From Candidatus Bipolaricaulota bacterium (GTDB taxonomy: Bacteria > Bipolaricaulota > Bipolaricaulia > RBG-16-55-9), in NCBI GenBank assembly GCA_026982655.1, contig JALSGO010000083.1, positions 30 through 64,029 of the forward strand: a stretch of 64,000 nt of DNA, read 5' to 3'. Below are positions 1 to 64,000 of the stretch, piece after piece. The translations under genes were made by a program, and so were the position numbers. Positions within the stretch are counted from its first letter, which is position 1; every line of letters begins with the position of its first letter. Below the pieces are notes generated by a model. That model was given only the letters and a program-made list of their open reading frames with translations. It made no database searches and had not been told where the DNA came from.

Positions 1-1
1 G

Positions 2-247
2 ACGTGGGACCTGGAGACGGGCCTGCGCTGGCACCTCTCGCCGCAGTTGGCCCTCTCCCTGCAGGCCCTCTTTCTCTTCGACGTCCTCGACGGCTTCGGC
101 CCCCAGCTGGGGGCCGAGGTGCGCTGGAGCTTTCCCCTAACTTCGACAGGGTCGTGGAGGTTCTTCAACGAGGTAGGGCTGTACGTTCCCCTGAAGGAGC
201 GCTTCGTACAGCCCGTCTACGGGGCAGGGATCTCGCTGCGGTTTTGA
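2..247 (+). CDS. 3' end of an outer-membrane beta-barrel-like protein (5' end cut by window edge)
   Basis: Frame 2 is open from the window edge. Sequence shows an alternating hydrophobic pattern and ends GAGISLRF-stop (terminal aromatic residue as in an OMP beta-signal). The competing frame-1 ORF 4..297 is Pro/Arg/Gly low complexity. Confidence 0.45.
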   Translation, partial: TWDLETGLRWHLSPQLALSLQALFLFDVLDGFGPQLGAEVRWSFPLTSTGSWRFFNEVGLYVPLKERFVQPVYGAGISLRF

Positions 248-424
248 CGACGGAGGGTGGGATCCACCGGGCGATGATCCGGCTCATGTCCTGGTGAGCA
301 GGTAAGCTTTGCAGGTTTGACATGGGAGGATCTGCGAACTCCACAGACCTTCTCGTCGGAGTCTCGAAAGGAGGGGGACTAAAGCTGGGTACGTGCCAGC
401 CGGATGGGGAGAGAACGCCCCGCC

Positions 425-814
425 CTACTCCCGGCGGTGCCGGGATCGTCGGCGCTCCGGAAAGAAAGCTAAAGCAAGCCCGATGCCCACGGCATCGATG
501 AGCACGTCCCGGGGGCTCCCCTCCCGCCCCGGAACGAAGCTTTGGTGGTACTCGTCGAGCGCGGCGTAGAAGAGGGCCAAGGCCGCTGCCGTGATCCGAA
601 CATGTCGCGGTGCCAGCGAGTGAGCGCGGAGCGCCCGTCCCAGGAGCCAGGTAAGAACCGCATATTCGAACACATGCCCGACCTTCCGAAGGACGAGGTC
701 TCCGGCCCGGGGCAGCCCCGATTCCAGGGAGGGCACCGAGGAGAGGGCGAAGATGAGCCCCGCCCAGGCGAACACGGGGAGCCAGTAGCGAAGAAAAAGC
801 CTCGGGCTGTGCAT
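425..814 (-). CDS. VanZ-like family membrane protein
   Basis: Multi-TM protein with a VanZ-like LDEYHQSFVPGR..DVLID motif. Start moved to the internal MHSPRLF Met, because the upstream part of ORF 425..946 is Arg/Ser low complexity. Confidence 0.7.
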   Translation of the reverse strand: MHSPRLFLRYWLPVFAWAGLIFALSSVPSLESGLPRAGDLVLRKVGHVFEYAVLTWLLGRALRAHSLAPRHVRITAAALALFYAALDEYHQSFVPGREGSPRDVLIDAVGIGLALAFFPERRRSRHRRE

Positions 815-897
815 CGTAGTCGGGATGATAGCACAGATGCAGACACAGAGGAAGTTAGGTTGACGGGAGAGAGACGATCCCCTAAGCTCAGAGCGCG

Positions 898-2595
898 ATG
901 AGCTGCGGGGTCGTCGGGGTCCTCCCCCTTGCGAGCGTCGAGGCACGCGAGGCCGTAGGGCTGACCATCGAGCTGCTGGAGAACTGCCGCAACCGCGGCG
1001 AGGACGGCACCGGCTTGCTGTTGTACGGCCAAGGGCTCTTCCCCCGGCTCTTCCACATCGAGAAGTGGTTCGGCTCCGCGTACGAGATCCCGCAACGCCT
1101 CTACGAGCTCAACCTGGAACACCACCCCGAGGCCATCCTGGGGCACACCCGCTACGCCACCCGCGGCGTCATCCAGGAGGAGAACATCCACCCCGTCTGG
1201 GCCGGATTTTCACCTTCCTGCGACGGGAATTCCCGAGACTTTGAGGAAGAAGTCCACCTCTTTCTGGTGATGAACGGCGAGGTCTCGTTCACAGAGCGCT
1301 GGGTTCGCCTCGCAGAGCGAAGGGGCATCAACCTCCACGGGGCCACCACGGACACCGCCGGGTGCGCCGGGTACTTGCTGGCGCTCTACCTCGAGCGTCG
1401 CGATCTGGGGGAGGCGCTCACGGAGTTCTACAAGCAGGCCTTCCCCTTCGGTGGCTTTTCGATTCTGGGCCTGCTCCTCGACGGCCCGCAGGCGTGGTTT
1501 CTCTATCTGAGGGACGGGATGCGCCCGCTCCACCGCGCCCGCTACGAGGGCTACGAGATCTTCGTCTCGGAGACGAAGCCCTTAACGAGCTTAGGGCTCC
1601 TCTATGAGGACATCGCCGCGATCCCGGCGGGGAGCGTGGGCTTTTGCTCCTTAGAGGATCGGGCTTGGGAGCACTTGGACATGACAAAAAGGCTTAAGGG
1701 CCGGGCGTTTCGTGGGGAGTGCTCCTTCGAGTACGCGTATTTTCAAGAGCCCAACTCCGTCATGCACGGGAGGAGCATGGACGAGATCCGGAGGGAGTTC
1801 GGCAAGGCCGCCTGCCGGGAGCATCCGCCCCAAAAACCCGAAACCGACCCGGGGGCTCGGGTGGTGGTGACCCCGGTGCCCAAGTCGGGGATCAGCGCCG
1901 CCTATGGGTACGCGGAGCAGGCGCTGCGCGACGGGTACGACGTCCACCTGGGGGCGGTGGTGCTGCGCCGGGGTGGGAGGGGGAGCGAGACCCGCTCCTT
2001 CCTGGGGGAGGGCCGCCCGGAGATCGTCCGCCGTCTGCGCAAGAAGTTCGAGATCAACGTCCAAGAGGCCAAGGACGCCGTGATCGTCAACGTGGACGAC
2101 TCCATCGTCCGGGGGAACGTCTCGGCCTGGATCACCCAGGGGGAGCGAAGAGCGGGGGCGCGGGAGGTTCGATTTGTCTCGGCCTGGCCGCCCATCCTCG
2201 GCCCCTGCTTTGCGGGGATCGCCATCGACATGGGCGAGCCCTTGGCGCATCTGGTGGCGGAGTTCGAGCCCGAAGAGCTCGCCCAAGACCACACCCCCCT
2301 GGAGGAGGAACTCAAGGAGGGCTTCGAGCACGAGGAGTTCGGCCCCACGCGCTTCGACGAGGTGGGCTACGTGAGCGTCCGGGCCGTCACCGACATCTTG
2401 CGGAAGATCGTCCCCGGGGACTTCTGCACCGGCTGCTTTACGGGGCTGTACAACTACATCAACCCGCTCAACATCCGGGGGAAGCCCTATCGCTACGCGA
2501 GGTGGCTCGACGAGTTCATCGAACAGAACGGCGTGGAGATGCCGAACGCCGAGGCCCCCGAACGAGGAGAACGGGGAGAAGGAGGCGCTTCGTGA
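898..2595 (+). CDS. amidophosphoribosyltransferase-like protein (Ntn class II glutamine amidotransferase + PRTase domain)
   Basis: N-terminal MSCGVVG (Ntn Cys), a PurF-like C.FEYAYFQEPNS segment, the PRTase loop VVVTPVPKSGISAAYGYA and the VNVDDSIVRGN PRPP motif. At 565 aa it is divergent from canonical PurF. Confidence 0.75.
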   Translation: MSCGVVGVLPLASVEAREAVGLTIELLENCRNRGEDGTGLLLYGQGLFPRLFHIEKWFGSAYEIPQRLYELNLEHHPEAILGHTRYATRGVIQEENIHPVWAGFSPSCDGNSRDFEEEVHLFLVMNGEVSFTERWVRLAERRGINLHGATTDTAGCAGYLLALYLERRDLGEALTEFYKQAFPFGGFSILGLLLDGPQAWFLYLRDGMRPLHRARYEGYEIFVSETKPLTSLGLLYEDIAAIPAGSVGFCSLEDRAWEHLDMTKRLKGRAFRGECSFEYAYFQEPNSVMHGRSMDEIRREFGKAACREHPPQKPETDPGARVVVTPVPKSGISAAYGYAEQALRDGYDVHLGAVVLRRGGRGSETRSFLGEGRPEIVRRLRKKFEINVQEAKDAVIVNVDDSIVRGNVSAWITQGERRAGAREVRFVSAWPPILGPCFAGIAIDMGEPLAHLVAEFEPEELAQDHTPLEEELKEGFEHEEFGPTRFDEVGYVSVRAVTDILRKIVPGDFCTGCFTGLYNYINPLNIRGKPYRYARWLDEFIEQNGVEMPNAEAPERGERGEGGAS

Positions 2596-2614
2596 TTCGT
2601 TTCGTGAGATCAAG

Positions 2615-3100
2615 ATGAGGAAGCGGCGGACGTGGGCTTTTGTGTTCGTGCTCTTGCTTGCGATAAGCCTTTTGTCGGGGGAGGTCCGGGCGGTCGTCCG
2701 CGTCGGTGGGGGGGTGGGGTTCGTCGGCGGGGAGGCGGCTCCGGTGGGGCGGGTCGTGCTGGACGTGCTGCCCCTGTGGTTCATCGCCCTCTCGCTGGAC
2801 GTGGAGTACTGGCTCCTCCCCGACCGGGGGGAGCTGCTGCCGTTTTTGACCGCAAGCACGACGCTGATCCTCCAAGCTACCTTGGGAGCCGGTCCCCTTC
2901 TCGCTTTCAGGCTCGCGGATGAGGAGAGGAAGATAGCGCTGCAGGGGGTGGGGCTTAAGGCCGGAATCGGGACGGTGCTCGGGCCCTTAGGACTCTTTGC
3001 CGAAGCGATCGTGCTCCCGGGAGCGGATGCTCCCCTGGCCCCGCCCCTCCGGGTGCGGGGGGAGCTGCGCTTCGCCGTCGGAGCCACGCTGGGGTTCTAG
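2615..3100 (+). CDS. small exported hypothetical protein, beta-barrel-like
   Basis: Signal peptide MRKRRTWAFVFVLLLAISLL, Gly/Val/Leu-rich alternating pattern, C-terminal GATLGF-stop. Confidence 0.55.
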   Translation: MRKRRTWAFVFVLLLAISLLSGEVRAVVRVGGGVGFVGGEAAPVGRVVLDVLPLWFIALSLDVEYWLLPDRGELLPFLTASTTLILQATLGAGPLLAFRLADEERKIALQGVGLKAGIGTVLGPLGLFAEAIVLPGADAPLAPPLRVRGELRFAVGATLGF

Positions 3101-3138
3101 GGGCTGGGAAGGAGGAGGAGAAAGGGAGGGGATCCTCG

Positions 3139-4945
3139 GTGAACAAGTGGATTCTGCTCGTGCTGGCGGCGCTCGTCGTAGCGCTGCTGCTCCTGGGCTT
3201 GGGACGCCCCAAGCCGGAGGCGCCGGAGCAGGTGGCTCCTACCCCTACTCCGGCACCGAGGACGGAGAGGAGGGCGGAGCCCGTCGCGGAGGAGGGCGCG
3301 TTTAGGATGCTCTACGCGGGCTCGCCCGTCGGGGAGGAGCGCTACTCCCTGCGGAGCGTCGAAGGGGAGTGGGAGCTCCGCTCCGAGGTGGACCTCTCGA
3401 TCTTCGGGCAGGAGGCTACGCTTCGGACGAACCTGCAGCTCGCAGCGCCGGACCTCCCCCAGACGTACAGCCTCCAGGCGGACACACCCCAGGAGAGACA
3501 AGAGCTGCGGGTCACCCTCGACTGGACCGCCGGAAAGGCCTCCCTCCAAGCGAAGGCGGGAAGGCGGACGGTTCAACGCGAGCTCTCCGTGGAACGCCCG
3601 CTCTTCGTGATCGACAACAACGTGAGCAGCCACTTCGTCGTGCTCTACCGGGCGCTCCGCGTCCATGACTGGGGTGCCCGCCCGGAGCTGAAGGGGATGG
3701 CGCTCGCCCCACAACCCATGCTGACGGTCCCCCTGCGGGCCGAGCCTCCGCAGTCCGCTTCCGTCGTGAACAGAGCCACGGGGGAGACGGTGGACGTACA
3801 GAGCTTCCGCGTGCAGCTGGGAGACCTTGCGATCACGGTCTATGGGCAGGGGGACACCCTGCTGGTCATCGACAACCCGGCCCAACAGGTGCTCGTCTAC
3901 CGCTCCGACCTCCTGCCGGAGGGCGTAGAGCTCTCCGCTCCCTCGTCGGAGGCGGAAGCGTCCGAATCAGCCCTTCCCCGAGGGGTGCGGGAGGTGGAGC
4001 TCTCGTTCCGGAGCGAGGGGCTCACGCTGGCGGGGACGCTCGCGCTCCCCCAAGGGGAGGGGCCGTTCCCCGCCGTGCTGCTGCTCCCCGGCTCCGGGCC
4101 CGTAGATCGCGATGAGAACGCCCCCGGATTGCCGATCGACTTCTTCCGGGAGGCAGCCCATCGCTTGGCCCGAGAGGGGATCGCGAGCTTCCGCTACGAC
4201 AAGCGCGGCGTGGGGGAGAGCGAGGGCGACCTCTCCCGGGCGGGGATGCGCGATTTGGTAAGAGACGCCCGGGCCGCCCTAGAATTTCTCAGATCCCGGG
4301 AGGAAGTCGACCCCCGCAGGGTCTTCGTGCTGGGCCACAGCGAAGGAGGGGTCTTGGCCCCCCTGCTCGCCTCGGAGGGCGGGGTCGCCGGGGTCATCCT
4401 CGTGGCCGCGCCCGCCCAGCCCCTCGATCGGGTGCTCCTAGAGCAAGCCCGGCGAATCGCCGAAGCGATGGGCCTTCCGCCCGAACAGGTGGAAGCCCAA
4501 GTCCGGCAGACCCGACGGTTCATCGAGCTGGTGAAGTCCACCGAGGGCGATTGGGAGGACCTCCCCCCGGAGGAGCTCCAAGAGCGCTTCCCCTTGGCTC
4601 ACCGAGGAGCTGCTCGAGGCGTATCAGGGCCTCTCTCTGAGGTGGTTCCGCGAGCACTTTCGGCACAACCCCCTGCGGGCCGTGCAGTTCGTGCAGGCCC
4701 CCGTGCTGATCCTCCACGGCGAGAAGGATTTGCAGGTCGCGCCCTACCACGCGGAGCGCCTGGCCGAGGCCCTGCGCGAGGCCGGAAACCCGGACGTCAC
4801 GGTGAAGATCCTCCCCGACCTCAACCACCTCCTGCGCCGCCACCCGGAGGAACCCAGCGTCGCCTATCGGCATCTGGACGAGCCCGTGGACGAGCGCGTC
4901 CTGCGCCTCATCGCCGACTGGGTGAAGGAGCGCCTAGGGGGCTAA
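3139..4945 (+). pseudogene. exported alpha/beta-hydrolase with N-terminal extra domain, interrupted by a +1 frameshift near 4590
   Basis: GTG start after a GGAGG-rich RBS, then an N-terminal anchor. The GHSEGG nucleophile elbow is in frame 1. The conserved C-terminus (PVLILHGEKD...LNHLL) is in frame 2 (ORF 4682..4945), which is open from 4535. Frame 1 becomes Arg/Pro/Gly junk after about 4600. Confidence 0.7.
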
Positions 4946-6844
4946 GTGCTCCGTGAAGAAGCGGACGATCTCGTTATAGCATCGAACTTTGTTGGGGAAC
5001 TTCGTCACGTCGTGCCCCTCGTCCTCGAACACCAAGTATTCGACCTGCTTCCCCTGCCGACGGAGTTCCTCGACCAAGTCGCGCGACTCGGCTTCCACCA
5101 CCCGCGGGTCGTTCTTCCCCTGAATCACCAGTAGGGGGCACGCCAGACGGTGCAAATGCGTCTTGGGCGATCGCTCCACCAAGAAGTCGCGGTCGCGCTC
5201 GGGATCCCCTAGGATCATCCGGAAGTACGTCTGCCACGTCGGGGGGATGCGCTCCAAAAACGTTAAGAGGTTGTACGGCCCGAACATGTCGCAGGCGGCC
5301 TTCCACAATTCGGGGTGGCAGCCTGCGAGCATCAACGTCATATAGCCCCCGTAGGAGCGGCCCATGACGCCCGCACGCTCTAGGTCCAGCCTCTCGTCGT
5401 CCTTGAGGTGCTCGAAGGCGGCTACGTGGTCTAAGCGGTCCTTCCCGCCCCAGTCGCGGTCCACCTGCTTCATGTAGGAGAGCCCATAGCCGGAGCTGCC
5501 CCGGACGTTGGGGACGAAGACCGCAAAGCCCTTCAGCGTGAAGTACTGGATCAAGGGCATGGAGAACCAGGTGAAGTCGGGGCGCTCCTGGCTGTGGGGT
5601 CCCCCGTGGATGTAGAAGATCACGGGCCGTGGGCCTCGATACCCCAGCTGCTCCGAGGGCAGATACAACCGGGCGGAGACCCGCAGCCCGTCGTGGCTCT
5701 CATACGAGGCGTCCTCCCCCGGGGAGAGGAGCTCTTGAGGGATCCCCAGCACCCGCTCGCGGGTGTGCCGCCTCACCTCCCCGTCCTCCACGGTGTAGAT
5801 CTGCGCGGGCGAGGTGGCGGTGGAGAACGTCAGCACGAAGTGCCCGCTCCCCTTGTCGAAGTGCAAAGACTGGAGCACGCCGTCCCGCAGCGGGGCTTGG
5901 AGGCCGCAGATCGGGCGCTCGATGCGCAGTCGAAGGGCCTCTTCGTCGAAGGTCCCCTCGTAGACGTAGGAGCAGCCGTCGATGTTGTAATAAACGAGGT
6001 AGCGGTCGCCGTGGAGGCGCTCCAGGCCGGTAAGCTCCCCGAGGCCTCGGTGGAGGGTCCCCTCCACAGCCACGGGGCGCACGTCCTTGGGGTTCGCCAG
6101 CGGGAAGTACCCCAGGCCGTAGGTATCCTCGAAGAGGGAGGTCACAAAGAGCAGCCCCTCCCGCGTGAAGTGGCAGTCGTGGATCGAGTTTAAGGGGACC
6201 TCCTCGCCCGCTCGTCGTCCCTCTAAAGGCGTGCCGAAGAGGAGCTCCCGCCGTCGGGAGCCCTCCTCCCAGAGGTAGAGCACGTGATCCCCCGCCGTGT
6301 AGGAGTCCCGGAGGATGAGCTTTCGGTGATCCTCGCTTACGCCGTCCACGAGGTTGCCGTAGAGGCTCGTCCCCAGCTCTTCCCGTTTTAGGGTCTCGAG
6401 ATGGCAGCGGAACGTGAGGTGATTCGGGTCGGTGCGCGGGTCGACGGAGAAGTACGCTAGGTTGGCGTCGGGATCGCAGCGGAGGAGCCGGAGCTGTTGG
6501 CCCTCAAATTCTTCCCCGAAGAGCGGCTCGGGGAAGCCCCCCTCCAGGGGGATGACGTACGGCTGATAGTTCTCGTCCCCGTCGCGGTCGATCATCACCA
6601 CGATCTTCCCCAGTCGGGGGAAGACGGAGAAGGGCTTCCCGAACAGGAGGGCCGGGGTGTGCAGCGCCACGTCCCGGGGCAGCAAGGGCTCGGGGACGCT
6701 CCCGCCCTGGTCCATGGCGTACAGACTCAGGCGCCCGGAGAGGTCGCTGACGAAGTAGATGCGCTCCCCCACGAGCTGGGGGCTTACGAAGAGCCGAGTC
6801 GACAATAGGGCTTCTACAGATACAGACGTGCGGAGCGATGTCAT
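4934..6844 (-). CDS. S9 family serine peptidase (prolyl oligopeptidase / acylaminoacyl-peptidase type)
   Basis: N-terminal beta-propeller-like region, GRSYGGYM nucleophile motif, C-terminal LVIQGKNDPRV and EDEGHD. Start set at MTSLRT (ATG 6844), which has a GGGGAGAG RBS. Confidence 0.9.
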   Translation of the reverse strand: MTSLRTSVSVEALLSTRLFVSPQLVGERIYFVSDLSGRLSLYAMDQGGSVPEPLLPRDVALHTPALLFGKPFSVFPRLGKIVVMIDRDGDENYQPYVIPLEGGFPEPLFGEEFEGQQLRLLRCDPDANLAYFSVDPRTDPNHLTFRCHLETLKREELGTSLYGNLVDGVSEDHRKLILRDSYTAGDHVLYLWEEGSRRRELLFGTPLEGRRAGEEVPLNSIHDCHFTREGLLFVTSLFEDTYGLGYFPLANPKDVRPVAVEGTLHRGLGELTGLERLHGDRYLVYYNIDGCSYVYEGTFDEEALRLRIERPICGLQAPLRDGVLQSLHFDKGSGHFVLTFSTATSPAQIYTVEDGEVRRHTRERVLGIPQELLSPGEDASYESHDGLRVSARLYLPSEQLGYRGPRPVIFYIHGGPHSQERPDFTWFSMPLIQYFTLKGFAVFVPNVRGSSGYGLSYMKQVDRDWGGKDRLDHVAAFEHLKDDERLDLERAGVMGRSYGGYMTLMLAGCHPELWKAACDMFGPYNLLTFLERIPPTWQTYFRMILGDPERDRDFLVERSPKTHLHRLACPLLVIQGKNDPRVVEAESRDLVEELRRQGKQVEYLVFEDEGHDVTKFPNKVRCYNEIVRFFTEHLAP

Positions 6845-6930
6845 ATGGGTTCTCTCCCCTTGGATCTCGATTGAGGGTAACGGCATCGTACCCCAAACGG
6901 GGAGGGGGCACAAGGTCCGCCTGCTGGTCG

Positions 6931-7224
6931 TCAGGTTGGCATGACTTCGTAGAGTTGAAACTCGTTGGGACGGCTGAACCACTCCTTCGACGCTCCGCGG
7001 CGATGGCCTTTTTGGAACTCCTCCGAGTTCGTCCAGCGTTCGAAGTCCTCTCTCGATTCCCACCAGGTCATCACCAGGTAGTCCTCTCCGGTGGTGGGGC
7101 GGAGGATCTGGATGCGCACGAACCCCGGCATCGTCTCCACCAGCCGCTCCCGCTCGCGGAACCGCTGCTCGAAGGACTCCCGATACTCCGGTTTCACGAA
7201 GATCCGGTTGACGGCAACGATCAT
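6931..7224 (-). CDS. ABM-domain monooxygenase (IsdG/HmoB-like)
   Basis: About 97 aa with an ABM fold pattern. Asn6, Trp64 and His74 are spaced like the IsdG triad. Start at MIVAVN has a GAGGAGG RBS about 9 nt upstream. Confidence 0.7.
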   Translation of the reverse strand: MIVAVNRIFVKPEYRESFEQRFRERERLVETMPGFVRIQILRPTTGEDYLVMTWWESREDFERWTNSEEFQKGHRRGASKEWFSRPNEFQLYEVMPT

Positions 7225-7259
7225 CTCGTCTACCTCCTCGCTACGGGATCGGATGTGCA

Positions 7260-8384
7260 TCACGTTCTCATTATAGTGCGCGGCGTCTCCGCTCGATAGA
7301 GCGTGTGCGCTCCGGTGGCTGCGAGTGTCTCCACCTGTTGGAAGGACTCCCGGAGCCAGCGGAGGAGGGGGAGCCCCGCGGAGCTTACGACGTAGGCCCT
7401 CCCCCGGGGCTGCAACACCCGGGCTGCCCCCTGGATGAACCGCTGGGCCGTCTCCCGATCCCGCGTCCAGTCGCGATGAGCCGGGGGGTAGGTCAGCACG
7501 ACGTCAAAGCGTTCCCCTGCGATGCCGGAGGTGACGTCGCTATATCGTACCGCCGCCTGGGGCTCGGAGAGCCCGTAGAGCGCGAGGGTGCGCCGGGAGG
7601 CCTCCAAGGCGGCGGCGCTTACGTCCACCAGCACCGCTCGCGCCGCAAAGCGCCGGACTGCGAGGAGCCCCACGATTCCGGACCCGCATCCCAGGTCCAG
7701 CACGCGCTCCCCCGGCCTGAGGTCCATAGATTCTAGCAGCATGCGGGTCCCTGGGTCGAGTCCCTCGGCACCGTAGGCGAAGAGGGCCGGGTGGGTGTAG
7801 CTGTGCCACCTTTGCCCGTAGACCTCGACCTCGTGGAGCCGAAACCCCTCTCCGGGGTCCTCCCTCCGGGAGGAGAGAAGGAGCACGGCGCAGGCAGCTC
7901 GGCAGCCTCCGCCGTACGTCTCCTCCTCCAGATCCCCAAACAGCTCCCGTGTGAAGGCCAGGGCACCGGAGATGCCGCCGCGCTTCGGACCCGCCAGGCA
8001 GAACCGCCCGCCGGGTCGAAGGTACCAAGCGGCCAGCCGGATCAGTCGGCGGGTGAACTCCTTCCCCTTGGGGATGGAAAGACAGACGAGATCGAAGCTT
8101 CCCGGCGTAAGAACCGCGTAGCCGTCGCCGTGGAGGAGTCGGATTCGTCGCCCTGGATCGCGATCGCCCATGAGGCTGTCGCGGGCGAGAGCCCGGCGGA
8201 GGGCTTCAATGGCCCCTCCGTGGTCGTCCGCCAGCACCACGTCCCCGAGAGCTCGGCGGACGAGGAAGCGGGCGAGCTCACCCTTCCCTGCGCCACACCG
8301 CAGGTCGAGAACCCGGCGGGTGGGAGGAGAGAGGCTCAACCGGGCGATGAGCAGGCGGGCTGCGGGATCGCCGGGCTCCCTCAT
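7260..8384 (-). CDS. tandem-domain class I SAM-dependent methyltransferase (RsmC/RlmG-like)
   Basis: Two SAM-binding motifs (VLDLRCGAGKG and VLDLGCGSGIVG) and a YPPAH motif where N-MTases carry NPPFH. The start ATG at 8384 overlaps the upstream stop (ATGA). Confidence 0.75.
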   Translation of the reverse strand: MREPGDPAARLLIARLSLSPPTRRVLDLRCGAGKGELARFLVRRALGDVVLADDHGGAIEALRRALARDSLMGDRDPGRRIRLLHGDGYAVLTPGSFDLVCLSIPKGKEFTRRLIRLAAWYLRPGGRFCLAGPKRGGISGALAFTRELFGDLEEETYGGGCRAACAVLLLSSRREDPGEGFRLHEVEVYGQRWHSYTHPALFAYGAEGLDPGTRMLLESMDLRPGERVLDLGCGSGIVGLLAVRRFAARAVLVDVSAAALEASRRTLALYGLSEPQAAVRYSDVTSGIAGERFDVVLTYPPAHRDWTRDRETAQRFIQGAARVLQPRGRAYVVSSAGLPLLRWLRESFQQVETLAATGAHTLYRAETPRTIMRT

Positions 8385-9175
8385 TCTAGGGGGGCCGGGG
8401 GACTCCAAAACCCCACGAGCCAAACCTCCGATGCTGCGGCACGGAGTCGGATCGGACGGGCTGCGGAGAGCAGGGTCAACCCGCCGGGCTCCACCGTCAC
8501 CTCGGAGCCGAAGCGGTTCGTGCCCAGCCGCAACCCACCCCGCATCACGTAGAGCGCGACATCGCCTTCCGCCGGCCGCAGAGACCCCGTCCCCCGCAGG
8601 CGCAGGAGCCAAACGCTCCCGGTGGGGGACTCGAAGACGGGGGAGCCCTCTATGCTCTCGCCCTCTCCGGCTTCGGCTTCGACGTCGGTACCGGCCTTGA
8701 GCGACCTCAGAGGTTGGGTAAACCGCACGTCAAGAGCGATCCGAAGCGGAAAGAGCCCTCCAGAGATCGGCGGCTCGTCCCGGGTCACCGAGGGGGGAGG
8801 CGTGGAGAAGACGAGCAGGAGGAGAGTCCGATCGCCCGAAGGGCGGATCTCCGCTTGGGTCCCTTGGAAGAGGATGAGCAGCTCCTCCGCGTCCAGGCGG
8901 AGGTCCCCCTGAGGGAAGGTGGCGTGCCCTTGGCCCCGAAGGGCGAGCACGGCCTCGTGGCTGGCGGGGTTCGAGCGCCAGCTCTCCCCCGGCGGGATGC
9001 GCCAGAGGGTAAGGCGCCCCGACGGGTTCTCCCAGAGGACCCAAGGGGAAGGGGAGAGGGGGTCCCGGATCTCCTCCGGCGCGAGCACCCGAGGCCGAGA
9101 GCCCCCGCCGACGAGGAGATTCAGCGCCCACAGCCCCGTAAGCGCAGCGATCAGGAGGGCGAGAACCCAACGCAT
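8381..9175 (-). CDS. hypothetical membrane-anchored/exported protein (possibly cupin-like)
   Basis: N-terminal hydrophobic anchor MRWVLALLIAALTGLWAL and good codon bias. Translationally coupled to the methyltransferase. No motif I can name with certainty. Confidence 0.55.
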   Translation of the reverse strand: MRWVLALLIAALTGLWALNLLVGGGSRPRVLAPEEIRDPLSPSPWVLWENPSGRLTLWRIPPGESWRSNPASHEAVLALRGQGHATFPQGDLRLDAEELLILFQGTQAEIRPSGDRTLLLLVFSTPPPSVTRDEPPISGGLFPLRIALDVRFTQPLRSLKAGTDVEAEAGEGESIEGSPVFESPTGSVWLLRLRGTGSLRPAEGDVALYVMRGGLRLGTNRFGSEVTVEPGGLTLLSAARPIRLRAAASEVWLVGFWSPPAPLE

Positions 9176-9188
9176 GCGGCCCCGTCCT

Positions 9189-9563
9189 TCAGCCCCTCAT
9201 CGTGGGGGGGGGAGCGGGTTGGTCTCGACGGATCTCGTCCAGGGTTTCCACCGCCCTTCGCAAATGGGGGATGACGATGGACCCGCCTACGATCAAGGCA
9301 ACGCCGAACGCTTCGAAGAGCTCCTCGTCGGTTACGCCCTGCTCGGTGCACCGTAAGAGGTGGTACGTGATGCAGTCGTCACAGCGGAGCACCATCGAGG
9401 CTACCAACCCCATAAGCTCCTTCGTGCGGGCGGGCAGGGCCCCGTCCCGATACATCTGGGTGTCCAAGCTGAAGAGCCGGTTGATCGCAAGGTTCCCCTG
9501 GCGAAAGATCCGCTCGTTCATCCGTTCGCGGTACTCCTGGAATGCCTTGAGGCGATCGCCCAT
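9189..9563 (-). CDS. carboxymuconolactone decarboxylase / AhpD-fold protein with CxxC
   Basis: 124 aa, LRCDDCITYHL motif typical of the CMD/AhpD family. The start shares 1 nt with the stop of the upstream esterase gene (TGATG). Confidence 0.8.
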   Translation of the reverse strand: MGDRLKAFQEYRERMNERIFRQGNLAINRLFSLDTQMYRDGALPARTKELMGLVASMVLRCDDCITYHLLRCTEQGVTDEELFEAFGVALIVGGSIVIPHLRRAVETLDEIRRDQPAPPPTMRG

Positions 9564-10510
9564 CAAGGACTTCCCCCTTTCCTCCGCTCCGGTAAAGGAA
9601 GCGTCTTCCTCAAGAACGTCACGACGAGCTGGGTGGCGGGATCCTCCCTCCGGCCCAGGAACGCTACGATCGACCCGTGGTCCCGATCCGGGACCTCGGA
9701 GAGGTCCGCGTCCGCTCCTTGGGCGAGGAGGGCGCGATAGAAGACCTGCGCTTGGTGGCCCAACGTGGGGATATCGTACTGAGCGTACAAGATGAGAAAG
9801 GGAAACGGGGGAGGGTCGCCCTCCCGAGCGTACGTGAGGGGGGAAGCGTCTCGCCGGCGTTCGGGGTCGTTCCCGAAGACCTCGGCAAACCCGGGGACGG
9901 CGTTGAGGTCGTAGACGCCGCTGATGGGGATCACGCCGTCGAGGATCCGGGGGGAGAGCCCCTGCTCGCGGAGGTAGCGGTCGTCGAGGGCCAGCAGCGC
10001 GACGAGATGCCCCCCGGCCGAGTGGCCCATGAGGACGATCCGTTCGGGGTCTCCGCCGTAGTCGGCGATGCGGTTGTAGGTCCAGGCCACGGCGCGGGCG
10101 ACGTCCCGGACGTGCACCGGGTGCTGCACCTCGGGGCTCAGGCGGTAGTTGGGGATCACGGTCACGTACCCCTGGGAGGCGAAGGCATTCCCCAGGTAGC
10201 CATAGGTGCCCTTGTCGCCGCTCGTCCACCCCCCGCCGTGGACGAAGAGGAGCACCGGGGCCGCCTCCGCCCCCCGGAGGCGGTAGAGGTCCAGCGCGTT
10301 GCGCCGGGGATCCGCTCCGAACCCCTCGAAGTAGGGAAGGTCTTGGAGGACCTCTACCGCCGTCTCGGGCGAAAGGGGCTGTGCGTAAGGGATCAGCCCT
10401 CCCAGCAAGAGCAGAACCCAAGCTGCTCCTAGGTCCTGAAGCGTTCGGTGCCCACGCCGATCCCGATCCCGAGAGCGGTGCCGTCTCGGTCGTGCTGGGC
10501 GATCGATCAT
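9563..10510 (-). CDS. alpha/beta hydrolase, HGGG-type esterase (paralogue A)
   Basis: FVHGGGW oxyanion motif and GHSAGGH nucleophile elbow. Start set at MIDRPARP (ATG 10510), with GAGGAGG 6 nt upstream. Confidence 0.85.
   Translation of the reverse strand: MIDRPARPRRHRSRDRDRRGHRTLQDLGAAWVLLLLGGLIPYAQPLSPETAVEVLQDLPYFEGFGADPRRNALDLYRLRGAEAAPVLLFVHGGGWTSGDKGTYGYLGNAFASQGYVTVIPNYRLSPEVQHPVHVRDVARAVAWTYNRIADYGGDPERIVLMGHSAGGHLVALLALDDRYLREQGLSPRILDGVIPISGVYDLNAVPGFAEVFGNDPERRRDASPLTYAREGDPPPFPFLILYAQYDIPTLGHQAQVFYRALLAQGADADLSEVPDRDHGSIVAFLGRREDPATQLVVTFLRKTLPLPERRKGGSP
9908..10274. repeat. 367-bp inverted repeat, copy A (inside esterase paralogue A)
   Basis: The reverse complement matches 20585..20951, with only a 4-nt mismatch patch (10186..10189). 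Translations of all three frames are identical across the tract. Confidence 0.9.
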
Positions 10511-10529
10511 GAGGGACCTCCTCGGGAGG

Positions 10530-11945
10530 TCAAAACTCCTCCCATACAAGGTCGGTCACCACAGGGAGGCCGTTCTCCAAGCGCTTGACCTCCGCGCGCT
10601 GGATGCGAACGCGAACCTCACCCGTCTGCGAGTCCCAGTCCAGAAGCTTGCGGTAGGCGTACGGGAACCCCCGGAAGAGCCGAACCACGAAGGCGATCTT
10701 CTCGCGCAAGACCGTCTTGCCCGTGAGCGATTCGATGCGCTGCGCTCGGCTCACCATCGCGGGGGTGTCTCGGGTGTACGCTTCGAAGGTCGAGGCGAAA
10801 TCTTCGAAGCGATTGACCATGGCGTAGTGGAGGATCCCTGCCCGGCGGGCTCCGGCATCGGCGTCTTGGATGGGATAGCGATCGGAGTCCTCGCCTGAGC
10901 GCCGATGGAGCTGTATCCAGCGCTGCTGCTCCGAGGGGGTGAAGAGGCGATCCTGGAGGACGTGGCCGATCTCGTGATAGGTGGTCTCGGCAAAGGCCTT
11001 GAGGTGCCGGAGGTTGGCGAAGAGCCGTACGGTGCCCACCCCTGTGTACATGCCGGCGATCTCTTCGCTCTCCGGCATGCGGATGAACTGTGCGATCGGG
11101 TTGCGTAAGGGGTCCGGCAGGCTGCGGAGGACGGCCAGCAGGATCGCGCAGTAGGGCTCCGTCAGCGGCTCGGCCCCCTCCCGCTCGCCGATGAAGAGGA
11201 GGAACTCCTCAAAGATCCGGGTGCAGCTCTCCTCCGGCTGGGGAGGAGGGGCGGCAAAGAGGTCCACCGTGTCCCCTTCTCGGACGGCAAGCACCGCGAT
11301 GTCGTACGCTTGGCCCGCGCTGCGGTTGTCCCAACCGCGGGAAGTCGACCGTTCGTCCACATAGATCCCCCAGGAGCGGATCCTCTGCAGGGAGGTTTCC
11401 CAGTTGTAGAAGGCGGCATTTCCCGCGAGGTCCACGTCTTGGGAGTTAAGGACGAAGAACCCTCCTTCCCGGTTCCTCTCCGCCGTGTTGTCGCGGAGAC
11501 GCACCCGCTGTGAGTCGACGACCTGGAAGCCCCGATCGCTGCCCGTGACCCGGCAGGCCTCCACGGTGACGTTCGCAACCCGCTCCAGCAGGATCCCTAC
11601 CTCCCGGGCGTTGAGCACCTCACAGCGGCGTAGGATCACATACGCATCCGTGTCGGAGAGGTGAACCCCCACGGAGGCTTCGGAGGCGTCGATGCGCCAA
11701 CCTTCGATCACGTAGGGATCCCTTTCGGTGCCCGATCCCCGCAGCACGCCGTTTCTCCCCGTGAACTCTTCGTTCCCTCGGATGACGATGGGCGCGTGGG
11801 ACCGGAGAGGGCGCTCCTCCCGAGCTTGGGCCCAGACCGAGGAGCCCAAGTCCTCGGCCGGGAGGGCCAGGATTCCCACTAGCAAAGCTCCCCACAGGAA
11901 CGCCCGGATCGTGGCCATCCCTCGGGGCTTCTCCTCCTGCAGCAT
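10530..11945 (-). CDS. exported right-handed beta-helix repeat protein with C-terminal HExxH (putative metallopeptidase) domain
   Basis: Signal peptide MATIRAFLWGALLVGILALPA and PbH1-like repeats (PYVIEGWRID, ILRRCEVLN, VEACRVTGS, LRDNTAERN). The C-terminal region carries TYHEIGHVL. Start at MLQEEK (ATG 11945) has an AAGGAGGAGGAG RBS. Confidence 0.75.
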   Translation of the reverse strand: MLQEEKPRGMATIRAFLWGALLVGILALPAEDLGSSVWAQAREERPLRSHAPIVIRGNEEFTGRNGVLRGSGTERDPYVIEGWRIDASEASVGVHLSDTDAYVILRRCEVLNAREVGILLERVANVTVEACRVTGSDRGFQVVDSQRVRLRDNTAERNREGGFFVLNSQDVDLAGNAAFYNWETSLQRIRSWGIYVDERSTSRGWDNRSAGQAYDIAVLAVREGDTVDLFAAPPPQPEESCTRIFEEFLLFIGEREGAEPLTEPYCAILLAVLRSLPDPLRNPIAQFIRMPESEEIAGMYTGVGTVRLFANLRHLKAFAETTYHEIGHVLQDRLFTPSEQQRWIQLHRRSGEDSDRYPIQDADAGARRAGILHYAMVNRFEDFASTFEAYTRDTPAMVSRAQRIESLTGKTVLREKIAFVVRLFRGFPYAYRKLLDWDSQTGEVRVRIQRAEVKRLENGLPVVTDLVWEEF

Positions 11946-12153
11946 GCGGTGCTCCTCCTCCTTGCTTGCGTCGCCGGAAGTTGAAACAGGGGCGCTGCGG
12001 TAGATTCTGCCCTCCCAAGGGAGCGCACGCAACCCGTACCCTCCCCCCGGGGGGGCCAGGCTGTCGCGGGCGAGGCAGCCGTCCTTGTCTGCTCGACAAA
12101 GGTCGGGTATACCCAATCATCCGGTGGAACGGGCAAGGAAGGGAGGCGTCTCA

Positions 12154-12585
12154 ATGCTGGCTAAAGTGTTTGGGCAACCCGACGACGTAGCGTTGTTTCT
12201 CGGGCGGGTCATCCTCGGGGTGATCTTCTTTGCCCACGGGTATCAGAAGTTCTTCGACATCGGGGTGGAGAACGTCGCGTCCTTCTTCGCATCGATAGGG
12301 ATTCCGGCCCCCCTGTTCTTTGCCTGGGGGGTCTCGTTGGTGGAGCTCCTGGGCGGAGCGGCGCTGGTGGTGGGGGTCTTTACCCGCTGGGCGGCGTTGG
12401 GCGTTGCGATCATCCTGGTGGTGGCTACCCTCACCGTGAAGTTGCCTGTGGGACTCATCGCGCCCCCGGGGAAGGGAGCCGGCTACGAGCTCGACCTGGC
12501 CCTTTTGGGGCTGGCTTTGATCTTCCTCCTCGTCGGGCCCGGGCGCCTCTCTCTGGAGAAGGGCGTGCTCCGGAGGGAGATGTAG
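12154..12585 (+). CDS. DoxX family membrane protein
   Basis: Four TM helices and a GRVILGVIFFAHGYQKF motif. GGGAGG RBS lies before ATG 12154. Confidence 0.8.
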   Translation: MLAKVFGQPDDVALFLGRVILGVIFFAHGYQKFFDIGVENVASFFASIGIPAPLFFAWGVSLVELLGGAALVVGVFTRWAALGVAIILVVATLTVKLPVGLIAPPGKGAGYELDLALLGLALIFLLVGPGRLSLEKGVLRREM

Positions 12586-12599
12586 CCTCCCTCGGGTCC

Positions 12600-12628
12600 T
12601 TGCCGGACGGAAGGGGCTCCGGTATGCT
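12600..12628 (+). promoter_or_regulatory. putative sigma70-type promoter for rpoD (TTGCCG-17-TATGCT)
   Basis: Hexamers at 12600..12605 and 12623..12628 with a 17-nt spacer, in the doxX-rpoD gap. Confidence 0.35.
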
Positions 12629-12795
12629 GAACGGGGTCGGCTCGAGAGGCCCTGCCCGACTCGGCGGTGCGACGGATGCCAGGCTGGGGAGGGGGGAGGA
12701 GGGGAGCCCTTTCAGCAAGACCGACGTCGATACGGGACCGGGGGAGGATCGGATCGAAGGGGTGGGAGAAGGGGTGGGATAGGAGAGGCAGGATC

Positions 12796-13866
12796 ATGCG
12801 GGAACGGAGATCGGAAGAGATCGAGGAGAGCCGGAGCGAGAGGGAAGCGGCAGCAGAAGCCGGAGCAGGCGCGGAGGAGGCTTTTGTCTCCTCGGGGTCT
12901 GACCTCGCCCCCGACCCCGATCCTGCCCTGGAGGGGAGCTGGGGCCCCTTGGGGGAGTGGGAAGAGGGAGAAGGGGAAGGGGATCGAGCCGAGGAGGGGA
13001 GCGCCCCGCCTGCGGAAGGAGGATCGGGAGGCCGGGAGGATCCGATCCAAACCTACCTCCGGGAGATCGGCCGCATCCCGCTGCTGACGGCGGAGGAGGA
13101 GAAGGAGTTGGCCCGTCGCGCCCGTGCCGGGGACGAGGAAGCCAAGGCGAAGCTCGCCGCGGCCAACCTGCGCCTGGTGGTCTCCATCGCCAAGCGCTAC
13201 ACCGGACTGGGGCTCCCCCTGCTCGATTTGATCCAAGAGGGGAACGTGGGCCTGATGCGGGCCGTAGAGAAGTTTGACCCCGAGCGGGGATACAAGTTCA
13301 GCACCTACGCCACGTGGTGGATTCGTCAGGCCATCACGCGGGCCCTAACGCAGACTGCTCGATCCATCCGCCTCCCGGAGTCCCTCCTGCAGCGGTTGCG
13401 CAAGATCCAGGAAGCCGAGTCGGAGTGGCTCCAGGAGTACGGCGAGCTCCCCACGGACGAGGAGCTGGCGGAAGTGCTGGGGATGCCCGTTGAACAGATC
13501 CAAGAGGCCCGTCAGGCCCCGCAGTACACCCCCTCCCTCGATCAGCCCTTGGACGAAGAGGAGGACGGGGACGAGCTGGAGCAGCTCATCGGCAACGGGA
13601 GCCTCCCCTCCCCGCTGCGCACCGCCTTGAAGGAGCTGCGTCGCGAGGAGCTGCTCAAAGCTTTGGAATCGTTGAGTGAACGGGAGCGCAAGGTCCTCTC
13701 GCTGCGGTACGGTCTGGAGGACGACCAGCCCCGCACCCTCGAGGAGACCGGACGCATCCTGGGGATCAGCCGCGAGCGGGTCCGCCAGATCCAGAACGAA
13801 GCGCTGGAGAAGCTGCGCCAGCCCAAGATCCGCAAACGCTTGGAGAAGTTCCTCGACTTCACGTGA
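12796..13866 (+). CDS. rpoD: primary-like RNA polymerase sigma factor (sigma-70 family, RpoD/SigA)
   Basis: Acidic N-terminus, region 2 ([40 protein letters not shown]), regions 3 and 4 ([18 protein letters not shown]). AGGAGAGG RBS precedes ATG 12796. Confidence 0.92.
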
Positions 13867-13967
13867 GGGGCGACGCTCCGGCCCCAGGCGCGGCGGAAAG
13901 CGAATCCCCTCCCTGGCGCCCTGAGGATGGAGGCCTCGAAATCCCATCCTCTCCTTCCCTGTGTCCG

Positions 13968-13996
13968 TTGCCCCCGGACAGGTGCTCTGCTATACT
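13968..13996 (+). promoter_or_regulatory. putative promoter for ferredoxin gene (TTGCCC-17-TATACT)
   Basis: Hexamers at 13968..13973 and 13991..13996. This would give a leader of about 105 nt. Confidence 0.4.
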
Positions 13997-14107
13997 CCGT
14001 CTAACCGTGTCGTACCGTGACGTGCGTGCTGCACCGAAGGGCGTCGGGCGGAGACCCGGAGTGCAAGACGAAGGAGAAGGAGTAGTAAAGGGAGAAGGAG
14101 GAAGCGT

Positions 14108-14368
14108 ATGGCCTTTGTCATCGCGGAGCCCTGTGTGAACACCAAGTCGGGCGAGTGCCTCCAAGTCTGTCCGGTGGATTGCATCCACCCGCGTCCGGAT
14201 GAGCCCGGATACGACGAGGCCCCCCAGCTGTACATCGACCCACAGACCTGCATCAACTGCGGCGCGTGCGCGTCCGTCTGCCCGGTGGAGGCGATCTTCC
14301 CCGAGGAGGACCTCCCCGAGGAGTGGCGCAAGTACATCGAGATCAACGCGCAGTACTATCAGAAGTGA
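14108..14368 (+). CDS. ferredoxin (7Fe-type, 3Fe-4S + 4Fe-4S)
   Basis: CVNTKSGECLQVCPVDCI and CINCGACASVCPVEAI cluster motifs, with a strong GGAGAAGGAGG RBS. Confidence 0.9.
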   Translation: MAFVIAEPCVNTKSGECLQVCPVDCIHPRPDEPGYDEAPQLYIDPQTCINCGACASVCPVEAIFPEEDLPEEWRKYIEINAQYYQK

Positions 14369-14437
14369 CCCGCACGGAACGGAACGGGTCGTCTCCGCCT
14401 CCTCCAGGCCGTTCGGCGGTCCTGAAGGGCTTTCCTT

Positions 14438-15256
14438 TCAAGGGTCGAGGGCCGGATCCTTGGGAGGGCTCTGCCCCGTTCGGGGGACGAAGAGACGGAT
14501 CAACCCCATCCCGGCCAGGAATCCCCCGATATGGGCGATCCAAGCGACCCCGCCGCCGGCTCCGGATCCGGCCAGGGAAGCGTTCAGGAGCTGGAACAGG
14601 AACCAAAAGCCCAGGAAATACAGAGCCGGAAGCCGGAGGAGGCGCACGAAGTAGAAGAACCACAAGAGGGTGAGGACCCTTCCCCGAGGGTAGAGGACTA
14701 GGTAGGCCCCCAGCACGCCGGAGACGGCTCCCGAGGCACCGATCATCGGCACCGTCGAAGTAGGGTCTGCGGCGATCTGCGCTCCGGCGGCCGCCAATCC
14801 GCTTAGGAGATAGAAGAGAACAAAGCGAACCTTCCCCATCGCGTCTTCCACGTTGTCTGCAAAGACCCAAAGGTACCACATGTTCCCCACCAGATGGAGT
14901 ATGCTTCCGTGAAGAAACATAGAGGTGAATAGAGTCATCCAGAGGGGGAACTCGACGGGCGGGAAGGGCGAACAGCTCCCCAGCACCTCGCAGGGGGAGA
15001 GGCCGTAGGTGTAGAGGAAGAGCATCTCTCGGCTGAGATAAGCACCATGCCCTCCTCCGAGCTCAACCCAAACCCTACGATCGCCCAGGAGAAAGGCCTG
15101 ATAGAGGTAGATGAGGACGTCGATCGCGATGATCGTGACGGTCACCCCGGGGAAGGTGCGGCTGGGCCGGTAATCGCGCAGGGGGAAGAACACCGAGCAT
15201 CGCCTCGCTCTCCGGAAAGTCGGGCCCACTCTACCGCTTGGGGGAAAGCGCTGCAA
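14438..15256 (-). CDS. rhomboid family intramembrane serine protease
   Basis: HGSILHLVGNMWYLW and GASGAVSGVLGAY (catalytic Ser) motifs, with a downstream AHIGGFLAG His motif. The TTG at 15256 is the longest start; a GTG at 15193 with a GAGG RBS is an alternative. Confidence 0.85.
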   Translation of the reverse strand: MQRFPPSGRVGPTFRRARRCSVFFPLRDYRPSRTFPGVTVTIIAIDVLIYLYQAFLLGDRRVWVELGGGHGAYLSREMLFLYTYGLSPCEVLGSCSPFPPVEFPLWMTLFTSMFLHGSILHLVGNMWYLWVFADNVEDAMGKVRFVLFYLLSGLAAAGAQIAADPTSTVPMIGASGAVSGVLGAYLVLYPRGRVLTLLWFFYFVRLLRLPALYFLGFWFLFQLLNASLAGSGAGGGVAWIAHIGGFLAGMGLIRLFVPRTGQSPPKDPALDP

Positions 15257-15267
15257 CTCCGCTCCGT

Positions 15268-15296
15268 TTGAGTTCGCGGAGGCGCGGGCCTACAAT
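15268..15296 (+). promoter_or_regulatory. putative promoter TTGAGT-17-TACAAT for the DUF360-hicBA string
   Basis: Hexamers at 15268..15273 and 15291..15296. ATG 15304 follows the -10 box by 7 nt with no SD, consistent with a leaderless start. Confidence 0.45.
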
Positions 15297-15303
15297 GATA
15301 ACG

Positions 15304-15702
15304 ATGCGCTCCTCAAAGCTTCTTGCGTTCTTCGCGCGCTGGGTGGCCGGGACCCTGGCCATCTACGCCGTGGCTTGGCTTCTGCCGGGCATCGTGGTGG
15401 AGGACTTCGCCGCGGCGATCTGGGCCGGGCTGGCGTTGGGGCTCCTCAACGCTTTCCTACGCCCGCTGTTGATCTTCTTCACCCTCCCGGCCACGATCGT
15501 GACGTTGGGGCTGTTTATCCTGGTGATCAACGCGTTCATCCTCTATTTGGTGGGGGAGCTGGTGGCGGGCGTGGAGATCCGCGGCTTCGGCTCCGCGTTC
15601 CTGGGGGCGCTCCTCATCAGCCTCCTGAGCAGCGTCCTCTACGCCCTCATCGGACCGGAAGAATATCGTGTGCGGGTGGAACTTCGACGGGGACCCCGAT
15701 GA
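15304..15702 (+). CDS. DUF360 / phage-holin-4-2 (YvlD-like) family membrane protein
   Basis: Four TM helices and the NAFLRPLLIFFTLPATIVTLGLF pattern typical of this family. The alternative in-frame ATG at 15295 overlaps the predicted -10 box. Confidence 0.7.
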   Translation: MRSSKLLAFFARWVAGTLAIYAVAWLLPGIVVEDFAAAIWAGLALGLLNAFLRPLLIFFTLPATIVTLGLFILVINAFILYLVGELVAGVEIRGFGSAFLGALLISLLSSVLYALIGPEEYRVRVELRRGPR

Positions 15703-15977
15703 AGAGGAAGACGAGGGTGAAGGTCTTCTCCCTTCGGCGCTATGTCGAGGAAGCGCTGAAAAGGGCTTGCTACGAGGTCGACGAGAACGGCGTGGTGATC
15801 GCCAAGGTGCCGGATGCGTCCGGGTTCTTCGCCCAAGGGGAGACGTTCGAGGAGGCCCGGGAGAACCTGCGCGACGTCATTGAGGGAAACGTCATACTGG
15901 CCTTGCAGTTGGGGCTGGAGATCCCCCAGGTCTCCGGCGTCAAGATCGAAGAGCGCGAGGTTCCTATCGAGTCGTGA
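15699..15977 (+). CDS. hicB: HicB-family antitoxin (short, UPF0150-type, no obvious DNA-binding tail)
   Basis: 92 aa with a GFFAQGETFEEARENLRDVIE pattern. Its ATG overlaps the stop of the DUF360 gene (ATGA). Sits directly upstream of hicA. Confidence 0.75.
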   Translation: MKRKTRVKVFSLRRYVEEALKRACYEVDENGVVIAKVPDASGFFAQGETFEEARENLRDVIEGNVILALQLGLEIPQVSGVKIEEREVPIES

Positions 15978-15984
15978 GGGGCGG

Positions 15985-16209
15985 ATGGCCAAGCTCACCC
16001 CTCTCAAGCCCCGGCAGGTGATTCAAAAGCTGAGGAAGCTCGGCTACGTCGGTCCCTTCCCCGGCGGACGCCATCGCAGAATGGTACACCCGGAGTCGGG
16101 CAAGATCATTCCCATCCCCATGCACAGGGGGAAGGATGTGAGCGTAGGCCTCATCCGCGAGATCCTCCGCGAACTCGGCATCTCGCGTGAGGAGTGGCTG
16201 GACCTATAG
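15985..16209 (+). CDS. hicA: HicA-family mRNA interferase toxin
   Basis: 74 aa with LKPRQVIQKLRKLGY...GGRHRRM...IPIPMHRGKDV, matching the YcfA/HicA pattern including the conserved His. Confidence 0.8.
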   Translation: MAKLTPLKPRQVIQKLRKLGYVGPFPGGRHRRMVHPESGKIIPIPMHRGKDVSVGLIREILRELGISREEWLDL

Positions 16210-16273
16210 CTTCTCCTTCCCTGCTTGCAAGGCGGCTGGCGGACCGGAAGGTCGCAGGCAGGAGGAACTGGAC

Positions 16274-17230
16274 CTATAGCTCCAGCTCCTTCCCCACCCC
16301 CTGCTCCCGGGCCTTCCGGAAGAGGTGTGCCCCTACGGCGACGTCCTCCAGCGCGATCCCCTGGGACTCGAAGAGGGTGATCTCCTCGGCCTGAAGCCTT
16401 CCGGGGACGATCCCCGCCACCACGTCCTTGAGCTCACGGACCTGCTCCCAGCGCAGCACCCCCCGTTCGACCGCGGGGAGGAGGTCCCCGCACTCGACCC
16501 GGGCCTGCTCGAGGTCGTCCACCACCACGCGATTCGCCCGGCGGACGGCCTCGGTGTCCAGCTCGCGCCGGAGCCAGTGGTTCGAGCCCGCCGCCAGCAC
16601 GCACGTCCCCGGGGCGAGCCACTCCCCCCGGAGGACGGGCTCACGGGCCGAGGTGATCGTGATCACGATGTCCGCGCCCTCCACGGCCTCCCGCGCGTCG
16701 TCCACGGGTCGGATCTCCACACCCAGATGTTGGCCCATGCGCTCGGCGAAGGCCCGGCGGCGCTCGGGGGTGCGGCTGTAGACCCGGACGCGCTCGACGG
16801 GGCGGACCCGGCAGACGGCCTCCAACTGGGTCTCCGCTTGGTAGCCCGCGCCCAGAAGGCCCACGACCCAGGAGTCCTCTCGGGCCAAGTATTTGGCGGC
16901 CACCCCGGAGGCCGCGCCCGTGCGCACCTGCCCCAGGCGGTCGGCCTCCATCAAGGCCAAGACCTCCCCGGTCTCCGCGCCGAAGAGCACCACGAGGAAG
17001 CGGGCCCGGTGGCCCGCGACGGTGGAGTAGGACTTAAAGCCCATCACGCGCTCGTCGAGGGCCGCCGCGGGCATCAGGTGCAGAAAGCCGTGGGGCACCC
17101 GCACGCGCATCCGGGGACGGTTCACCGCCCTCCCCTCCCCCCAGCTGCGAAACGCCTCCTCCACGGCTCGGAGGGCGTCGTCCAGGGTGAGCAGCCTCTC
17201 CACATCGGATTCTCGAAGGAAAAGGGCCAT
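16274..17230 (-). CDS. ornithine cyclodeaminase / mu-crystallin family protein
   Basis: Full-length OCD_Mu_crystall pattern: RTGAASGVAAKYLA and the Rossmann motif GLLGAGYQA. Confidence 0.88.
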   Translation of the reverse strand: MALFLRESDVERLLTLDDALRAVEEAFRSWGEGRAVNRPRMRVRVPHGFLHLMPAAALDERVMGFKSYSTVAGHRARFLVVLFGAETGEVLALMEADRLGQVRTGAASGVAAKYLAREDSWVVGLLGAGYQAETQLEAVCRVRPVERVRVYSRTPERRRAFAERMGQHLGVEIRPVDDAREAVEGADIVITITSAREPVLRGEWLAPGTCVLAAGSNHWLRRELDTEAVRRANRVVVDDLEQARVECGDLLPAVERGVLRWEQVRELKDVVAGIVPGRLQAEEITLFESQGIALEDVAVGAHLFRKAREQGVGKELEL

Positions 17231-17261
17231 GCGAGTCCTCCTTTCTCATCCCAAGCCTTAC

Positions 17262-18533
17262 TTACGGTTGCTTCCGTAGCGCGGGGAAGACCCACGCGCC
17301 CACGAGGCCCGAGAGCGCCCCGCCCGCGCCCGCCAGCCCGAAGAGCCACGGCGCCTCCAACGCCTCGCCCAAGGCCCCCGTAGCAAACGACGAGAGGGCC
17401 ATAAACCCCACCACGGTAAGGTTCACCAGCGCGAAGACCCGCCCCAGGCGCTCCGGGGGCACAAGTTCTTGAATGAGCGACGTTCGGGTCACGGTGATGA
17501 GCGGGATGAACAGCCCGTGAAACGCGATCAGCGCCAAGCTCAGCCCGTAGGAGCGCACGTCCCCGCTCAGAAACGCCAGAAAGGGCAAATAGGTCGCCCC
17601 GTCCATCGCGATCCCGAGCAGCAGCAACTTCCCCTTGGGGAGGCGCTTGCCGTAGCGGAGCATCCCCAGCGTCCCCAGGAGCCACCCCGCCGCCAGCGCC
17701 GCCTGGAAGAACGCCAGGTGTCGGGCCTCCAGCTCGAGGGTTTGCTTGACGAAGAGGTTGGCCCCCACCACCGCCGGGCCCATGATGAAGAGGTTATCGA
17801 TGGCCGTGAGCAGCAGCAGCCCCCGCAGCACGGGCGAGCCCCACGCATACCGCAGCCCCTCGACGGCCTCCCGCCACGCCGAGGGCACCTCTCGTCGACG
17901 GCTCCCCAGGGGCGGCTCGTCCACCCGGATGAGCCAGACGCACAGGAACGAGACGAAGAAGGTGAGCCCGTCCAGCACCAGAAGCCGGATCATCGGGAGC
18001 ACCTCGTCCTCGCCCGCGCCTCCTCCGCTTCCCGTCTGCACGCTGAGCAGAACCCCGGCCAAGAGCGTCCCCGTGATCATCGCCAGCTGCGTCGAGGTCT
18101 GGACCCAGGCGTTCGCCTGCACCAGGCGCTCCTTCCCTACTAAAGAGGGGATCAGCGCGTCGCGGGCCGGGTTGAAGAGCGTGGAGAACGTCGAGAGCAG
18201 GAACGCGATCGCTCCCAAGGAGACCCAGCTCAGCCACCCCAGCGCCCAGAGCAGGGGCACCGCAAAGAGCAGAAGCCCCCGGGCGGCGTCGGAGAGGAGC
18301 ATCATCGTCCGGCGGCGGTAGCGGTCCACCAACGATCCGGCCAGGAGCCCGAACAACAAGAAGGGCAGCGTCTCCAAGGTGCTGACCGTCCCGGCCTTGA
18401 GCGCGCCCTGGGCGGGCTCGATCGTGAGGATCAAGAAGAGGACCGTGGCCTGAAACAGGAAATCCCCCGTCTGGGAGATGAACTGCCCGGCCCAAAGCAG
18501 CACCAAATTGCGGCTCTCCCGGAGGGCGATCAT
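17262..18533 (-). CDS. MFS transporter
   Basis: About 12 TM helices and an MFS loop motif GSLVDRYRRR. Confidence 0.85.
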   Translation of the reverse strand: MIALRESRNLVLLWAGQFISQTGDFLFQATVLFLILTIEPAQGALKAGTVSTLETLPFLLFGLLAGSLVDRYRRRTMMLLSDAARGLLLFAVPLLWALGWLSWVSLGAIAFLLSTFSTLFNPARDALIPSLVGKERLVQANAWVQTSTQLAMITGTLLAGVLLSVQTGSGGGAGEDEVLPMIRLLVLDGLTFFVSFLCVWLIRVDEPPLGSRRREVPSAWREAVEGLRYAWGSPVLRGLLLLTAIDNLFIMGPAVVGANLFVKQTLELEARHLAFFQAALAAGWLLGTLGMLRYGKRLPKGKLLLLGIAMDGATYLPFLAFLSGDVRSYGLSLALIAFHGLFIPLITVTRTSLIQELVPPERLGRVFALVNLTVVGFMALSSFATGALGEALEAPWLFGLAGAGGALSGLVGAWVFPALRKQP

Positions 18534-18555
18534 CGATCTAGGATCTAGACGTTAT

Positions 18556-19047
18556 CTAGACGTCCACGCGCTCGGCCTCGTGGGTTTCGGTGTCGTAGAG
18601 CGCGAAGGTGGAAGCCCCGAAGCGACCCATCACTTCCCCGGGGTTGATCAACAACGCGTTCCCCTCGCGCGAGAGGTGGAAGCGATGGTCGTGCCCGTAG
18701 CAGACGACGTCGTACTGCCCGGACTTCGCCAGGGCGCGCCCGATCTCGGGGAAGTGGGTCACCGCAAAGCGCTTCCCCCCTAACGAGAGCTCCGCGAACT
18801 CGCCGTGCAGCTTGACGTGCTCATAGCGCAGGGCCTGCTGCGCGATGCGGAAGGGGTCCCCGTCGTTGTTCCCGAAGACGATGTGGATCTCGCCCGAGAA
18901 GCCCTCGGCCAGCTGCGGAACGACGAAGGGCGCGCACAAGTCGCCGCAGCAGATCAGCGCTTCTGCGCCCCGCTTCCCGATCTCCTTCAGAACCTCCGAG
19001 AGCTTCCAGATGTTATCGTGGATGTCGGAGAGAATGACGATCTTCAC
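18556..19047 (-). CDS. YfcE/MJ0936-family metallophosphoesterase
   Basis: MKIVILSDIHDN, CCGDL, GNND and GHDH motifs. Confidence 0.88.
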   Translation of the reverse strand: MKIVILSDIHDNIWKLSEVLKEIGKRGAEALICCGDLCAPFVVPQLAEGFSGEIHIVFGNNDGDPFRIAQQALRYEHVKLHGEFAELSLGGKRFAVTHFPEIGRALAKSGQYDVVCYGHDHRFHLSREGNALLINPGEVMGRFGASTFALYDTETHEAERVDV

Positions 19048-19062
19048 GCCCTCACCTCCCCT

Positions 19063-19620
19063 TCAGTACTTGTACCCCTTCGCTTCCTCCTCGCTGAACT
19101 CGACGCCCAATCCCAAGGCCACGCGGTTTACGAAGTTGAAGTAGCTCACGATCAAGTTGGCTTGCAGGATCTCCTCGTCGGAGAAGCCGGCTTCCCTGAG
19201 GGTCTGAACGTCCTGCTCCGTCACGGACGAGGGCGATCGGGTGAGTTGGGCCGCGTACTCGACGATCGCCCGATCCTTCGGGGAGAGCTCGACTTGGCGG
19301 TAATCTTCAAGGAGCTTCTGCAGGCGCTCCTCGTCCTTCCAGTAGAAGTTGAGGGCTTCGGCGTGGTGGCGGGTGCAGTAGGCGCAGTCGTTGAGCACGG
19401 AGACGACCGTCGCGATCAGCTCCCGCTGCTCGCGGCGCAGCCCGCCGGGGCGGAACATGAGGGCTACGTAGAGCTCGAGGTGCTGCTGCATCGTCTCGGG
19501 CAGGAGGCTCTGCACCTTGAGGATGTTGGCCACCTTGCCCCGGGCTTCTCGAATTGCCTCGTAGATCCGGGCCAGATCCCCTTGGGCCTCGGGTTCGTCG
19601 ACGACGCGGATCCAGGGCAT
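19063..19620 (-). CDS. AhpD-fold peroxidase-related protein (CxxC)
   Basis: LNDCAYCTRHH motif. Start set at MPWIRVV (ATG 19620), because the upstream part of ORF 19063..19917 is low complexity. Confidence 0.8.
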   Translation of the reverse strand: MPWIRVVDEPEAQGDLARIYEAIREARGKVANILKVQSLLPETMQQHLELYVALMFRPGGLRREQRELIATVVSVLNDCAYCTRHHAEALNFYWKDEERLQKLLEDYRQVELSPKDRAIVEYAAQLTRSPSSVTEQDVQTLREAGFSDEEILQANLIVSYFNFVNRVALGLGVEFSEEEAKGYKY

Positions 19621-19732
19621 CGTATGCACCCCTTCGATGGTACGCCGAGCGGGCAGCACGGGCAAGCGAGCGGCATGGGGAACGAACTTGTCTTTTCGCG
19701 AGCCAGCCGTTAAAGTTTCGCAGGAGGGTGCG

Positions 19733-20518
19733 ATGAGTACGAAGATCTTGTGGATCGTAGCGGCGGCGTTGGCAGTGCTGCTGGGCTTCCTCTGGATCTC
19801 CGGGGGCCGAGGCGGGGTGCAGTCGGCCGAGGAACCCGAGGGGGGGGAGGAGTACCCTCTCGCGGTCGCGGAGCTTGTGAACACGGAAGGGATGTTCGTG
19901 GGGATCGCGATCCTCACCGAGCTTCCCGAGGGCGTGCGGGTTCAGCTCAAGGCCGAGAGGCTCCCGCCGGGGGAGCACGCCCTCCACATCCACGAGACGG
20001 GGCGGTGCGAGCCGCCGGATTTCCGCAGCGCCGGGGGTCACTTCAACCCCTTCGGGAAGCGCCATGGGCTCAACAACCCCGAGGGGCCGCACGCAGGGGA
20101 CCTTCCCAACGTGACCGTGGACGAGGACGGCTCCCTGGATGTAGACCTCGTCGCGGAGGGGGTGACGCTCCGGCCCGGGGCGCAGAACTCGCTCTTCGAC
20201 GGGGACGGCTCGGCCTTGGTGATCCACGCCGGGCCCGACGATCTCAGGAGCGACCCGGCAGGGAACGCGGGGCCGCGGATCGCCTGCGGTGTGATCCAAC
20301 AACCGGAGTCCGGAAGCCACATAGACCTGTCTTCCCGCATGTCCTCCGGTAGAGGACAAGAAAGGAACACCGATGGGTGGAGCAGTAGCAGCAGTGCTCG
20401 GGCGTCGCAGGCACCTGCGGCTGGGGGCGTGGGTGTTCGCCCTCTTGGTCGGGTTGGTTTCTTCCTCGGTCGCGCAGATCTCCCCTCAGTCCCCGTCTTC
20501 GCTCAACATTTCTCTTAA
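19733..20518 (+). CDS. sodC: Cu/Zn superoxide dismutase with an unusually long 3' extension
   Basis: Signal anchor, then HALHIHETGRC, GGHFNP, HAGDLPN and LVIHAGPDD...RIACGVI. AGGAGG RBS precedes ATG 19733. The frame stays open for 74 codons past the conserved ACGVI end. Confidence 0.85.
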   Translation: MSTKILWIVAAALAVLLGFLWISGGRGGVQSAEEPEGGEEYPLAVAELVNTEGMFVGIAILTELPEGVRVQLKAERLPPGEHALHIHETGRCEPPDFRSAGGHFNPFGKRHGLNNPEGPHAGDLPNVTVDEDGSLDVDLVAEGVTLRPGAQNSLFDGDGSALVIHAGPDDLRSDPAGNAGPRIACGVIQQPESGSHIDLSSRMSSGRGQERNTDGWSSSSSARASQAPAAGGVGVRPLGRVGFFLGRADLPSVPVFAQHFS

Positions 20519-21269
20519 CATCCCCTACTTTGCAGGCAAGGACTCCGATCCTCGAAGAAACGCGTTGGACATCTACGCGCAAGCGGGGGCGGAGGCGGCC
20601 CCGGTGCTCCTCTTCGTCCACGGCGGGGGGTGGACGAGCGGCGACAAGGGCACCTATGGCTACCTGGGGCGCTCCTTCGCCTCCCAGGGGTACGTGACCG
20701 TGATCCCCAACTACCGCCTGAGCCCCGAGGTGCAGCACCCGGTGCACGTCCGGGACGTCGCCCGCGCCGTGGCCTGGACCTACAACCGCATCGCCGACTA
20801 CGGCGGAGACCCCGAACGGATCGTCCTCATGGGCCACTCGGCCGGGGGGCATCTCGTCGCGCTGCTGGCCCTCGACGACCGCTACCTCCGCGAGCAGGGG
20901 CTCTCCCCCCGGATCCTCGACGGCGTGATCCCCATCAGCGGCGTCTACGACTTGACCGTGATCCCTGCCTTCACGGAGGTCTTTGGAAACAGCTTGGATC
21001 GCCGTCGTGACGCCTCCCCCCTCTACCACGCCCGGGAAGGGCGCCTCCCGTCCCTCCCCTGGCGAATCCTCTACGCCGAGGAGGACCTGCCCACCCTAGG
21101 GGAGCAAGCGGAAGACTTCTACCAAGCGCTCCGCTCCCGGGGGGCGAGAGCGGAGCTCTTCCGGATCCCAGGCCGGGACCATGAGACGATTATCTCGTTC
21201 CTCGGGCGCAATGCGGACCCGGCTACGCGGCTCGTCCTGGCGTTCCTGAAGGAGCAGATCGGTCCCTGA
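20373..21269 (+). CDS. alpha/beta hydrolase, HGGG-type esterase (paralogue B)
   Basis: Signal peptide, FVHGGGW and GHSAGGH motifs. The central 122 codons are nearly nucleotide-identical to paralogue A. Confidence 0.85.
   Translation: MGGAVAAVLGRRRHLRLGAWVFALLVGLVSSSVAQISPQSPSSLNISLNIPYFAGKDSDPRRNALDIYAQAGAEAAPVLLFVHGGGWTSGDKGTYGYLGRSFASQGYVTVIPNYRLSPEVQHPVHVRDVARAVAWTYNRIADYGGDPERIVLMGHSAGGHLVALLALDDRYLREQGLSPRILDGVIPISGVYDLTVIPAFTEVFGNSLDRRRDASPLYHAREGRLPSLPWRILYAEEDLPTLGEQAEDFYQALRSRGARAELFRIPGRDHETIISFLGRNADPATRLVLAFLKEQIGP
20585..20951. repeat. 367-bp inverted repeat, copy B (inside esterase paralogue B)
   Basis: Reverse complement of 9908..10274. See copy A. Confidence 0.9.
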
Positions 21270-21347
21270 CCTGCGCGGAGGGGAACCCCCTACGAGGGGT
21301 TCGCGACGTCTCCGCAGTCCGATCCGGAAGGCGAGATACGGCTTCGC

Positions 21348-21376
21348 TTGACAACTCCACGCCTCGCCGGTATCCT
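21348..21376 (+). promoter_or_regulatory. sigma70-type promoter of the hrcA operon (TTGACA-17-TATCCT)
   Basis: Consensus -35 at 21348..21353, 17-nt spacer, -10 at 21371..21376, immediately upstream of CIRCE. Confidence 0.6.
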
Positions 21377-21390
21377 TGGTGGCGCCCGTA

Positions 21391-21417
21391 TTAGCAGTCC
21401 TCCAAGGAGAGTGCTAA
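21391..21417 (+). promoter_or_regulatory. CIRCE element (HrcA operator)
   Basis: TTAGCAGTC-N9-GAGTGCTAA against the consensus TTAGCACTC-N9-GAGTGCTAA (one mismatch). Located 4 nt upstream of the hrcA start. Confidence 0.9.
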
Positions 21418-21420
21418 CCC

Positions 21421-22473
21421 GTGGACGACCGGAAGCGCCTAGTGCTCAAAGCCATCGTCGATCACTACATCAAGACCGGACAACCCTTAAGCAGCCAGAC
21501 GCTGCTTAAGGAGTACGGCCTCGACGTCAGTTCCGCCACGATCCGCAACGACATGAAGGCGCTGGAGCGCGAGGGGCTGATCACCAAGGAGTACAGCTCC
21601 GCGGGGCGCGTCCCCACGGAGAAGGGGTTCCGCTTCTTCGTAGATTGGTTGGTAGAGCTCAGCGAGCTGACCCGTCCCGAGGAGCACGCGCTCATGGAGA
21701 GCTATCGCCTCCAGCGCCAGCCCTTGGAAGAACTCCTCAAACAGACGGCGCTCCTTCTGGCGGGTCTCAGCGGCTACGCCGGGTTCGTCCTCTCCCCCCG
21801 GCTGGAGGAGACCCGCCTCGAGTCCATCACGTGGGTGAAGCTCGACGAGGAGAGCGCTCTGGTCGTCATCTTATCGGAGCTGGGGATCGTGGAGCATCGA
21901 ATCCTGCCCACGTCCCTCTCCCAGGAGGAGCTCGAAGAAATTGGAAGATGGCTGAGCGAGCGGCTCCGAGGGCGCACCCTCAGCGAGGTGCGTGAAGAAG
22001 CCCAACGGTACGTGACGGAGGCGGGCGAGGGCTGGCACGACCCCCGCACCCAGAGCGCCTTCCAACTGCTGCGGAGCGCCCTCGAGCGGCGCTTGGAGCG
22101 GAGACTGTACACCGAGGGGCTCTTCAACCTCCTCCAGAAGCTCCTAGAGGAGGAGGTAGGACTCGCGGAAGTGCGGGACATCGTGCGGCTCCTCAGCGAG
22201 TCCGCCCGCTTCGGGGAGTATTTGGAATCCCAGATCGAGGACTCGAAGCTGCAGGTGCGCATCGGCTCCGAGAACTCTTTGCGGGAACTGCGACCGTGCA
22301 GCTTGGTCCTGATGGGCTACGGCTACTCCGGCGTGCTGGGGGTGCTCGGCCCCGTGCGCATGGACTACTCCAAGGCCTGCTCCATCACCCAGTACATCGG
22401 GAACCGCCTGGAGGCGATCCTCACGCTCAGCCGCCGCGCGCCCATGGAGGCCCCGGAGGTGAACCCGTCGTGA
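21421..22473 (+). CDS. hrcA: heat-inducible transcription repressor HrcA
   Basis: N-terminal winged-helix pattern RKRLVLKAIVDHYIKTGQPLSSQTLL...SSATIRNDMKALE. Sits in the conserved hrcA-grpE-dnaK-dnaJ order. Confidence 0.92.
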   Translation: MDDRKRLVLKAIVDHYIKTGQPLSSQTLLKEYGLDVSSATIRNDMKALEREGLITKEYSSAGRVPTEKGFRFFVDWLVELSELTRPEEHALMESYRLQRQPLEELLKQTALLLAGLSGYAGFVLSPRLEETRLESITWVKLDEESALVVILSELGIVEHRILPTSLSQEELEEIGRWLSERLRGRTLSEVREEAQRYVTEAGEGWHDPRTQSAFQLLRSALERRLERRLYTEGLFNLLQKLLEEEVGLAEVRDIVRLLSESARFGEYLESQIEDSKLQVRIGSENSLRELRPCSLVLMGYGYSGVLGVLGPVRMDYSKACSITQYIGNRLEAILTLSRRAPMEAPEVNPS

Positions 22474-23150
22474 GCGACACCGAGAAGGATCAACGCGAAC
22501 GCGAACGCGAGGCCGAGCAGCAGAGGGAGGCTCAGGTCCAGCAGGCGCAAGGGCAGCCCGACGCGGAAGCGCTCCGGAAGGAGCTTCAAGGGCTAAGACA
22601 GCAGTTGGAGGAGCGCGACCGGCAGCTCCAGGAGCTTACGGAGCGCCTCCGGCGCCTGCAGGCAGACTTCGACAACTACAAGAAGCGCGTCGAGCGCGAG
22701 CGGGAGGAGTTCGCCCGCATCGTCGAGGATCGGTTTCTGCTCAAGATCCTCCCGATCTACGACAACCTGGAGCGGGCCTTTCGCTCGTACGACCACAACA
22801 ACGACAAGGACTCGTTCATCGAGGGCATGGAGCGGATCTTCGCCCAGTTCCGCGAGTTCTTGAAGGGCGAGGGGGTCCAGCCCATCGAGGCGTTAGGGAA
22901 ACCGTTCGACCCCTTGCTCCACGAGGCGCTCCTCAGCGTCGAGACCGAGAACGATCCGCCCAACGTGGTGCTCGAGGAGTTCGAGCGGGGGTATCTCAGA
23001 GCGGAGCGGGTGCTGCGCCCCAGCCGCGTCAAGGTGAGCCGCAGGCCCGCCAAAGCCCCGACGCAGGGGACCGACGAGGAAGGCTCCGGATCGGGCGAGA
23101 GCGAAGGCCGGAGCGGGAACGGGAACGGGCAGGCGAAAGAGGAGGGATAG
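22470..23150 (+). CDS. grpE: nucleotide exchange factor GrpE
   Basis: Coiled-coil N-terminus and DFDNYKKRVERE...ILPIYDNLERA motifs. The GTG start overlaps the hrcA stop (GTGA). Confidence 0.9.
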   Translation: MSDTEKDQREREREAEQQREAQVQQAQGQPDAEALRKELQGLRQQLEERDRQLQELTERLRRLQADFDNYKKRVEREREEFARIVEDRFLLKILPIYDNLERAFRSYDHNNDKDSFIEGMERIFAQFREFLKGEGVQPIEALGKPFDPLLHEALLSVETENDPPNVVLEEFERGYLRAERVLRPSRVKVSRRPAKAPTQGTDEEGSGSGESEGRSGNGNGQAKEEG

Positions 23151-23153
23151 GAG

Positions 23154-25043
23154 ATGGCCAAGGAGAAAGTGGTGGGCATCGATTTGGGCACGACGATGTC
23201 GGCCATCGCCATCGTCGAGGGAGGCCGACCGGAGATCATCCCCAACGCCGAGGGCGAGCGAATCACGCCCTCCGTGGTGGCGTTCACCGAGGACGGCGAG
23301 CGCCTGGTGGGTCGGCTGGCGCTGCGCCAGGCGATCACGAACCCCGAGCGCACCGTCATGGAGATCAAGCGTAAGATGGGGACCTCCCATCGTGTGAAGA
23401 TCCAGACGAACGCCTGGACCAAGGAGTTCTCCCCGGAGGAGATCTCCGCAATGATCCTCCAGAAGCTCAAGAAGGACGCGGAGGAGCGCTTGGGGCACCC
23501 CGTCAAGAAGGCCGTGATCACCTGTCCGGCCTACTTCGACAACACCCAGCGCCAGGCGACCAAGGACGCCGGGAAGATCGCCGGTCTGGAGGTGCTGAGG
23601 ATCATCAACGAGCCGACCGCCGCCGCGCTCGCCTACGGGCTCGACAAAGAAAAAGACCAGACGATCCTGGTGTACGACCTGGGAGGGGGGACCTTCGACG
23701 TCTCGATCCTCGAGATCGGGGAGGGCGTCTTCGAGGTCGTGGCCACCGGCGGGGACAACCAGCTCGGCGGCAAGGACTTCGACGAGCGGATCATGGACTG
23801 GCTCATCGAGGAGTTCAAGGAGGAGACGGGCATCGACCTGCGGAACGACGCCGCCGCGATGCAGCGCCTCAAGGAAGCCGCCGAGAACGCCAAGAAGGAG
23901 CTCTCCTCCAAGAAGGAGACGGTCATCCACCTCCCCTACATCACCGCGGACGCCAGCGGCCCCAAGCACCTCGAGAAGAAGCTCACCCGCGCCAAGCTCG
24001 AGAGCTTGATCGGCGACCTCCTCGAGCGCACGATCGACCTGCTGCACCAGACGCTCAAGGAAGCGAAGATGACCGAAAAAGACATCGACCAGATCGTGCT
24101 GGTGGGCGGGTCCACCCGGATCCCCAAGGTGCAGCAGCTCATCGAGGAGGCGATCCCGGGCAAGATCAACAAGGAGATCAACCCCGACGAGGTGGTCGCC
24201 CTGGGCGCGGCGCTCCAGGGGGCCGTCCTCTCCGGGGAGATCGACGAGATCGTGCTCTTAGATGTAACCCCCTTGACGCTCTCCGTCGAGACCCTGGGCG
24301 GGATCGCCACCCCCATCATCGAGAAGAACACCACCATCCCCTGCGAGAAGACGCGGGTCTTCACCACCGCCGAGGACGGGCAGACCACGGTGGACATCCA
24401 CATCGTCCAGGGGGAGCGCAAGCTCGCCAAGGACAACAAGAGCCTAGGGAGGTTTCAGCTCACGGGCATCCCGCCCGCGCCGCGGGGCGTGCCCCAGATC
24501 GAGGTGAAGTTCGCCATCGACGCCGACGGCATCCTCAACGTCACGGCCAAGGACCTGGGGACGGGCAAGTCCGCGAGCATCGTCATCAAGGAGACCTCGC
24601 GCCTGAGCGAGGAGGAGATCGAGCGGATGCGCAAGGAGGCGGAGGAGCACGCGGAGGAGGACCGCCGCCGGGTCGAGGAGATCGAGACCCGCAACCAAGC
24701 CGACCAACTCGTGTACATGACCGAGAAGAGCCTGAGAGAGTACGGCGACAAGGTGAGCGCCGCCACCCGCCAGAGCATCGAGGAGAAGCTCAAGGAGCTG
24801 AAGGAGCTGATCGAGAAGGAAGCGCCCGTCGCCGATCTGCGAAGGGCGATGGAGGAGCTGCGCCAGGCCTCGTTCGAGCTGGGCCAGCAGATCTATCAGC
24901 AACAGCAGCAGGCGGCCACCGCCGCGGCGGGGTCGACGGAGGCGAGCCCCGACGGCTCGGATGCCCAAGCCGAGGAGGCTGCCACGAAGACCGGCGGGTA
25001 CGTGGAAGCCGAGTACGAGAAGGACGACGAGGAGAAGAAGTGA
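23154..25043 (+). CDS. dnaK: molecular chaperone DnaK (Hsp70)
   Basis: [22 protein letters not shown] and [13 protein letters not shown] motifs, with an acidic C-terminus. Confidence 0.97.
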
Positions 25044-25046
25044 GGG

Positions 25047-26156
25047 ATGGCGAAGAAGGACTACTACGAGATCCTCGGGGTCTCGCGCGACGCATCCCCA
25101 GAGGAGATCAAGCGGGCCTACCGCCGCTTGGCCAAGAAGTACCACCCCGACGTGGCCAAGGACGGCGGGAGCGCCGAGAAGTTCAAGGAGATCGCCGAGG
25201 CCTACGAGGTCTTGTCGGACCCGGAGAAGCGGGCCCAATACGATCGCTTCGGCCACGTGGGGCCGGAGCAGGGCTTCGACTTCGACGTGGGCGATTTCCG
25301 CCGGGCGCGCGAGACCTTCGAGGAGTTCTTCGGGTTCGGGAGCTGGGAGGACCTCTTCGACCTCTTCTTCGGGGAGGGCCCGAGCACCCGGACCCGGACC
25401 CGCAGACGCACCCGCGCCCGCCGCGGCGAGGACCTCGAGTACAAGCTGCGCCTGACCCTAGAGGACGCCGCGCAGGGGACGCGGGTGAAGGTGACGGTGC
25501 CCCGCTACGTGGCCTGCGACCGCTGCGGCGGGACGGGCCGTGAGCCCGGCACGGACGCCCGGATCTGCCCCACGTGCAACGGGGCCGGACAGGTCGAGTA
25601 CCGCCGCCGGACGATGCTGGGGAGCTTCGTCAACATCCAGACCTGCGGGCGCTGCGAGGGGACCGGCGAGATCATCGAGGAGCCCTGCACCCGCTGCGAC
25701 GGCAAGGGGAGGGTGTGGGAGCAGAGCCGCATCTCGATTAAAGTCCCGCCGGGGGTGGACACGGGCTCCCGCTTGAAGCTCACGGGCGAGGGGAACGCGG
25801 GACTCTACGGGGGCCCGCCGGGGGACCTCTACATCGTGGTAGAGCTTGCGCCCCACGACGTCTTCACCCGCCAGGGGGACGACCTCTACTGCGAGGTGCC
25901 CATCACCTTCCCGCAGGCCGCCTTGGGGGCCACCATCAAGGTCCCCACGCTCTTCGGGGAGGAGGAGCTGAAGATCCCGCCGGGGACGCAGTCGGGGGAG
26001 ACGTTCGTGCTCCGCGGCAAGGGGATTCCGCACCTTCGGGGCCGCGGACGCGGCGATCAGTACGTCACCGTCAAGGTCCAGACCCCCAAGCGGGTGACCC
26101 GCCGGGTGCGGAAACTCCTCGAGGAGCTGGATCAGGAGCTGCGGGAGCAGCAGTAG
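25047..26156 (+). CDS. dnaJ: co-chaperone DnaJ (Hsp40)
   Basis: J domain with KKYHPD, a G/F region, and four CxxCxGxG zinc motifs. Confidence 0.95.
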
Positions 26157-26193
26157 CGCTACAGGGCGTCGTTTGCATCCCATGTTGCAGATG

Positions 26194-26222
26194 TTGCAGG
26201 ACCTCTTCTGTGACGGCATACT
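26194..26222 (+). promoter_or_regulatory. putative promoter TTGCAG-17-CATACT (the -35 lies in a tandem ATGTTGCAG duplication)
   Basis: Hexamers at 26194..26199 and 26217..26222. ATG 26229 lies 6 nt after the -10 box with no SD. Confidence 0.4.
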
Positions 26223-26228
26223 CCGGGT

Positions 26229-26441
26229 ATGGACGTACGAGACCTGGCCGAAAGCGTGCTGCCCAGCGAGGTCTTCGCCATGGTCACCTTCGACCCGGAG
26301 ACCCAGGAGGTGGGCGTGCAGTACGGCTACGTACTGCTGAGCCTGCCCCGCGAGGACTTCGAAAGCTTCGTCGAGCTGCTCGTCCGGGCGGGAGAGCGGC
26401 TCGAGGGGGCGGAACCGGAAGGCCGAAGGAAGAAGGGATGA
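26229..26441 (+). CDS. hypothetical small acidic protein (70 aa)
   Basis: Good codon bias. Its stop lies 3 nt before the start of the Rad52-like gene. No recognisable motif. Confidence 0.55.
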   Translation: MDVRDLAESVLPSEVFAMVTFDPETQEVGVQYGYVLLSLPREDFESFVELLVRAGERLEGAEPEGRRKKG

Positions 26442-26444
26442 ACG

Positions 26445-27191
26445 ATGGCCACCGCGAAGGAGAAGGGCGATCTGCTCTCCTCGGCTGCGCGGACGAAGGA
26501 ACCCCAAGAGCTAACGAAGGCGCCGAGCAGCCCCCTCACCCTCCGACAGATCGAGGAACTCAAGAAACCCCTCGACCCGAGCCGGGTGCTGCGCCGGGTG
26601 GGCTTCCGCGGCCAGCAGCTCGAGTATCTCCCCGTCCACGACGTCATCGAGACGGCCAACCGCATCTTCGGGTACGGGGGCTGGCAGCGGGAGATCCGGC
26701 GCCTCGAGAAGGTCTACGAGGACGAGACGGACGGCGTCTACAGCGTCGGGTACCTCTGCGAGTATCGAGTGCGGGTGGGGGACGTGGTCCACGAGGACGT
26801 GGGGTTTGGCTCCTCTTCGAATCAACCCGACCCGGCCCAGGCCCACGAGATGGCGGTAAAAGCCGCCGTCTCCGACGCGCTCAAGCGCTGCTTTCGGGCC
26901 TTCGGCGATCAGTTCGGGCTGAGCTTATATCGCAAGCACGAGATTGAGGAGGGCCCCGCAGGCGGGGTGCGCACCGCCACCGACGCCCAAGTGGGCAGGC
27001 TGCGCAAGTCGCTCCGGACCCACGGCCTCCAGGAGGGCGACCTCCTGGAGTACATCAACGCCAAGATGGGGACGGACTACGCCCGCCTCTCGGACCTGCC
27101 CCTCAAGGTCGCCAGCCGCGCGATCGAGCGCTTCACCAAGGAAGGGGAGGCCTTCGCCGCCGAGATCCGCGAGATCGCCCAGGCGAAATAA
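26445..27191 (+). CDS. Rad52/Rad22-family single-strand annealing protein
   Basis: Aligns by eye to the Rad52 N-terminal core: RIFGYGGW (FGYNGW in Rad52), HEDVGFG (HEDVGYG), KAAVSDALKRCFRAFGDQFGLSLY ([24 protein letters not shown]). Confidence 0.8.
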   Translation: MATAKEKGDLLSSAARTKEPQELTKAPSSPLTLRQIEELKKPLDPSRVLRRVGFRGQQLEYLPVHDVIETANRIFGYGGWQREIRRLEKVYEDETDGVYSVGYLCEYRVRVGDVVHEDVGFGSSSNQPDPAQAHEMAVKAAVSDALKRCFRAFGDQFGLSLYRKHEIEEGPAGGVRTATDAQVGRLRKSLRTHGLQEGDLLEYINAKMGTDYARLSDLPLKVASRAIERFTKEGEAFAAEIREIAQAK

Positions 27192-28762
27192 CGAAGACGC
27201 ACCCCCGGATCGAGTGCAAGGAGCAAGAGAAGCGGCCAAAGCGCCGTAGCTGTCGCCCACGCTTCCCCGTCTACGGGGACATAGGCCCAGGGGAGCCGGG
27301 CGAAGAACTCCACCGCATATGTAAGCCCGGAGAGCCACAACCCTTCGAGCCTCCCCACGAGGGCGGCGACCGGAACCGGGACCGGGAAGAGGGCCAGCAC
27401 CAGGAGGAGCACCCCCAGCCAGAGGGCGACGGCCACCATGGGCACGACCACCCCGTTGGCCACCCAAGCCCCCACGTAGAGTCGCTGGAAGTGATAGGCG
27501 ATCACGGGGGCTACCGCCAGCTGCGCCGCCCCGGAGATCACCACCAGGTAGATGCCCTTCTCCAGGACCCAGAGCAGAAAGCGCTTCGGGAGGGGCAGGG
27601 GGCTTCGTGCCCCGCCTCCGCCCTCGCTCCCGCTCCCGCCCCGGAGCCTGCGGAACCGGCGCTGCAGGCGCGGGTGCGCCCACCCGAGCGCGAGCAGGAT
27701 GCCCGCAGTGGCAGCGAAGCTGAGCTGAAAGCTCACGTCGAAGAGCGCGGCGGGCGTCGTCCCCAAGATCACCAGGGCTGCGAGGCTCAACCCCTGGAGG
27801 GGATCGCTCCAGCGCCGCAGGATGAGGCCGCGCTCGGCCAGCACGGAGCCCAGGGCCACGAAGGCCAGCATCAGCGACGCCCGGACCAAGCTCACCTTGA
27901 AGCCCACCAGCGTCAGGTACAGCAGCGTCAGCGGCAGGAGTACCCCATAGGTGGCCGTAGCGGAGAGCCCCGCAGCCCGAAGGAGCCACCAGCCGAGTCC
28001 CAGCAGGATGCTGAGGTGCAGCCCCGAGACGGCGAGGACGTGCATCACCCCCGCGTCGCGAAAGCTCGCCTCCTGTTCGGGGGAGAGATGGGCCCGCTCC
28101 CCGAAGAGAAGCCCTTTGAGCAGTCCCCCTTCCTGCTCCGGGAGATGACGGTCGATGAGGTCGAAAAGCTCCCTTCGGGCTCGATCGCCCCACCGCAGCA
28201 GGGGGTGACCCCCTTCCCGCTCTAGGACCCGCAGCTGCCGCCCGCTCCAGAAGGTTCCCACGCCCCAGACGCCCCGCGTCTCGAGGTACGCGCGGTAGTC
28301 GAAGTCCTCGAACGTCCAGGGGACCTCGAAGTCGGCCTCCAGCTCGACGACGTCGCCGTACGCGACGGCCTTGGAGGCCCCCCGGGGGTGCCGATAGAAG
28401 ATCTGGAGCTGGCCGGGGAGGCCCTCGGGCCGGAGCCGGAAGCTCGTTCGGTCCGGGCGCTCCGTCGGGTAGCTCACGACCGTCCCGCGGACGCGGGCCA
28501 TCCCCTCCAAGAGGGGGTAGAGCCGCTCCACGGGGAGGCGGGTCTCGACGTACCCGAGCGCTCCTACGGCGGCCACGAGCCCGAGGAGCGCGCCGGACCA
28601 TCCCGGATGCCCCCGCAGGTAGAGGGCGGCCGTAAGCCCCAGGAGCCCGACCGCTGTGGCCCACAGAGCCACCGGCGGGACTACGGGCGAGAGCTCGCGG
28701 CCATAGGCGATCCCCAGCGCTCCGGCCAGCCCAAGGTACAGCAGAGGACACCGACGGGCCAT
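27077..28762 (-). CDS. comEC: DNA internalisation competence protein ComEC/Rec2 (no metallo-beta-lactamase domain seen)
   Basis: DUF4131-like N-terminus, then competence-domain motifs FRDAGVMHVLAVSGLHLS and FQLSFAATAGI. Start set at MARRCPLLYL (ATG 28762). No HxHxDH motif in the C-terminus. Confidence 0.85.
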   Translation of the reverse strand: MARRCPLLYLGLAGALGIAYGRELSPVVPPVALWATAVGLLGLTAALYLRGHPGWSGALLGLVAAVGALGYVETRLPVERLYPLLEGMARVRGTVVSYPTERPDRTSFRLRPEGLPGQLQIFYRHPRGASKAVAYGDVVELEADFEVPWTFEDFDYRAYLETRGVWGVGTFWSGRQLRVLEREGGHPLLRWGDRARRELFDLIDRHLPEQEGGLLKGLLFGERAHLSPEQEASFRDAGVMHVLAVSGLHLSILLGLGWWLLRAAGLSATATYGVLLPLTLLYLTLVGFKVSLVRASLMLAFVALGSVLAERGLILRRWSDPLQGLSLAALVILGTTPAALFDVSFQLSFAATAGILLALGWAHPRLQRRFRRLRGGSGSEGGGGARSPLPLPKRFLLWVLEKGIYLVVISGAAQLAVAPVIAYHFQRLYVGAWVANGVVVPMVAVALWLGVLLLVLALFPVPVPVAALVGRLEGLWLSGLTYAVEFFARLPWAYVPVDGEAWATATALWPLLLLLALDPGVRLRYFAWAISRISAAKASPSLVKRSIARLATLRGRSERRA

Positions 28763-28767
28763 CTCCC

Positions 28768-28797
28768 TTGGCCTCCCGGGGAGGACAACGTTATACT
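28768..28797 (+). promoter_or_regulatory. putative promoter TTGGCC-18-TATACT for the ABC importer operon
   Basis: Hexamers at 28768..28773 and 28792..28797 in the divergent comEC/SBP gap. This would give a leader of about 150 nt. Confidence 0.35.
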
Positions 28798-28810
28798 CGT
28801 TCGTGCCCTG

Positions 28811-28849
28811 TGCTACCTGTACCAGCTGTACTATGTACCATCTGTACCA
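28811..28849. repeat. five TGTACCA-like heptamers forming two tandem 16-bp units
   Basis: TGCTACC TGTACCA gc TGTACTA TGTACCA tc TGTACCA. Units 28818..28833 and 28834..28849 match at 14 of 16 positions. The patch is locally AT-rich. Confidence 0.8.
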
Positions 28850-28903
28850 TCCCGGGCCCGGGCGAGCCAACGCCGGTTCGGTGCTTGCGCATACGGTGCA
28901 GGA

Positions 28904-28940
28904 AGCAAGGAGCAAGCAAGCAAGCAAGCAAACAAGCAAG
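28904..28940. repeat. (AGCA)n tetranucleotide microsatellite
   Basis: (AGCA)5 perfect at 28911..28930, with imperfect flanking units. It ends at the AAGGAGGGA RBS of the SBP gene. Confidence 0.85.
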
Positions 28941-28951
28941 GAGGGAGAACG

Positions 28952-30565
28952 ATGGCTACGACCGCAAGGGATGTCGTCGTCCGGTGGGCACAGCGTGGGG
29001 GCCGTGCCCTGATCGTCGTGGGCCTAGGGGTCCTGGGGTTGCTGGGAGCCCTGGGGTGGGAGAGCGGGACGACGGCCGTTGGACAGGGTGCCTCCGAACT
29101 CGTCATCGGCGTGGCCAAGGACCAATATCGTCTCGAAGGGGACGCGGCCGCCTTGGGGGTTTACCCCTTGAACGCGAACATCACCGAGACGCTGGTGCGT
29201 CTCACCCCGGACTTCCAGATCATCCCCTGGCTAGCCACCTCGTGGGAGTACGTCGGGGAAAACACCTGGCGGTTCTCCCTGCGCCGGGGGGTCAAGTTCC
29301 ACAACGGGGACGAGATGGACGCCGAAGCCGTCAAGTGGTCGCTGGCCAAACAGCAGCGCTTCCAGCCCCTCTTCCCCGCGGGCGAGGAGAACATCCGCGT
29401 GGTGGACAAGTACACGATCGAGATCACGACCCGCTGGGACTTCCGCCGGGTGGTGGAGGCGCTCACCCACCCGAGCTACGCGATCTACTCACCCAAGGGC
29501 GACCCGGGGCGCAACCCCATCGGGACGGGGCCGTTCCGCCTGGTGGAGTACCGCCAGAACGAGGTCCTCGTCGTGGAGCGCTTCGCAGACTACTGGAACG
29601 CGGAGGAGGCCCCGCGGGTGGACCGCCTCGTCTTCCGCTTCGTCCCCGACGGTTCGACGCGTATCCTCGCGCTCCAGGCCGGCCAAGTCGACCTGATCGT
29701 GCCGGTCCCGCGCGAGAACGCCGCCGCGCTGGCTCAGCAGCCGGGCATCACCGTCTATCAAGCCCCTGCGAACGCTTACTACGCGCTCTACTTCGCCACC
29801 AAGGACCAAGTCCCACCCTATGATACCCTCACCGACCCTCGGGTGCGCAAGGCCGTCAACTACGCGATCGACCGGGAGACGATCGTCGAGCAGATCTACT
29901 CGGGCTTCGCCGAGGTGGCCAAGACCCTCACGCCGCCCGCCGTGCTCCCCGAAGTCGACGCCGGGGTAGAGGGCTTCTCGTTCTCCCCGGAGCGCGTGGC
30001 CGAGCTGCTCACGGAGGCGGGCTACACCCGCGGAGCCGACGGCTTCTGGGAGAAGGACGGCGAGCCGCTCGCCCTGACGCTGGTGTCGGGCTTCCCGCCC
30101 GCCAGCATCATCAAGCCCCTGCCGGAGGTCCTCCAGGCGATGCTCGAGGACCAGGGCATCCGGGTGCGCCTCGTCGAGTTCGACGACATCGGGGCCTACT
30201 ACGACTACGTCGACACCGGGGAGCTCCACATGGTCATCGAATCGGGCAGCTGGAACATGCCCGACCCCTCGTTCATCCCCTTCGGGCTCTTCTGCTCCTG
30301 CAACACCGAGGGGGAGGCCATCCTCTACCAGCGCTTCTGGATCAACGAGGCGTTCGAGCAAGAGGTCATGCGCATGGTCTCCGCCGAGGACCGGGCCGAG
30401 GTCGTAGAGGCCGCCGTCCGGGCCGCCCAGATCCTGGTCGACGAGTTCACGGGGGTGGGCCCGATCGCCTACATCCCGAACCTGATCGCCGCCCGCGATG
30501 AGGTCCAGGGGGTGGTCGTCCACCCGGCGGCCGTCCACCAGCGCTGGACGGGGATGGGCAAGTAA
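28952..30565 (+). CDS. ABC transporter substrate-binding protein, family 5 (peptide/nickel type)
   Basis: N-terminal anchor and SBP_bac_5-like segments (WRFSLRRGVKFHNGDEMDAEAV, GTGPFRLVEY). Start at ATG 28952 with AAGGAGGGA. Confidence 0.88.
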   Translation: MATTARDVVVRWAQRGGRALIVVGLGVLGLLGALGWESGTTAVGQGASELVIGVAKDQYRLEGDAAALGVYPLNANITETLVRLTPDFQIIPWLATSWEYVGENTWRFSLRRGVKFHNGDEMDAEAVKWSLAKQQRFQPLFPAGEENIRVVDKYTIEITTRWDFRRVVEALTHPSYAIYSPKGDPGRNPIGTGPFRLVEYRQNEVLVVERFADYWNAEEAPRVDRLVFRFVPDGSTRILALQAGQVDLIVPVPRENAAALAQQPGITVYQAPANAYYALYFATKDQVPPYDTLTDPRVRKAVNYAIDRETIVEQIYSGFAEVAKTLTPPAVLPEVDAGVEGFSFSPERVAELLTEAGYTRGADGFWEKDGEPLALTLVSGFPPASIIKPLPEVLQAMLEDQGIRVRLVEFDDIGAYYDYVDTGELHMVIESGSWNMPDPSFIPFGLFCSCNTEGEAILYQRFWINEAFEQEVMRMVSAEDRAEVVEAAVRAAQILVDEFTGVGPIAYIPNLIAARDEVQGVVVHPAAVHQRWTGMGK

Positions 30566-30651
30566 CCCGGGCGGCAAACGCAAAGCGCGCAAGGCTTGCG
30601 TGAGGCTCCGGGGGACGAGGGACAGTCCGGAGGGGCAGGAGGGCGAACGGC

Positions 30652-31584
30652 GTGTTGCGCTATCTCGCCTCGCGTCTGGTGCAGCTGGGGGTCGTCTTGT
30701 TCGCCATCACGGTACTGAGCTTCGCCCTCCTGCACCTGGCCCCCGGCGACCCGGCCCAGATCCTCCTACGCAACCAGGGGGCGCTGCTCACCCAGACGAC
30801 CGTCGAGAAGATGCGGGCGGAGCTGGGGCTGGATCAGCCCCTTCCCGTGCAGTATTGGAGGTGGTTGAGGGGCGCCGTGCGCTTGGATTTCGGGGTCTCT
30901 TTCCGGACGGGGCAACCCGTCGCCGAGCTGCTCCTCGGGCGCTTGGGGGCGACGGTGGAGCTGGCCGCGGCGGCGTTGGTCCTGGCCCTGCTGTGGTCGG
31001 TGCCCTTGGGCATCCTCGCCGCCGTCTATCGGGACACCCTCCTCGACCACGCGAGCCGTCTGCTCGCGCTGGTAGGGGCGTCCATGCCCAGCTTTTGGCT
31101 TGGACTTCTGCTCATCTACGCCTTCGCCGTCCAATTGGGTTGGTTTCCCGTCCTGGGCCGGGGGTCGCTGGCCCACCTGGTGCTCCCTGCGATCACCCTT
31201 GCGTTGAGCTTGGCCCCCGTCTACATGCGCCTGATCCGGGCGAACCTCTGCGATGCGCTGCGGGAAGACTACATCCGGACCGCGCGGGCCAAAGGGGCCT
31301 CCGAGCGGCGGGTGATCCTGCGCCACGGGCTGCGGACGGCCCTCATCCCCGTGGTCACCCTCTTCGGGATGACGCTGGCCCACTTGTTGGGCGGCACCGT
31401 CGTGGTCGAGACGATCTTCGCTTGGCCGGGGATTGGCCAGCTCGCCGTCGAGGCGATCCTGAACCGAGACTTTCCCGTTGTCCAGGCCTTTGTGCTGCTC
31501 CTGTCCCTCGCCTTCGCGCTGGCCAACCTGGCCGTCGACCTCTTCTACGTCTTGCTGGACCCGCGGATCCGAGTGGAGGGATAG
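30652..31584 (+). CDS. ABC transporter permease (DppB/NikB-like)
   Basis: MLRYLASRLVQ N-terminus and EAA-loop region DYIRTARAKGASERRVILRHGLRTA. Confidence 0.9.
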   Translation: MLRYLASRLVQLGVVLFAITVLSFALLHLAPGDPAQILLRNQGALLTQTTVEKMRAELGLDQPLPVQYWRWLRGAVRLDFGVSFRTGQPVAELLLGRLGATVELAAAALVLALLWSVPLGILAAVYRDTLLDHASRLLALVGASMPSFWLGLLLIYAFAVQLGWFPVLGRGSLAHLVLPAITLALSLAPVYMRLIRANLCDALREDYIRTARAKGASERRVILRHGLRTALIPVVTLFGMTLAHLLGGTVVVETIFAWPGIGQLAVEAILNRDFPVVQAFVLLLSLAFALANLAVDLFYVLLDPRIRVEG

Positions 31585-31587
31585 GGC

Positions 31588-32415
31588 GTGTGGAGACGGC
31601 TTCGGAGGGATCGGCTGGCCTGGGTGGGGCTCCTCCTCCTTGGGGGCATCGGCGCCGCGGCCCTGTTCGCCCCGTGGCTGACGGACCGGGATCCCCTCGA
31701 GACCGACTTCCTCCGGCGCTTCGAGCCGCCGAGCCGGGAGCACCCCTTGGGCACCGACCAGCTGGGGAGGGATCTGCTCGCCCGCTTGCTCTACGGCGCC
31801 CGCTACACCCTGGGGGCGGGCTTGGCGGCCTTGGTCCTCATCCTTACGGTGGGCACGGCGGTCGGCTTGGGGGCCGGACTCGTGGGAGGGCGCGTGGACG
31901 CCTTTCTGATGCGGATTGTGGACGTCCTGCTCGCCTTCCCCGGACTGATCTTGGCGTTGGCGATCGTCGGAATGCTGGGGCCCAGCTTGGGCAACGTGCT
32001 GATCGGAATCGCGGCCGTAAGCTGGGCTTCGTACGCTCGGGTGGTGCGGGGGTTGGTGCTCAGCCTGCGGGAACGGGAGTTCGTCGAAGCCGCCCGCGCC
32101 TTGGGCGCCCCTCGCCTCTGGGTGGCGCGACGGCACATCCTGCCCCATGTGCTCCCGACGGTCGTGGTGCTGGCCAGCCTCGATCTGGGCAACCTGCTGT
32201 TGGCCATCTCGGCGCTCTCCTTCCTCGGCGTCGGCGCGCAGGCTCCCACCCCGGAGTGGGGACGCATGCTCAACGACGCGCGGGCCTTCCTCTGGCAGGC
32301 TCCCCACCTGATGCTCTTTCCCGGGTTGGCCCTCTTCTTGGTGGTGCTCGCCTGTAACTTCTTGGGGGACGGGCTGCGCGATCTGCTCGATCCGCACCTT
32401 CGACAAGGGAGCTGA
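31588..32415 (+). CDS. ABC transporter permease (DppC/NikC-like)
   Basis: Typical DppC pattern: PLGTDQLGRDLLARLLYGAR and EFVEAARALGAPR. Confidence 0.9.
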   Translation: MWRRLRRDRLAWVGLLLLGGIGAAALFAPWLTDRDPLETDFLRRFEPPSREHPLGTDQLGRDLLARLLYGARYTLGAGLAALVLILTVGTAVGLGAGLVGGRVDAFLMRIVDVLLAFPGLILALAIVGMLGPSLGNVLIGIAAVSWASYARVVRGLVLSLREREFVEAARALGAPRLWVARRHILPHVLPTVVVLASLDLGNLLLAISALSFLGVGAQAPTPEWGRMLNDARAFLWQAPHLMLFPGLALFLVVLACNFLGDGLRDLLDPHLRQGS

Positions 32416-32439
32416 CGGATGCCGGATCCGTTCCCGCCC

Positions 32440-32468
32440 TTGACAACCCGGGTCGGTCGTGGTATCGT
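32440..32468 (+). promoter_or_regulatory. promoter TTGACA-17-(TGg)TATCGT heading the Rieske-copA-csoR string
   Basis: Consensus -35 at 32440..32445 and a -10 at 32463..32468 preceded by TGG (extended -10). Confidence 0.6.
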
Positions 32469-32480
32469 AGGATCGCCTTT

Positions 32481-32500
32481 CCCACCCCACCGGGGGTGGG
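32481..32500. promoter_or_regulatory. CsoR-type operator 1: CCCACCCC-ACCG-GGGGTGGG
   Basis: Perfect 8-N4-8 palindrome 13 nt downstream of the -10 box. It is one of four copies in the window, and csoR lies in the operon. Confidence 0.7.
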
Positions 32501-32530
32501 AAGAGCCCGAGGAAAGGGGAGGGATCTCTC

Positions 32531-33181
32531 GTGAAAGCGCGGAAGAAACGGCCCGAGGAGGAGCGGTGGGAACTCTCGCCGGAGGCGCGTCGACTGAGCC
32601 GGCGGAAGTTCCTGGCTCGCTTGGGCCTGGGCTCGCTGGTCCTCACGGCGGGAGGAGCGGTCAGCAGCATCGGCGCCTACATCCTGCCGAAGGTGAACTT
32701 TGAGCCCTCTCAAGCGTTTACCGCCGGGCGACCGGAGGACTACAACGTCGGGGACGTGCGGCTGATCGAATCCCAGGCCGTGTTCATCTTCCGCACGCCC
32801 TATGGCTTTCAGGCCGTCTCGGACATCTGCACCCACCTGGGGTGCGCCTATCAGCCGTACGGCCCGCCGGACGACGAGTACCCCCAGGTCCATGCCCATT
32901 GCCCCTGTCACGGGTCGGTCTTCGCGCGGGACGGGCGGGTGTTGCGGGCTCCCGCTCCTCGGCCCGTGCCCTTCTACTACATGACGATCAACCCATCGGG
33001 CTTGCTGGTGGTGGACAAGGGGGTCTACGATCCCACGGACGAGCTGAGCCGCCAGAGCGGCGAGGGGGTAGGGCACAACCTCTATCTCGACCCCGAGACG
33101 GGGCAGATGGTAGAGGGTCCGCTGCCCACCGGCGAGGACCTCCGGTTCGGAGCGATCCGAACCGAGCCCTCTCGAGGCTGA
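32531..33181 (+). CDS. Rieske [2Fe-2S] protein with Tat signal
   Basis: SRRKFLARLG twin-arginine motif, TM anchor, and the CTHLGC...CPCHGS cluster boxes. Confidence 0.88.
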   Translation: MKARKKRPEEERWELSPEARRLSRRKFLARLGLGSLVLTAGGAVSSIGAYILPKVNFEPSQAFTAGRPEDYNVGDVRLIESQAVFIFRTPYGFQAVSDICTHLGCAYQPYGPPDDEYPQVHAHCPCHGSVFARDGRVLRAPAPRPVPFYYMTINPSGLLVVDKGVYDPTDELSRQSGEGVGHNLYLDPETGQMVEGPLPTGEDLRFGAIRTEPSRG

Positions 33182-33268
33182 AGCCCGCGGGTGCGGAACG
33201 GGCGTGGAATAGAGAGAACAAAGAAGGAAGGCAAAGAAAGAATCTCCCAACGATGGAGGTGCTGTTCG

Positions 33269-35848
33269 GTGCAGAGATCGCAGGCACAGGCGAGGACGGC
33301 GACGGAGAAACGGGAGCAAAGCTCCGCGGACACGCGTCTGGAGCTCCCCATCCGCGGGATGACGTGCGCTTCGTGCGTGGCCCGGGTCGAGCGGGCGCTC
33401 CAAGGCGCGCCCGGCGTCCGGGAGGCCCAGGTGAACTTCGCCGCGGAGCGCGCGTCCGTGGTGCTCAACCCGGAGGCGGGCTCCCCGGAAGCGCTGGTGG
33501 AGGCCGTCCGCGAGGCCGGCTATGAGGTCCCCACCGAGGCGCTCACCCTGCGGGTAAAGGGGATGACGTGCGCTTCGTGCGTGGCCCGGGTCGAGCGGGC
33601 GCTTCGCGAGGTCCCGGGAACCTTGAAGGCCGCGGTCAACTTCGCCGCGGAGACGGCCCAGATCGAGTACCTCCCCGGGGTGGCCTCGCCGCAGGACTAC
33701 CTCCAGGCCGTCCGGGACGCGGGCTACGAGGCCCAGCTCGCCGAGGAGGAGCGGGGCGAGGACGCGCTGGAGCGCCAGAGGCGGGAACACGAGGCCCATC
33801 TCAAGAAGCTCCGCCTTAAGATCGCCGTCGGTGCGATCATCAGCGTCCCCGTCTTCTTCGGCAGCTACCCCAAGCTCTTCCCCTGGGTGCCGGAGATCCT
33901 GCAGAACTTCTACGTGCTCTGGGCGCTGACCACCCCGGTGCAGTTCTGGGTCGGCTGGCAGTTCTACAAGGGGACCTGGGCGGCCTTAAAGCACAAGTCC
34001 GCGGACATGAACACGCTGATCGCCGTCGGCACCTCCGCGGCCTACCTCTACAGCGTGCTCCTCATCTTGTTCCCCCGGTTCTTCGAGGCCCAGGGGATCG
34101 CCCGGGAAGTGTACTTTGACACCTCGACGATCATCATCACCCTCATCCTGGTGGGGCGGTATCTCGAGGCCGTGGCCAAGGGACGCACCTCGGAGGCCAT
34201 CCGCAAGCTCATGGGGCTCCAAGCCAAGACGGCCCGCGTGGTCCGCGACGGGCGCGAGATCGAGATCCCCGTCGAGGAGGTCCAGGTCGGCGACATCGTG
34301 GTGGTGCGCCCCGGCGAGAAGGTGCCTGTAGACGGCGTGGTGATCGAGGGCTCCTCCGCGGTGGACGAGTCGATGGTCACGGGCGAGTCGATCCCCGTGG
34401 AGAAGGGCCCCGGCGACGAGGTGATCGGGGCGACGATCAACAAGACGGGGACCTTTACCTTCAAGGCGACCCGAGTGGGCAAGGACACCTTCCTGAGCCA
34501 GATCATCAAGCTGGTCGAGGAGGCCCAGGGCTCGAAGGCCCCCATCCAGCGCCTGGTCGACAAGGTGACGGGCGTCTTCGTCCCGGCGGTGATGCTCATC
34601 GCCTTGGGGACGTTCGTCGTGTGGTACTTCTTCGGGCCGCACCCCGCTTTGACCTATGCGCTGCTCAACGCCGTGTCGGTGCTGATCATTGCCTGCCCCT
34701 GCGCGCTGGGGCTGGCCACTCCGACGTCCATCATGGTGGGGATGGGCAAGGGGGCCGAGCACGGCATCTTGATTCGCAGCAGCGAGGCGCTCGAGCGGGC
34801 GGGCAAGATACAGACCATCGTCTTCGACAAGACGGGGACGCTCACCCGCGGAGAGCCCCAACTGACGGACATCCTCCCCGCGGAGGGCTTCACGGAGGCC
34901 GAGGTGCTCCGACTGGCGGCGGCCGCGGAGCGGCGGAGCGAGCACCCCCTGGGGGAGGCGATCGTCCGAGGCGCCGAGGAGCGGGGGTTGGACTTGGCCG
35001 AGCCGGAGGGCTTCCAGGCGATCCCGGGCCACGGCATCGAGGCCACGGTCGAGGGGCACCGGGTGCTGTTGGGCAACCGGCGGCTCATGGAACGGGAGGG
35101 CGTCGACGTGCGCGCCTTGCAGGCCCAACTGGAGCGACTGGCCGACGAGGGCAAGACCCCCATGATCGTGGCCGTCGACGGCCGGGCAGCCGGGGTGCTG
35201 GCCGTGGCCGACACCCTCAAGGAGGGCTCCCGAGAGGCGATCGAGGCGCTGCACCGGTTGGGCATCGAGGTGGCGATGATCACGGGCGACAACCGGCGCA
35301 CCGCCGAGGCGATCGCCCGCCAGGTGGGGATCGATCGGGTGCTGGCCGAGGTGCTCCCCCAGGACAAGGCCAAGGAGGTCAAGCGCCTCCAGCAGGAGGG
35401 CCGGGTGGTGGCCATGGTGGGCGACGGGATCAACGACGCGCCCGCGCTGGCCCAGGCCGACGTGGGGATCGCCCTGGGGACGGGGACGGACATCGCCATC
35501 GAGACGGCCGAGGTCATCCTGATCTCGGGCGACGTGCGCGGGGTGGTGACCGCCATCGCCCTCTCCCGGGCCACGATCCGCAACATCAAGCAGAACCTCT
35601 TCTGGGCCTTCTTCTACAACACGGCGCTCATCCCTGTGGCCGCCGGGGTGCTCTACCCGTTCACGGGCCTGTTGCTCAACCCCATCCTCGCCGCGGCGGC
35701 GATGGCCACCAGCTCCGTCTCCGTGGTGACGAACGCCCTGAGGCTGCGGCGGTTCCGCCCCCCGGTCGTCCAGGGACCGCCCGGCCCCTCGCGCGGGGAG
35801 CCGCGCCCCGACTCCGTCCCGGTCCCGGCGGCCGGAGCGGGCCGCTAG
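33269..35848 (+). CDS. copA: copper-translocating P1B-type ATPase with two N-terminal HMA domains
   Basis: Two [15 protein letters not shown] motifs, CPC ([12 protein letters not shown]), DKTGTLT and GDGINDAP. Start placed at GTG 33269 (GGAGG 9 nt upstream). The longest ORF begins at GTG 33191 without an RBS. Confidence 0.93.
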
Positions 35849-35923
35849 AGGGCAGAGCGGACGACCGTCGATCGCCCTTGCCCTCGCAACCACAACGAAG
35901 AAGAGAAGAGAGGAGAGGAGAGG

Positions 35924-36238
35924 ATGACCGAAGAACTACTGGTGTTGTTACAGCAGGGGAGCCTGGCGGCCCACCCGGAGGCGAAGCGCCACGCCCAGCG
36001 GCTCGTCCGCACCGTCATCGGCCACACCCAGGGCATCGAGCGGATGATCGAGGAAGAGCGATACTGCATCGACATCTTAAAGCAGATCGCCGCGGTGCAG
36101 GGGCTGCTGACCAAGCTGGCCCACACCGTAAGCGAAGCCCACATGAAACACTGCGTGCGACTGGCCATCGAGGAGGGCCACGGCGAGGAGGCCGTTGAAG
36201 AACTGATGGAGACGCTGAAATACCTGCGGAGCGTATAG
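35924..36238 (+). CDS. csoR: CsoR-family copper-sensing transcriptional repressor
   Basis: 104 aa DUF156 pattern: RLVRTVIGHTQGIERMIEEERYCIDILKQIAAVQGLL...HMKHC, containing the C-H-C Cu(I) ligand set. Confidence 0.88.
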   Translation: MTEELLVLLQQGSLAAHPEAKRHAQRLVRTVIGHTQGIERMIEEERYCIDILKQIAAVQGLLTKLAHTVSEAHMKHCVRLAIEEGHGEEAVEELMETLKYLRSV

Positions 36239-36245
36239 TTCCCCC

Positions 36246-38663
36246 ATGGGGTGGCTGGACGGCCTGCTGCGCCATCGTGGGCTCGTGCTGGGGGCGGCTT
36301 TGCTGCTCACCGTTCCGGCGCTCCTGTCTCTCAGTCGATTGGAGTCCCAGGACACCTACGATGCTTGGTTCCCCCCGGACGACCCGGCGTATCGCTTCTA
36401 TCGGGAGTTCCAGCGGCGGTTTGAGAACGACATGTTCATCGTGGTGGCCTATCGAGACGAGACCCTCTTCACCCGGGAGGGGCTGGCGTTCCTCGCGGAG
36501 CTCACCGCCCGTCTTGCGGAGCTCCCCTACGTGCGGGAGGTGACCAGCCTCACGAACGTCGAGCACGTCCGGGGGGAAGAGCAGGCGCTCATCGTCGAAC
36601 CCCTCGTCCCCGATCCGGAGCGCCTCGATCCCGACGTCGTCCGGCAACGGGCCCTCTCGCGCCCCCTCTACCGCGGGCTGCTGATCTCCGAGGACGGGAC
36701 GACGACCGCGGTCGTCGCCGAACTCGACCGGATCGCCTCCATGGACGAGGAGGCCGCTCTGGTGGGGGCCCTCAAGGACCTCCTGCGCACGCTGGAGGTC
36801 CGAACGGGCAAGTCCTTCTACATCGGGGGCTATCCCGTCCTCGACGTCGAGATCATGCAGGCTTCCGAGCGGGATATCCGGACGTTCATCCCCTTGACCG
36901 TCGGGGCCATCTTCCTCGTATTGTGGGGGGTCTTCCGCCGACCGTCGCTGGCCGCCCTGGCGTTCGTGTCCGTCTCGCTGGCGCTGGCTTGGACCTTCGG
37001 GCTGTACGCCGGCCTGGGTCTTAAGTACAGCATGATGCTGAGCATCCTGCCCACGATCATCCTCGCCATCGGGATTGCGGATGCGGTACACATCTTGGTC
37101 CACTACTACGAGGAGCTCGCCCGGGGGCGGCCGCAGCGGGAGGCCCTCCGTCAGACCCTACGAAAGATGCTCCGCCCCTGTCTGTTCACGACGCTGACGA
37201 CCGGAGCCGGGTTCATCTCGTTCTTGAGCAGCGATATCCCCGTGGTGCGGCTGACGGGGCTCTTTGCCGCGGTGGGCATCGGGCTTGCGTTCGTGCTCAC
37301 GGTGCTCGTGCTGCCCGCAGCCGTCTCGTTTTTCCGCCCGCCGCACGGGACGGCCCGGCGACGGTCTCAGGGCACGTTCGCTCGGGCCTTGGAGGGGCTG
37401 ACCCGAACGACCCTGGCCCACCCGCGCGCCGTGCTCCTGGGGGCCGGGATCGTGCTCGTCTTCGGCCTGTACGGGATCTCCCGCTTGGAAGCCGAGACGC
37501 TGGGCCTGGAGTGGCTGCGCGACGACCACCCCCTCCAGCAGAGCTATCGCTTCATCGAGGAGAACCTCACCGGGCTGTACAACCTCGAGCTCATCGTCGA
37601 GGGCGAACGGGACGCGCTCCGCTCCCCCGAGATGCTCCGCCGGATCGAGGAACTCAGTGCGTTTGCGCTCCAACAGCCGGGCGTGCGCAAGGCGATCTCC
37701 GTGGTCGACTACGTCAAAGAGATCCACCGGGCGCTCCGCGGGGGAGATCCCCGGTACTACACGATCCCGGACACGGCCCGCGACGTCGCGCAGGCGTTGT
37801 TGCTCTACGAGTTCTCCGGGGGACGCGAGCTGCGCGAGATCGTAAGCGGCGACTACAGCGCCGGACGACTCACCCTGCTGCTGGATGCCCTCTCCAGCCG
37901 GGAGTACACCGAGCTCAACCGACGCATCCTCGAGCGCGCCGAGACGTTGGACTTCCCTCGGCCCGTGCAGGCAACCGGTGCAGTGGTCCTGGTCGAGGCG
38001 ATGCTCAAGAAGCTCACCCTCAGCCAGGTCCGGAGCTTGGGGTTGGCTTTGGCCCTGATCACCTTGCTTATGATCGCCCTGTTGCGCTCCTGGAAGTTGG
38101 GGCTGCTCAGCTTGATCCCCAACGGGCTGCCGATCCTGCTGATGTTTGCGACCATGGGCCTGCTCTCCATCCCCCTGGACGCGGCGACGTCCACGGTCGC
38201 GGGGATGGCTTTAGGGATCGCCGTGGACGACACGATCCACTTCTTGACCCGCTTCCGACGCGAACTGAACGTGACGGGCGACTATCGCCGGGCGCTCACG
38301 CAGACGGCCCGGACGGTCGGCCAGGCGATCGTGTTCACGTCCGTGATCCTGCTGGCCGGCTTCAGCGTGCTGTTGCTGGGCAGCTTCAAGGGAACGGTGT
38401 ATATGGGGTTGCTCGTCGGGCTCACGATGCTCTTCGCGCTCGTAGGGGATTTGGTGCTCCTACCCGCGCTGCTCTGGGTCCTCAAGCCCCTCCCTGTGTC
38501 CGCAGCTGCTTCGACCCCGGCTCCGGCTCCGATGGCGGACGATGGCCGATCAGCTTCCGACCAGAGGAGGTTGAGGGAGGTCATGGACGACGCCCCCCGG
38601 GTGCAGGGTACGCTTATGCGTGGCCGGGACGAGGAAACAGGAGCCCGCGAAGCCGGCAGGTGA
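36246..38663 (+). CDS. MMPL/RND-superfamily exporter 1 (HpnN-like architecture)
   Basis: Two 6-TM bundles, each preceded by a large loop, with SSD-like segments (GIADAVHILVHYYEE, GIAVDDTIHFLTRF). Confidence 0.85.
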   Translation: MGWLDGLLRHRGLVLGAALLLTVPALLSLSRLESQDTYDAWFPPDDPAYRFYREFQRRFENDMFIVVAYRDETLFTREGLAFLAELTARLAELPYVREVTSLTNVEHVRGEEQALIVEPLVPDPERLDPDVVRQRALSRPLYRGLLISEDGTTTAVVAELDRIASMDEEAALVGALKDLLRTLEVRTGKSFYIGGYPVLDVEIMQASERDIRTFIPLTVGAIFLVLWGVFRRPSLAALAFVSVSLALAWTFGLYAGLGLKYSMMLSILPTIILAIGIADAVHILVHYYEELARGRPQREALRQTLRKMLRPCLFTTLTTGAGFISFLSSDIPVVRLTGLFAAVGIGLAFVLTVLVLPAAVSFFRPPHGTARRRSQGTFARALEGLTRTTLAHPRAVLLGAGIVLVFGLYGISRLEAETLGLEWLRDDHPLQQSYRFIEENLTGLYNLELIVEGERDALRSPEMLRRIEELSAFALQQPGVRKAISVVDYVKEIHRALRGGDPRYYTIPDTARDVAQALLLYEFSGGRELREIVSGDYSAGRLTLLLDALSSREYTELNRRILERAETLDFPRPVQATGAVVLVEAMLKKLTLSQVRSLGLALALITLLMIALLRSWKLGLLSLIPNGLPILLMFATMGLLSIPLDAATSTVAGMALGIAVDDTIHFLTRFRRELNVTGDYRRALTQTARTVGQAIVFTSVILLAGFSVLLLGSFKGTVYMGLLVGLTMLFALVGDLVLLPALLWVLKPLPVSAAASTPAPAPMADDGRSASDQRRLREVMDDAPRVQGTLMRGRDEETGAREAGR

Positions 38664-38722
38664 GCGGCCTGCTCTGCCGGACGAAGCCATTCGGAAGCGA
38701 GAGGAAGGGAGGAAAGGAACTC

Positions 38723-39373
38723 ATGAACCCGCAGGAACGATGGAACGATGCTCTGACGCCGGAGAAGGAACCGACCGAGGGAGCTCTCTCGACGCCGCCC
38801 CCGGACGGCGCGTCCGAGGGGACCGGAGAGGGGCGGTCCCCTAAGGGGCGAACCGTGGGGATCGCCCTGATCCTCGCCGTGGTCGTGGGGATCGGCATCG
38901 GGTACTCGCTGTATTCCTTGCGGGCCGAGAGGGTGTCCGGGCTGGCGTCCACGGGGAGGGAGGTAGACCGGGGCCTCGGCGGCGGCATGCCGGCGATCGT
39001 GGTGGCCCCGCTGCTTAGGGATCTCGGGGAGGTGAGCGTCCAAGGGGGGACGGTGACCACCTTCTTCACCGTGCGCAATCCCGGGGACGGGGTGCTGGTC
39101 ATCACCGACATGGAGACTTCCTGTATGTGCACGGAGGTCGCTTTGATCGTGGACGGCGTGGAAGGCCCTCGACTCGGGATGCGCGGCCACGGTCCGCGGC
39201 CCGAGTGGTCGGCCCGGCTGAACCCGGGCGAGGAGGCGACCCTTAAGGTCTACTACGACCCCACGGTACACGAGGAGCTACGCGGACCGGTCACCCGCGT
39301 GGTGCGGGTTCACACGAACGTCCCCACCCGTCCCTACGTGGACATCTTGATCGATCTGGTGCAAACGGACTGA
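38723..39373 (+). CDS. DUF1573-domain protein (TM-anchored), copy a
   Basis: N-terminal anchor followed by LGEVSVQGGTVTTFFTVRNPGDGVLVITDMETSCMCT, which matches the DUF1573 SCGCT signature region. Confidence 0.7.
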   Translation: MNPQERWNDALTPEKEPTEGALSTPPPDGASEGTGEGRSPKGRTVGIALILAVVVGIGIGYSLYSLRAERVSGLASTGREVDRGLGGGMPAIVVAPLLRDLGEVSVQGGTVTTFFTVRNPGDGVLVITDMETSCMCTEVALIVDGVEGPRLGMRGHGPRPEWSARLNPGEEATLKVYYDPTVHEELRGPVTRVVRVHTNVPTRPYVDILIDLVQTD

Positions 39374-39424
39374 CTCCCGTGGGCAGACCGAAGGCTACAC
39401 GACAATCGGGGAGGGAATGCCAAG

Positions 39425-40000
39425 GTGATGAACGGGGAATCGAGGGACAAGGACCAAGGTCAGAATACGGAGATGCACGCGATCCGCCGCCGGGCGGCCT
39501 TCTTGAGCCGAGGCGGAGTGAGCCTGCCCCTCCTGATCATCGGGGTCCTCCTGGCCCTGGGGACGACTGCGGGCCTGGGGTATTTGCGTCTGGCGGGCCC
39601 ACCGGCGGCAGGCCCTCCGCGCATCGAGGTCACGCCGGAGCTCATCGAGTTCGGAGAGATCTCCCCCACCGAGAAGGCGGTCGTGGAGTACCGTGTGCGA
39701 AACGCCGGGGGAAGCCCGTTGGAGATCACCCGCGTGAGCACCTCGTGTGGGTGCACCACCGCCGAGGTCGGCAAGACGACGCTCCTCCCCGGCGAGACGA
39801 CTCCGTTGCGCGTCACCTTCGACCCCCAAGCGATGCGGGCCGAAGGGCTCAACGAGGAGGACATCTACCGGATCATCTTCCTAAGGAGCAACGACCCCGA
39901 GCGGCCGGAGGTTACCGTCGAGCTTCGCGGTCGCGTCCTGCCGTCGGACTCGGACTCGAACTCGAACTCGGAGCCGGAGTCTGCCGTCGAGGGGAGGTAA
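39425..40000 (+). CDS. DUF1573-domain protein (TM-anchored), copy b
   Basis: FGEISPTEKAVVEYRVRNAGGSPLEITRVSTSCGCTTA, with a Ser/Asp/Asn-rich tail. GGGGAGGGA RBS. Confidence 0.75.
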   Translation: MMNGESRDKDQGQNTEMHAIRRRAAFLSRGGVSLPLLIIGVLLALGTTAGLGYLRLAGPPAAGPPRIEVTPELIEFGEISPTEKAVVEYRVRNAGGSPLEITRVSTSCGCTTAEVGKTTLLPGETTPLRVTFDPQAMRAEGLNEEDIYRIIFLRSNDPERPEVTVELRGRVLPSDSDSNSNSEPESAVEGR

Positions 40001-40015
40001 CCGAAGCGCTCGGTT

Positions 40016-40040
40016 GGGGCCGGGCACGGGGGACGGCCCC
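40016..40040 (+). terminator. GC hairpin after the DUF1573 pair (GGGGCCG-N11-CGGCCCC), no U-tail
   Basis: 7-bp stem located 16 nt after the stop. It could be an attenuator or terminator. Confidence 0.3.
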
Positions 40041-40045
40041 CTAAT

Positions 40046-40065
40046 CCCACCCCAGGAGGGAAGGG
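40046..40065. promoter_or_regulatory. degenerate CsoR-type site: CCCACCCC-AGGA-GGGAAGGG
   Basis: The left half is perfect and the right half matches 6 of 8, with the same 8-N4-8 spacing. Located 34 nt upstream of copA2. Confidence 0.35.
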
Positions 40066-40098
40066 AAAGGGGAAGCTTCCTGAAGGAAGAAGAAGCCC

Positions 40099-42771
40099 AT
40101 GGCCAAGGTCAAAGACCCCGTCTGCGGGATGGAGATCGACGAGGAAGAGGCCGTCGCCTCCCACGTCTACGAGGGGCAGACGTACTCCTTCTGCTCCAAG
40201 GACTGCGAGAAGGAGTTCGTCGAGAAGCCCGAGTTTTATGTCAAGCCGGAGCCCGCCCGCTCGGCGACCACGGGCGTGGACGTCGAGAGCACGGAGCCGG
40301 TGCACGCCGAGCTCCCCCTGGCGGGCTTGGACTGCACCAGCTGCGTGGTGACCGTCGAGCGCACCCTGCGGGAGGTCCCCGGCGTGGAGAGGGCCCACGT
40401 CAACTTCTCGCTGGGGATCGCGCACGTCACCTACGATCCCAAGGAGGCGAGCGTCGAGGACGCCGTCCAGGCGCTCAAGAAGGCGGGCTACGACGTGGGG
40501 GCCGCCGAGATGCGGGTGCGCATCGAGGGGCTTCGCTGCGCCTCCTGTGTGGGCTTCATCGAGGAGGCCCTGCGGAAGGTCCCCGGCGTCTTGGAGGCCA
40601 CGGTGAGCCCCGGAACGGAGACGGCGGTCATCCGCTACGTCCCCGGGATGGTGAGTTTTCCGGCGATCAAGGAAGCGATCGAATCTACGGGCTACAAAAC
40701 GGTCCACCGCCTGGAGGAGGAGGAGCCGCCCGATCAGGAGGCCGCCGCCCGCGAGCGGGAGTACCGCCTGCTCATGCGCCGCTTCCTCTTCGCCGCCGTC
40801 GTCTCCGTCCCGGTGCTCCTTACGGCCTATCCCGAGTTCGTGCCCTTCTTGAGGGATCTTCCCCGGAGCACGATCCGGCTCATCTGGGCCTTCGACGCGC
40901 TGCTGACGCTGCCCGTGTTGTTGTGGTCGGGTCAGCGCTTCTTCACGGGCGCTTGGGCGGCGTTCAAGCACCACAGCGCGGACATGAACACGCTGATCGC
41001 GCTGGGCACCGGCGCGGCGTGGGCCTATTCGACGGTCGCGATCGCCTTCCCTCAAGTGTTCCCCGAGGGGACGGCGGAGCCCTTCTTCGACGTGGCCGCC
41101 GTGGTCATCGCCTTGGTCGTGTTGGGCCAAGCGCTCGAGGTCCGGGCCAAGGGGCGCACCAGCGCGGCGATCAAAAAGCTTCTCGACTTACAAGCCAAGA
41201 CGGCCCGCGTGGTGCGCGACGGGCAGGAGATGGACATCCCCGTGGAAGAGGTGCTCGTGGGCGACGTGGTGGTGGTCCGCCCCGGCGAGAAGGTGCCTGT
41301 AGACGGCGTGGTGATCGAGGGCTCCTCCGCGGTGGACGAGTCGATGATCACCGGGGAGCCGATCCCCGTGGAAAAAAATCCCGGGGATGAGGTGATCGGC
41401 GGGACGATCAACAAGACGGGGTCCTTCAAGTTCCGGGCGACCAAGGTGGGCAAGGAGACGGCGCTGGCGCAGATCGTCCAGCTCGTACAACAAGCCCAAA
41501 GCACCAAGCCCCCGATCGCCCGGCTGGTGGATGTGGTGAGCGGCTACTTCGTGCCCGCGGTGATGATCATCGCGGTGCTGGCGTTCTTGGTATGGTTTAA
41601 TTTCGGGCCGGAGCCGCGGCTGACCTTCGCCCTGGTGACCGCGGTGACCACGCTGATCATCGCCTGCCCCTGCGCGCTGGGGCTGGCCACCCCCATGAGC
41701 ATCATGGTCGGGGTGGGCAAGGCCGCCGAACACGGGATTCTCATTCGCAACGGCGAGGCCCTCCAAAAGGCCTCGAAGCTGGACACGATCGTGCTCGACA
41801 AGACGGGCACGGTCACCAAGGGGAAGCCCGAGCTGACCGACGTGATCGCCGCTGAGGGCTTTACAGAAGACGAGGTGCTCCGCCTGGCGGCCAGCGCGGA
41901 GCGGGCCAGCGAACACCCCTTGGCCGAGGCGATCGTCCAGGGCGCCCAGGCGCGCGGACTGGAGCTTGCGGACCCCGAGACGTTCAACGCCGTCCCCGGC
42001 CACGGGATCGAAGCCACGCTCGACGGCAAGAGAGTGCTCCTGGGCAACGTAAAACTCATGAAGCGCGAGGGCATCGACGTCGGCGGCCTCCGCGAGGCGG
42101 CGGAGCGCCTCTCCGACGAGGGCAAGACCCCGATGTACATGGCCGTCGACGGCCAAGCCGCGGGGCTGATCGCCGTGGCCGACACGATCAAGGAAGACTC
42201 CGTCGCGGCCATTCGGACGCTCCAGGAGCTGGGGCTGGAGGTCGTCATGCTCACCGGGGACAACCGCCGCACCGCCGAGGCGATCGCCCGCCAGGTCCAC
42301 ATCGACCGGGTCCTGGCCGAAGTGCTCCCGGAGCAGAAGGCGGCAGAGGTGAAGAAGCTGCAGCTCGAGGGCCGCAGGGTCGGCATGGTCGGCGACGGGA
42401 TCAACGACGCGCCCGCCCTGGCCCAGGCCGACGTGGGCTTCGCCATCGGGACGGGGACGGACGTGGCCATTGAAGCTGCGGACATCACGCTCGTGGGCGG
42501 AAGCCTCCGCGGGGTGGTCACCGCCATCGAGATCTCCAAGGCCACCATGCGCAACATCAAGCAAAATCTCGTGGGAGCCTTCATCTACAACACGCTGGGC
42601 ATCCCGGTGGCCGCGGGGGTCTTCTATCCCCTCACGGGGATGCTGCTGAGCCCCCTCATCGCGGGGGCGGCGATGGCGTTTAGCAGCGTGACCGTGGTGA
42701 CGAACGCCAACCGCCTGCGGCGGTTCCGGCCCCGGATCGTCTCCGACTTCGAGGAAGGAGGTACGACATGA
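40099..42771 (+). CDS. heavy-metal (copper) P1B-type ATPase with N-terminal YHS/TRASH domain plus two HMA-like domains
   Basis: [13 protein letters not shown]...[12 protein letters not shown] (YHS), LDCTSC and LRCASC HMA motifs, CPC, DKTGTVT and GDGINDAP. Confidence 0.93.
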
Positions 42772-43142
42772 TCGCGCAAATCGTGGTGAACGTCTTGGGG
42801 CTGCTCGCGATCGTCTGGATCGTCTGGTACTTCTGGATCTACGAGAAGAAGGGCGTCGTGGCCGCGGAGGCGGGCGGCGCTCAAGAAGTTCGCATTCGGG
42901 TCAAGGGGGGCTACGACCCCGACGTCATCGTCGTCCAGGCCGGAAAGCCCGTGAAACTCCACTTCTACCGCGAGGAGGAGGCGTCGTGCAGCGAGACGGT
43001 CGTCTTCCCGGACTTCGCCCAGTCGCTGAAGCTTCCGCCCTTTGAGACCGTCACCCTGGAGCTTCTGCCGGAGAAGCCGGGGGAGTACGAGTTCCACTGC
43101 CAGATGAACATGCTGCGGGGCAAGCTCATCGTGGAGGAGTGA
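42768..43142 (+). CDS. cupredoxin-fold (Cupredoxin_1-like) membrane-anchored protein 1
   Basis: TM anchor and C-terminal [19 protein letters not shown]. The ATG overlaps the copA2 stop (ATGA). Confidence 0.75.
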
Positions 43143-43190
43143 GCCCTACGTGCGATCCACCTCCACAGAGAACGAAAGGATCGAAAGGGC

Positions 43191-44582
43191 ATGGGCGTAG
43201 ACTTGACGTTCCTCGGCGCCGCCGGGACGGTCACGGGCTCCAAGTATTGGCTCTCGGCGGGCGGCAAAAACTATCTCATCGACTGCGGGCTCTTCCAGGG
43301 ACCGGACGAGCTGGAGCAGCTCAACTGGGAACAGCTTCCCATCGCCCCCGCGGAGCTGGACGCCGTGGTGCTGACCCACGGGCACCTCGACCACTCGGGG
43401 TACCTCCCGCGGCTTGCGAAGAGGGGCTACTCCGGGCCGGTCTACGCCTCGGAGGCCACCTGCGCGCTGCTCGAGCTGCTTTTGCCCGACTCGGGATACC
43501 TGCAGGAGGAGCACGCGGGCTACGCCAACCGCAAGGGCTACTCCCGCCACAAGCCCGCGCTTCCGCTGTACACCTACGACCAAGCGCTCGAGTCCCTAAA
43601 GCTCTTACGGCCCGTGAAGCTCGCGGAGCCCTTCGCCGTAGACAAACACCTCACGGTCACGATGCGCCCGGCGGGCCACATCCTGGGCTCCGCGATCGTA
43701 GAGTGCGAGCTTGATAATAAAAAGATCGTCTTCTCCGGGGACCTGGGCCGCTACGATCAGGAAGTGATGAAATCCCCAGCGACGGTGACGCGGGCCGACT
43801 ATCTGCTGGTCGAGTCGACGTACGGCGATCGGGAGCACGGCGAGGACCCCATCGAAGATCAGCTGGCCCCCGTGGTGAACGCCGCTGTCGAGCGCGGCGG
43901 GGCGCTTCTCATCCCGAGCTTCGCCGTGGGCCGCACCCAGCACGTCCTCTACTACCTGCGAAAGCTCCAAGACCAAAAGCGCATCCCCGAGGTGCCCATC
44001 TACGTGGACAGCCCGATGGCCATCGACGCGACGGCGATCTACTGCCGCTTCGGAGATGAGCTCAACCTCAACGTCAACCTGCTGATGGACGACGAAGCCT
44101 GCCCGCTGCGCTGCCGCGACACGCGCTTTACGCGGACGGTCCCCGAGTCGAAGCGGCTCAACGACGCGCCGGGGCCTCTTGTGATCCTCTCCGCGAGCGG
44201 GATGTGCACCGGCGGTCGGATCCTCCACCACCTGAAGCACCGCCTGCCCGACCCCAAGAACACCGTGCTCTTCGTGGGCTACCAGGCCCAAGGCACCCGG
44301 GGCCGCAGGCTCCTCGAGGGAGCCGACGAGATCAGAATTCACGGGATGACCGTCCCGGTGCGGGCGGAGATCGCCCAGATCGACGGCCTCTCCGCCCACG
44401 GAGACGCCCGGGAGCTGATGCGCTGGCTCTCCGGGTTCGAGCGGCCTCCCGAACAGACGTTCCTCGTCCACGGGGAGCCGCACGCCTCCCAAGCGCTGGA
44501 GGAGCGCATTCGGAAGGAGCTGGGCTGGGCGACCCACCGGCCCCGCTACGGCGAGACCGTCTCCTTGGAGGGCAGGGGATGA
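43191..44582 (+). CDS. MBL-fold beta-CASP family hydrolase (RNA-metabolising metallo-beta-lactamase)
   Basis: FLGAAGTVTGSKY, LTHGHLDHSG, and beta-CASP motifs through to SAHGD. Confidence 0.88.
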   Translation: MGVDLTFLGAAGTVTGSKYWLSAGGKNYLIDCGLFQGPDELEQLNWEQLPIAPAELDAVVLTHGHLDHSGYLPRLAKRGYSGPVYASEATCALLELLLPDSGYLQEEHAGYANRKGYSRHKPALPLYTYDQALESLKLLRPVKLAEPFAVDKHLTVTMRPAGHILGSAIVECELDNKKIVFSGDLGRYDQEVMKSPATVTRADYLLVESTYGDREHGEDPIEDQLAPVVNAAVERGGALLIPSFAVGRTQHVLYYLRKLQDQKRIPEVPIYVDSPMAIDATAIYCRFGDELNLNVNLLMDDEACPLRCRDTRFTRTVPESKRLNDAPGPLVILSASGMCTGGRILHHLKHRLPDPKNTVLFVGYQAQGTRGRRLLEGADEIRIHGMTVPVRAEIAQIDGLSAHGDARELMRWLSGFERPPEQTFLVHGEPHASQALEERIRKELGWATHRPRYGETVSLEGRG

Positions 44583-45304
44583 TCCGCTACGCGCTCTTCG
44601 ACTTGGACGACACGCTCTATCCCCCGGCGGCGGGGCTCATGGAGGCCCTCAGCCGCCGCTTTACGCAGTGCATCGCCGAGGAGCTGGGCATCTCCCTCGA
44701 ACAAGCCGAGGCCCTGCGGCGCGAGTACGGCAAGCGCTACGGCTCGACCACGCGGGGGCTCGCCCTGCATCACCACGTGGACATCGGGGGATTTTTGGCC
44801 AAGGTCCACGACCTGCCCATCGAGGAGTATCTGCAGCCCGACCCCGAGCTGGGGTGTTTGTTGGACTGCATCGACGCGCAGAGGTGCATCTTCACCAACG
44901 CGCCGGAGGCCTACGCCCGGCGGGTGTTAGACGTCCTGGGCGTCGCGGATCGCTTCTGTCGGGTCTTCGCGGTCGAGTTCTCGGGTTATAGGGGCAAGCC
45001 CGACCCCCTCGTCTACGAGCGGGTGGTCGCCGAGCTGGGCGCTTCCGACCCGGAGATCGTGATGCTCGACGACGTGCGGGCCAACCTCCTCCCCGCCGCG
45101 CAGAGGGGCTGGACGACCGTCTGGGTCAACGGGCGGGGGAAGCCCGCCGACCCTCAAGACCTCGACGGGATCTCCTATGCGGTGGGCGACCTCTGGGAGG
45201 TGGCCCGCGTCTTCCGCGAGATCGGGCTCCTCGACGAGGCCCACCACGAGGAGTGGAACCGCTGCCTCCTCCGGTGCCCGCTGGGCCGGAGACGGGCTGG
45301 GTGA
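44579..45304 (+). CDS. HAD-superfamily hydrolase (pyrimidine 5'-nucleotidase-like)
   Basis: FDLDDTLY motif I, TNAP motif II and a late LDD motif. The ATG overlaps the upstream stop (ATGA). Confidence 0.8.
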   Translation: MIRYALFDLDDTLYPPAAGLMEALSRRFTQCIAEELGISLEQAEALRREYGKRYGSTTRGLALHHHVDIGGFLAKVHDLPIEEYLQPDPELGCLLDCIDAQRCIFTNAPEAYARRVLDVLGVADRFCRVFAVEFSGYRGKPDPLVYERVVAELGASDPEIVMLDDVRANLLPAAQRGWTTVWVNGRGKPADPQDLDGISYAVGDLWEVARVFREIGLLDEAHHEEWNRCLLRCPLGRRRAG

Positions 45305-45329
45305 CCTTGCTGGACGTCTTCCGGGGGGA

Positions 45330-45374
45330 ACATGACGCAGATCATTGATCCCACCCCACGGGGGGTGGGATAAT
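45330..45374 (+). promoter_or_regulatory. 45-nt promoter/operator module, copy 1: ATGAC-N4-ATCAT, TTGATC(-35), CsoR-type operator 2 (45350..45369) and GATAAT(-10)
   Basis: CCCACCCC-ACGG-GGGGTGGG fills the 18-nt spacer. The module is colinear with 48290..48334. Confidence 0.65.
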
Positions 45375-45405
45375 GGCGGGCGAAAGGCGGGCGAAGGAGG
45401 GACGC

Positions 45406-46491
45406 ATGGAAGCACAGAAGACGGTCATGCAAAGCCGACGGCGACGCCTCTGGGAGGCGCTCGACGAGCGCCTGGGGTTGAGCGCCCTGAGGTACCCCGT
45501 CCCCGCCCACGCCAACACGCTGGGATATATGTTAGGCGGGATCACCCTCTTTGGCTTCCTCATCTTGATCGCCACAGGCATTTATCTTACGCAGTTCTAC
45601 AACCCCGACCCCAGCCAAGCCCACGACAGCGTCGTCTACCTCGTCGAGCAGACGACGTTCGGGGACCTCGTCCGCAGCATCCACTACTGGACGGCCAACT
45701 TGGTGGTCGTCACCGTTCTCCTCCACCTTCTACGGATCTTCTTTGCGGGGGCGTACAAGCGGCCCCGGGAGGCCAACTGGCTGGTCGGCTTGGCGCTTTT
45801 GGCGATCACCATCGGCTTCGTCTTCACCGGCACGGTCCTCAAGTGGGACCAAGAGGCCTACGAGGCGATGCTCCACAACATGGCCTTCTCGGAGCTTCTG
45901 GGCGGGATCGGGAGCTGGTTCTCCCCAAGTTTTACCCTGAGCGTGCCGATGCTCACCCGCCTCTACGCCGTCCACATCGCGGTGCTCCCGGCGCTCTTCC
46001 TCATCTTGATCGCGATTCATCTGATGCTGGTCAAGTACCACGGGATCTCGCCGCTGCCCACCCTGAACGCTCGGGCGGGCACCTGGGGCAAGGAAGGGAC
46101 GGGCCGCTTCTCCGCGCACCTGCGGCGCATGGTGGGCTACGGGCTATGGCTGCTGGCCTTAGCGGGGGTGCTGGCGCTCCTCTGGCCCGCGCCGCTGGGC
46201 TATCCCCCGGTTCCGGGCGCCGAGGTGACGAAGCCCCCGTGGTTGTTCCTGTGGCTCTACGCCTTCGAGAACTGGGTGGGGACCGCCGGGCTGCTCTGGC
46301 CACCGCTTGTGCTCTTCCTGCTGCTGGCGTTGGTGCCCTTCCTCGACCGCAGCCCCTATCTGGCACCCCGAAAGCGACCCGTAACCGTCACGCTCGGCGT
46401 GGTGCTGTTGCTCTTTTTGGTCGGGTTGAGCGTGTACGTGGCCCTCACCCCGCCGGTGAGCCACATCCAAGGGCAAGGGATGGGAGGTTGA
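45406..46491 (+). CDS. cytochrome b (fused N- and C-terminal domains), paralogue 1
   Basis: RSIHYWTANLVVVTVLLHLLRIFF (H-x13-H), YAVHIAVLPALFLILIAIHLM (H-x14-H), and KPPWLFLWLYAFEN at the PEWY position. Start at ATG 45406 (GAAGGAGGG RBS); the upstream ATG 45373 lies inside the -10 box. Confidence 0.88.
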   Translation: MEAQKTVMQSRRRRLWEALDERLGLSALRYPVPAHANTLGYMLGGITLFGFLILIATGIYLTQFYNPDPSQAHDSVVYLVEQTTFGDLVRSIHYWTANLVVVTVLLHLLRIFFAGAYKRPREANWLVGLALLAITIGFVFTGTVLKWDQEAYEAMLHNMAFSELLGGIGSWFSPSFTLSVPMLTRLYAVHIAVLPALFLILIAIHLMLVKYHGISPLPTLNARAGTWGKEGTGRFSAHLRRMVGYGLWLLALAGVLALLWPAPLGYPPVPGAEVTKPPWLFLWLYAFENWVGTAGLLWPPLVLFLLLALVPFLDRSPYLAPRKRPVTVTLGVVLLLFLVGLSVYVALTPPVSHIQGQGMGG

Positions 46492-46495
46492 GACC

Positions 46496-47077
46496 ATGCG
46501 ACCACAGAGCAGTTGGGTTCACGTCGGTTGGATCACAGCGTTGCTGACGGTGGCGGTGGGGATCGGGCTTGCGGTGGGGCTTCCGGGACGGGCCCACGAG
46601 GGCGCGGAGGTGAGCGCCTATCCTACCACCGTGGCCCCGGGGGAGACGCTCTTCGTGGAGGGCGCGGACATCAACCCTAACGGCCCGATCGCCCTCTTCT
46701 TGGAGGGCGTAAAGGGCAAGTTCCGCCTGGGTCAGGTCCGGGGGGACGAGGACGGCGGGTTCAAGACGAGCGTGGCCCTCCCGCCGGATCTCCCGCCGGG
46801 GACCTATTTGTTGGTGGCCGTCGGGGCCAACGGGGAGAAGGCCACCTTCTCGGTGACGGTGGCCGCCGCGGTAAGCTCCCTCACCCAAGAGCCCAGGGAG
46901 CCCACGGACGCGCTCATGGAGCTGGACCGGTCAAGGTCCTCCGAGGAGTGGGCGTTCCTCGCCGTCGTGATCGGGCTGAGCCTGCTCCTGGGGGCGTGGC
47001 TGGCCCGCCCGGAACGGATGGTTGCACCTGCCTCTCCTTCTGCCTCCGCCGCCGAGCCCGACGGGAGCGGGCCTTGA
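46496..47077 (+). CDS. hypothetical exported protein with C-terminal TM anchor; predicted mature N-terminus is His
   Basis: Signal peptide ending LPGRA followed by HEGAEV, a beta-rich Ig-like middle, and the C-terminal helix WAFLAVVIGLSLLLGAWLA. GGGAGG RBS. Confidence 0.6.
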   Translation: MRPQSSWVHVGWITALLTVAVGIGLAVGLPGRAHEGAEVSAYPTTVAPGETLFVEGADINPNGPIALFLEGVKGKFRLGQVRGDEDGGFKTSVALPPDLPPGTYLLVAVGANGEKATFSVTVAAAVSSLTQEPREPTDALMELDRSRSSEEWAFLAVVIGLSLLLGAWLARPERMVAPASPSASAAEPDGSGP

Positions 47078-47103
47078 GCGCAAAGGGGGCCGAGAGGAAG
47101 GAG

Positions 47104-48309
47104 ATGAGCCGACGGGGGTACGAAGGAGTTTCGGTCGTGGGGGCCGGACCGGCGGGGCTTGTGGCGGCCCTCACGCTGGCCCGCGCAGGCGTCCCCGTCA
47201 CCGTCTACGAGAAGGGGCCGACGGTGGGCACCCGCTTCCACGGCGACTTTCAAGGCTTAGAGAACTGGTCCCGCGAGCTCGACGTCTTGGAGGATCTCCG
47301 GACGATGGGGCTTGCGATCAACTTCGCCGTGCAACCGCGCGACTCAGCGGACTTCTACGACGCCTGGGACCGGAAGTACGACATCAGGACCCGAGAGCCC
47401 CTCTTCTATCTGGTGCGCCGCGGGGGTGGGGAGGGGAGCCTCGACCGCGGGCTCTACGCCCAGGCCCGGGAGGCCGGGGTGCGGTTCCGTTTCCACACCA
47501 AGCTCGATCGGGTGGAGGGCCCGGCGATCGTGGCCACCGGCCCGCGCTACGCCGACGGCATCTGCGTGGGCTACCTCTTCGAGACGGACCTAGAAGACCT
47601 TACGGCCTGCATCCTCTCCCAGCGCCTGGCCCCCCGCGGCTACAGCTACCTCCTGGTGGCCGACGGTCGGGCGACGCTGGTGAGCTGCCACTTCGCCGAC
47701 CTCCCCCGCTGGCGGGATCATCTGGAGGCCACCGTCGAGGCCTTCCGAAAGCTTTACCGCTTTGAGATGCGGAACCCCCGCTTCTTCTCCGGCTACGGGA
47801 ACCTCTTCGCCCGGGGGCGCTTCCGCGACGGCCAAAAACTCTACGTGGGCGAGGCCGCCGGGCTCCAGGACGGCCTGTGGGGCTTCGGGATGCGCTTTGC
47901 CCTGCGCTCGGGATATCTGGCGGCCCAGAGCCTGCTCTCCGGCCAAGACTACGACGAGCTGGTCCGAAGGGAGCTTCTGCCGCACCACCGGGCGGGGCTG
48001 GTCAACCGCTTTTTCTGGAACCTCTTGAGCGATCGCATGTTGGCGTTCTTCCTGCGGCGGGCGGCGCGCTGGACCGACCTTCGGGGGCGGCTGCGCGAGC
48101 TCGCCGGGCCCCGTCCCTGGAAGGATCGGCTCTATCCCTTCATCCGGGGAGCCTGCGGCTGGCGGGCCCGCTACCGCGACGAGCGCTGCCTCCGGGAGGG
48201 GTGTCCCTGCATCGGGTGCGCGTGTCGGAGTCCTTCGCGTACGATCTCGAGCCCCTGCGTCTCTTGGGGAGCGGCTCGGTTCCGACTCGACATGACGCAA
48301 GTCATTTGA
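47104..48309 (+). CDS. FAD-dependent oxidoreductase (geranylgeranyl-reductase-like) with Cys-rich C-terminal tail
   Basis: VSVVGAGPAGLVAALTLARAG dinucleotide motif and the tail CLREGCPCIGCAC. GAGAGGAAGGAG RBS. Confidence 0.8.
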   Translation: MSRRGYEGVSVVGAGPAGLVAALTLARAGVPVTVYEKGPTVGTRFHGDFQGLENWSRELDVLEDLRTMGLAINFAVQPRDSADFYDAWDRKYDIRTREPLFYLVRRGGGEGSLDRGLYAQAREAGVRFRFHTKLDRVEGPAIVATGPRYADGICVGYLFETDLEDLTACILSQRLAPRGYSYLLVADGRATLVSCHFADLPRWRDHLEATVEAFRKLYRFEMRNPRFFSGYGNLFARGRFRDGQKLYVGEAAGLQDGLWGFGMRFALRSGYLAAQSLLSGQDYDELVRRELLPHHRAGLVNRFFWNLLSDRMLAFFLRRAARWTDLRGRLRELAGPRPWKDRLYPFIRGACGWRARYRDERCLREGCPCIGCACRSPSRTISSPCVSWGAARFRLDMTQVI

Positions 48310-48334
48310 CCCACCCCCTCTGGGGTGGAATAAT
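48290..48334 (+). promoter_or_regulatory. 45-nt promoter/operator module, copy 2: ATGAC-GCAA-GTCAT, TTGACC(-35), CsoR-type operator 3 (48310..48329) and AATAAT(-10)
   Basis: CCCACCCC-CTCT-GGGGTGGA occupies the -35/-10 spacer region. The -35 overlaps the stop codon of the FAD oxidoreductase gene. Confidence 0.65.
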
Positions 48335-48342
48335 AGAGTGAA

Positions 48343-48669
48343 ATGTCTGCAGAAGCGCGGCGCGGGATCGACAGCAGGTTCCGGGATCTCCTGTCCCTGT
48401 TGCTCATCGGGGTGTTGATCCTGCCGATGGCCGGCCCCTCCGGCCCCTTCACGGAGTCAGGGGCGTGTTCGGGGAACCCGCTTGAGGCGGGATGCGCTGC
48501 GATTCTGCATGTCGCCCGAGGCACGGCCGGTCATTGCCTGCCTTGTGGTGCCGTTGTCCTCCTGAGCTCTCCTCTGCCCTTTGCCTGGGCACTCGTAGGG
48601 GATTGGACTTCCGCCGGACTTGGCAGCCCGTTGGATCCGTCCTTTGTGCCCTGGCGTCCCCCTGCCTGA
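48343..48669 (+). CDS. hypothetical small membrane protein, Cys/His-containing, predicted leaderless
   Basis: The ATG lies 8 nt after the -10 box with no SD. One TM helix (LLSLLLIGVLILPMAG) and motifs CSGNPLEAGC and HCLPCG. Coding status is uncertain. Confidence 0.35.
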   Translation: MSAEARRGIDSRFRDLLSLLLIGVLILPMAGPSGPFTESGACSGNPLEAGCAAILHVARGTAGHCLPCGAVVLLSSPLPFAWALVGDWTSAGLGSPLDPSFVPWRPPA

Positions 48670-48784
48670 CCTCCGCTTCGTTCTTTTGCCCGTGCCCGCG
48701 GTCCTTTGAACGGGCCTTCGTCGGCCTAAGGGATCGTACGTATCTCAACTCCATCTGCAATCTGCACAAGGAGCAGGAGGTCGA

Positions 48785-49270
48785 GTGCCAATGCCTAAGA
48801 AGACGAACAAGGATCGGAAGGTCAAGCAGCAGCGTCTACTCCGGCAGGGGGCGGCCGGGGGCTGGCGGCCCTGGGCCTTTGGGGCCGTCACCCTCGGGGT
48901 GCTAACAGCCGCGTTTGGGCTGCTCTTGCCGAAGTTCTTCGCCGACGGTCCCGCAGCGGACGGGGAGGCCAACGTCATCCTGGTCGAAGCGGACATGGCC
49001 GGGCTCTATCCCAAGGAGATCCGGGTCAAGGCCGGGGAGCCCGTGACCATCCGCCTGCGCAGCTTGGACAACCGGTTCCACCTGGACGGGGGAGGCAAGC
49101 ACCAGTTCGCCATCGACGAGCTGGGGGTCAACATCATCGCTCCGCCGCTCGGCACGGCCGAGGCCACCTTCATCCCTACGGAACCGGGTGAATACGAGTT
49201 CTACTGCGACATCTGCTGCGGCGGGCGGGCCAACCCGACCATGGTAGGGAGGCTGATCGTCGAGCTATGA
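48785..49270 (+). CDS. cupredoxin-fold (Cupredoxin_1-like) membrane-anchored protein 2
   Basis: TM anchor and C-terminal PGEYEFYCDICCGGRANPTMVGRLIV. GGAGCAGGAGG RBS. An alternative ATG lies at 48791. Confidence 0.75.
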   Translation: MPMPKKTNKDRKVKQQRLLRQGAAGGWRPWAFGAVTLGVLTAAFGLLLPKFFADGPAADGEANVILVEADMAGLYPKEIRVKAGEPVTIRLRSLDNRFHLDGGGKHQFAIDELGVNIIAPPLGTAEATFIPTEPGEYEFYCDICCGGRANPTMVGRLIVEL

Positions 49271-50109
49271 GCGCTCTGACCCAGATCTCCGCGCGCAAGG
49301 TGGTGCTGGCCTCGGCGATCGCCCTGGGGGTGATCGCCGCCGCGGTCTTCTTGGGGCTGCGGCACCCCTCCGCCCAGGCCGTCCCGATGAGCCCGCTCCT
49401 CCCGGCGGTGACGCTGGGGACCATCGTGGTGGCCGGGATCGTCGACGGGATCAACCCCTGTGCCTTCACGGTGCTCCTACTGTTCGTTACTGCCCTGCTC
49501 GCGAGCCTGCAAACCCGCAGCGACGTCGGGATCGCCGAGAACGTGGGGGCCACGCGCGCCCGGATCGTGGGGCTCGGCTCCATCTACATCGCAGCCATCT
49601 TCCTCACCTACCTGGCGCTGGGGGCGGGGCTCTTGGTGACGGCAGATCTCTTCGTGCGGGAGCACCTGCCCGCCCGGATCGGGGCGCTGCTCGCCATCTT
49701 CCTCGGGCTGTGGATGCTCAAGGACTACTTCCTGCCCGGGTGGGGCTGGCGGCTGGGGGCCCCCAAGGTCGTGGGGGAGTGGGCCCGGCGCGCGGCCCGG
49801 AAGATGACCGTCCCGGCGCTGGCGCTCGGGGGCTTTCTCATCGGGCTCTGCACCGTGCCCTGCAGCGGGGCGGTCTACCTGGCGGTGCTGGCGCTCCTCT
49901 CGACCCAGCCGACCGCGACGGCCTTCGGGTACCTGGTGCTCTACAACCTGATGTTCATCCTCCCGTTGGTCGGGGTGCTGGCCGTGGCCGCGTCGCGCCC
50001 GGCGCTGAACCGCTTGGCCCGCTGGAACCTCCACCACCGGGAGGGGGTCCGGCTGGCCTTGGGGTCGGGTGTCGTGCTCATGGGGCTGTTCATCCTGTAC
50101 ACCGTCTAG
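49267..50109 (+). CDS. CcdA/DsbD-family thiol:disulfide electron-transfer membrane protein
   Basis: GINPCAF and CTVPCSG Cys motifs in TM helices, as in CcdA/DsbD/ScsB cores. The ATG overlaps the upstream stop (ATGA). Confidence 0.8.
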   Translation: MSALTQISARKVVLASAIALGVIAAAVFLGLRHPSAQAVPMSPLLPAVTLGTIVVAGIVDGINPCAFTVLLLFVTALLASLQTRSDVGIAENVGATRARIVGLGSIYIAAIFLTYLALGAGLLVTADLFVREHLPARIGALLAIFLGLWMLKDYFLPGWGWRLGAPKVVGEWARRAARKMTVPALALGGFLIGLCTVPCSGAVYLAVLALLSTQPTATAFGYLVLYNLMFILPLVGVLAVAASRPALNRLARWNLHHREGVRLALGSGVVLMGLFILYTV

Positions 50110-50159
50110 CTGGGAAACGGAGAACGGATCGAGAACCCAGGAGAAAGGAGGAAGCGGCG

Positions 50160-50480
50160 GTGAACAACCATCATGCGGGAGGCGGCAAGCCCTGCCACGT
50201 CGAGCGGCTGGAGAAAGAGGTGGACATGGAGGCGCTGCGCTCCACCCGGGTCAGCATCCTGGCGGTGACGGGGATGGGGTGTCCCAACTGTGCCCTGCGG
50301 GTGCACAACGCGCTCCTCGCCCTCCCCGGCGTCCATCGGGTGGACGTGGAGCTGGAGGCCGAGCGGGCGATCGTCTACTGGGACCCGACCGCCCTGCAGC
50401 CGGAGAGGCTGATCGAGGCGGTCTCCCAGGCTGCGGCGGGGACCCCTCACGACTACCGGGCGTACTTCGTGAAGCCGTAG
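50160..50480 (+). CDS. HMA-domain metallochaperone-like protein with His-rich N-terminus
   Basis: VTGMGCPNCALRVHNAL (GMxCxxC) and the N-terminal NNHHAGGGKPCH. GTG start 9 nt after AGGAGG. Confidence 0.75.
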   Translation: MNNHHAGGGKPCHVERLEKEVDMEALRSTRVSILAVTGMGCPNCALRVHNALLALPGVHRVDVELEAERAIVYWDPTALQPERLIEAVSQAAAGTPHDYRAYFVKP

Positions 50481-50642
50481 CGGAGCCACAGACGCAGAGC
50501 GGGGCTGCCCGGGGCCCGAGTCACCGTCGTCGCATCGGCTTCCACCTCCGCCCCGGGCAGCTCCCCGCCCTGCCCGCCGACGGCAGGGAGCTCCCACACA
50601 CGGGGAGAGAAGGAGAAAGGGAAGACACAAGGAGGGATTTCC

Positions 50643-51173
50643 ATGGACCTTAGGCTCATCGCCGTTGCGATCGTCTCCTTGGCGCTGGGGTTCCTCTTGG
50701 CCTCCGGCCTGCGCCCGGAGGTCGGGGTGGGGCCTTCGGAGGCGGAGCGGATCTTGGAGCGGCTGCGGCGCGAGATCATCCCGGAGGAGGGCAGCCCCAC
50801 GGGCTACGGGATCGCCTTCAGCGAGGCGGGCTACCAGACCCTGGTGGCCAAGAACCGCACACTCAGCGTCCCGCCCGAGCGGGCGGACGACTTCGAGGGC
50901 CTGGACATGAGCCTGCCCTGCTGTCCCTTCCAGAGCCCGAGCGTCGACGAGGCGAAGAACTGCCCGTGCGAGCACCATCAGGCGCTCTACGGGCTGGCCA
51001 AGTGGCTCCTCCAAGAAGACTATCCCGCAGACCGGGTCCAGGAGGAGGTGGCGCGCTGGAGCCGCTACCTCTTCCCCAAGGAGGCGCTGCGGGCGGAGAT
51101 GGAGCGGCGGGCGAAGCTCGATCCCGCCGTCGAAGCCGCCCTGGAGGAGCTCAAGGCCAAGGGGAAGTGCTAG
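50643..51173 (+). CDS. membrane-anchored Cys/His-rich hypothetical protein (LPCCPF...NCPCEHH)
   Basis: N-terminal TM helix and a clustered Cys/His motif reminiscent of the PCYCGC-motif family (recalled with low certainty). AAGGAGGGA RBS. Confidence 0.6.
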   Translation: MDLRLIAVAIVSLALGFLLASGLRPEVGVGPSEAERILERLRREIIPEEGSPTGYGIAFSEAGYQTLVAKNRTLSVPPERADDFEGLDMSLPCCPFQSPSVDEAKNCPCEHHQALYGLAKWLLQEDYPADRVQEEVARWSRYLFPKEALRAEMERRAKLDPAVEAALEELKAKGKC

Positions 51174-51227
51174 GCCGATTGGAACAGGGACGACCCGACG
51201 AGATCGAGGACGAGGAGGCGAGCGACG

Positions 51228-52541
51228 ATGATGGCATCCACAGCCGAACCGGCGGAAACGGAACCCCGACGGGGCGGGGGCCTGGGGAAGAGCCTTCGGG
51301 AGCGCTGGGCGCTCTGGACCCTGGGGCTGTTCGCCCTGCTGATCGTAGGGCTCTTCTTCTTCTACCGCCCGCCCATGGAGGAGAGCATCACGGGGGACAC
51401 CTTCCACCCCATCCGCGGGCTGATCGGCTTCCCCCACGGCCCGGGGGCCGCCGCGGAACCCTACGACGAGGAGGCCCTCGACCGCTTCGTGGAGGAGACG
51501 ATCGCGGAGACCTACGCCAAGGCGCGCATCGATCAGATCAAGCTCCTCCTCATGGGGCTCCTCATCGGCTTGATCCCGCTGGGCTATTACCGCGGTCGGT
51601 CGGACCGCCTAAAGCGCCTGGGACAGCGGGTCAACAAGATCTGGGACCCCTACACCTTCGGCACCGTCTCGGGGCTCCTTTTGGTGGGGGTGATCATCCC
51701 TACGGGGACGGTCCTCGGCCTCTTCTACAGCGCCGACGCGGAGAAGCTCTACGAGAGCATGGCGGGCATCGTGGGGAACCCCATCCTGAGTTTCCTGCGC
51801 AACCTCCACCTCTGGGCCTCGGAGGCGTTCTTGCTCTTCCTGTTCCTGCACACGGCCCGGATCGTCTCCACGCGGGCCTACTTTGCGGGACGCAAGCTCG
51901 TCTGGGTTCTGGGTGTCGTGCTGCTTGTGATCAGCTGGGCGACCTTCCTGATCGGCACCTTCATCCGGGGGGACCAGGAAGCGTTTGAGGCCTGGGTCCA
52001 CATGATGGCCCTCATCCGCTTCATCCCCCTCGTCGGGGACCCGATCGCCGACTTCTTCTCCGGCCCCTTCGCCGTCATGCGGCTGTACGTCTTCCACATC
52101 GTGATCACCACCATCGCCTTGCTGCTGATTCTGGCACCCCACGTGCTGATGCAGAAGGTGTACGTCCACGTGCAGCGGCGCTGGAGGGCGGCCCTTCGCT
52201 ACACCCTGGGGCTTACGGCCCTGATCGCGGTCCTCAGCCTGCTGGTGCCCGCCCCCTTCCTGGCGGAGCCCTACCACGACCTGGAGATCACCAAGCCACC
52301 GTGGCCCTATTACTTCCTGTACGCCTGGGAGAACATCGGCGGCGCGGTGAGCATGATCTGGTCGCCGCTGCTCATCCTGGTGCCGCTGCTTCTGCTGCCG
52401 TACGCGCTGGAGCAGCTGCCACTCGCCCGCCGGACCGCCCAACGGGTGGGCGACTGGGTCTTCTACGGCGGGGTCCTGATCACCTTAGGGCTGAGCTACT
52501 GGGTGGCCGCCTCGGGAATTGTGGCCCACGTCTTCGAATGA
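51228..52541 (+). CDS. divergent cytochrome b-like protein, paralogue 2, with N-terminal extension of about 130 aa
   Basis: RNLHLWASEAFLLFLFLHTARI (H-x13-H), YVFHIVITTIALLLILAPHVLM (H-x14-H), and KPPWPYYFLYAWEN. Confidence 0.8.
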   Translation: MMASTAEPAETEPRRGGGLGKSLRERWALWTLGLFALLIVGLFFFYRPPMEESITGDTFHPIRGLIGFPHGPGAAAEPYDEEALDRFVEETIAETYAKARIDQIKLLLMGLLIGLIPLGYYRGRSDRLKRLGQRVNKIWDPYTFGTVSGLLLVGVIIPTGTVLGLFYSADAEKLYESMAGIVGNPILSFLRNLHLWASEAFLLFLFLHTARIVSTRAYFAGRKLVWVLGVVLLVISWATFLIGTFIRGDQEAFEAWVHMMALIRFIPLVGDPIADFFSGPFAVMRLYVFHIVITTIALLLILAPHVLMQKVYVHVQRRWRAALRYTLGLTALIAVLSLLVPAPFLAEPYHDLEITKPPWPYYFLYAWENIGGAVSMIWSPLLILVPLLLLPYALEQLPLARRTAQRVGDWVFYGGVLITLGLSYWVAASGIVAHVFE

Positions 52542-52553
52542 GGAGGGCCGGAC

Positions 52554-52582
52554 TTGACAACCCTCCCCGGATGGGGTACAGT
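52554..52582 (+). promoter_or_regulatory. promoter TTGACA-17-TACAGT heading the MMPL2 string
   Basis: Consensus -35 at 52554..52559 and -10 at 52577..52582. Confidence 0.55.
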
Positions 52583-52592
52583 GAGACCATAT

Positions 52593-52612
52593 CCCACCCC
52601 AGGTGGGGTGGA
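52593..52612. promoter_or_regulatory. CsoR-type operator 4: CCCACCCC-AGGT-GGGGTGGA
   Basis: Same 8-N4-8 palindrome, 11 nt downstream of the -10 box and 7 nt upstream of the MMPL2 start region. Confidence 0.65.
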
Positions 52613-52618
52613 TAAGGG

Positions 52619-55573
52619 GTGAAGCGAATGGCCCGAGGGCCGGACTTCCTGATACGTTGGCGCGTGCCGCTGCTGGTCGCCGTCCTGGTGGCCACCGCGC
52701 TCTTGGGCGCGGCGGTCATGGGAGCCAAGCTCAACGCCGACTTCTCCACGTATCTTTCCCAAGACAGCCCGCTCGTCCGGGAGTTCAACCGCGTCGGCGA
52801 GGTCTTCAAGGCCAACTACGTCGGCATGGTCCTCGTCCGGACCGAGGATCTGTTCACCCCCGAGAACCTCAGGCTGCTGGATCGCCTGACCCGAGCGTAT
52901 AAGTCCATCGAGGGCGTCGACTCGGTGACCAGCCTCACCAACGCCGTCGACTTCCGGCGGGCCGACGGCGGCCTGGTTGTGGGAAAACTCCTCGAGGGCA
53001 AGCCCCTCCCGACGGCGCCCGAGGAGCTGGAGAGGTTCAAGCGCTACGTGCTCTCCAAGGAGATGTACGTCGGCGCGTTGGTCAACGCCAAGGGCACCAC
53101 CGCCGTGATCCTGGTGCGCCTGCTTCCCAAGGTGAATCACTTCAAGGTCGCCGGGCAGATCGACCAAGTCACCCAGGAGATCGCGCCCAATGCAGAAAAC
53201 ATCTACTACGGCGGGATGCCCTTCCTCATCTACTCCATGACCGGGCTCATCCTCGACAACCTCTTCTTCCTGGTGCCGCTGATCATCCTGTTGCTCGTGG
53301 GGGTGCTGGAGCTGGGTTTCCGCCGCCTGGGCGGGGTGCTCGCCCCCCTGACCGTGGTGCTGCTCGCCGTGGTCTGGACGATGGGGATCCTGGCGCTCCT
53401 GGGCCGCCCGATCGACCTTCTGACCGGGATCGTCCCCATCATCCTCATCGCGATGGGCTCGGCGGACGGGATCCACTTCATGCGGCGCTTCTACGAGGCG
53501 CGGGCCGCCGGAGCCGAGCGCCGCGAGGCCGTGAAAATCACAATGAGGGAGATGGGCACGCCGATCGTCTTTACGTCCATCACGACCATGATCGGGTTCG
53601 CCTCGCTGGCCATCTCGAACTTCGACATCATCCGGACGTTCGGCTGGGCCACCGCGCTGGGGATCTTCCTGGCGCTGGTCGTCACCCTGATCGTGCTCCC
53701 CGCCGGACTGTCCTTTGGCCGGGAGCGGGCCTCCGTGCCTGCCGAGACGGACAACAGCGGGAGGCCGCGCAGCGTCCGGGGAGGGAGCCGGGCGATGGCC
53801 GCCCTGGGCGGGGGGATCCACCGGCGTCCGGGCGCGATCGCGCTCCTGACGGTGGGGGTGATCGCGCTGGCCGCGGTGGGGATCCCCCGCATCGTGGTGA
53901 ACGTGGACTGGTCGCTCTGTCTGGCACGGGGCAGCAAGCCGTACTTGGCGGAGATGCTGCTGCGCCGGGAGTTCGGCGGCTCCCTGCCCCTGCTCGTGTC
54001 CGTGAAGGGCGACGTCAAGGACCCGGCGACGCTGGAGACGATGCGGGCCGTGGAGCGCCACCTCGACGCGCTGCCCGAGGTGAGCGAGGCCGAGTCGATA
54101 GCGTCGGTGCTGGCGGAGATGAACTGGACGCTCAACGGGCGCTTCGCCGTGCCCACCGAGCGGGCTCAAGTCAACAACTTGTGGTTCCTGCTCCAGGGAC
54201 AAGACGTGCTCGATCAGATGGTCCGCTCGGACAACCAAGAGGCGCTGGTGCAGGCGAAGGTGGCCTCGCTGGGCACGGCGGTGATCAGCCGGGTGGTCGA
54301 GGACGTGAACGCCTTCTTGAGCCGCCTGCCCCAGAAGTTGGTCGTCGTGGACGCCGCCCAAGCGCCCCCGGATGCTCAACAGGCGCTGAGGGAACTCCAA
54401 GCTCAGCAAGTGAAAGAGGCTCTGGCTCAAGACCTGCGGGCCAAAGGCCTTTCGGTTGAACCCGCGGCGCTCGAAGCTGTTGTTGAGGCAGCGCAGAGCT
54501 GGACCCCCGGCGAACCCGACTACGCGGCGCTCGGCGAAGCCATTGAGAAATATTTGCTGAGCCCCGAGTCCGAGGTGCCGTTCGACGACCCTGCACAGGC
54601 CGCGACGATAGCCGAGTCGATCACCACAGCGCTCAGCGAGCGAGGCGGACGGCCATTGAGTGTCTCTGAGTTAGAAGCGTTGCTGCGCCCCCAGGTCGAG
54701 ACGTCCTACCCCGAGGACGTGGCCTGGCTGGCAGAGGCGTTAGTTTATCGCGTCGATGAGTTTTTAGATGCCCGTCGCGTGGAGGCGGCTTACGCGCAGC
54801 TGGCCGCCCAGCTGCCCCCGGAGGCGCGCTCCAACACGGATCTTGCGAAGAAGCTGCGCGGCGACCTTTGGGGGCTGACGACTGCGACGCTGGCGCTCGG
54901 TCCCCAGCAGTACGAGTCCCTGCAGGCCCAATATGGTCTGGACCTCGCGCGGACGGTGACCCTGGCCGCCGAGCCCTCGGGCCTAGCCCCGGTGCTGGAT
55001 CAGATGGAGAAGGAGCTGCTCCCCACCCAGATCGAGAGCACGGCGCTGGCCTTGTTGGCCGTGACGCTCTTGCTGATTTTGGTGTTCCGCTCGCTGCGGG
55101 CGGGGCTTTTGGGGATCGTCCCCGTGGGCCTGACCATTCTGGTCAATTTCGCAGTGTTAGGCTACTTCGGCATCGGCCTGGACTCGTTCACCGCGATGAT
55201 CGCCAGCATCACCATCGGCCTGGGGATCGACTACGCGATCCACTTCACCCACCGCTTCCGGAAGGAGTTCGAGCGCTCCGGCGACGAGCGGACGGCCCTC
55301 ATCACCACGTTGCAGACGACGGGCGTGGCGATCCTCATCAATTCGTTTTCGGTGGGCGCGGGGTTCGCCGTGCTGCTCTTGGCCGGCGGCCAGCACATCC
55401 GGCTCTTGGGAGGCCTTACGGCAATAGCGCTCCTGGTGAGCGCGCTCTTCACCCTGGTCGTGCTCCCGGCGCTCACGCTCTTGTGGAAGCCGCGCTACTT
55501 TCAGACCCCCGTCGTCGTGGAGCCGAAGCTGCGCCCTGAGCCCGAAGCCGAGAGGGGAGTTCAAAGCGCGTGA
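52619..55573 (+). CDS. MMPL/RND-superfamily exporter 2 (984 aa, with a large extra helical insert in the second loop)
   Basis: Two TM bundles with GSADGIHFMRRFYE and GLGIDYAIHFTHRFRKE. GTG 52619 or ATG 52628 is the start. Confidence 0.85.
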   Translation: MKRMARGPDFLIRWRVPLLVAVLVATALLGAAVMGAKLNADFSTYLSQDSPLVREFNRVGEVFKANYVGMVLVRTEDLFTPENLRLLDRLTRAYKSIEGVDSVTSLTNAVDFRRADGGLVVGKLLEGKPLPTAPEELERFKRYVLSKEMYVGALVNAKGTTAVILVRLLPKVNHFKVAGQIDQVTQEIAPNAENIYYGGMPFLIYSMTGLILDNLFFLVPLIILLLVGVLELGFRRLGGVLAPLTVVLLAVVWTMGILALLGRPIDLLTGIVPIILIAMGSADGIHFMRRFYEARAAGAERREAVKITMREMGTPIVFTSITTMIGFASLAISNFDIIRTFGWATALGIFLALVVTLIVLPAGLSFGRERASVPAETDNSGRPRSVRGGSRAMAALGGGIHRRPGAIALLTVGVIALAAVGIPRIVVNVDWSLCLARGSKPYLAEMLLRREFGGSLPLLVSVKGDVKDPATLETMRAVERHLDALPEVSEAESIASVLAEMNWTLNGRFAVPTERAQVNNLWFLLQGQDVLDQMVRSDNQEALVQAKVASLGTAVISRVVEDVNAFLSRLPQKLVVVDAAQAPPDAQQALRELQAQQVKEALAQDLRAKGLSVEPAALEAVVEAAQSWTPGEPDYAALGEAIEKYLLSPESEVPFDDPAQAATIAESITTALSERGGRPLSVSELEALLRPQVETSYPEDVAWLAEALVYRVDEFLDARRVEAAYAQLAAQLPPEARSNTDLAKKLRGDLWGLTTATLALGPQQYESLQAQYGLDLARTVTLAAEPSGLAPVLDQMEKELLPTQIESTALALLAVTLLLILVFRSLRAGLLGIVPVGLTILVNFAVLGYFGIGLDSFTAMIASITIGLGIDYAIHFTHRFRKEFERSGDERTALITTLQTTGVAILINSFSVGAGFAVLLLAGGQHIRLLGGLTAIALLVSALFTLVVLPALTLLWKPRYFQTPVVVEPKLRPEPEAERGVQSA

Positions 55574-55624
55574 GGAATTTCGTCGGGGAGAGAATATCCC
55601 GTACAATAACAGGAGGTTGTTCCC

Positions 55625-56407
55625 ATGAAGCGTAGTGGAAGTAGAACGAGAACGGTGATCCTCGGACTGACGGTGACGTTGCTCCTGGCGGTCGGCGCTT
55701 GGGCGATCACGGGCGACGAGGTGCTGCAGAGGTCTCAAGAGGCGATGCGGCCCGGCCAGGACGCGACGATCACGGAACGGATGACGATCGCCAAGCCCGA
55801 CGGCCAGACGGACGTGCTGGAGCTCAAGATGTACATGAAGGGGGAGAAGACGCTGATCCGCGTCCTCGCCCCGGAGGACTTCGCGGGCATTGGGCTGTTG
55901 ATCCTGCCCCAGGAGGACGGCGGCGAGGAGATCTGGCTCTATCTTCCGGCCTTCCGGGACGTGAAGCAGATCGTGGCCGAATCCTTGAGCGAGGGCTTCG
56001 TCGGCTCGGACTTCGCCTACGAAGATCTCACGGTGCGCTACACCTCCAAGTGGGACGTGACCTCCATGAGCGAGGAGGAAGGGCAATACGTCCTGACGCT
56101 GGCTCCCAAGCCCGAGGCCCAGCTCAGTTACAGCGGGGCGCGCATGTGGGTGGACCAGGAGACGTTCCTGCCCACGCGGGCGGAGTTCGACCGGGAGGGA
56201 GAGCTGCTCAAGGTGCTGACCCTCTCGGAAGTGCAGGACTTCCCCAGCGTCGCGGACCCCGAGACGAGCTACCCCACCCCGACGCGGATCGAGATGGCCA
56301 ACGTGAAGACGGGGAGCCGGACCCTCATCGAGCTTTTGGAGGTCGAGTACGACACCGGGCTCTCGGACGACTTCTTCACCGTACGCAACCTCAAGCGGGG
56401 CGAATAA
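55625..56407 (+). CDS. LolA-like outer-membrane lipoprotein-sorting-type protein 1
   Basis: Signal peptide and motifs IWLYLPAFRDVKQI and GSDFAYEDL, typical of LolA-like partners of MMPL exporters. Confidence 0.7.
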   Translation: MKRSGSRTRTVILGLTVTLLLAVGAWAITGDEVLQRSQEAMRPGQDATITERMTIAKPDGQTDVLELKMYMKGEKTLIRVLAPEDFAGIGLLILPQEDGGEEIWLYLPAFRDVKQIVAESLSEGFVGSDFAYEDLTVRYTSKWDVTSMSEEEGQYVLTLAPKPEAQLSYSGARMWVDQETFLPTRAEFDREGELLKVLTLSEVQDFPSVADPETSYPTPTRIEMANVKTGSRTLIELLEVEYDTGLSDDFFTVRNLKRGE

Positions 56408-56460
56408 GACTGGACTGAGCTAAGATAGCCGTACACAAGCCGTAAAGGGAGAGGAGGGGG

Positions 56461-57798
56461 ATGGGAATGGCGCAAGCGACGGCGACGGCAGATCGCACGG
56501 AAGCCCAAGTGCGAGCGGTTTTAGACCGCCTGCTCGAGGCCATCCGCCCGAGGGAGTTCGCCGTGCGACTCTGGAACGGGGAGGTCATCGAGCCCGACCC
56601 CGGCCATCCGGCCCGCTTTACGCTCGTACTTAACCACCCGGGCGCGCTGGGGCGGATGCTCTGGCCGCCCTCGGACCTCACGATAGGAGAAGCCTACATC
56701 CGGGGGGACTTCGACGTCGAAGGAGATCTCATCGCCGCCTTCTCGCTGCGGGAGCACTTCACCCGCCCGCCGTTCCGCCTTACGGAGATGCTGCGCATGG
56801 TCCGCGTCCTGCGCCGAGCGGCCCGGACGGCCCCTCCCCTCCAGCCCGATCGAGGGCCCGCGCGCCTGCGCGGGGCGCGCCACTCCAAGGAGCGGGATCG
56901 GGCCGCCGTCCGCTACCACTACGACGTGGGCAACGACTTCTACGCCCTGTGGCTCGACCGCAACATGGTCTACTCCTGCGCGTATTTTGAGACGGGCACC
57001 GAAGATATTGACACAGCCCAGGAAGCCAAACTGGACTACATCTGCCGCAAGCTGCGCCTTCAGCCGGGAGAACGGCTGTTGGACATCGGCTGCGGCTGGG
57101 GCGGACTCCTGATGCACGCGGCCCAGCACTACGGCGTCGAGGCCGTCGGCATCACGCTAAGCCCCCCGCAAGCCGAATGGGCCCGGGAGCGCATCCGCGA
57201 GCGGGGGCTCGCCGACCGCTGCCGGGTGGAGGTCGCCGACTATCGCGACTTCGACGAGGGCCCCTTTGACAAGCTGGTGAGCGTCGGGATGTTCGAGCAC
57301 GTGGGCGCGAAGATGCTCCCCGTCTACTTCCAAAAGGCCTGGTCGCTGCTTAAGCCCGGCGGGGTTTTTCTCAATCATGGGATTACGCTGGGCCCGGGCC
57401 CGCGCGACGAGCCGAGCTGGTGGGGACGCACGCTCTTTAAGCAGGGGCTGTTCATCCAGCGATACGTCTTCCCCGACGGCGAGCTGGAGCCGATCCACGA
57501 GTCGCTCCAGGCCGCCGGTGAGGTGGGCTTTGAACTTAGGGATGTGGAGTCGCTGCGCGAGCACTACGCGCTCACCCTGCGCCGCTGGGTCCAGCGCCTG
57601 GAGGCCCGCCACGACGAGGCCGTCCGCGCCGCGGGCGAGGCCGTTTATCGCATCTGGCGACTGTTCATGGCCGGATCGGCGTATCACTTCGAGATCGGGA
57701 GGCTCAACGTCTACCAGGCGCTCTTCGTCAAGCCCGATCGCGGGCGGAGCGGTTTGCCTCTGACCCGAGCCGACTGGTATGCTCGCCCTAGTTCCTAG
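56461..57798 (+). CDS. cfa: cyclopropane-fatty-acyl-phospholipid synthase family methyltransferase
   Basis: HYDVGNDFYALWLDRNMVYSCAYF, LLDIGCGWGGL and VSVGMFEHVG motifs. Confidence 0.9.
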   Translation: MGMAQATATADRTEAQVRAVLDRLLEAIRPREFAVRLWNGEVIEPDPGHPARFTLVLNHPGALGRMLWPPSDLTIGEAYIRGDFDVEGDLIAAFSLREHFTRPPFRLTEMLRMVRVLRRAARTAPPLQPDRGPARLRGARHSKERDRAAVRYHYDVGNDFYALWLDRNMVYSCAYFETGTEDIDTAQEAKLDYICRKLRLQPGERLLDIGCGWGGLLMHAAQHYGVEAVGITLSPPQAEWARERIRERGLADRCRVEVADYRDFDEGPFDKLVSVGMFEHVGAKMLPVYFQKAWSLLKPGGVFLNHGITLGPGPRDEPSWWGRTLFKQGLFIQRYVFPDGELEPIHESLQAAGEVGFELRDVESLREHYALTLRRWVQRLEARHDEAVRAAGEAVYRIWRLFMAGSAYHFEIGRLNVYQALFVKPDRGRSGLPLTRADWYARPSS

Positions 57799-57815
57799 GG
57801 AAAGGGGGTGATACG

Positions 57816-58022
57816 ATGAACGAGTCGTTCACCGATCCCGTCTGCGGGATGACGATCGATAAGAGCCAAGTCGCCGCGACCCTCGAGTACGGAGGGAAAA
57901 CGTACTACTTCTGCTCCCCCGGCTGCAAGGTCGCCTTCGAGCGCGAGCCCGAGAGGTATGCCGAGTCGGAGTCCAAGCCGGAGTCCTCGGAGGGGAGCGC
58001 TCCCGGGTCGTCCTCTCCTTGA
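57816..58022 (+). CDS. stand-alone YHS/TRASH-domain metal-binding protein
   Basis: DPVCGMTIDKSQ...YYFCSPGCKVAFEREPERY, followed by a Ser/Glu/Pro tail. Confidence 0.8.
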   Translation: MNESFTDPVCGMTIDKSQVAATLEYGGKTYYFCSPGCKVAFEREPERYAESESKPESSEGSAPGSSSP

Positions 58023-58060
58023 AGTTCACCCCTTGGATAAACGAGGGAGCGCGAAAGCCT

Positions 58061-58106
58061 CCCGGACCGGCGGGGACCGAGGGACATCCCTCCCCGCCGG
58101 TCCGGG
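58061..58106 (+). other. perfect 16-bp GC-rich stem-loop (CCCGGACCGGCGGGGA-N14-TCCCCGCCGGTCCGGG)
   Basis: Read directly. It lies in the 166-nt gap between the YHS gene and MMPL3. The loop contains its own GGGA-ca-TCCC mini-stem, and there is no U-tail. Confidence 0.85.
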
Positions 58107-58188
58107 GCCGAGGACGGACCCCGCCCTCTCCACAAGATCTCCACAGCTCTTTCACCGGGACTTCACACCCCCTCCCTAAGGTGTCCTC

Positions 58189-60585
58189 ATGTCGACGCGA
58201 TCGCTCAAGGAGGAGAATCCCTCGATCATGTACAAGAAATACGTGGAATGGGTGCTGAACCGCCCCAAACTCGTGCTCGCGCTGATCGCGCTGGTGACCC
58301 TGGGGTTCGCCGCGGGGCTCCCGCGCATCCAGACGGACACCGACCCCGAGAACATGCTCCGTCCCGACGCCCCCATCCGCGTCTACAACGACCAGGTCAA
58401 AGCTTGGTTCGACCTCCAAGACGTGCTCGTCTTAGGGATCGTCAACGACCAAGACCCCAACGGGGTCTTGAACGCCCAAACGCTGGGGAAGATCTACCGC
58501 ATCACCCAAGAGATCCTCAAGATCGAGGGCGTCGTCCGCCGCAACGTCTGGAGTTTTCCGACGACCAACCACATCCGGGTGCGGGGAGGCACCCTCGTCC
58601 AAGAGCGTTTGCTCAAGACCGATCGGCCCACGGATGCCGACATCGCCGCGCTCGCCCAGGCCCTCGACGGAAACCCCCTCTTCGAGCGCATTCTCATCTC
58701 GGACGACCGCACGTTGGCCGCCCTCTACATCCCCGTGGAGGACGACGTGGACGCGAAACCCATCACGGATCGCATTCAGGAGATCGTCCAAGCCGAGGGC
58801 GGGCCGGAGGAGTATTACCTCGGCGGACAGCGCGTCGCCGAGGACGTCTTCGGGGTGCTGATGTTCCAACAGATGCTGCTGCTCTCGCCCTTGGTGGCCC
58901 TCGTCATCTGGGTGGGCTTGTGGCTCATGTTTCGAAGGCTGCGCTTTGCGTTTGTCTTCTCCCCCTTGTTGATCGCCTTGGTCTCGGTGATCTGGACGAT
59001 GGGGCTCATGATCTGGCTCGGGATCCCCGTCCACATCATGAGCTCCATGGCCCCCGTGTTTCTGATGAGCATCGGCGTGGTCGACGGGATCCACATCCTC
59101 AGTGAGTTCGTCGATCAGTACCCTAAGAGCCGCAACCGCCGCCGAGCGATCCTCGACACCCTGGTGGCCCTCAAGCGGCCCCTGCTCTACACCTCGCTGA
59201 CCACCGCCGTCGGCTTTGCGTCTTTGTACTTCACGGACATCCCGCCCGTTAGGGTCTTCGGGGTGTTCGTGGCCTTCGGGATCCTGGCCGCCTGGGTGCT
59301 TACGATCACCATGGTCCCGGCGATCGTGATGGTCCTGCGCGAGCAGGATGCCAAGGAGCTCGCTGCCAAGGAGAACCGCCTGGCCCGCGGGCTCCAAGCC
59401 CTGGGACGCTTCAGCATCCGGCGCCGCCGGGCCGTGCTCGTCGGGGGCCTCCTCGCTTTGGCCGTCGCGGGCTTCGGGCTGACTCAAATTCACATCGACG
59501 ACAGCCCCGTCTGGTGGTTCAAGAAGGGCCAGCCCATCCGCGAGGCCACCGCTTTATTGAACGAGAAGCTGGGAGGGACTTCGCTCCTGTATGTCGTGCT
59601 CGAGGGGGAGAAGGGCACGATGAAAGAACCCGAGGTGCTGCGGTACCTCGAGGAACTCCAGCGGTATCTGGAAGAATCCCCGTTGGTGGGCAAGACGACC
59701 TCGCTGGCCGACGTCGTCAAACGCATCAACGAGGCCTGGAACGACGACGATCCTCGGTATCGCGTGATCCCCGACTCCCGCAGGGCCGTAGCTCAGTTCC
59801 TGCTGCTGTACCTCTCCTCGGGGGACCCCAGCGATCTACAAGACTTCGTGACCCATGGCACGGGCTACGACAAGGCCAACGTCATCGTACAGGTGAAGAG
59901 CCCCGGTTCGGCGGCCATGGAGCGGGTCGTAGCACGGGCGCAAGCCTTCGTAGAGGGGAATCCGCCGCCCCGGGGGGTGCGGGTGAGCTTCGCCGGGCCG
60001 GGGTACTTCAATGCGAAGTGGAACGAGGAGATGTTCCGCGGGATGATGCGCGCCGTGGCCGGGGCCACCCTCGTCGTGTGGTTGCTGCTGTCGCTCAACT
60101 TCCGCTCGATGCGTTGGGGGATCGTGGGGCTGCTCCCCTTAGGGTTTACGATCGTGTTCACCTACGGGATGCTGGCTTTGCTGGGGGTGCCCTTCACCAT
60201 GCCCATCGAGGTGATCTCGGCCCTCTCGCTGGGGATGGCCGTGGACTTCGCCATCCACTTCGTCCAACGCTTCCGCGAGCGCTACGCCGAGACTCAAGAC
60301 GTAGAGGGCTCCTTGAGGTGGACCATGGGCGGGCCCGGCGTGGCCATTTTGCGCAACGCCGTCATCCTGTTTGTGGGCTTTACGGTGCTGATCTTCGCGC
60401 CGCTTACGCCGTATATCACCGTGGGGGTCTTTATCGCGATCATCATGGCCCTAAGCTCGCTGACCACGCTCTTCTTCTTGCCCGCGCTCATACGGCAGTT
60501 TGCCCCCTGGCTGGTGGACCGGCCCGCGCGGGCGGCCGTCCCCGCGGCCGCTGAAGTGGAAGCGGAAGTGGAACCGAAAGCCTAA
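58189..60585 (+). CDS. MMPL/RND-superfamily exporter 3
   Basis: Two TM bundles with GVVDGIHILSEFVDQY and GMAVDFAIHFVQRFRE. Confidence 0.85.
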   Translation: MSTRSLKEENPSIMYKKYVEWVLNRPKLVLALIALVTLGFAAGLPRIQTDTDPENMLRPDAPIRVYNDQVKAWFDLQDVLVLGIVNDQDPNGVLNAQTLGKIYRITQEILKIEGVVRRNVWSFPTTNHIRVRGGTLVQERLLKTDRPTDADIAALAQALDGNPLFERILISDDRTLAALYIPVEDDVDAKPITDRIQEIVQAEGGPEEYYLGGQRVAEDVFGVLMFQQMLLLSPLVALVIWVGLWLMFRRLRFAFVFSPLLIALVSVIWTMGLMIWLGIPVHIMSSMAPVFLMSIGVVDGIHILSEFVDQYPKSRNRRRAILDTLVALKRPLLYTSLTTAVGFASLYFTDIPPVRVFGVFVAFGILAAWVLTITMVPAIVMVLREQDAKELAAKENRLARGLQALGRFSIRRRRAVLVGGLLALAVAGFGLTQIHIDDSPVWWFKKGQPIREATALLNEKLGGTSLLYVVLEGEKGTMKEPEVLRYLEELQRYLEESPLVGKTTSLADVVKRINEAWNDDDPRYRVIPDSRRAVAQFLLLYLSSGDPSDLQDFVTHGTGYDKANVIVQVKSPGSAAMERVVARAQAFVEGNPPPRGVRVSFAGPGYFNAKWNEEMFRGMMRAVAGATLVVWLLLSLNFRSMRWGIVGLLPLGFTIVFTYGMLALLGVPFTMPIEVISALSLGMAVDFAIHFVQRFRERYAETQDVEGSLRWTMGGPGVAILRNAVILFVGFTVLIFAPLTPYITVGVFIAIIMALSSLTTLFFLPALIRQFAPWLVDRPARAAVPAAAEVEAEVEPKA

Positions 60586-60625
60586 TGGAGAGATTTTACA
60601 GAACCCCATAGGAGGTTGACCGACC

Positions 60626-61486
60626 ATGAGGCAGAGCACAAGCAACAGACTCCTCACGACCGGACGGACGTTGGGGCTCCTGGCCCTGGGGCTGCTCCTC
60701 ACGCTGGGGGCCTTCCCCGTGGTCCTCACGCAGGCCCAAGCGCAAGGTCCCTCGGCGGAGGAGATCATGCAACAGGCGAAGGACCGCTGGCAGGGCGAGG
60801 ATTTCACGTCGGCCGTGCGGCTTACGACCGCGGAGCCCGGCGGCGGGGAGACCGTCCTCGACGTCGACTTCAAGGCCAAGCTCATCGAGGAGAGCCGGGA
60901 CTCGGGTGCGTTCCGCTACAAGGTGTTGGCCCGCGTCACGGCCCCGGAGGACGTAGCGGGCTGGGCGGTCCTCATCTGGGAGCAGGAGTTCCCCACCCCG
61001 GACGACATCTGGCTCTACCTGCCGGCGCTCGAGTCCACGAAGAAGATCTCGCTGGAGAACTTCCGTAACCCGCTCTTTGGAAGCGAGTTCGTGTTCGAGG
61101 ACGTCATCGGGCGCGAGCCGGGGCTCGACACCCACGAACTCCTGCGGGAGGAGACCCTCAACGTCGGCGGCGAGGACCGCCCCGTCTGGGTGATTAAGAG
61201 CACGCCTCAGGACCCCGATCTGGCGGGCTTCGCCTACCGCATCACCTACGTGGACCGGGAGACGCTCTTGGAGCTCCGCATGGAGCTCTACAACGACACC
61301 GACGCGTTGATCAAGCTCTACCAAGCCGAGGAGGTGCGAGAGCTGCAGGGCATCCCCACGTGGGTTACGGCGACGGCGGAGAACCTCGAGACGGGTCGAG
61401 TCACCACCTTCGAGTTCCTCGAGCCGGTCTACAACACGGGCGTTCCGGACGAGATCTTCGACCCGGAGCGGTTGGGGCAGCCGTAA
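60626..61486 (+). CDS. LolA-like outer-membrane lipoprotein-sorting-type protein 2
   Basis: Signal peptide and motifs IWLYLPALESTKKI and GSEFVFEDV, paralogous to 55625..56407. Confidence 0.7.
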   Translation: MRQSTSNRLLTTGRTLGLLALGLLLTLGAFPVVLTQAQAQGPSAEEIMQQAKDRWQGEDFTSAVRLTTAEPGGGETVLDVDFKAKLIEESRDSGAFRYKVLARVTAPEDVAGWAVLIWEQEFPTPDDIWLYLPALESTKKISLENFRNPLFGSEFVFEDVIGREPGLDTHELLREETLNVGGEDRPVWVIKSTPQDPDLAGFAYRITYVDRETLLELRMELYNDTDALIKLYQAEEVRELQGIPTWVTATAENLETGRVTTFEFLEPVYNTGVPDEIFDPERLGQP

Positions 61487-61502
61487 CGGCTGCAGGGGCT
61501 TG

Positions 61503-61580
<78 letters not shown>

Positions 61581-61681
61581 GAACCTATGTCGTTACGGAG
61601 GGAAACGTTCATCGCGCTGCGTCCGCAACCGGGGCGCACCGAGACCCTGAGGCACAACTCTGAGGAGGAGGGGATGAGCCC

Positions 61682-63124
61682 ATGAATGAGAAGACGTGGA
61701 TGATCGTGATGGTCGTGCTCGCGCTGGCCCTGGGACTGTGGTGGCTCTCCACACCGAAAGGCCCCCGGATGGAGATGGGGCAGAGAGCGGCCCCTGCGGC
61801 CGAGGAGGCCGTAGCCGGGGCTCAAGGGGGGCTGAACCGCCTGGCGTTCGTCGACCCGAGGACGGGCAGTCGGTTCACGGTCGAGGTCGGCCCGGCCACC
61901 CACGGCGTAGGCGTCCTGCCGGACGGCTCGAAGGCGTACGCCACCAGCTTCGGCGCCGACGAGATCTCCGTAGTCGATTTGGCCCAGAAGAAGACGGTCA
62001 AGACGATCTCCATCGGGGCCAAGTCCCACCATGTCGAGATCAGTCCCGACGGGCGTTGGGCCTACATCACCGCCGCGGACGACACCGTGGCCGTGATCGA
62101 CACCCGCACCGACACCCTGGCCGCGAAGATCGCCGTCCCGCCCGGCCCGATGTACGCCGTCTTCTCGCCCGACGGGCGCTTCGCGTACGTCACCAGCATG
62201 AAGGGCGGCGTGGTGAGCGTCCTCGACGTCGAAGCCCAGCAAGTCGTCCGGGAGATCCCCGTCGGGAAGGGGCCGGATCACGCGGCGCTCACCCCCGACG
62301 GGCGCTTCCTCTACGTCGCAAACCGCAACGACGGGACCGTGAGCGTCATTGACACCCAGCAGGGGAGCGTTATAGCGACGATCCCCGTGGGGAAGGGACC
62401 TCATGGGGTGGCCGTCGTCGAACGCGGTGGGAAACTGCTCGTCTTTGTGGGCAACCGCGGCGAGACGACGATCTCCATCATCGATCCCACGACGAACGCA
62501 GTCCTCGAGACGTTCGATCTGGGGGTAAGCCCCGAGCACCTCACGCCCTCCTTCGACCGCAAGACGCTCTACATCGGGAGCATCCCCGCGAAGCAGCTCT
62601 TCGTCTACGACGTCGAGCGCGGGGAGATCGTGCAGCGCTTCGACGTCGAAGGGGAGATCCACCAGATCGTCGTCGTGCCCCCACGCCAACAGGCCCGCAT
62701 GCCCATGCCGAGGATGCCCATGGAGCCTGAGCAAGAGAAGGGGAAAGAGATGGGCATGCCTATGGAAGTCGAGTACGAGCTCGTCGAGGTCGAGGGCGGC
62801 AGCTACCGAAATATCGACGCCCCCACCCTCTGGGCGATGCTCCAACAGAAGGACTTTCTGCTGATCAACGTCCACATCCCCTACGCGGGCGAGCTGCCCG
62901 AGACGGACTTGTTCATCCCCTTCAACGCCATTGAAGAAAACCTCGACAAGCTCCCGGAAGACAAGGACACGAAGATCGTGGTCTACTGCCGCAGCGGGCC
63001 GATGAGCGCGAAGGCCGCCGCGACGCTGGTGAAGCTGGGCTACACGAACGTCTGGAACTTAGAGCAGGGGATGCGCGAGTGGCAGGCGGCGGGGTTCCCA
63101 CTCTTGACGAACAAGGCGGAGTAG
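61682..63124 (+). CDS. YVTN-type beta-propeller / Met-rich linker / rhodanese fusion protein (membrane-anchored)
   Basis: N-terminal TM helix, then repeated PDG..(A/L)Y(V/I)...(D/G)TVSVID blades. Linker is RMPMPRMPMEPEQEKGKEMGMPME. The C-terminal rhodanese carries the active-site loop VVYCRSGPMS. Confidence 0.8.
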   Translation: MNEKTWMIVMVVLALALGLWWLSTPKGPRMEMGQRAAPAAEEAVAGAQGGLNRLAFVDPRTGSRFTVEVGPATHGVGVLPDGSKAYATSFGADEISVVDLAQKKTVKTISIGAKSHHVEISPDGRWAYITAADDTVAVIDTRTDTLAAKIAVPPGPMYAVFSPDGRFAYVTSMKGGVVSVLDVEAQQVVREIPVGKGPDHAALTPDGRFLYVANRNDGTVSVIDTQQGSVIATIPVGKGPHGVAVVERGGKLLVFVGNRGETTISIIDPTTNAVLETFDLGVSPEHLTPSFDRKTLYIGSIPAKQLFVYDVERGEIVQRFDVEGEIHQIVVVPPRQQARMPMPRMPMEPEQEKGKEMGMPMEVEYELVEVEGGSYRNIDAPTLWAMLQQKDFLLINVHIPYAGELPETDLFIPFNAIEENLDKLPEDKDTKIVVYCRSGPMSAKAAATLVKLGYTNVWNLEQGMREWQAAGFPLLTNKAE

Positions 63125-63131
63125 GTGCCCC

Positions 63132-63886
63132 ATGGTCTTAGACCCATCCGAGCCCAACCCGGCGCAAAAGGCGATGCCCTCGAAGGCCTTCCCCATAGAT
63201 CCGGAAGCGACGGGGGTCACGCGGGCGCGCTACGACCGCGTGGCCCCCGTCTATGACCTCTACGAAGGCCTGATGGAAGGGCTCTTCTTCCGCTCGTGGC
63301 GGCGGCTCGTCTGGGGCGCCGTCCAAGAGCACCTGGAGCACCTGCAGCAAATCGCAGCCGCCACGAGCGCAGCGAAGCCCCGCTTGCTGGAGGTCGGCGT
63401 GGGCACGGGCAAGAACCTGCCCTACTACCCCGGAGGCGTCGAAGCCCTAGCCATCGACCTCAGCGAGAAGATGCTGGAGCGCGCCCGGAAGCGGGCTCTC
63501 AAGCTGGGAAAGCCCGTAGATTTGCTCCCGATGGACGCCCAGGCCCTCGCCTTCCCCGACGAGTCCTTCGACGTCGTGGTGGCCACGTTCGTGTTCTGCT
63601 CTGTGCCCGATCCCGTCCTAGGGCTCCGCGAAGTCAACCGGGTATTGAAGCCCCACGGACAGGTGGTTTTGCTGGAGCACATGCGTCCGCGCTCCGAGCG
63701 CTTGGGGAAACTCTTCGATCTCTTCAATCCCCTCGCCGTGAGGCTGACCGGGGCGAACATCAACCGCCGTACGGTCGAAAACGTCCGCAAGGCGGGCCTC
63801 GAACTTGAGAGCGTAAGGGAGCTCTCGGCCCAAGGAATCGTAAAGCTTATCGTAGCCCGAAGGGGCTCACCCGAAGGAGGTCAGCC

Positions 63887-63890
<4 letters not shown>
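63132..63890 (+). CDS. class I SAM-dependent methyltransferase (Methyltransf_11/UbiE-like)
   Basis: LLEVGVGTGKNL motif I and FDVVVATFVFCSVPD motif. Confidence 0.8.

Positions 63891-64000
<110 letters not shown>

Follow-up and report, generated by a model that had tools for sequence, protein, structure and literature searches.

Two esterase genes that lie 10 kb apart in inverted orientation on a contig of an uncultured Bipolaricaulota (Acetothermia) bacterium share a nearly identical internal tract set between strongly diverged flanks. Recent gene conversion appears to be the only reading that fits the evidence, and the probability of a recent non-reciprocal transfer of ca. 367 nt from one paralogue (copy A) into the other (copy B) by homologous recombination is estimated at about 0.88. 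The whole stretch of DNA analyzed here (the window, 64 kb) is a metagenome-assembled contig. It was compared with independent assemblies, all of them short-read and some possibly from the same or related samples, and the counts for flanks and third codon positions were made on a codon alignment of A, B, and three orthologues (P0003, P0004, and P0005). The features are listed in Table 1.

Table 1. Features of the window and contigs from independent assemblies (window positions unless stated otherwise).
Feature	Coordinates	Strand	Remarks
Esterase copy A	9563–10549	-	EstDZ2/family XV type (predicted); BD-FAE, Abhydrolase_3; syntenic orthologue of P0003, P0004, P0005
Esterase copy B	20373–21269	+	EstDZ2/family XV type (predicted); older extra paralogue downstream of sodC; triad intact; start uncertain
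Conversion tract in copy A, probable donor	9908–10274	-	A residues ~93–214, including HGGG and GHSAGG (Ser177)
Conversion tract in copy B, probable recipient	20585–20951	+	B residues ~72–193, including HGGG and GHSAGG (Ser156)
Unconverted island in A	10186–10189	-	AATG in coding sense, Asn-Ala
Unconverted island in B	20670–20673	+	CGCT, Arg-Ser
Interval between the inverted tracts	10275–20584		10,310 nt; recovered as single contig L087
RpoD-like sigma-70 gene	12667–13866		best matches RpoD models, below equivalog cut-offs
Conserved cluster	6916–10549; L001 3242–6888; L002; L003; L007 10001–11257	- (window)	esterase, CMD/AhpD (CxxC), 264-aa protein, RsmC-like methyltransferase, ABM monooxygenase-like
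CMD/AhpD-domain gene, CxxC, 124 aa	9189–9563	-	directly downstream of A; pairing kept in relatives
CMD/AhpD-fold gene, CxxC, 185 aa	19063–19620		near copy B
sodC (Cu/Zn superoxide dismutase)	19733–20518	+	upstream of B
Contig L085	10048 down to 6544		ENA MEGAHIT, k=141; 99.94%
Contig L087 (10,770 bp)	10045–20814		ENA MEGAHIT, k=141; 100%
Contig L088	20811 onwards		ENA MEGAHIT, k=141; 99.84%
Contig L086	9937 down to 6767		Logan, k=31; 100%

A nearly identical tract between diverged flanks

In a base-by-base comparison, the reverse complement of positions 9908–10274 matched positions 20585–20951 at 363 of the 367 nucleotides, the exceptions being four adjacent bases (10186–10189 versus 20670–20673) that split the tract into exact blocks of 85 and 278 nt. 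Both the tract coordinates and the four-base patch, which changes Asn-Ala to Arg-Ser, had been given correctly in the initial annotation of this DNA. A repeat search of the window (G+C content 66.6%) returned a sole inverted repeat of at least 40 nt, the 737-nt pair 9605–10341 versus 20518–21254 with 82% complementarity. This mean value conceals a mosaic of a near-perfect tract and diverged flanks: the 3′ flanks of A and B were identical at 201 of 309 nt (65%) and the 5′ flanks at 47 of the 86 alignable nt (55%), in agreement with the strong divergence outside the tract that had been claimed from the translations. At the tract edges, the identity fell abruptly to ca. 65% and then remained flat, with no gradient beside the boundaries. 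The alignment of both genes, which the initial annotation had proposed as a check, thereby excluded uniform identity over their full length.

The third codon positions of A and B were the same in 122 of 123 cases within the tract versus 60 of 131 in the flanks (Fisher p = 5e-25), and the codons for a shared amino acid were identical in 120 of 120 versus 33 of 71 cases. The longest run of matches, 278 nt, compares with a maximum of 72 nt when the mismatch positions were permuted 100,000 times. Since selection at the protein level cannot homogenize synonymous sites, the identity of the tract reflects recent shared ancestry of the DNA itself. In the flanks, the third positions were the most diverged, which indicates that both copies evolved under purifying selection.

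The two esterases

Both reading frames matched the BD-FAE, Abhydrolase_3, and related alpha/beta-hydrolase models, and their homologues belonged mostly to Bipolaricaulota/Acetothermia MAGs; copy B was 49% identical to EstDZ2a (P0019) from an uncultured Acetothermia bacterium. EstDZ2 is a characterized, secreted, and moderately thermostable esterase with GHSAG and HGGG motifs, and it has been assigned to a proposed "family XV" (Zarafeta et al., 2016; PMC5171882). Copies A and B share with it the two motifs, an N-terminal signal-like segment, and the catalytic Ser/Asp/His residues at aligned positions (S177/D259/H291 in A and S156/D238/H270 in B), the triad being kept in both. Judged by these features and by the similarity to EstDZ2, both qualify as predicted secreted esterases of the EstDZ2 type (family XV). 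As opposed to EstDZ2, the two proteins of the window are known from sequence alone, and the EstDZ2 paper is silent on paralogues or conversion. The tract contains the HGGG oxyanion motif and the nucleophilic serine of GHSAGG, while the Asp and His of the triad are in the unconverted 3′ flank. The earlier description of the converted part as the "catalytic core" therefore holds for HGGG and the serine (S177 in A, S156 in B), not for the Asp/His pair (D259/H291 and D238/H270).

The database gene call of A (P0002, 315 aa) starts 13 codons later than the open reading frame 9563–10549. The public gene call of B (P0001, 234 aa) begins at a TTG at 20565 and is without a signal peptide; the family similarity of B reaches upstream of this codon, to ca. 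20421–20493. The late public start is due to the reading frame of sodC, which runs on into the 5′ part of B. That sodC precedes copy B, as stated earlier, was supported by a Sod_Cu domain in 19637–20359. The sodC frame stays open to 20518, ca. 74 codons past the domain end (ca. 20296), and as many as 146 nt of the 5′ part of B lie within it. The sequence of this overlap is identical in the independent contig L087, and the overlap may be the junction where copy B was inserted. A third, distant alpha/beta-hydrolase homologue (4937–5626, minus strand), situated within a larger reading frame (4934–7063), is ca. 23% identical to the orthologous esterases and is uninvolved in the conversion.

The repeat in independent assemblies

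Exact-product look-ups of A, B, P0001, and P0002 gave no match; independent contigs were reached by looking up the products of neighboring genes and one predicted partial product. Contigs L085, L087, and L088 all break off precisely 141 nt into the 278-nt exact block, and L086 starts 30 nt inside the tract. The start of L088 had been predicted beforehand and was confirmed via the implied partial product of 152 residues. Contigs that stop k (or k-1) nt inside a repeat point to a true repeat of the de Bruijn graph, with two continuations per boundary present in the reads. Contig L087 spans the complete interval and extends beyond it by 85 + 4 + 141 nt on either side; these 230-nt termini are inverted repeats of each other, with the four-base island as their sole difference. 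Because L087 holds the 5′ halves of both genes, both copies must reside on one molecule, and because any SNP would have extended the contigs, no base difference is hidden inside the 278 nt.

These contig ends also decide on an assembly artefact, that is, a collapsed or chimeric path through the metagenome graph that masks a diverged core in one of the genes. The metagenomic origin of the window and the length of the 278-nt repeat, which exceeds the usual k-mer sizes and leaves the linkage across it to read pairs, would be compatible with such an error, and the initial annotation had named it as the observation that would overturn the finding. However, all tested edges, in three contigs at k=141 and one Logan contig at k=31, break exactly at the repeat. 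Moreover, sequences that are 65–80% identical share no k-mers at k=141 and are not collapsible, so that at most one central SNP could hide, and the contig ends exclude even that. With the two 5′ halves also joined on one 10.8-kb contig, an artefact is highly improbable.

Compared with the window, L085 had two mismatches in 3,505 nt, L088 nine mismatches and one gap in 10,467 aligned nt, and L087 none in 10,770 nt. With a population diversity of only ca. 0.1%, the lack of differences within the tract gives no age for the conversion.

Gene neighborhoods and the origin of the two copies

The close relatives in the searched collections were only three: P0003 (L002), P0004 (L003), and P0005 (L001, which is one contig with L004 and L084). 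All three of these contigs have the order esterase, CMD, a ~260-aa protein, methyltransferase, and, where the contig reaches that far, ABM, and the same order was found downstream of A from 10549 down to 6916 on the minus strand. The esterase–CMD pair also occurs in the more distant Acetothermia genome L007. In the conserved cluster, the esterase stop overlaps the CMD start; the 264-aa protein is unannotated, with only faint cupin matches in a relative. The flanks of A were 62–78% identical to the orthologues and those of B 52–71%, and in a tree of the C-terminal flank, B fell outside the group of A, P0003, P0004, and P0005 with 75% bootstrap support and inside the next outgroups. Taken together, the conserved synteny, the flank identities, and the flank tree identify A as the syntenic orthologue and B as an older extra paralogue.

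A CMD neighbor had been reported beside each copy. Both genes indeed encode proteins of the CMD/AhpD fold with a CxxC motif, but the pairing is conserved in relatives for A only, and the two proteins, with 34% identity over 32 alignable residues, belong to separate subfamilies. The shared CMD neighborhood is probably coincidental. Segmental duplication of an esterase + CMD unit was ruled out, as the two CMD proteins are barely alignable.

An orthologue of B was found in none of the searched collections (proteins, species-representative genomes, and metagenome contigs), and the scan of species-representative genomes returned no genome with an esterase adjoining sodC. The same genomes held no close relative besides L004, i.e., the L001 contig, and a profile of the C-terminal flank recovered from the metagenome contigs only this already known contig. 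With no B orthologue and no further close relative, the conversion is not datable by comparison.

Probable direction and course of the conversion

In contrast to the flank tree, the tract tree paired A with B in 100% of bootstraps, the place of the pair within the clade being unsettled. Homogenized synonymous sites, abrupt boundaries, the conflict between the tract and flank trees, and the independent assemblies all bear out the recent gene conversion that had been suggested from the sequence. Regarding its direction, the tract matched the three orthologues with an identity of 0.80 in the 85-nt block and 0.826 in the 278-nt block, compared with 0.80 and 0.835 between the orthologues. In the flanks, the corresponding values were 0.67–0.78 for A, ~0.54–0.69 for B, and 0.75–0.81 among the orthologues. 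Of the positions at which all three orthologues are the same, 7.7% are different in the tract, 10.3% in the 3′ flank of A, and 19.7% in the 3′ flank of B, whereby a B-type origin of the tract is rejected under the assumption of uniform relative rates (binomial p = 1e-6). Since the tract is as near to the orthologues of A as these are to each other, on both sides of the island, a transfer from A into B is the likely direction by this relative-rate argument. The lack of a gradient beside the boundaries speaks for one recent event, or for a small number sharing their end points, rather than for prolonged conversion whose ends vary.

Such a long-running process, i.e., concerted evolution by repeated two-way homogenization, possibly GC-biased and with identical catalytic cores being favored, was considered because of the base composition. 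The GC3 of the tract is 0.96–0.97, compared with 0.82–0.83 in the 3′ flanks and 0.82–0.88 in the tracts of the orthologues (Fisher p = 6e-4 and 8e-6). The ratio of AT-to-GC to GC-to-AT changes was 19:10 on the A/B tract lineage versus 14:29 in the 3′ flank of A (p = 0.008), and a GC bias of gene conversion in bacteria has been put forward (PMC4450053). Yet an equally high GC3 is reached by 8% of all the 122-codon windows across the genes of the contig (mean 0.89), and since such windows are common, the signal of GC-biased conversion was downgraded. Repeated events with variable endpoints would, moreover, give a gradient at the boundaries, and the tract is no mixture, being wholly A-like in its distance to the orthologues. 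Long-term concerted evolution is therefore very unlikely.

About 7% of the tract consists of changes absent from all three orthologues, which, with the rest of the genome lying outside the comparison, could also be read as the mark of an external donor (a related strain or a third, undetected paralogue) that replaced both cores. This reading would require two events with identical end points, and the rate of unique changes in the tract equals that of A's own flanks. Among 5.8 billion proteins, the tract occurred in no other protein, the next best match being 70% identical, and a tract 27-mer had no match in a metagenome contig collection in which the source contig itself was also unmatched. 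A third donor is thus hardly credible.

The A-to-B transfer may be pictured as follows. Copy A is the ancestral gene of the two, and copy B an older duplicate that had diverged to ca. 55–65% nucleotide identity before the conversion. A break in B might then have been repaired with A as the template, or a heteroduplex might have formed and been repaired subsequently, overwriting the region of the oxyanion hole and the nucleophile elbow in B. Before conversion, the core was presumably only ca. 75–80% identical, a poor substrate under active mismatch repair. A 248-aa gene of the Rad52/Rad22 family (single-strand annealing), annotated by a precomputed Pfam match on L088, is located at 26445–27191 on the plus strand after hrcA-grpE-dnaK-dnaJ and beside a ComEC-like gene; such a protein might assist recombination across diverged repeats.

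The window contains another pair of paralogues, in direct orientation and ca. 7 kb apart (33191–35848 and 40099–42771), that look like copper/heavy-metal P-type ATPases by motif and gene length. Each has two CxxC-encoding N-terminal repeats (repeat 33356–33652 versus 40324–40620). Over 1.8 kb (33962–35770 versus 40939–42741), they are 74% identical with a longest exact match of 69 nt at 34307/41278. No long converted tract was found between these two genes; the 69-nt block could be a small one.

The four-nucleotide island

The island falls on the codons AAT GCC in A and CGC TCC in B, where the orthologues have CGN GCN (Arg-Ala). Each copy thus departs separately from the ancestral state. The island is present in the independent contig L087 as well. 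That four separate point mutations hit 4 adjacent nt and spared the other 363 is implausible, and the simplest reading is a spot that escaped conversion. A simple model of a single conversion tract does not predict such an island. Its cause may be a four-base heteroduplex bubble in which repair restored the recipient sequence, which appears the likeliest, or else a pair of adjoining events or selection against converting these residues. In the tuf system, mismatch repair shortens and distorts conversion tracts (PMC5485169). Two events of opposite direction flanking the island found no support, as the sub-tracts on both sides are A-like. From the general topology of alpha/beta-hydrolases, we presume that the helix connecting the oxyanion strand to the following one carries the island close to its end, off the active site.

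The inverted repeat and the 10.3-kb interval

The interval between the tracts encodes NosD-like, DoxX, RpoD-like sigma-70, ferredoxin, rhomboid, and holin-like proteins, HicB/HicA, an ornithine cyclodeaminase-like protein, MFS, metallophosphoesterase, the 185-aa CMD protein, and SodC. The HicA/HicB toxin-antitoxin pair and the Phage_holin_4_2-like gene are situated at ca. 15300–16200 (L087 4606–5520). The earlier placement of rpoD in the interval stands insofar as a sigma-70 gene is present whose best matches are RpoD models; its scores stay below the equivalog cut-offs.

The minimal pairing length for RecA-dependent recombination is ca. 25–30 nt. By their sequence and arrangement, the exact inverted blocks of 278 and 85 nt, 10.3 kb apart, are a valid substrate for RecA-mediated inversion, and the earlier proposal to that effect is logically sound, given these blocks and the tuf precedent. 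RecA-type recombination at the repeats could invert the 10.3-kb interval. Each esterase would thereby receive the promoter and the N-terminal signal-peptide part of the other with both genes remaining in frame, and the orientation of the RpoD-like sigma-70 gene would be reversed. No recombinase gene was found in the interval or its neighbors, so any inversion would proceed via general homologous recombination, and a programmed invertible element (site-specific invertase, shufflon-like) was ruled out on this ground.

The orientation of the middle segment is given by the 64-kb contig only, the k=141 assembly being compatible with either. As the 5′ and 3′ halves of A are both orthologue-like, the assembled orientation represents the ancestral pairing. 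A chimeric protein with the 5′ part of A and the 3′ part of B was absent from the matches of the 5.8-billion-protein search, and the GC skew over 1–32 kb had no step at the repeat boundaries as a mark of recent inversion. It is quite unlikely that the repeat is used in the population, with both orientations coexisting, as a recombinase-free switch maintained by conversion in which the island is kept by selection. If it were, the upstream region of the conserved CMD–methyltransferase–ABM cluster would be at times its own and at times that of sodC, and the Asn-Ala and Arg-Ser pairs would each have to stay matched to their own N-terminal half.

Comparison with known systems and implications

The closest parallels are known systems of ordinary bacterial gene conversion, a well-known phenomenon to which the esterase tract belongs, with no new mechanism involved. 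Similar to the tufA and tufB genes of Salmonella enterica (Hughes, 2000; Paulsson et al., 2017; PMC5485169), the esterases are inverted paralogues on one chromosome with exchange, non-reciprocal in tuf and probably so here, over tracts of a few hundred nucleotides, in an arrangement where such recombination can also turn around the intervening segment. In tuf, the tract ends and anomalies were ascribed to mismatch repair (PMC5485169). In contrast, the tuf genes are ~99% identical over their full length through continual conversion and hundreds of kb apart, whereas the esterases are 55–65% identical with one isolated tract and only 10 kb apart; conversion and inversion in tuf were established experimentally, while the present case is read from nucleotide sequences. 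The ectopic conversion and concerted evolution of rRNA operons (PMC6002687) likewise homogenizes part of a repeated gene non-reciprocally within one genome, but the esterase tract is a short mosaic within strongly diverged protein-coding paralogues and carries a 4-nt island.

For work with these sequences, it follows that the orientation of 10275–20584 in this MAG contig depends on read-pair evidence only, and that other assemblies of this population will break into separate contigs at the tract. Phylogenies of the esterase family that use the core region will misplace copy B. Overall, the two genes represent a clean and independently checked case of probable interlocus gene conversion in the phylum Bipolaricaulota, whose members are known from metagenomes only, and suggest that homologous recombination acts there between paralogues that are only ~60% identical.

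What the first reader, a model, noticed from the sequence alone, without database searches (positions are those of the whole stretch)
15268..16209. DUF360 (holin-4-2/YvlD-like) membrane protein translationally coupled to a reversed-order, short hicB-hicA pair
Seen: one promoter (TTGAGT-17-TACAAT) and a predicted leaderless ATG at 15304. The DUF360 stop overlaps the hicB start (ATGA), and hicA follows 7 nt after hicB. HicB is only 92 aa and shows no obvious RHH/HTH DNA-binding tail. The antitoxin precedes the toxin. Established: HicA is an RNase toxin neutralised by HicB. Canonical hicAB has the toxin first and a HicB with a DNA-binding domain. PF04020 members are 4-TM proteins annotated as putative holins. 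Inference: a three-gene module in which a membrane (possibly lytic or stress-sensing) protein is co-expressed with a toxin-antitoxin pair. It is a candidate tripartite TA or abortive-infection-type unit.
Basis: partly seen in the sequence, partly recalled or inferred. Interest (0 to 1): 0.5.

Follow-up and report, generated by a model that had tools for sequence, protein, structure and literature searches.

The report
HicBA toxin-antitoxin docked behind membrane gene
An ordinary small HicB-HicA toxin-antitoxin pair of an already catalogued type sits directly behind a conserved membrane-protein gene in a few related uncultured bacteria, probably borrowing its promoter, but the two are not a conserved three-part system.

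Summary
The unusual-looking features are not unusual. Small HicB without a DNA-binding domain, placed before hicA, is Gerdes's published "Class 2". It is also the norm in this HicB subfamily: 62 of 80 genome loci have hicA directly downstream of hicB.

The DUF360 link exists but is narrow. It occurs in three related lineages of one Bipolaricaulota/Acetothermia-like clade. There hicBA diverged about as much as DUF360 and is under purifying selection (dN/dS 0.06-0.12). Very close relatives lack hicBA at the same site, and their junctions look like deletions. None of 80 other hicB(A) loci has a DUF360 gene nearby. None of 80 other DUF360 loci has hicA or hicB.

DUF360 is a syntenic core gene with no similarity to phage proteins. 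The most likely reading is an autonomous TA cassette wedged, with no room for a promoter, between DUF360 and a convergent gene, and read from the DUF360 promoter. A functional tripartite or abortive-infection unit is not supported. Interest is low.

The parts
15268..15296 (+). Sigma-70-type promoter-like site of the DUF360 gene: -35 TTGAGT, 17-nt spacer, -10 TACAAT
   Evidence: Only hit in 3 kb. The -35 TTG and the -10 TA(C/G)AAT are conserved at fixed spacing in 8 orthologous loci (A5).
15304..15702 (+). PF04020/DUF360 (YvlD-like) four-helix membrane protein, 132 aa. Probably leaderless here, because the start is 7 nt after the -10 box.
   Evidence: Pfam E 1e-30. The AF2 model has pLDDT 88 with four long helices in two helix-strand-helix repeats. 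Orthologues share rhomboid and ferredoxin synteny. dN/dS is 0.06-0.28.
15699..15977 (+). hicB: small antitoxin (92 aa, UPF0150/HicB N-domain fold only, no DNA-binding domain). Its start overlaps the DUF360 stop (ATGA).
   Evidence: Pfam. The AF2 model has pLDDT 92.5. Foldseek top hits are TTHA0281 (2DSY), then the HicB N-domains 6G26, 6G1C and 6HPB. 370 homologues were found; the 120 listed are 79-125 aa.
15985..16209 (+). hicA: HicA-family RNase toxin, 74 aa, starting 7 nt after hicB
   Evidence: PF07927 E 1e-14. 1WHZ/TTHA1913 matches at E 5e-11, and His30 aligns with the His in the G-S-H motif of HicA3 chain 4P78_C. His30 is invariant in 71/71 aligned relatives. dN/dS is 0.06 against L170.
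16210..16279 (.). 70-nt tail specific to this lineage, bounded by a 22-nt direct repeat (16190-16211 and 16260-16281) that duplicates the hicA 3' end and the palindromic CTATAG stop. It separates hicA from the convergent OCD gene.
   Evidence: Direct repeat found; unique in the window. Absent from L170, where hicA and OCD overlap on a single CTATAG. Folds into a hairpin of -46.4 kcal/mol, z -2.2.

Best explanation
This is a self-contained type II toxin-antitoxin pair of the small, DNA-binding-domain-less hicB-then-hicA kind (Gerdes Class 2). HicA is a small RNase toxin that keeps its conserved histidine. HicB is a single-domain protein with a partial RNase-H-like fold that would neutralise HicA by direct binding.

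In an ancestor of a small clade of Bipolaricaulota/Acetothermia-like bacteria the pair became wedged between the 3' end of a conserved core membrane-protein gene (PF04020/DUF360) and a convergent ornithine-cyclodeaminase-family gene. Only about 5 nt lay upstream of it, and it shared a 6-nt stop-codon overlap downstream. It therefore has no room for its own promoter or terminator. It is most likely transcribed from the conserved DUF360 promoter and translated by coupling or re-initiation at the DUF360 stop.

It has since been inherited vertically under purifying selection in some lineages and deleted in others. DUF360 and hicBA do not depend on each other.

Shown: the gene identities, the junction anatomy, the phyletic pattern, the selection and the lack of wider co-occurrence. 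Inferred: co-transcription, leaderless initiation, toxicity and neutralisation.
For: - Family assignments.
- Class 2 definition.
- Subfamily norm: the 120 listed of 370 HicB homologues are 79-125 aa. 62/80 genome loci have an intact hicA directly downstream, and 5 more have hicA-like sequence.
- Shared junction: three lineages carry the same DUF360-hicB-hicA-OCD arrangement, namely the window, L170/171 and L172/173.
- Co-inheritance under selection: hicB and hicA have dS 0.76-0.88 against 0.58 for DUF360 (window vs L170), with dN/dS 0.06-0.12. hicBA GC3 of 0.81-0.85 is like the 0.86 of DUF360.
- Deletions: L177 keeps the window-type junction (RRGPR*, CGACGGGGACCGCGATGAA) followed by filler repeats. 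In L003 and L178 the OCD gene has lost the shared CTATAG stop and reads on. On the NJ tree, lineages with hicBA are interspersed with lineages without it.
- Independence: 0/80 hicB loci have a PF04020 ORF within +-4 kb. 0/80 DUF360 loci have hicA or hicB.
- Transcription: the only promoter-like site is upstream of DUF360 and is conserved. No internal site was found in L170 or L173.
Against: - There are no transcript data, so an internal promoter inside the DUF360 coding sequence that the simple consensus scan misses cannot be excluded.
- The arrangement has persisted over dS of about 0.6-0.9 with a tight or overlapping DUF360 stop / hicB start in all three lineages. That could also reflect selection for linked expression rather than mere hitch-hiking.
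- Class 2 HicBA modules have not been tested experimentally, so toxicity and neutralisation are inferred from homology.
- The comparative samples are the best 80 loci per scan, not a census.
Confidence: 0.72

Rival explanations
1. True three-component module. The DUF360 membrane protein would be a functional partner of HicBA, acting as a sensor, effector or anchor, and the three genes would form a tripartite TA or abortive-infection unit.
For: - Tight or overlapping DUF360 stop / hicB start in three lineages.
- hicBA kept under purifying selection next to DUF360.
- HicB lacks a DNA-binding domain, so some outside input into regulation is needed.
- PF04020 homologues in Firmicutes belong to an envelope-stress (Psp-like, sigma-W) operon.
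Against: - 0/80 and 0/80 co-occurrence outside the clade.
- hicBA was deleted at least twice, probably three times, inside the clade while DUF360 stayed intact and under purifying selection.
- DUF360 orthologues without hicBA are the majority.
- No PADLOC match and no defence-island context.
- No phage relatives of DUF360.
Confidence: 0.08
2. Purely physical adjacency. hicBA would be transcribed from its own promoter hidden in the 3' part of the DUF360 coding sequence, independently of DUF360 expression.
For: Most other members of the subfamily have tens to hundreds of nt upstream of hicB and so presumably their own promoters. By a crude ORF-based measure, only about 13% have a same-strand ORF of at least 100 aa ending within 10 nt of the hicB start.
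Against: - No promoter-like site between 15297 and 15699 in the window, nor in the equivalent stretch of L170 or L173.
- The stop/start overlap and the SD-like motifs inside the DUF360 3' end fit a polycistronic mRNA.
Confidence: 0.15
3. A decaying, non-functional TA remnant on its way to deletion.
For: Closely related lineages have lost the pair. About 10 of 80 other loci carry an orphan hicB.
Against: - Both ORFs are intact in the window and in L170.
- dN/dS is 0.06-0.12.
- The catalytic-type His30 is retained.
- HicB folds with high confidence.
Confidence: 0.05

Closest known systems
Class 2 hicBA modules (Gerdes 2024, mBio 15:e03293-23; PMC10865869)
   Same: hicB precedes hicA. HicB is small (92 aa, within the class range of 63-103 codons) and has no recognisable DNA-binding domain. 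The genes are closely linked (7 nt) and HicA is about 74 aa.
   Different: Here the pair is fused onto the 3' end of a host membrane-protein gene with no upstream intergenic region. The paper does not mention membrane or holin contexts.
Thermus thermophilus TTHA0281 (PDB 2DSY) and TTHA1913 (PDB 1WHZ)
   Same: These are the closest solved relatives. For HicB: profile E 3.5e-6, Foldseek TM 0.70-0.84, rmsd 1.6 A. For HicA: E 4.6e-11. Both are single-domain proteins of similar length.
   Different: About 32-34% identity for HicB. The Thermus proteins are structural-genomics entries with no functional data known to me. Whether they are encoded as a pair was not checked.
Classical hicAB (E. coli, B. 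pseudomallei, Y. pestis HicA3B3; Gerdes Classes 3/4)
   Same: The same HicA fold family with a conserved histidine, and the same HicB N-terminal partial RNase-H fold. 6G26, 6HPB and 4P78 appear among the Foldseek and HMM hits.
   Different: The gene order is reversed. HicB lacks the C-terminal HTH/RHH domain used for operator binding and autoregulation.
B. subtilis YvlD / L. monocytogenes Lmo2484 (DUF360 in the yvlABCD Psp-like envelope-stress operon)
   Same: The same Pfam family, PF04020, and a small four-helix membrane protein.
   Different: In the window DUF360 is not next to PspC or toastrack genes. It is divergent from a rhomboid protease gene. Only one relative, L174, has PspA nearby.
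Host gene-TA operon fusions and three-gene TA systems (relA-mazEF, HigBA-SecB 'TAC', paaR-paaA-parE); recalled from my own knowledge, not tested here
   Same: A TA pair expressed together with a third gene on one transcript.
   Different: In real tripartite systems the third gene, a chaperone or regulator, co-occurs with the TA pair across lineages. Here it does not.

Membership tests
HicA toxin family (PF07927) | Sequence match above the curated threshold | tested here: met
   54.7 bits against a cut-off of 27, E 1e-14, covering the full-length profile. PHROG 353 'toxin' matches at E 6e-13.
HicA toxin family (PF07927) | Conserved active-site histidine in the G-x-H motif | tested here: met
   His30 (GGRH) aligns with the His in the G-S-H motif of HicA3 chain 4P78_C. 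It is invariant in 71/71 aligned relatives. That this histidine is the catalytic residue is recalled from the literature.
HicA toxin family (PF07927) | RNase activity and growth inhibition | not testable with these tools
   Needs expression and cleavage assays.
HicB antitoxin (UPF0150 / HicB N-domain) | Sequence match above the curated threshold | tested here: met
   PF21748 scores 63.9 bits against 27.3. PF15919 scores 28.3 against 27.
HicB antitoxin (UPF0150 / HicB N-domain) | Partial RNase-H-like beta-beta-beta-alpha-beta fold | tested here: met
   The AF2 model has pLDDT 92.5 with elements E-H-E-E-E-H-E. Foldseek top hits are 2DSY, then the HicB N-domains 6G26, 6G1C, 6HPB and 4P78.
Classical hicAB (Gerdes Classes 3/4) | hicA upstream of hicB, and HicB with a C-terminal HTH or RHH DNA-binding domain | tested here: not met
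   The order is hicB then hicA. HicB ends 16 residues after the UPF0150 domain and has no DNA-binding-domain Pfam hit.
Class 2 hicBA (Gerdes 2024) | hicB upstream of hicA, HicB of 63-103 codons without a DNA-binding domain, genes closely linked | tested here: met
   92 codons, no DNA-binding domain, 7-nt gap. Class definition.
PF04020 / DUF360 (Phage_holin_4_2) | Sequence match above threshold and a four-helix membrane topology | tested here: met
   106.8 bits against 28.8. The AF2 model shows helices 2-26, 35-59, 61-86 and 95-116.
Phage holin (functional sense) | Encoded in a phage or prophage lysis cassette, with relatives in phage genomes | tested here: not met
   The neighbours are ferredoxin, rhomboid, OCD, MFS and a sigma factor. 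Rhomboid and ferredoxin synteny recurs in the related loci read. No PHROG match at E<=0.01. No relative in IMG/VR by a pattern scan, whose sensitivity is limited.
Phage holin (functional sense) | Membrane-permeabilising or lytic activity | not testable with these tools
   Needs expression assays.
Tripartite TA / three-gene defence module | The third gene co-occurs with the TA pair across independent lineages | tested here: not met
   0/80 hicB(A) genome loci have PF04020 within +-4 kb. 0/80 DUF360 metagenome loci have hicA or hicB. The link is present only in three lineages of one clade and was lost in close relatives.
Tripartite TA / three-gene defence module | Match to a known defence-system component, or a defence-island context | tested here: not met
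   No PADLOC hit for any of the three proteins. The flanking genes are housekeeping.

The most novel reading that the evidence does not exclude
In this Bipolaricaulota clade a Class 2 HicBA that cannot repress its own promoter may have been wired onto the promoter and ribosome flow of a PF04020 envelope-stress-type membrane protein. Toxin-to-antitoxin dosage would then track membrane stress or phage-induced membrane damage. That would make it a working three-gene stress or abortive-infection unit. It would also be a natural example of how hicBA modules without a DNA-binding domain obtain regulation, a question Gerdes (2024) flags as open.
Probability: 0.08. Interest if true: 0.55.

Novelty: new member of a known kind. 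Interest (0 to 1): 0.2.

Why it matters
As found, it matters little. It is one more Class 2 hicBA pair, in an uncultured thermophile-type lineage, in a housekeeping neighbourhood.

Two modest points of value remain. First, it is a clean natural example of a TA cassette with no room for its own promoter, persisting under selection while embedded in a host operon and then being precisely deleted in sister lineages. This illustrates both the dispensability and the gain/loss dynamics of chromosomal TA pairs. Second, it bears on the open question of how hicBA modules without a DNA-binding domain are regulated. It also cautions against reading "Phage_holin_4_2" annotations as evidence of a lytic function.

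Tried and rejected
- Recent insertion. My first reading was that hicBA is a recent insertion unique to this genome, because the DUF360 orthologue that is 96% identical (L003) lacks it. I rejected this after finding the same junction in L170/171 and L172/173. Synonymous divergence was comparable, and L177, L003 and L178 show deletion scars.
- Truncated hicA in L170. The 42-aa hicA in L170 is a gene-calling error. A full 74-aa ORF starts directly after the hicB stop.
- Mobile repeat or attC-like element. The 70-nt tail (16210-16279) is single-copy in the window. Its hairpin is only mildly better than shuffles, z -2.2.
- Docking as the general solution for Class 2 regulation. By a crude ORF-based measure only 13% of other loci have a long same-strand ORF ending within 10 nt of hicB, against 6% for controls. 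This is not general, and the method is weak.
- Searches that found nothing: NCBIfam and PADLOC for all three proteins; PHROGs and PDB Foldseek for DUF360; IMG/VR for DUF360 and HicB; the literature for any DUF360-HicA or holin-HicA module.
- Organism name. It could not be obtained. The Bipolaricaulota/Acetothermia assignment rests on named homologues.
- Rhomboid tree. The window row of that tree used an over-long ORF start and should be ignored.

Full report
**Observation**

The region reads as the first-stage reader described it.
- A sigma-70-like site, TTGAGT-17-TACAAT (15268-15296), is the only such hit in 14300-17300, against 0.3 expected from shuffles.
- An ATG at 15304 lies 7 nt after the -10 box and opens a 132-aa PF04020/DUF360 protein, E 1e-30.
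- Its TGA stop (15700-15702) overlaps the ATG (15699-15701) of a 92-aa protein. That protein matches PF21748 UPF0150 at 63.9 bits and, marginally, PF15919 HicB_lk_antitox.
- Seven nucleotides after its stop, a 74-aa PF07927 HicA begins at 15985 and ends at 16209.
- The same locus is present on two further contigs.
- The gene caller started DUF360 at ATG 15295, which lies inside the -10 box. Alignment with orthologues shows 15304 is the orthologous start.

**The promoter and the leader**

An alignment of the rhomboid-DUF360 intergenic region from eight orthologous loci shows a conserved TTGnnn-17-TA(C/G)AAT (A5). The promoter call therefore rests on conservation, not only on a consensus match.

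All seven relatives keep a longer leader containing a GGAGG-like Shine-Dalgarno motif between the -10 box and the start. The window has lost it, leaving 7 nt. Leaderless initiation is thus a reasonable inference for this lineage only. It is not a property of the family.

**What the hicBA pair is**

HicB:
- A search with HicB returned 370 homologues. The 120 listed are 79-125 aa and 63-100% identical to the query, and they come from many phyla (alignment A2).
- The AlphaFold model is confident, with pLDDT 92.5.
- Its best solved matches are T. thermophilus TTHA0281 (2DSY, TM 0.70-0.84). After that come the N-terminal domains of B. pseudomallei, E. coli and Y. pestis HicB.
- No DNA-binding domain can fit in the 16 residues that follow the UPF0150 domain.

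HicA:
- It matches TTHA1913 (1WHZ) at E 5e-11.
- Its His30 aligns with the G-S-H histidine of HicA3 and is invariant in 71 of 71 aligned relatives.

Subfamily and class:
- 80 genome loci carry a relative of this HicB. In 62 an intact hicA ORF lies immediately downstream on the same strand, and 5 more have hicA-like sequence.
- Gerdes (2024, PMC10865869) defines exactly this arrangement as Class 2: hicBA with a small HicB of 63-103 codons and no DNA-binding domain. He notes that the class is untested experimentally and that its regulation is an open question.
- "Reversed-order, short" is therefore a catalogued class and the norm for this subfamily, not an anomaly.

**Is the DUF360 link conserved?**

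I first found that the closest DUF360 orthologue (P0002, 96% identical; L003-L005) and an 84% orthologue (L006-L008) lack hicBA. Both share the ferredoxin-rhomboid-DUF360-OCD synteny. That suggested a recent insertion.

The closest HicB relatives told a different story.
- P0122 (L170/L171) and P0124 (L172/L173) also sit directly behind a PF04020 gene.
- The DNA alignment shows the same DUF360-hicB-hicA-OCD arrangement.
- The 42-aa hicA called in L170 is a calling error. A full 74-aa ORF starts right after the hicB stop.

Divergence is consistent with co-inheritance under purifying selection.

| Gene (window vs L170) | dS | dN/dS |
|---|---|---|
| DUF360 | 0.58 | 0.08 |
| hicB | 0.76 | 0.12 |
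| hicA | 0.88 | 0.06 |

The hicBA GC3 of 0.81-0.85 is close to the 0.86 of DUF360.

Further very close DUF360 orthologues (L177, L178) lack hicBA, as do more distant ones (L174, L175/176, L009).

**Gain or loss?**

The junctions point to loss.
- In L170 the DUF360 stop is 5 nt before the hicB ATG. hicA and the convergent OCD gene overlap on a single palindromic CTATAG, which each strand reads as Leu plus stop.
- L177 keeps the window-type 5' junction: DUF360 ends RRGPR*, with CGACGGGGACCGCGATGAA, which includes the hicB ATG. Then come three copies of CGATGAACACC and two of GATCGACC, and then the OCD end. This is a deletion scar.
- In L003 and L178 the sequence jumps from TGAG to CTCCAGC. OCD has lost the CTATAG stop and reads on by 14 and 2 codons respectively. 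In L003 it overlaps DUF360 by 47 nt.
- On a DUF360 neighbour-joining tree, lineages with hicBA (window, L170, L173) are interspersed with lineages without it (L003/L178, L177, L006).
- The most economical history is one gain at the base of this small clade, followed by two or three deletions.

**Wider co-occurrence**

- None of the 80 hicB(A) genome loci has a PF04020-like ORF within about 4 kb.
- None of 80 metagenomic DUF360 loci (32-50% identity to the window protein) has a HicA- or HicB-like ORF within 3 kb.
- The window itself has only one copy of each gene.
- The pairing is therefore confined to one clade.

**DUF360 itself**

- It is a core gene here. It keeps its position divergent from a rhomboid protease gene, usually with the ferredoxin gene beyond it, across the related loci read, and its dN/dS is 0.06-0.28.
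- The model shows four long helices in two helix-strand-helix repeats, with pLDDT 88. It has no solved structural relative.
- It has no PHROG match at E<=0.01 and no relative in IMG/VR by the pattern-limited scan.
- In Firmicutes, PF04020 members (YvlD, Lmo2484) belong to a Psp-like, sigma-W-regulated envelope-stress operon. One relative here (L174) has PspA two genes away.
- "Holin" is an annotation label, not something this locus supports.
- None of the three proteins matches PADLOC, and the neighbourhood is housekeeping.

**Mechanism**

The cassette has essentially no upstream or downstream non-coding DNA in the ancestral arrangement. No promoter-like site lies between the DUF360 promoter and hicB in the window, L170 or L173. 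Each lineage has an SD-like purine run inside the DUF360 3' end, just upstream of the hicB start.

I therefore infer the following, none of it shown:
- hicBA is transcribed from the DUF360 promoter.
- It is translated by coupling or re-initiation at the DUF360 stop.
- HicB neutralises HicA by direct binding, as in the solved HicAB complexes.
- Regulation is whatever the DUF360 promoter provides, since there is no DNA-binding domain for autoregulation.

A crude ORF-based survey suggests such tight docking is a minority arrangement in the subfamily. 13% of loci have a long same-strand ORF ending within 10 nt of hicB, against 6% for controls.

**Verdict**

- The operon reading is plausible.
- The "unusual hicBA" and "tripartite/Abi module" readings are not supported.
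- This is a new member of a known kind (Class 2 hicBA) in a lineage-specific host-operon context.
- The residual novel reading is regulatory capture of a HicBA without a DNA-binding domain by an envelope-stress-type gene. I put it at about 8%.

Noticed in passing
window 15297-15303 (compare A5: L003, L170, L172, L006, L174, L175, L009): All seven relatives keep a longer leader with a GGAGG-like SD between the conserved -10 box and the DUF360 start. The window has only 7 nt and no SD, so the leaderless state is a lineage-specific deletion.
   Followed up: partly
window 16190-16281: A 22-nt direct repeat (86% identical; 14 nt exact, CTGGACCTATAGCT) brackets a 70-nt tail after hicA. It duplicates the hicA 3' end and the palindromic CTATAG stop, giving hicA and the convergent OCD gene separate stops. 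The region folds into a hairpin of -46.4 kcal/mol (z -2.2). It is absent from L170 and single-copy in the window.
   Followed up: yes
L170 1377-1382: hicA and the convergent OCD-family gene overlap on one palindromic CTATAG, which each strand reads as Leu plus stop. The gene caller mis-called hicA here as a 42-aa fragment, but the full 74-aa ORF (1158-1382) is intact.
   Followed up: yes
L177 2655-2720: Deletion scar where hicBA used to be. The DUF360 'GPR*' end and the hicB ATG are retained. They are followed by 3 x CGATGAACACC and 2 x GATCGACC filler repeats, and then the OCD stop.
   Followed up: partly
L003 4344-4390; L178 1289-1299: After loss of hicBA and the shared CTATAG stop, the OCD-family gene reads on by 14 codons in L003, overlapping DUF360 by 47 nt, and by 2 codons in L178.
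   Followed up: partly
window 15270-15282 and 16164-16176: A perfect 13-nt inverted repeat lies between the spacer of the DUF360 promoter and the 3' part of hicA. The corresponding L170 sequences read do not match it, so it is probably chance.
   Followed up: partly
L174 415-2623: A 78%-identical DUF360 orthologue lies two genes from a PspA_IM30 gene. This echoes the Psp-like yvlABCD context of PF04020 in Firmicutes.
   Followed up: no
L042 1245-5778 (Dehalococcoidia UBA2247): Three to four hicB/hicA-like pairs lie within about 4.5 kb, forming a TA cluster. Several other loci (L015, L034, L047, L048, L066) carry two pairs.
   Followed up: no
L014, L020, L021, L022, L045, L046, L054, L071, L077, L080: About 10 of 80 loci carry this small hicB with no detectable hicA downstream, although flanking sequence is available. 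These are orphan antitoxins.
   Followed up: no
window 12667-13866: The RpoD-like sigma-70 gene has a long, Glu/Gly-rich N-terminal region in its longest ORF (399 aa). The gene caller used a shorter start (356 aa), so the true start is uncertain.
   Followed up: no

Follow-up and report, generated by a model that had tools for sequence, protein, structure and literature searches.

In Mycobacterium tuberculosis, CsoR directly controls one operon (PMC4801387), csoR-Rv0968-ctpV-Rv0970, and the operator, which the earlier note gave correctly, is GTAGCCCACCCCCAGTGGGGTGGGATAC with the core CCCACCCC-N4-GGGGTGGG (PMC10601412); it overlaps the -10/-35 region of the promoter (PMC10318464). The binding site of CsoR (TTHA1719) from Thermus thermophilus, CCCCACCCCACCTGGGGTGGGG, contains the identical 8+4+8 core, and the described target is the single copZ-csoR-copA operon (PMC10318464). 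Regulons of several loci are also known: CsoR of Streptomyces lividans has three operator loci (PMC3902906) and RicR of M. tuberculosis has a separate multi-gene regulon (PMC4801387). In these two cases, as is predicted for the locus described here, one Cu(I) sensor represses several promoters through type 2 pseudo-palindromes (PMC3902906, PMC4801387). However, their operators are of the TACCC-N-GGGTA type, and their targets are chaperones, ATPases, metallothionein and multicopper oxidase. The Cu(I)-sensing CsoRs are defined by the x-C-H-C ligands together with second-shell Tyr and Glu residues, which couple Cu(I) binding to DNA release (PMC11672702), and an RLXR motif and a conserved Gln are the DNA-contact criteria in the family (PMC3902906).

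We analysed a stretch of 64 kb (hereafter, the window), from an uncultured Bipolaricaulota-like bacterium, that carries the same operator core. The exact pattern CCCACCCCNNNNGGGGTGGR matched four times in the whole window (operators 1 to 4 below), so that the four palindromes of one geometry listed in the earlier note were all recovered; the expected number of copies of CCCACCCC-N4-GGGGTGGR was 0 (shuffled sequences: mean 0.00, maximum 0). A fifth, degenerate site was the sole further match in the window at two or fewer mismatches.

32481-32500, unstranded: operator 1, CCCACCCC-ACCG-GGGGTGGG
40046-40065, unstranded: degenerate fifth site, CCCACCCC-AGGA-GGGAAGGG (full sequence CCCACCCCAGGAGGGAAGGG), 33 nt before CopA2
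45350-45369, unstranded: operator 2, CCCACCCC-ACGG-GGGGTGGG
48310-48329, unstranded: operator 3, CCCACCCC-CTCT-GGGGTGGA
52593-52612, unstranded: operator 4, CCCACCCC-AGGT-GGGGTGGA

Being perfect palindromes, sites 1 and 2 match on the minus strand as well. Type 2 CsoR operators are defined as pseudo-palindromes in which two G/C tracts stand 2-4 bases apart (PMC3902906), and the 8+4+8 form of all four sites agrees with this; the 16-bp core CCCACCCC-N4-GGGGTGGG is identical to the published operators of M. tuberculosis and T. thermophilus. No match with fewer than 3 mismatches lies in the first 32 kb of the window, and the reported lack of a full copy there holds. The short core CCCC-N3-5-GGGG occurs 34 times in the window (66% GC DNA) and is unspecific; specificity resides in the full 8+4+8 motif only.

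The promoter scan recovered the four sigma-70-like promoters to which the sites had been assigned, with two sites past the -10 box and two between -35 and -10.

32440-32468, plus strand: promoter P1 (type A), TTGACA-17-TATCGT, 10/12 matches in the promoter scan
45345-45374, plus strand: promoter P2 (type B), TTGATC-18-GATAAT
48306-48334, plus strand: promoter P3 (type B), TTGACC-17-AATAAT
52554-52582, plus strand: promoter P4 (type A), TTGACA-17-TACAGT

These were the only such promoter calls at 32-64 kb, and each is overlapped by one operator. The sigma-70 consensus rules were assumed for this phylum, and an RpoD-like gene at 12667-13866 supports the assumption. Two designs recur. In type A, the operator comes after the -10 box: operator 1 begins 12 nt past the P1 -10 box (about +6 to +25) and 30 nt before the start codon of the Rieske gene, overlapping the promoter/start region of the copper-efflux string that contains csoR, and operator 4 begins 10 nt past the P4 -10 box. 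In type B, the operator lies in the -35/-10 spacer behind an FNR-like box (see below): operator 2 occupies the P2 spacer, its final base being the first base of the -10 box, and operator 3 is placed within the P3 spacer. An inner palindrome in the P4 spacer (52561-52580, CCCTCCCCGGATGGGGTACA) was taken as a chance occurrence because it is absent at the orthologous promoters of two related contigs (L099 and L101; contigs and loci are referred to by L numbers).

The CsoR-family gene said to lie inside the first gene string was identified by its Pfam match, and its product is the single family member in the window.

35924-36238, plus strand: csoR, predicted Cu(I)-sensing repressor, 104 aa, PF02583 (84.7 bits)

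The match to PF02583 (DUF156, four-helix bundle) is well above the gathering score of 22.8, and the protein aligns to the structures 3AAI, 4M1P and 2HH7 at E values of about 1e-18. Cys48, His73 and Cys77 align to the x-C-H-C ligands of 2HH7 (Cys36, His61 and Cys65 in M. tuberculosis), and the second-shell residues Tyr47 (YC motif) and Glu93 align with Tyr35 and Glu81 of M. tuberculosis. The DNA-contact residues are present as R25-L-V-R28 (RLXR) and K52-Q53 (conserved Gln). By its Pfam family, ligands, second shell and DNA-contact residues, the protein is a predicted member of the Cu(I)-sensing subgroup. The best structure/sequence match is T. thermophilus CsoR (3AAI, E 3.4e-18); however, that protein has C-H-H ligands, in contrast to C-H-C here (PMC11672702). 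The triad with Tyr/Glu, and the predicted autoregulation and CopA-type ATPase target, are shared with M. tuberculosis CsoR, but the actinomycete-specific C-terminal tail of ~30 residues (PMC11672702) is absent from the 104-aa protein.

The genes that follow the operators were assigned with Pfam and NCBIfam profiles.

32531-33181, plus strand: Rieske [2Fe-2S] protein, PF00355, twin-arginine signal RRKFLARLGLGS, weak NCBIfam matches to b6f/bc1 Rieske proteins
33269-35848, plus strand: CopA1, Cu(I) P1B-type ATPase, PF00122, PF00702 and PF00403, two HMA domains, CPC motif; TIGR01511 667 bits (cut-off 397); start codon set per the gene call of L001
36246-38663, plus strand: MMPL/RND-superfamily transporter 1, PF03176
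38723-39373 and 39428-40000, plus strand: two DUF1573 (Ig-like) secreted proteins, PF07610
40099-42771, plus strand: CopA2, YHS and two HMA domains (Pfam)
42768-43142, plus strand: cupredoxin (Pfam)
43191-44582, plus strand: beta-CASP metallo-beta-lactamase (Pfam)
44579-45304, plus strand: HAD hydrolase (Pfam)
45406-46491, plus strand: cytochrome b, PF00033 and PF13631
46496-47077, plus strand: 193-aa secreted, membrane-anchored protein, conserved His directly past the predicted signal-peptide cleavage site
47104-48309, plus strand: FAD-dependent oxidoreductase (FAD families)
48343-48669, plus strand: small membrane protein
48785-49270, plus strand: cupredoxin (Pfam)
49267-50109, plus strand: 280-aa polytopic Cys-pair protein
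50226-50480, plus strand: CopZ-like HMA protein (Pfam)
50643-51173, plus strand: 176-aa Cys-rich protein
51228-52541, plus strand: 437-aa cytochrome b-like protein (Pfam)
52628-55573, plus strand: MMPL transporter 2 (Pfam)
55625-56407, plus strand: LolA-like protein (Pfam)
56461-57798, plus strand: cyclopropane-fatty-acid-synthase-like methyltransferase (Pfam)
57816-58022, plus strand: YHS-domain protein (Pfam)

The copper hallmarks among these genes are the two CopA, HMA, YHS and cupredoxin proteins. The Rieske, cytochrome b, cupredoxin, MMPL and CFA-synthase-like genes named in the earlier note were all found by the profiles. For the protein at 49267-50109, which had been called CcdA-type, the only match was to SfLAP and below the threshold (23 bits; cut-off 35), a correction to the earlier gene list; for the MMPL lipid exporters, the family membership stands, and lipid export derives from the family name. 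Relaxed Pfam and NCBIfam searches with the proteins at 46496, 48343 and 50643 gave nothing usable. The 193-aa protein, modelled from its single sequence with AlphaFold, reached a pLDDT of 48.6, which was inadequate for a fold search. Operon extents were set solely by short same-strand gaps. The proposed operator-linked cluster is supported, with the span firmly tied to the operators being about 25.6 kb (32440-58022) instead of ~30 kb.

It is likely that the CsoR encoded at 35924-36238 recognises the four palindromes as its operators. Since a copy sits on each of the four promoters, pumps, respiratory-type redox proteins and membrane-lipid genes are probably induced jointly by copper. By analogy with characterised CsoRs, of which two tetramers bind per site, apo-CsoR tetramers would occupy each 8+4+8 site when copper is absent. 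At P1 and P4, where the operator is placed at about +6 to +25, the repressor on its site would prevent either open-complex formation or promoter escape; at P2 and P3, with the whole -35/-10 spacer taken up by the operator, it would exclude RNA polymerase. Binding of Cu(I) to Cys48/His73/Cys77 would then lower the DNA affinity, and all units would be derepressed together. Unit 1 would consist of the genes for Rieske protein, CopA1, CsoR, MMPL and the two DUF1573 proteins, and probably reads through the decayed fifth site, for which no good promoter was found, into CopA2-cupredoxin-betaCASP-HAD; CsoR would regulate itself because csoR sits in the operon headed by site 1. Unit 2 would comprise cytochrome b, the 193-aa secreted protein and the FAD oxidoreductase; unit 3, the small membrane protein, cupredoxin, Cys-pair membrane protein, CopZ-like, Cys-rich and cytochrome b-like proteins; and unit 4, the MMPL, LolA-like, CFA-synthase-like and YHS proteins. 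The proposal that one Cu(I) repressor gates the four units is thus backed by the operator core, the x-C-H-C triad, the promoter overlap and the conservation described below, with binding and copper response as its predicted part. Whereas M. tuberculosis CsoR directly controls a single operon, some 25 genes are predicted here to follow four or five operators. The predicted targets are unusually broad, as had been claimed against the copZ-csoR-copA unit, but the claim of exceptional size was overstated because multi-locus regulons of the CsoR family are known (S. lividans CsoR and RicR). The Rieske/cytochrome b, cupredoxin, MMPL/LolA-like and CFA-synthase genes are not targets in those two systems, and the composite promoter with the FNR-like box is absent there. 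No described CsoR regulon with Rieske or cytochrome b genes was found in the literature, nor was anything relevant on copper regulation in Bipolaricaulota. The regulatory mechanism is already known; the gene list alone is unusual.

The sites might also be real operators that serve another effector or regulator, such as persulfide or other metal sensing, or a paralogue encoded elsewhere in the genome; we regard this as improbable. Sensors of Ni/Co, formaldehyde and persulfide also belong to the CsoR family (PMC11672702), and the best NCBIfam match of the window protein, RicR, is far under the cut-off (63 vs 175 bits), but the x-C-H-C triad with the Tyr/Glu second shell is diagnostic of Cu(I) sensors, and copper proteins dominate the putatively regulated genes. 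As for a second regulator, one relative (L105) has two CsoR paralogues on a single contig, of which the second adjoins ArsR-rhodanese and DsrE genes; however, this paralogue is also of the C-H-C type, and a search within 10 kb of it gave no operator.

Conservation of the sites was examined in related contigs, of which the identity to the window is 80-86% for CsoR, 80-86% for cytochrome b and 72-85% for MMPL; L001 and L002 are the window strain (99.9-100% identical) and therefore carry no comparative information. Orthologous sites with variable spacers were found. Of 22 sites collected from the window and its relatives, 21 retain the left half-site CCCACCCC and 20 the right half-site GGGGTGG, with 17 distinct spacers, and in about 232 kb of DNA from the lineage all sites with two or fewer mismatches lie within ~160 nt upstream of a same-strand gene. 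Both promoter architectures are kept in the related genomes, and the register of the operator relative to -35 and -10 is fixed. Orthologues of operator 1 are perfect at L092 6611, L093 6448 and L095 6697 and have 1 mismatch at L096 7485; P1 orthologues (TTGACA/TAnAnT) in L092, L093 and L095 keep the site after the -10 box. The Rieske gene adjoins CopA in L092, L093, L095 and L102, MMPL 1 comes after csoR in L092-L094, and DUF1573 orthologues are found in L092, L095, L097 and L099. At the position of the fifth site, there is a perfect operator with a -10 box TATACT in L097 (3814) and L099 (4324), the latter with a full TTGACA-17-TATACT promoter, and these two contigs share the gene order CopA2-cupredoxin-betaCASP-HAD. 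Operator 2 has orthologues at L097 9213, L098 1370, L099 9677, L100 1446 and L102 11465; the orthologues of the cytochrome b at 45406-46491 are 80-86% identical, and the 193-aa protein has conserved counterparts in L097, L099, L100, L102 and L108. Operator 3 has perfect orthologues with other spacers in L088 and L089, and gene strings orthologous to unit 3 (48343-52541) occur in L099 and L100. The orthologues of operator 4 are imperfect (L099 19457, 2 mismatches; L101 3484, perfect half-sites with a 3-nt spacer); for the T. thermophilus paralogue TTHA1953, a one-base change of the spacer cost 10-15-fold in affinity (PMC10318464). The MMPL-LolA_like-YHS-CMAS string is also present in L101, and a Csp copper-storage gene lies behind a site in L100. 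In a distant Chloroflexi genome and another taxon, the copper-gene neighbourhood is kept and the operator is absent; cytochrome b, CMAS, PEMT, EamA and MMPL genes stand beside CopA, HMA and YHS genes there, so that the non-canonical targets recur with copper genes even at this distance, which shows that the gene association is older than the CsoR wiring.

These comparisons also bear on whether, instead of serving as protein operators, the palindromes act as RNA hairpins (terminators of the upstream units or stem-loops in the 5' UTR), which we consider very improbable. Each site can be folded into a GC stem of 7-8 bp with a 4-nt loop (-14 to -17 kcal/mol), and sites 1 and 4 would form part of the transcribed 5' UTR; sites 2 and 3 follow the preceding stop codon by about 45 nt and about 1 nt, respectively, but are untranscribed from their own promoters, no T-run follows any of the four sites, and the terminator scan called none of them. 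Moreover, the deviations among the 22 sites (CCCTCCCC, GGGTAGGG, GGGACGGG, and final A or T) are all one-sided and pair-breaking, with 0 compensatory changes, which is the behaviour of a protein operator and not of an RNA hairpin; conservation across phyla is at the level of the sequence, with a match to known CsoR sites, and the fixed register to -35 and -10 likewise argues against a hairpin. It is scarcely credible that the motif belongs to a dispersed, GC-rich repeat of the REP or MITE kind that lies near promoters by chance: the window has more copies of the half-site octamer CCCACCCC than expected (24 vs 7.2) and generic C4-N3-5-G4 palindromes are common, but full copies, in the window and about 232 kb of lineage DNA, occur only at promoters, with none in the first 32 kb or in coding sequence, the flanks have no similarity beyond functional elements, and the relatives have the sites at orthologous positions with differing spacers.

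Apart from the CsoR operators, P2 and P3 each carry an FNR/CRP-like box.

45332-45345, unstranded: FNR/CRP-like box of P2, ATGACGCAGATCAT, abutting the -35 box, centred at about -42.5
48292-48305, unstranded: FNR/CRP-like box of P3, ATGACGCAAGTCAT, abutting the -35 box

The box is a 5-4-5 inverted repeat, and its position is given relative to an inferred start (about -42.5). The pattern ATGAYNNNNRTCAT has 2 matches in the window vs 0.04 expected, and the box is kept in 8 related loci (L097, L098, L099, L100, L102, L103, L088 and L089); the P3 box is ATGACGCAGGTCAT in L089 and ATGATATGGATCAT in L088. The FNR consensus is TTGAT-N4-ATCAA. The core of the box, TGAY-N4-RTCA, includes the FNR core TGAT-N4-ATCA, and its predicted centre, some 42 nt before the inferred start and with overlap of the -35 box, fits class II CRP/FNR promoters, in which the activator site is centred near -41.5. 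Unlike those promoters, the outer bases are A...T instead of T...A, and no CRP/FNR regulator gene was found with Pfam across the whole window. Since the conserved box is at the position of a class II activator, the P2 and P3 units are probably gated by two signals, copper release and a candidate activator. If confirmed, the FNR-like box with the CsoR operator in the spacer would be a simple natural two-input gate.

More tentatively, and in our estimation rather less probable than not, the non-efflux genes may form a previously undescribed copper-stress module with a redox half and an envelope half under two-signal gating. The redox half may be quinone-linked and extracytoplasmic (TAT-exported Rieske protein, cytochrome b, cupredoxins, Cys-pair protein and FAD oxidoreductase), may also include cytochrome b partners of 70-80 aa and roughly 170-190 aa (the larger being the conserved-His protein), and might, without oxygen, alter the redox state of extracytoplasmic copper. 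The envelope half may consist of the MMPL/LolA-like exporters and the CFA-synthase-like methyltransferase, and in this lineage the module may be gated by CsoR derepression together with an FNR-type activator. As a variant, CsoR may switch a copper-dependent respiratory branch according to copper sufficiency. The locus provides a compact predicted regulon map, directly open to laboratory tests, for a phylum with hardly any cultured members. Occurrence of one 16-bp recognition code in Actinobacteria, Deinococcus-Thermus and this Bipolaricaulota-like lineage suggests an old or highly portable repressor-operator pair, useful in regulon prediction and biosensor design. About ten uncharacterised genes are flagged as probably copper-responsive, including the cytochrome b/Rieske set, the two secreted Cys-/His-bearing proteins, and the MMPL/LolA-like and CFA-synthase-like genes; they are a concrete entry to copper defences other than efflux.

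Two wider scans were also performed. In a genome collection searched with the MMPL that follows csoR, the best match was 34% identical, no close relative was found, and none of 80 distant loci had the motif. A metagenome scan with the operator plus ATAAT gave 9 loci, among which only L088 and L089 are from relatives of the window organism. L084 and L090 were rejected as relatives (low-GC, unrelated); in L090, a tRNA-like 3' end seems to precede the hairpin. In L086, apparently an actinobacterial locus, the operator lies upstream of a gene for a P-type ATPase.

Exact matches to CCCACCCCNNNNGGGGTGGR were obtained by a whole-window pattern search at 32481, 45350, 48310 and 52593, the four positions at which the earlier note had read 8+4+8 palindromes, and none was obtained in 100 dinucleotide-preserving shuffles. 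When up to 2 mismatches were tolerated, a single extra site appeared (40046-40065, CCCACCCCAGGAGGGAAGGG), immediately 5' of the CopA2 gene (40099-42771). The first 32 kb, which had been described as free of full copies, indeed held no site closer than 3 mismatches to the full motif. Generic C4-N3-5-G4 palindromes are frequent in the window DNA (34 copies, 66% GC); thus, the specificity resides in the full 8+4+8 motif. A direct, non-inverted repeat, GGGGTGGG-N4-GGGGTGGG, was also seen at 12759-12778; it is coding sequence within an RpoD-like sigma factor gene and no operator.

The M. tuberculosis cso operator known from binding studies is GTAGCCCACCCCCAGTGGGGTGGGATAC (PMC10601412), in agreement with the earlier note, and T. 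thermophilus CsoR binds CCCCACCCCACCTGGGGTGGGG (PMC10318464). Both contain the window motif exactly (CCCACCCC-N4-GGGGTGGG), so that it agrees with DNA for which binding was shown by experiment, beyond a loose consensus. The motif is a type 2 CsoR site by the definition of PMC3902906. The only CsoR-family member in the window is the 104-aa product of 35924-36238, whose family assignment was borne out by a PF02583 match (84.7 bits) and by comparison with the solved structures 3AAI (Thermus thermophilus), 4M1P (Geobacillus) and 2HH7 (M. tuberculosis) (E ~1e-18). In the structure alignments, Cys48, His73 and Cys77 correspond to Cys36, His61 and Cys65, by which the M. tuberculosis protein binds Cu(I), and Tyr47 and Glu93 to the second-shell residues Tyr35 and Glu81; Cu(I)-sensing CsoRs are defined by these ligand and second-shell features (PMC11672702). 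Two features with an implied role in binding the operator (PMC3902906) are present as well, namely the RLXR motif (R25-L-V-R28) and the conserved Gln (Q53).

From 28.4 kb to the window end, all called genes are on the + strand. The gene strings headed by the four sites were annotated with Pfam and NCBIfam as follows; the operon boundaries and transcription start positions used here were inferred.

String 1, first part (+ strand): TAT-exported Rieske protein, CopA1 (two HMA; 33269-35848), CsoR, MMPL transporter, two DUF1573 proteins
String 1, remainder (+ strand): degenerate site, CopA2 (YHS and two HMA), cupredoxin, beta-CASP hydrolase, HAD hydrolase
String 2 (+ strand): cytochrome b (45406-46491), 193-aa secreted/anchored protein, FAD oxidoreductase
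String 3, first part (+ strand): small membrane protein, cupredoxin, 280-aa polytopic Cys-pair protein
String 3, remainder (+ strand): CopZ-like HMA protein (50226-50480), 176-aa Cys-rich protein, 437-aa cytochrome b-like protein
String 4 (+ strand): MMPL transporter (52628-55573), LolA-like protein, CFA-synthase-like methyltransferase, 68-aa YHS protein (57816-58022)

The CopZ-like protein, with a GMGCPNC motif, was confirmed by Pfam and had been missed by simple ORF picking, and the 68-aa YHS protein, small and easily overlooked in the same way, was likewise Pfam-confirmed; the 280-aa protein had only a below-threshold SfLAP match. Past string 4 lies another MMPL/LolA-like/propeller-rhodanese/methyltransferase set without an operator of its own. 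In the 196-bp gap 5' of its beta-propeller/rhodanese gene there are 39 consecutive G (61504-61542), a run that may be genuine or may stem from the assembly. The region 5' of the strings is ordinary chromosome (the RpoD-like sigma factor, hrcA, dnaK, dnaJ and an Opp-type ABC transporter). Directly downstream of dnaK-dnaJ, a Rad52/Rad22-family recombinase gene was found (26445-27191); this family is not common as a bacterial housekeeping gene.

Between 32 and 64 kb, the only sigma-70-like calls of a promoter scan were P1-P4, that is, all of the promoters that had been proposed at the four sites and just these. The control elements are listed below.

32440-32468: P1, TTGACA-17-TATCGT (promoter scan)
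40046-40065: degenerate fifth site, left half perfect, right half GGGAAGGG, 33 nt 5' of CopA2, without a good promoter
45332-45345 and 48292-48305: FNR/CRP-like box ATGAYNNNNRTCAT, 5' of P2 and P3, adjoining the -35
45345-45374: P2, TTGATC-18-GATAAT (promoter scan)
48306-48334: P3, TTGACC-17-AATAAT (promoter scan)
52554-52582: P4, TTGACA-17-TACAGT (promoter scan)

Two designs were distinguished. In type A, to which P1, P4 and, in relatives, the promoters of CopA2, Csp, HMA and YHS-CMAS belong, the operator comes 10-12 nt after a near-consensus TTGACA-17-TAnAnT, at an estimated ~+6 to +25. In type B (P2, P3 and their orthologues), TTGAY|CCCACCCC-N4-GGGGTGGr|ATAAT, the spacer is filled exactly by the operator, whose final base also opens the -10; at the type B promoter of the related locus L100, a G->T change at this shared base gives a perfect TATAAT. 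Every type B promoter is preceded by the ATGAYNNNNRTCAT box, abutting the -35. The pattern has 2 matches in the window versus 0.04 expected and is kept in eight related loci (L088, L089, L097, L098, L099, L100, L102 and L103), in some of which a second FNR/CRP-like box lies 22 bp farther upstream. The FNR consensus has the core TGAT-N4-ATCA, which is taken in by the box core TGAY-N4-RTCA; this core and a centre near -42.5, as estimated from sequence, are both compatible with a CRP/FNR activator site of class II. The Pfam annotation contained no CRP/FNR gene within the window. The four promoter regions share no alignable sequence beyond the operator, promoter and box elements, which argues that their similarity reflects function and not recent duplication. 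A weak palindrome in the P4 spacer (52561-52580, CCCTCCCCGGATGGGGTACA) was not kept at orthologous promoters and is probably due to chance.

Conservation in related genomes had been suggested as a check in the earlier note, and orthologous sites are present in related loci. The same contig also occurs among metagenome data from ENA, Logan, JGI and NCBI, and related contigs were chosen by CsoR (80-86% identical), cytochrome b (80-86%) and the site-4 MMPL (72-85%). The label Candidatus Bipolaricaulia is attached to homologues at 72-80% identity, and Candidatus Fraserbacteria to one member of a 90%-identity cluster; we infer the phylum only from these database labels. Site 1 has perfect copies in L092, L093 and L095, directly after the -10 and 5' of Rieske-CopA-CsoR, and a copy with 1 mismatch in L096. 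Site 2 is kept 5' of (DOMON-)cytochrome b in L097, L098, L099, L100, L102 and L103, and site 3 in L088 and L089 (metagenome scan for operator plus -10). Site 4 is kept less strictly, with 2 mismatches in L099; its orthologue in L101 (3484-3502) has perfect half-sites and a 3-nt spacer (CCCACCCC-CCT-GGGGTGGG), a naturally occurring difference in spacing by which repression could be tuned. In L097 and L099, CopA2 has its own perfect operator after a -10 TATACT box (with a full TTGACA-17-TATACT promoter in L099), along with two extra genes missing from the window; the site at 40046 is thus a decayed copy. Further sites were seen in L100, 5' of a YHS-CMAS pair and of the genes for a Csp copper-storage protein and an HMA protein, and in L102, 5' of a CopA-Rieske-YHS string. 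Among the 22 pooled sites (window included, L101 3-nt-spacer site excluded), the left half-site CCCACCCC occurs in 21 and the right half-site GGGGTGG in 20, with 17 different spacers and all deviations one-sided. Throughout ~232 kb of lineage DNA, every site with up to 2 mismatches is just 5' of a same-strand gene. A second C-H-C CsoR paralogue was noticed in a relative (L105 10001-10312, on a 147.8-kb contig common to L095 and L099), closing a cluster for cytochrome c maturation (ccm), with ArsR-rhodanese and DsrE genes beside it; a search up to 10 kb from the paralogue found no operator.

From these sequence comparisons, the likely explanation is that CsoR would repress the four promoters (ancestrally five or more) and Cu(I) would trigger their derepression, with P2 and P3 depending additionally on an activator. 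A different effector, or a paralogue encoded outside the 64 kb covered, is improbable, as the Cu(I) ligand set and the target genes speak against it. The palindromes could be taken for an RNA hairpin or terminator on account of their stable predicted stems (-14 to -17 kcal/mol), but no site has a T-run after it, covariation is absent among the 22 pooled sites, the same sequence recurs unchanged in different phyla and it keeps a constant register with the promoter elements, so we consider this very improbable. In the one contig of this genome that was covered and in the related DNA, a dispersed repeat is not supported and hardly merits consideration. Under the CsoR reading, the mechanism, protein family and operator sequence are all already known, and multi-promoter CsoR-family regulons have been described (S. 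lividans; M. tuberculosis RicR); the host lineage, the set of targets and the composite promoter of type B are new, and no paper on any of these was found in the literature.

The gene neighbourhood extends to distant genomes. A Chloroflexi genome (L107/L108; cytochrome b 60% identical) has kept a string of PEMT, CMAS, CopA, EamA, cytochrome b, an 81-aa protein, a 172-aa protein, two HMA and YHS, and another genome (L104; MMPL 48% identical) keeps MMPL, LolA-like, DUF1302 and CopA(YHS) together. No C4-N4-G4 operator of this kind occurs in the loci of either genome; therefore, the association of the unusual genes with copper genes predates the CsoR wiring. This supports a real functional link of these genes to copper, under a regulator that differs between lineages. 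The idea that they make up a conserved module for copper stress, with a redox and an envelope part and controlled by two signals, is tentative, and we hold it to be rather doubtful.

Downstream of this cytochrome b there is always the 193-aa protein (46496-47077; Chloroflexi homologue, L108 9309-9827), which has no family assignment and for which a single-sequence AlphaFold model was unusable (pLDDT 48.6). It has a signal peptide, a C-terminal membrane anchor and a His immediately after the predicted cleavage site (A|HEGAE in the window protein; the Chloroflexi homologue reads A|HGAAE). The protein may bear a copper site of the histidine-brace kind.
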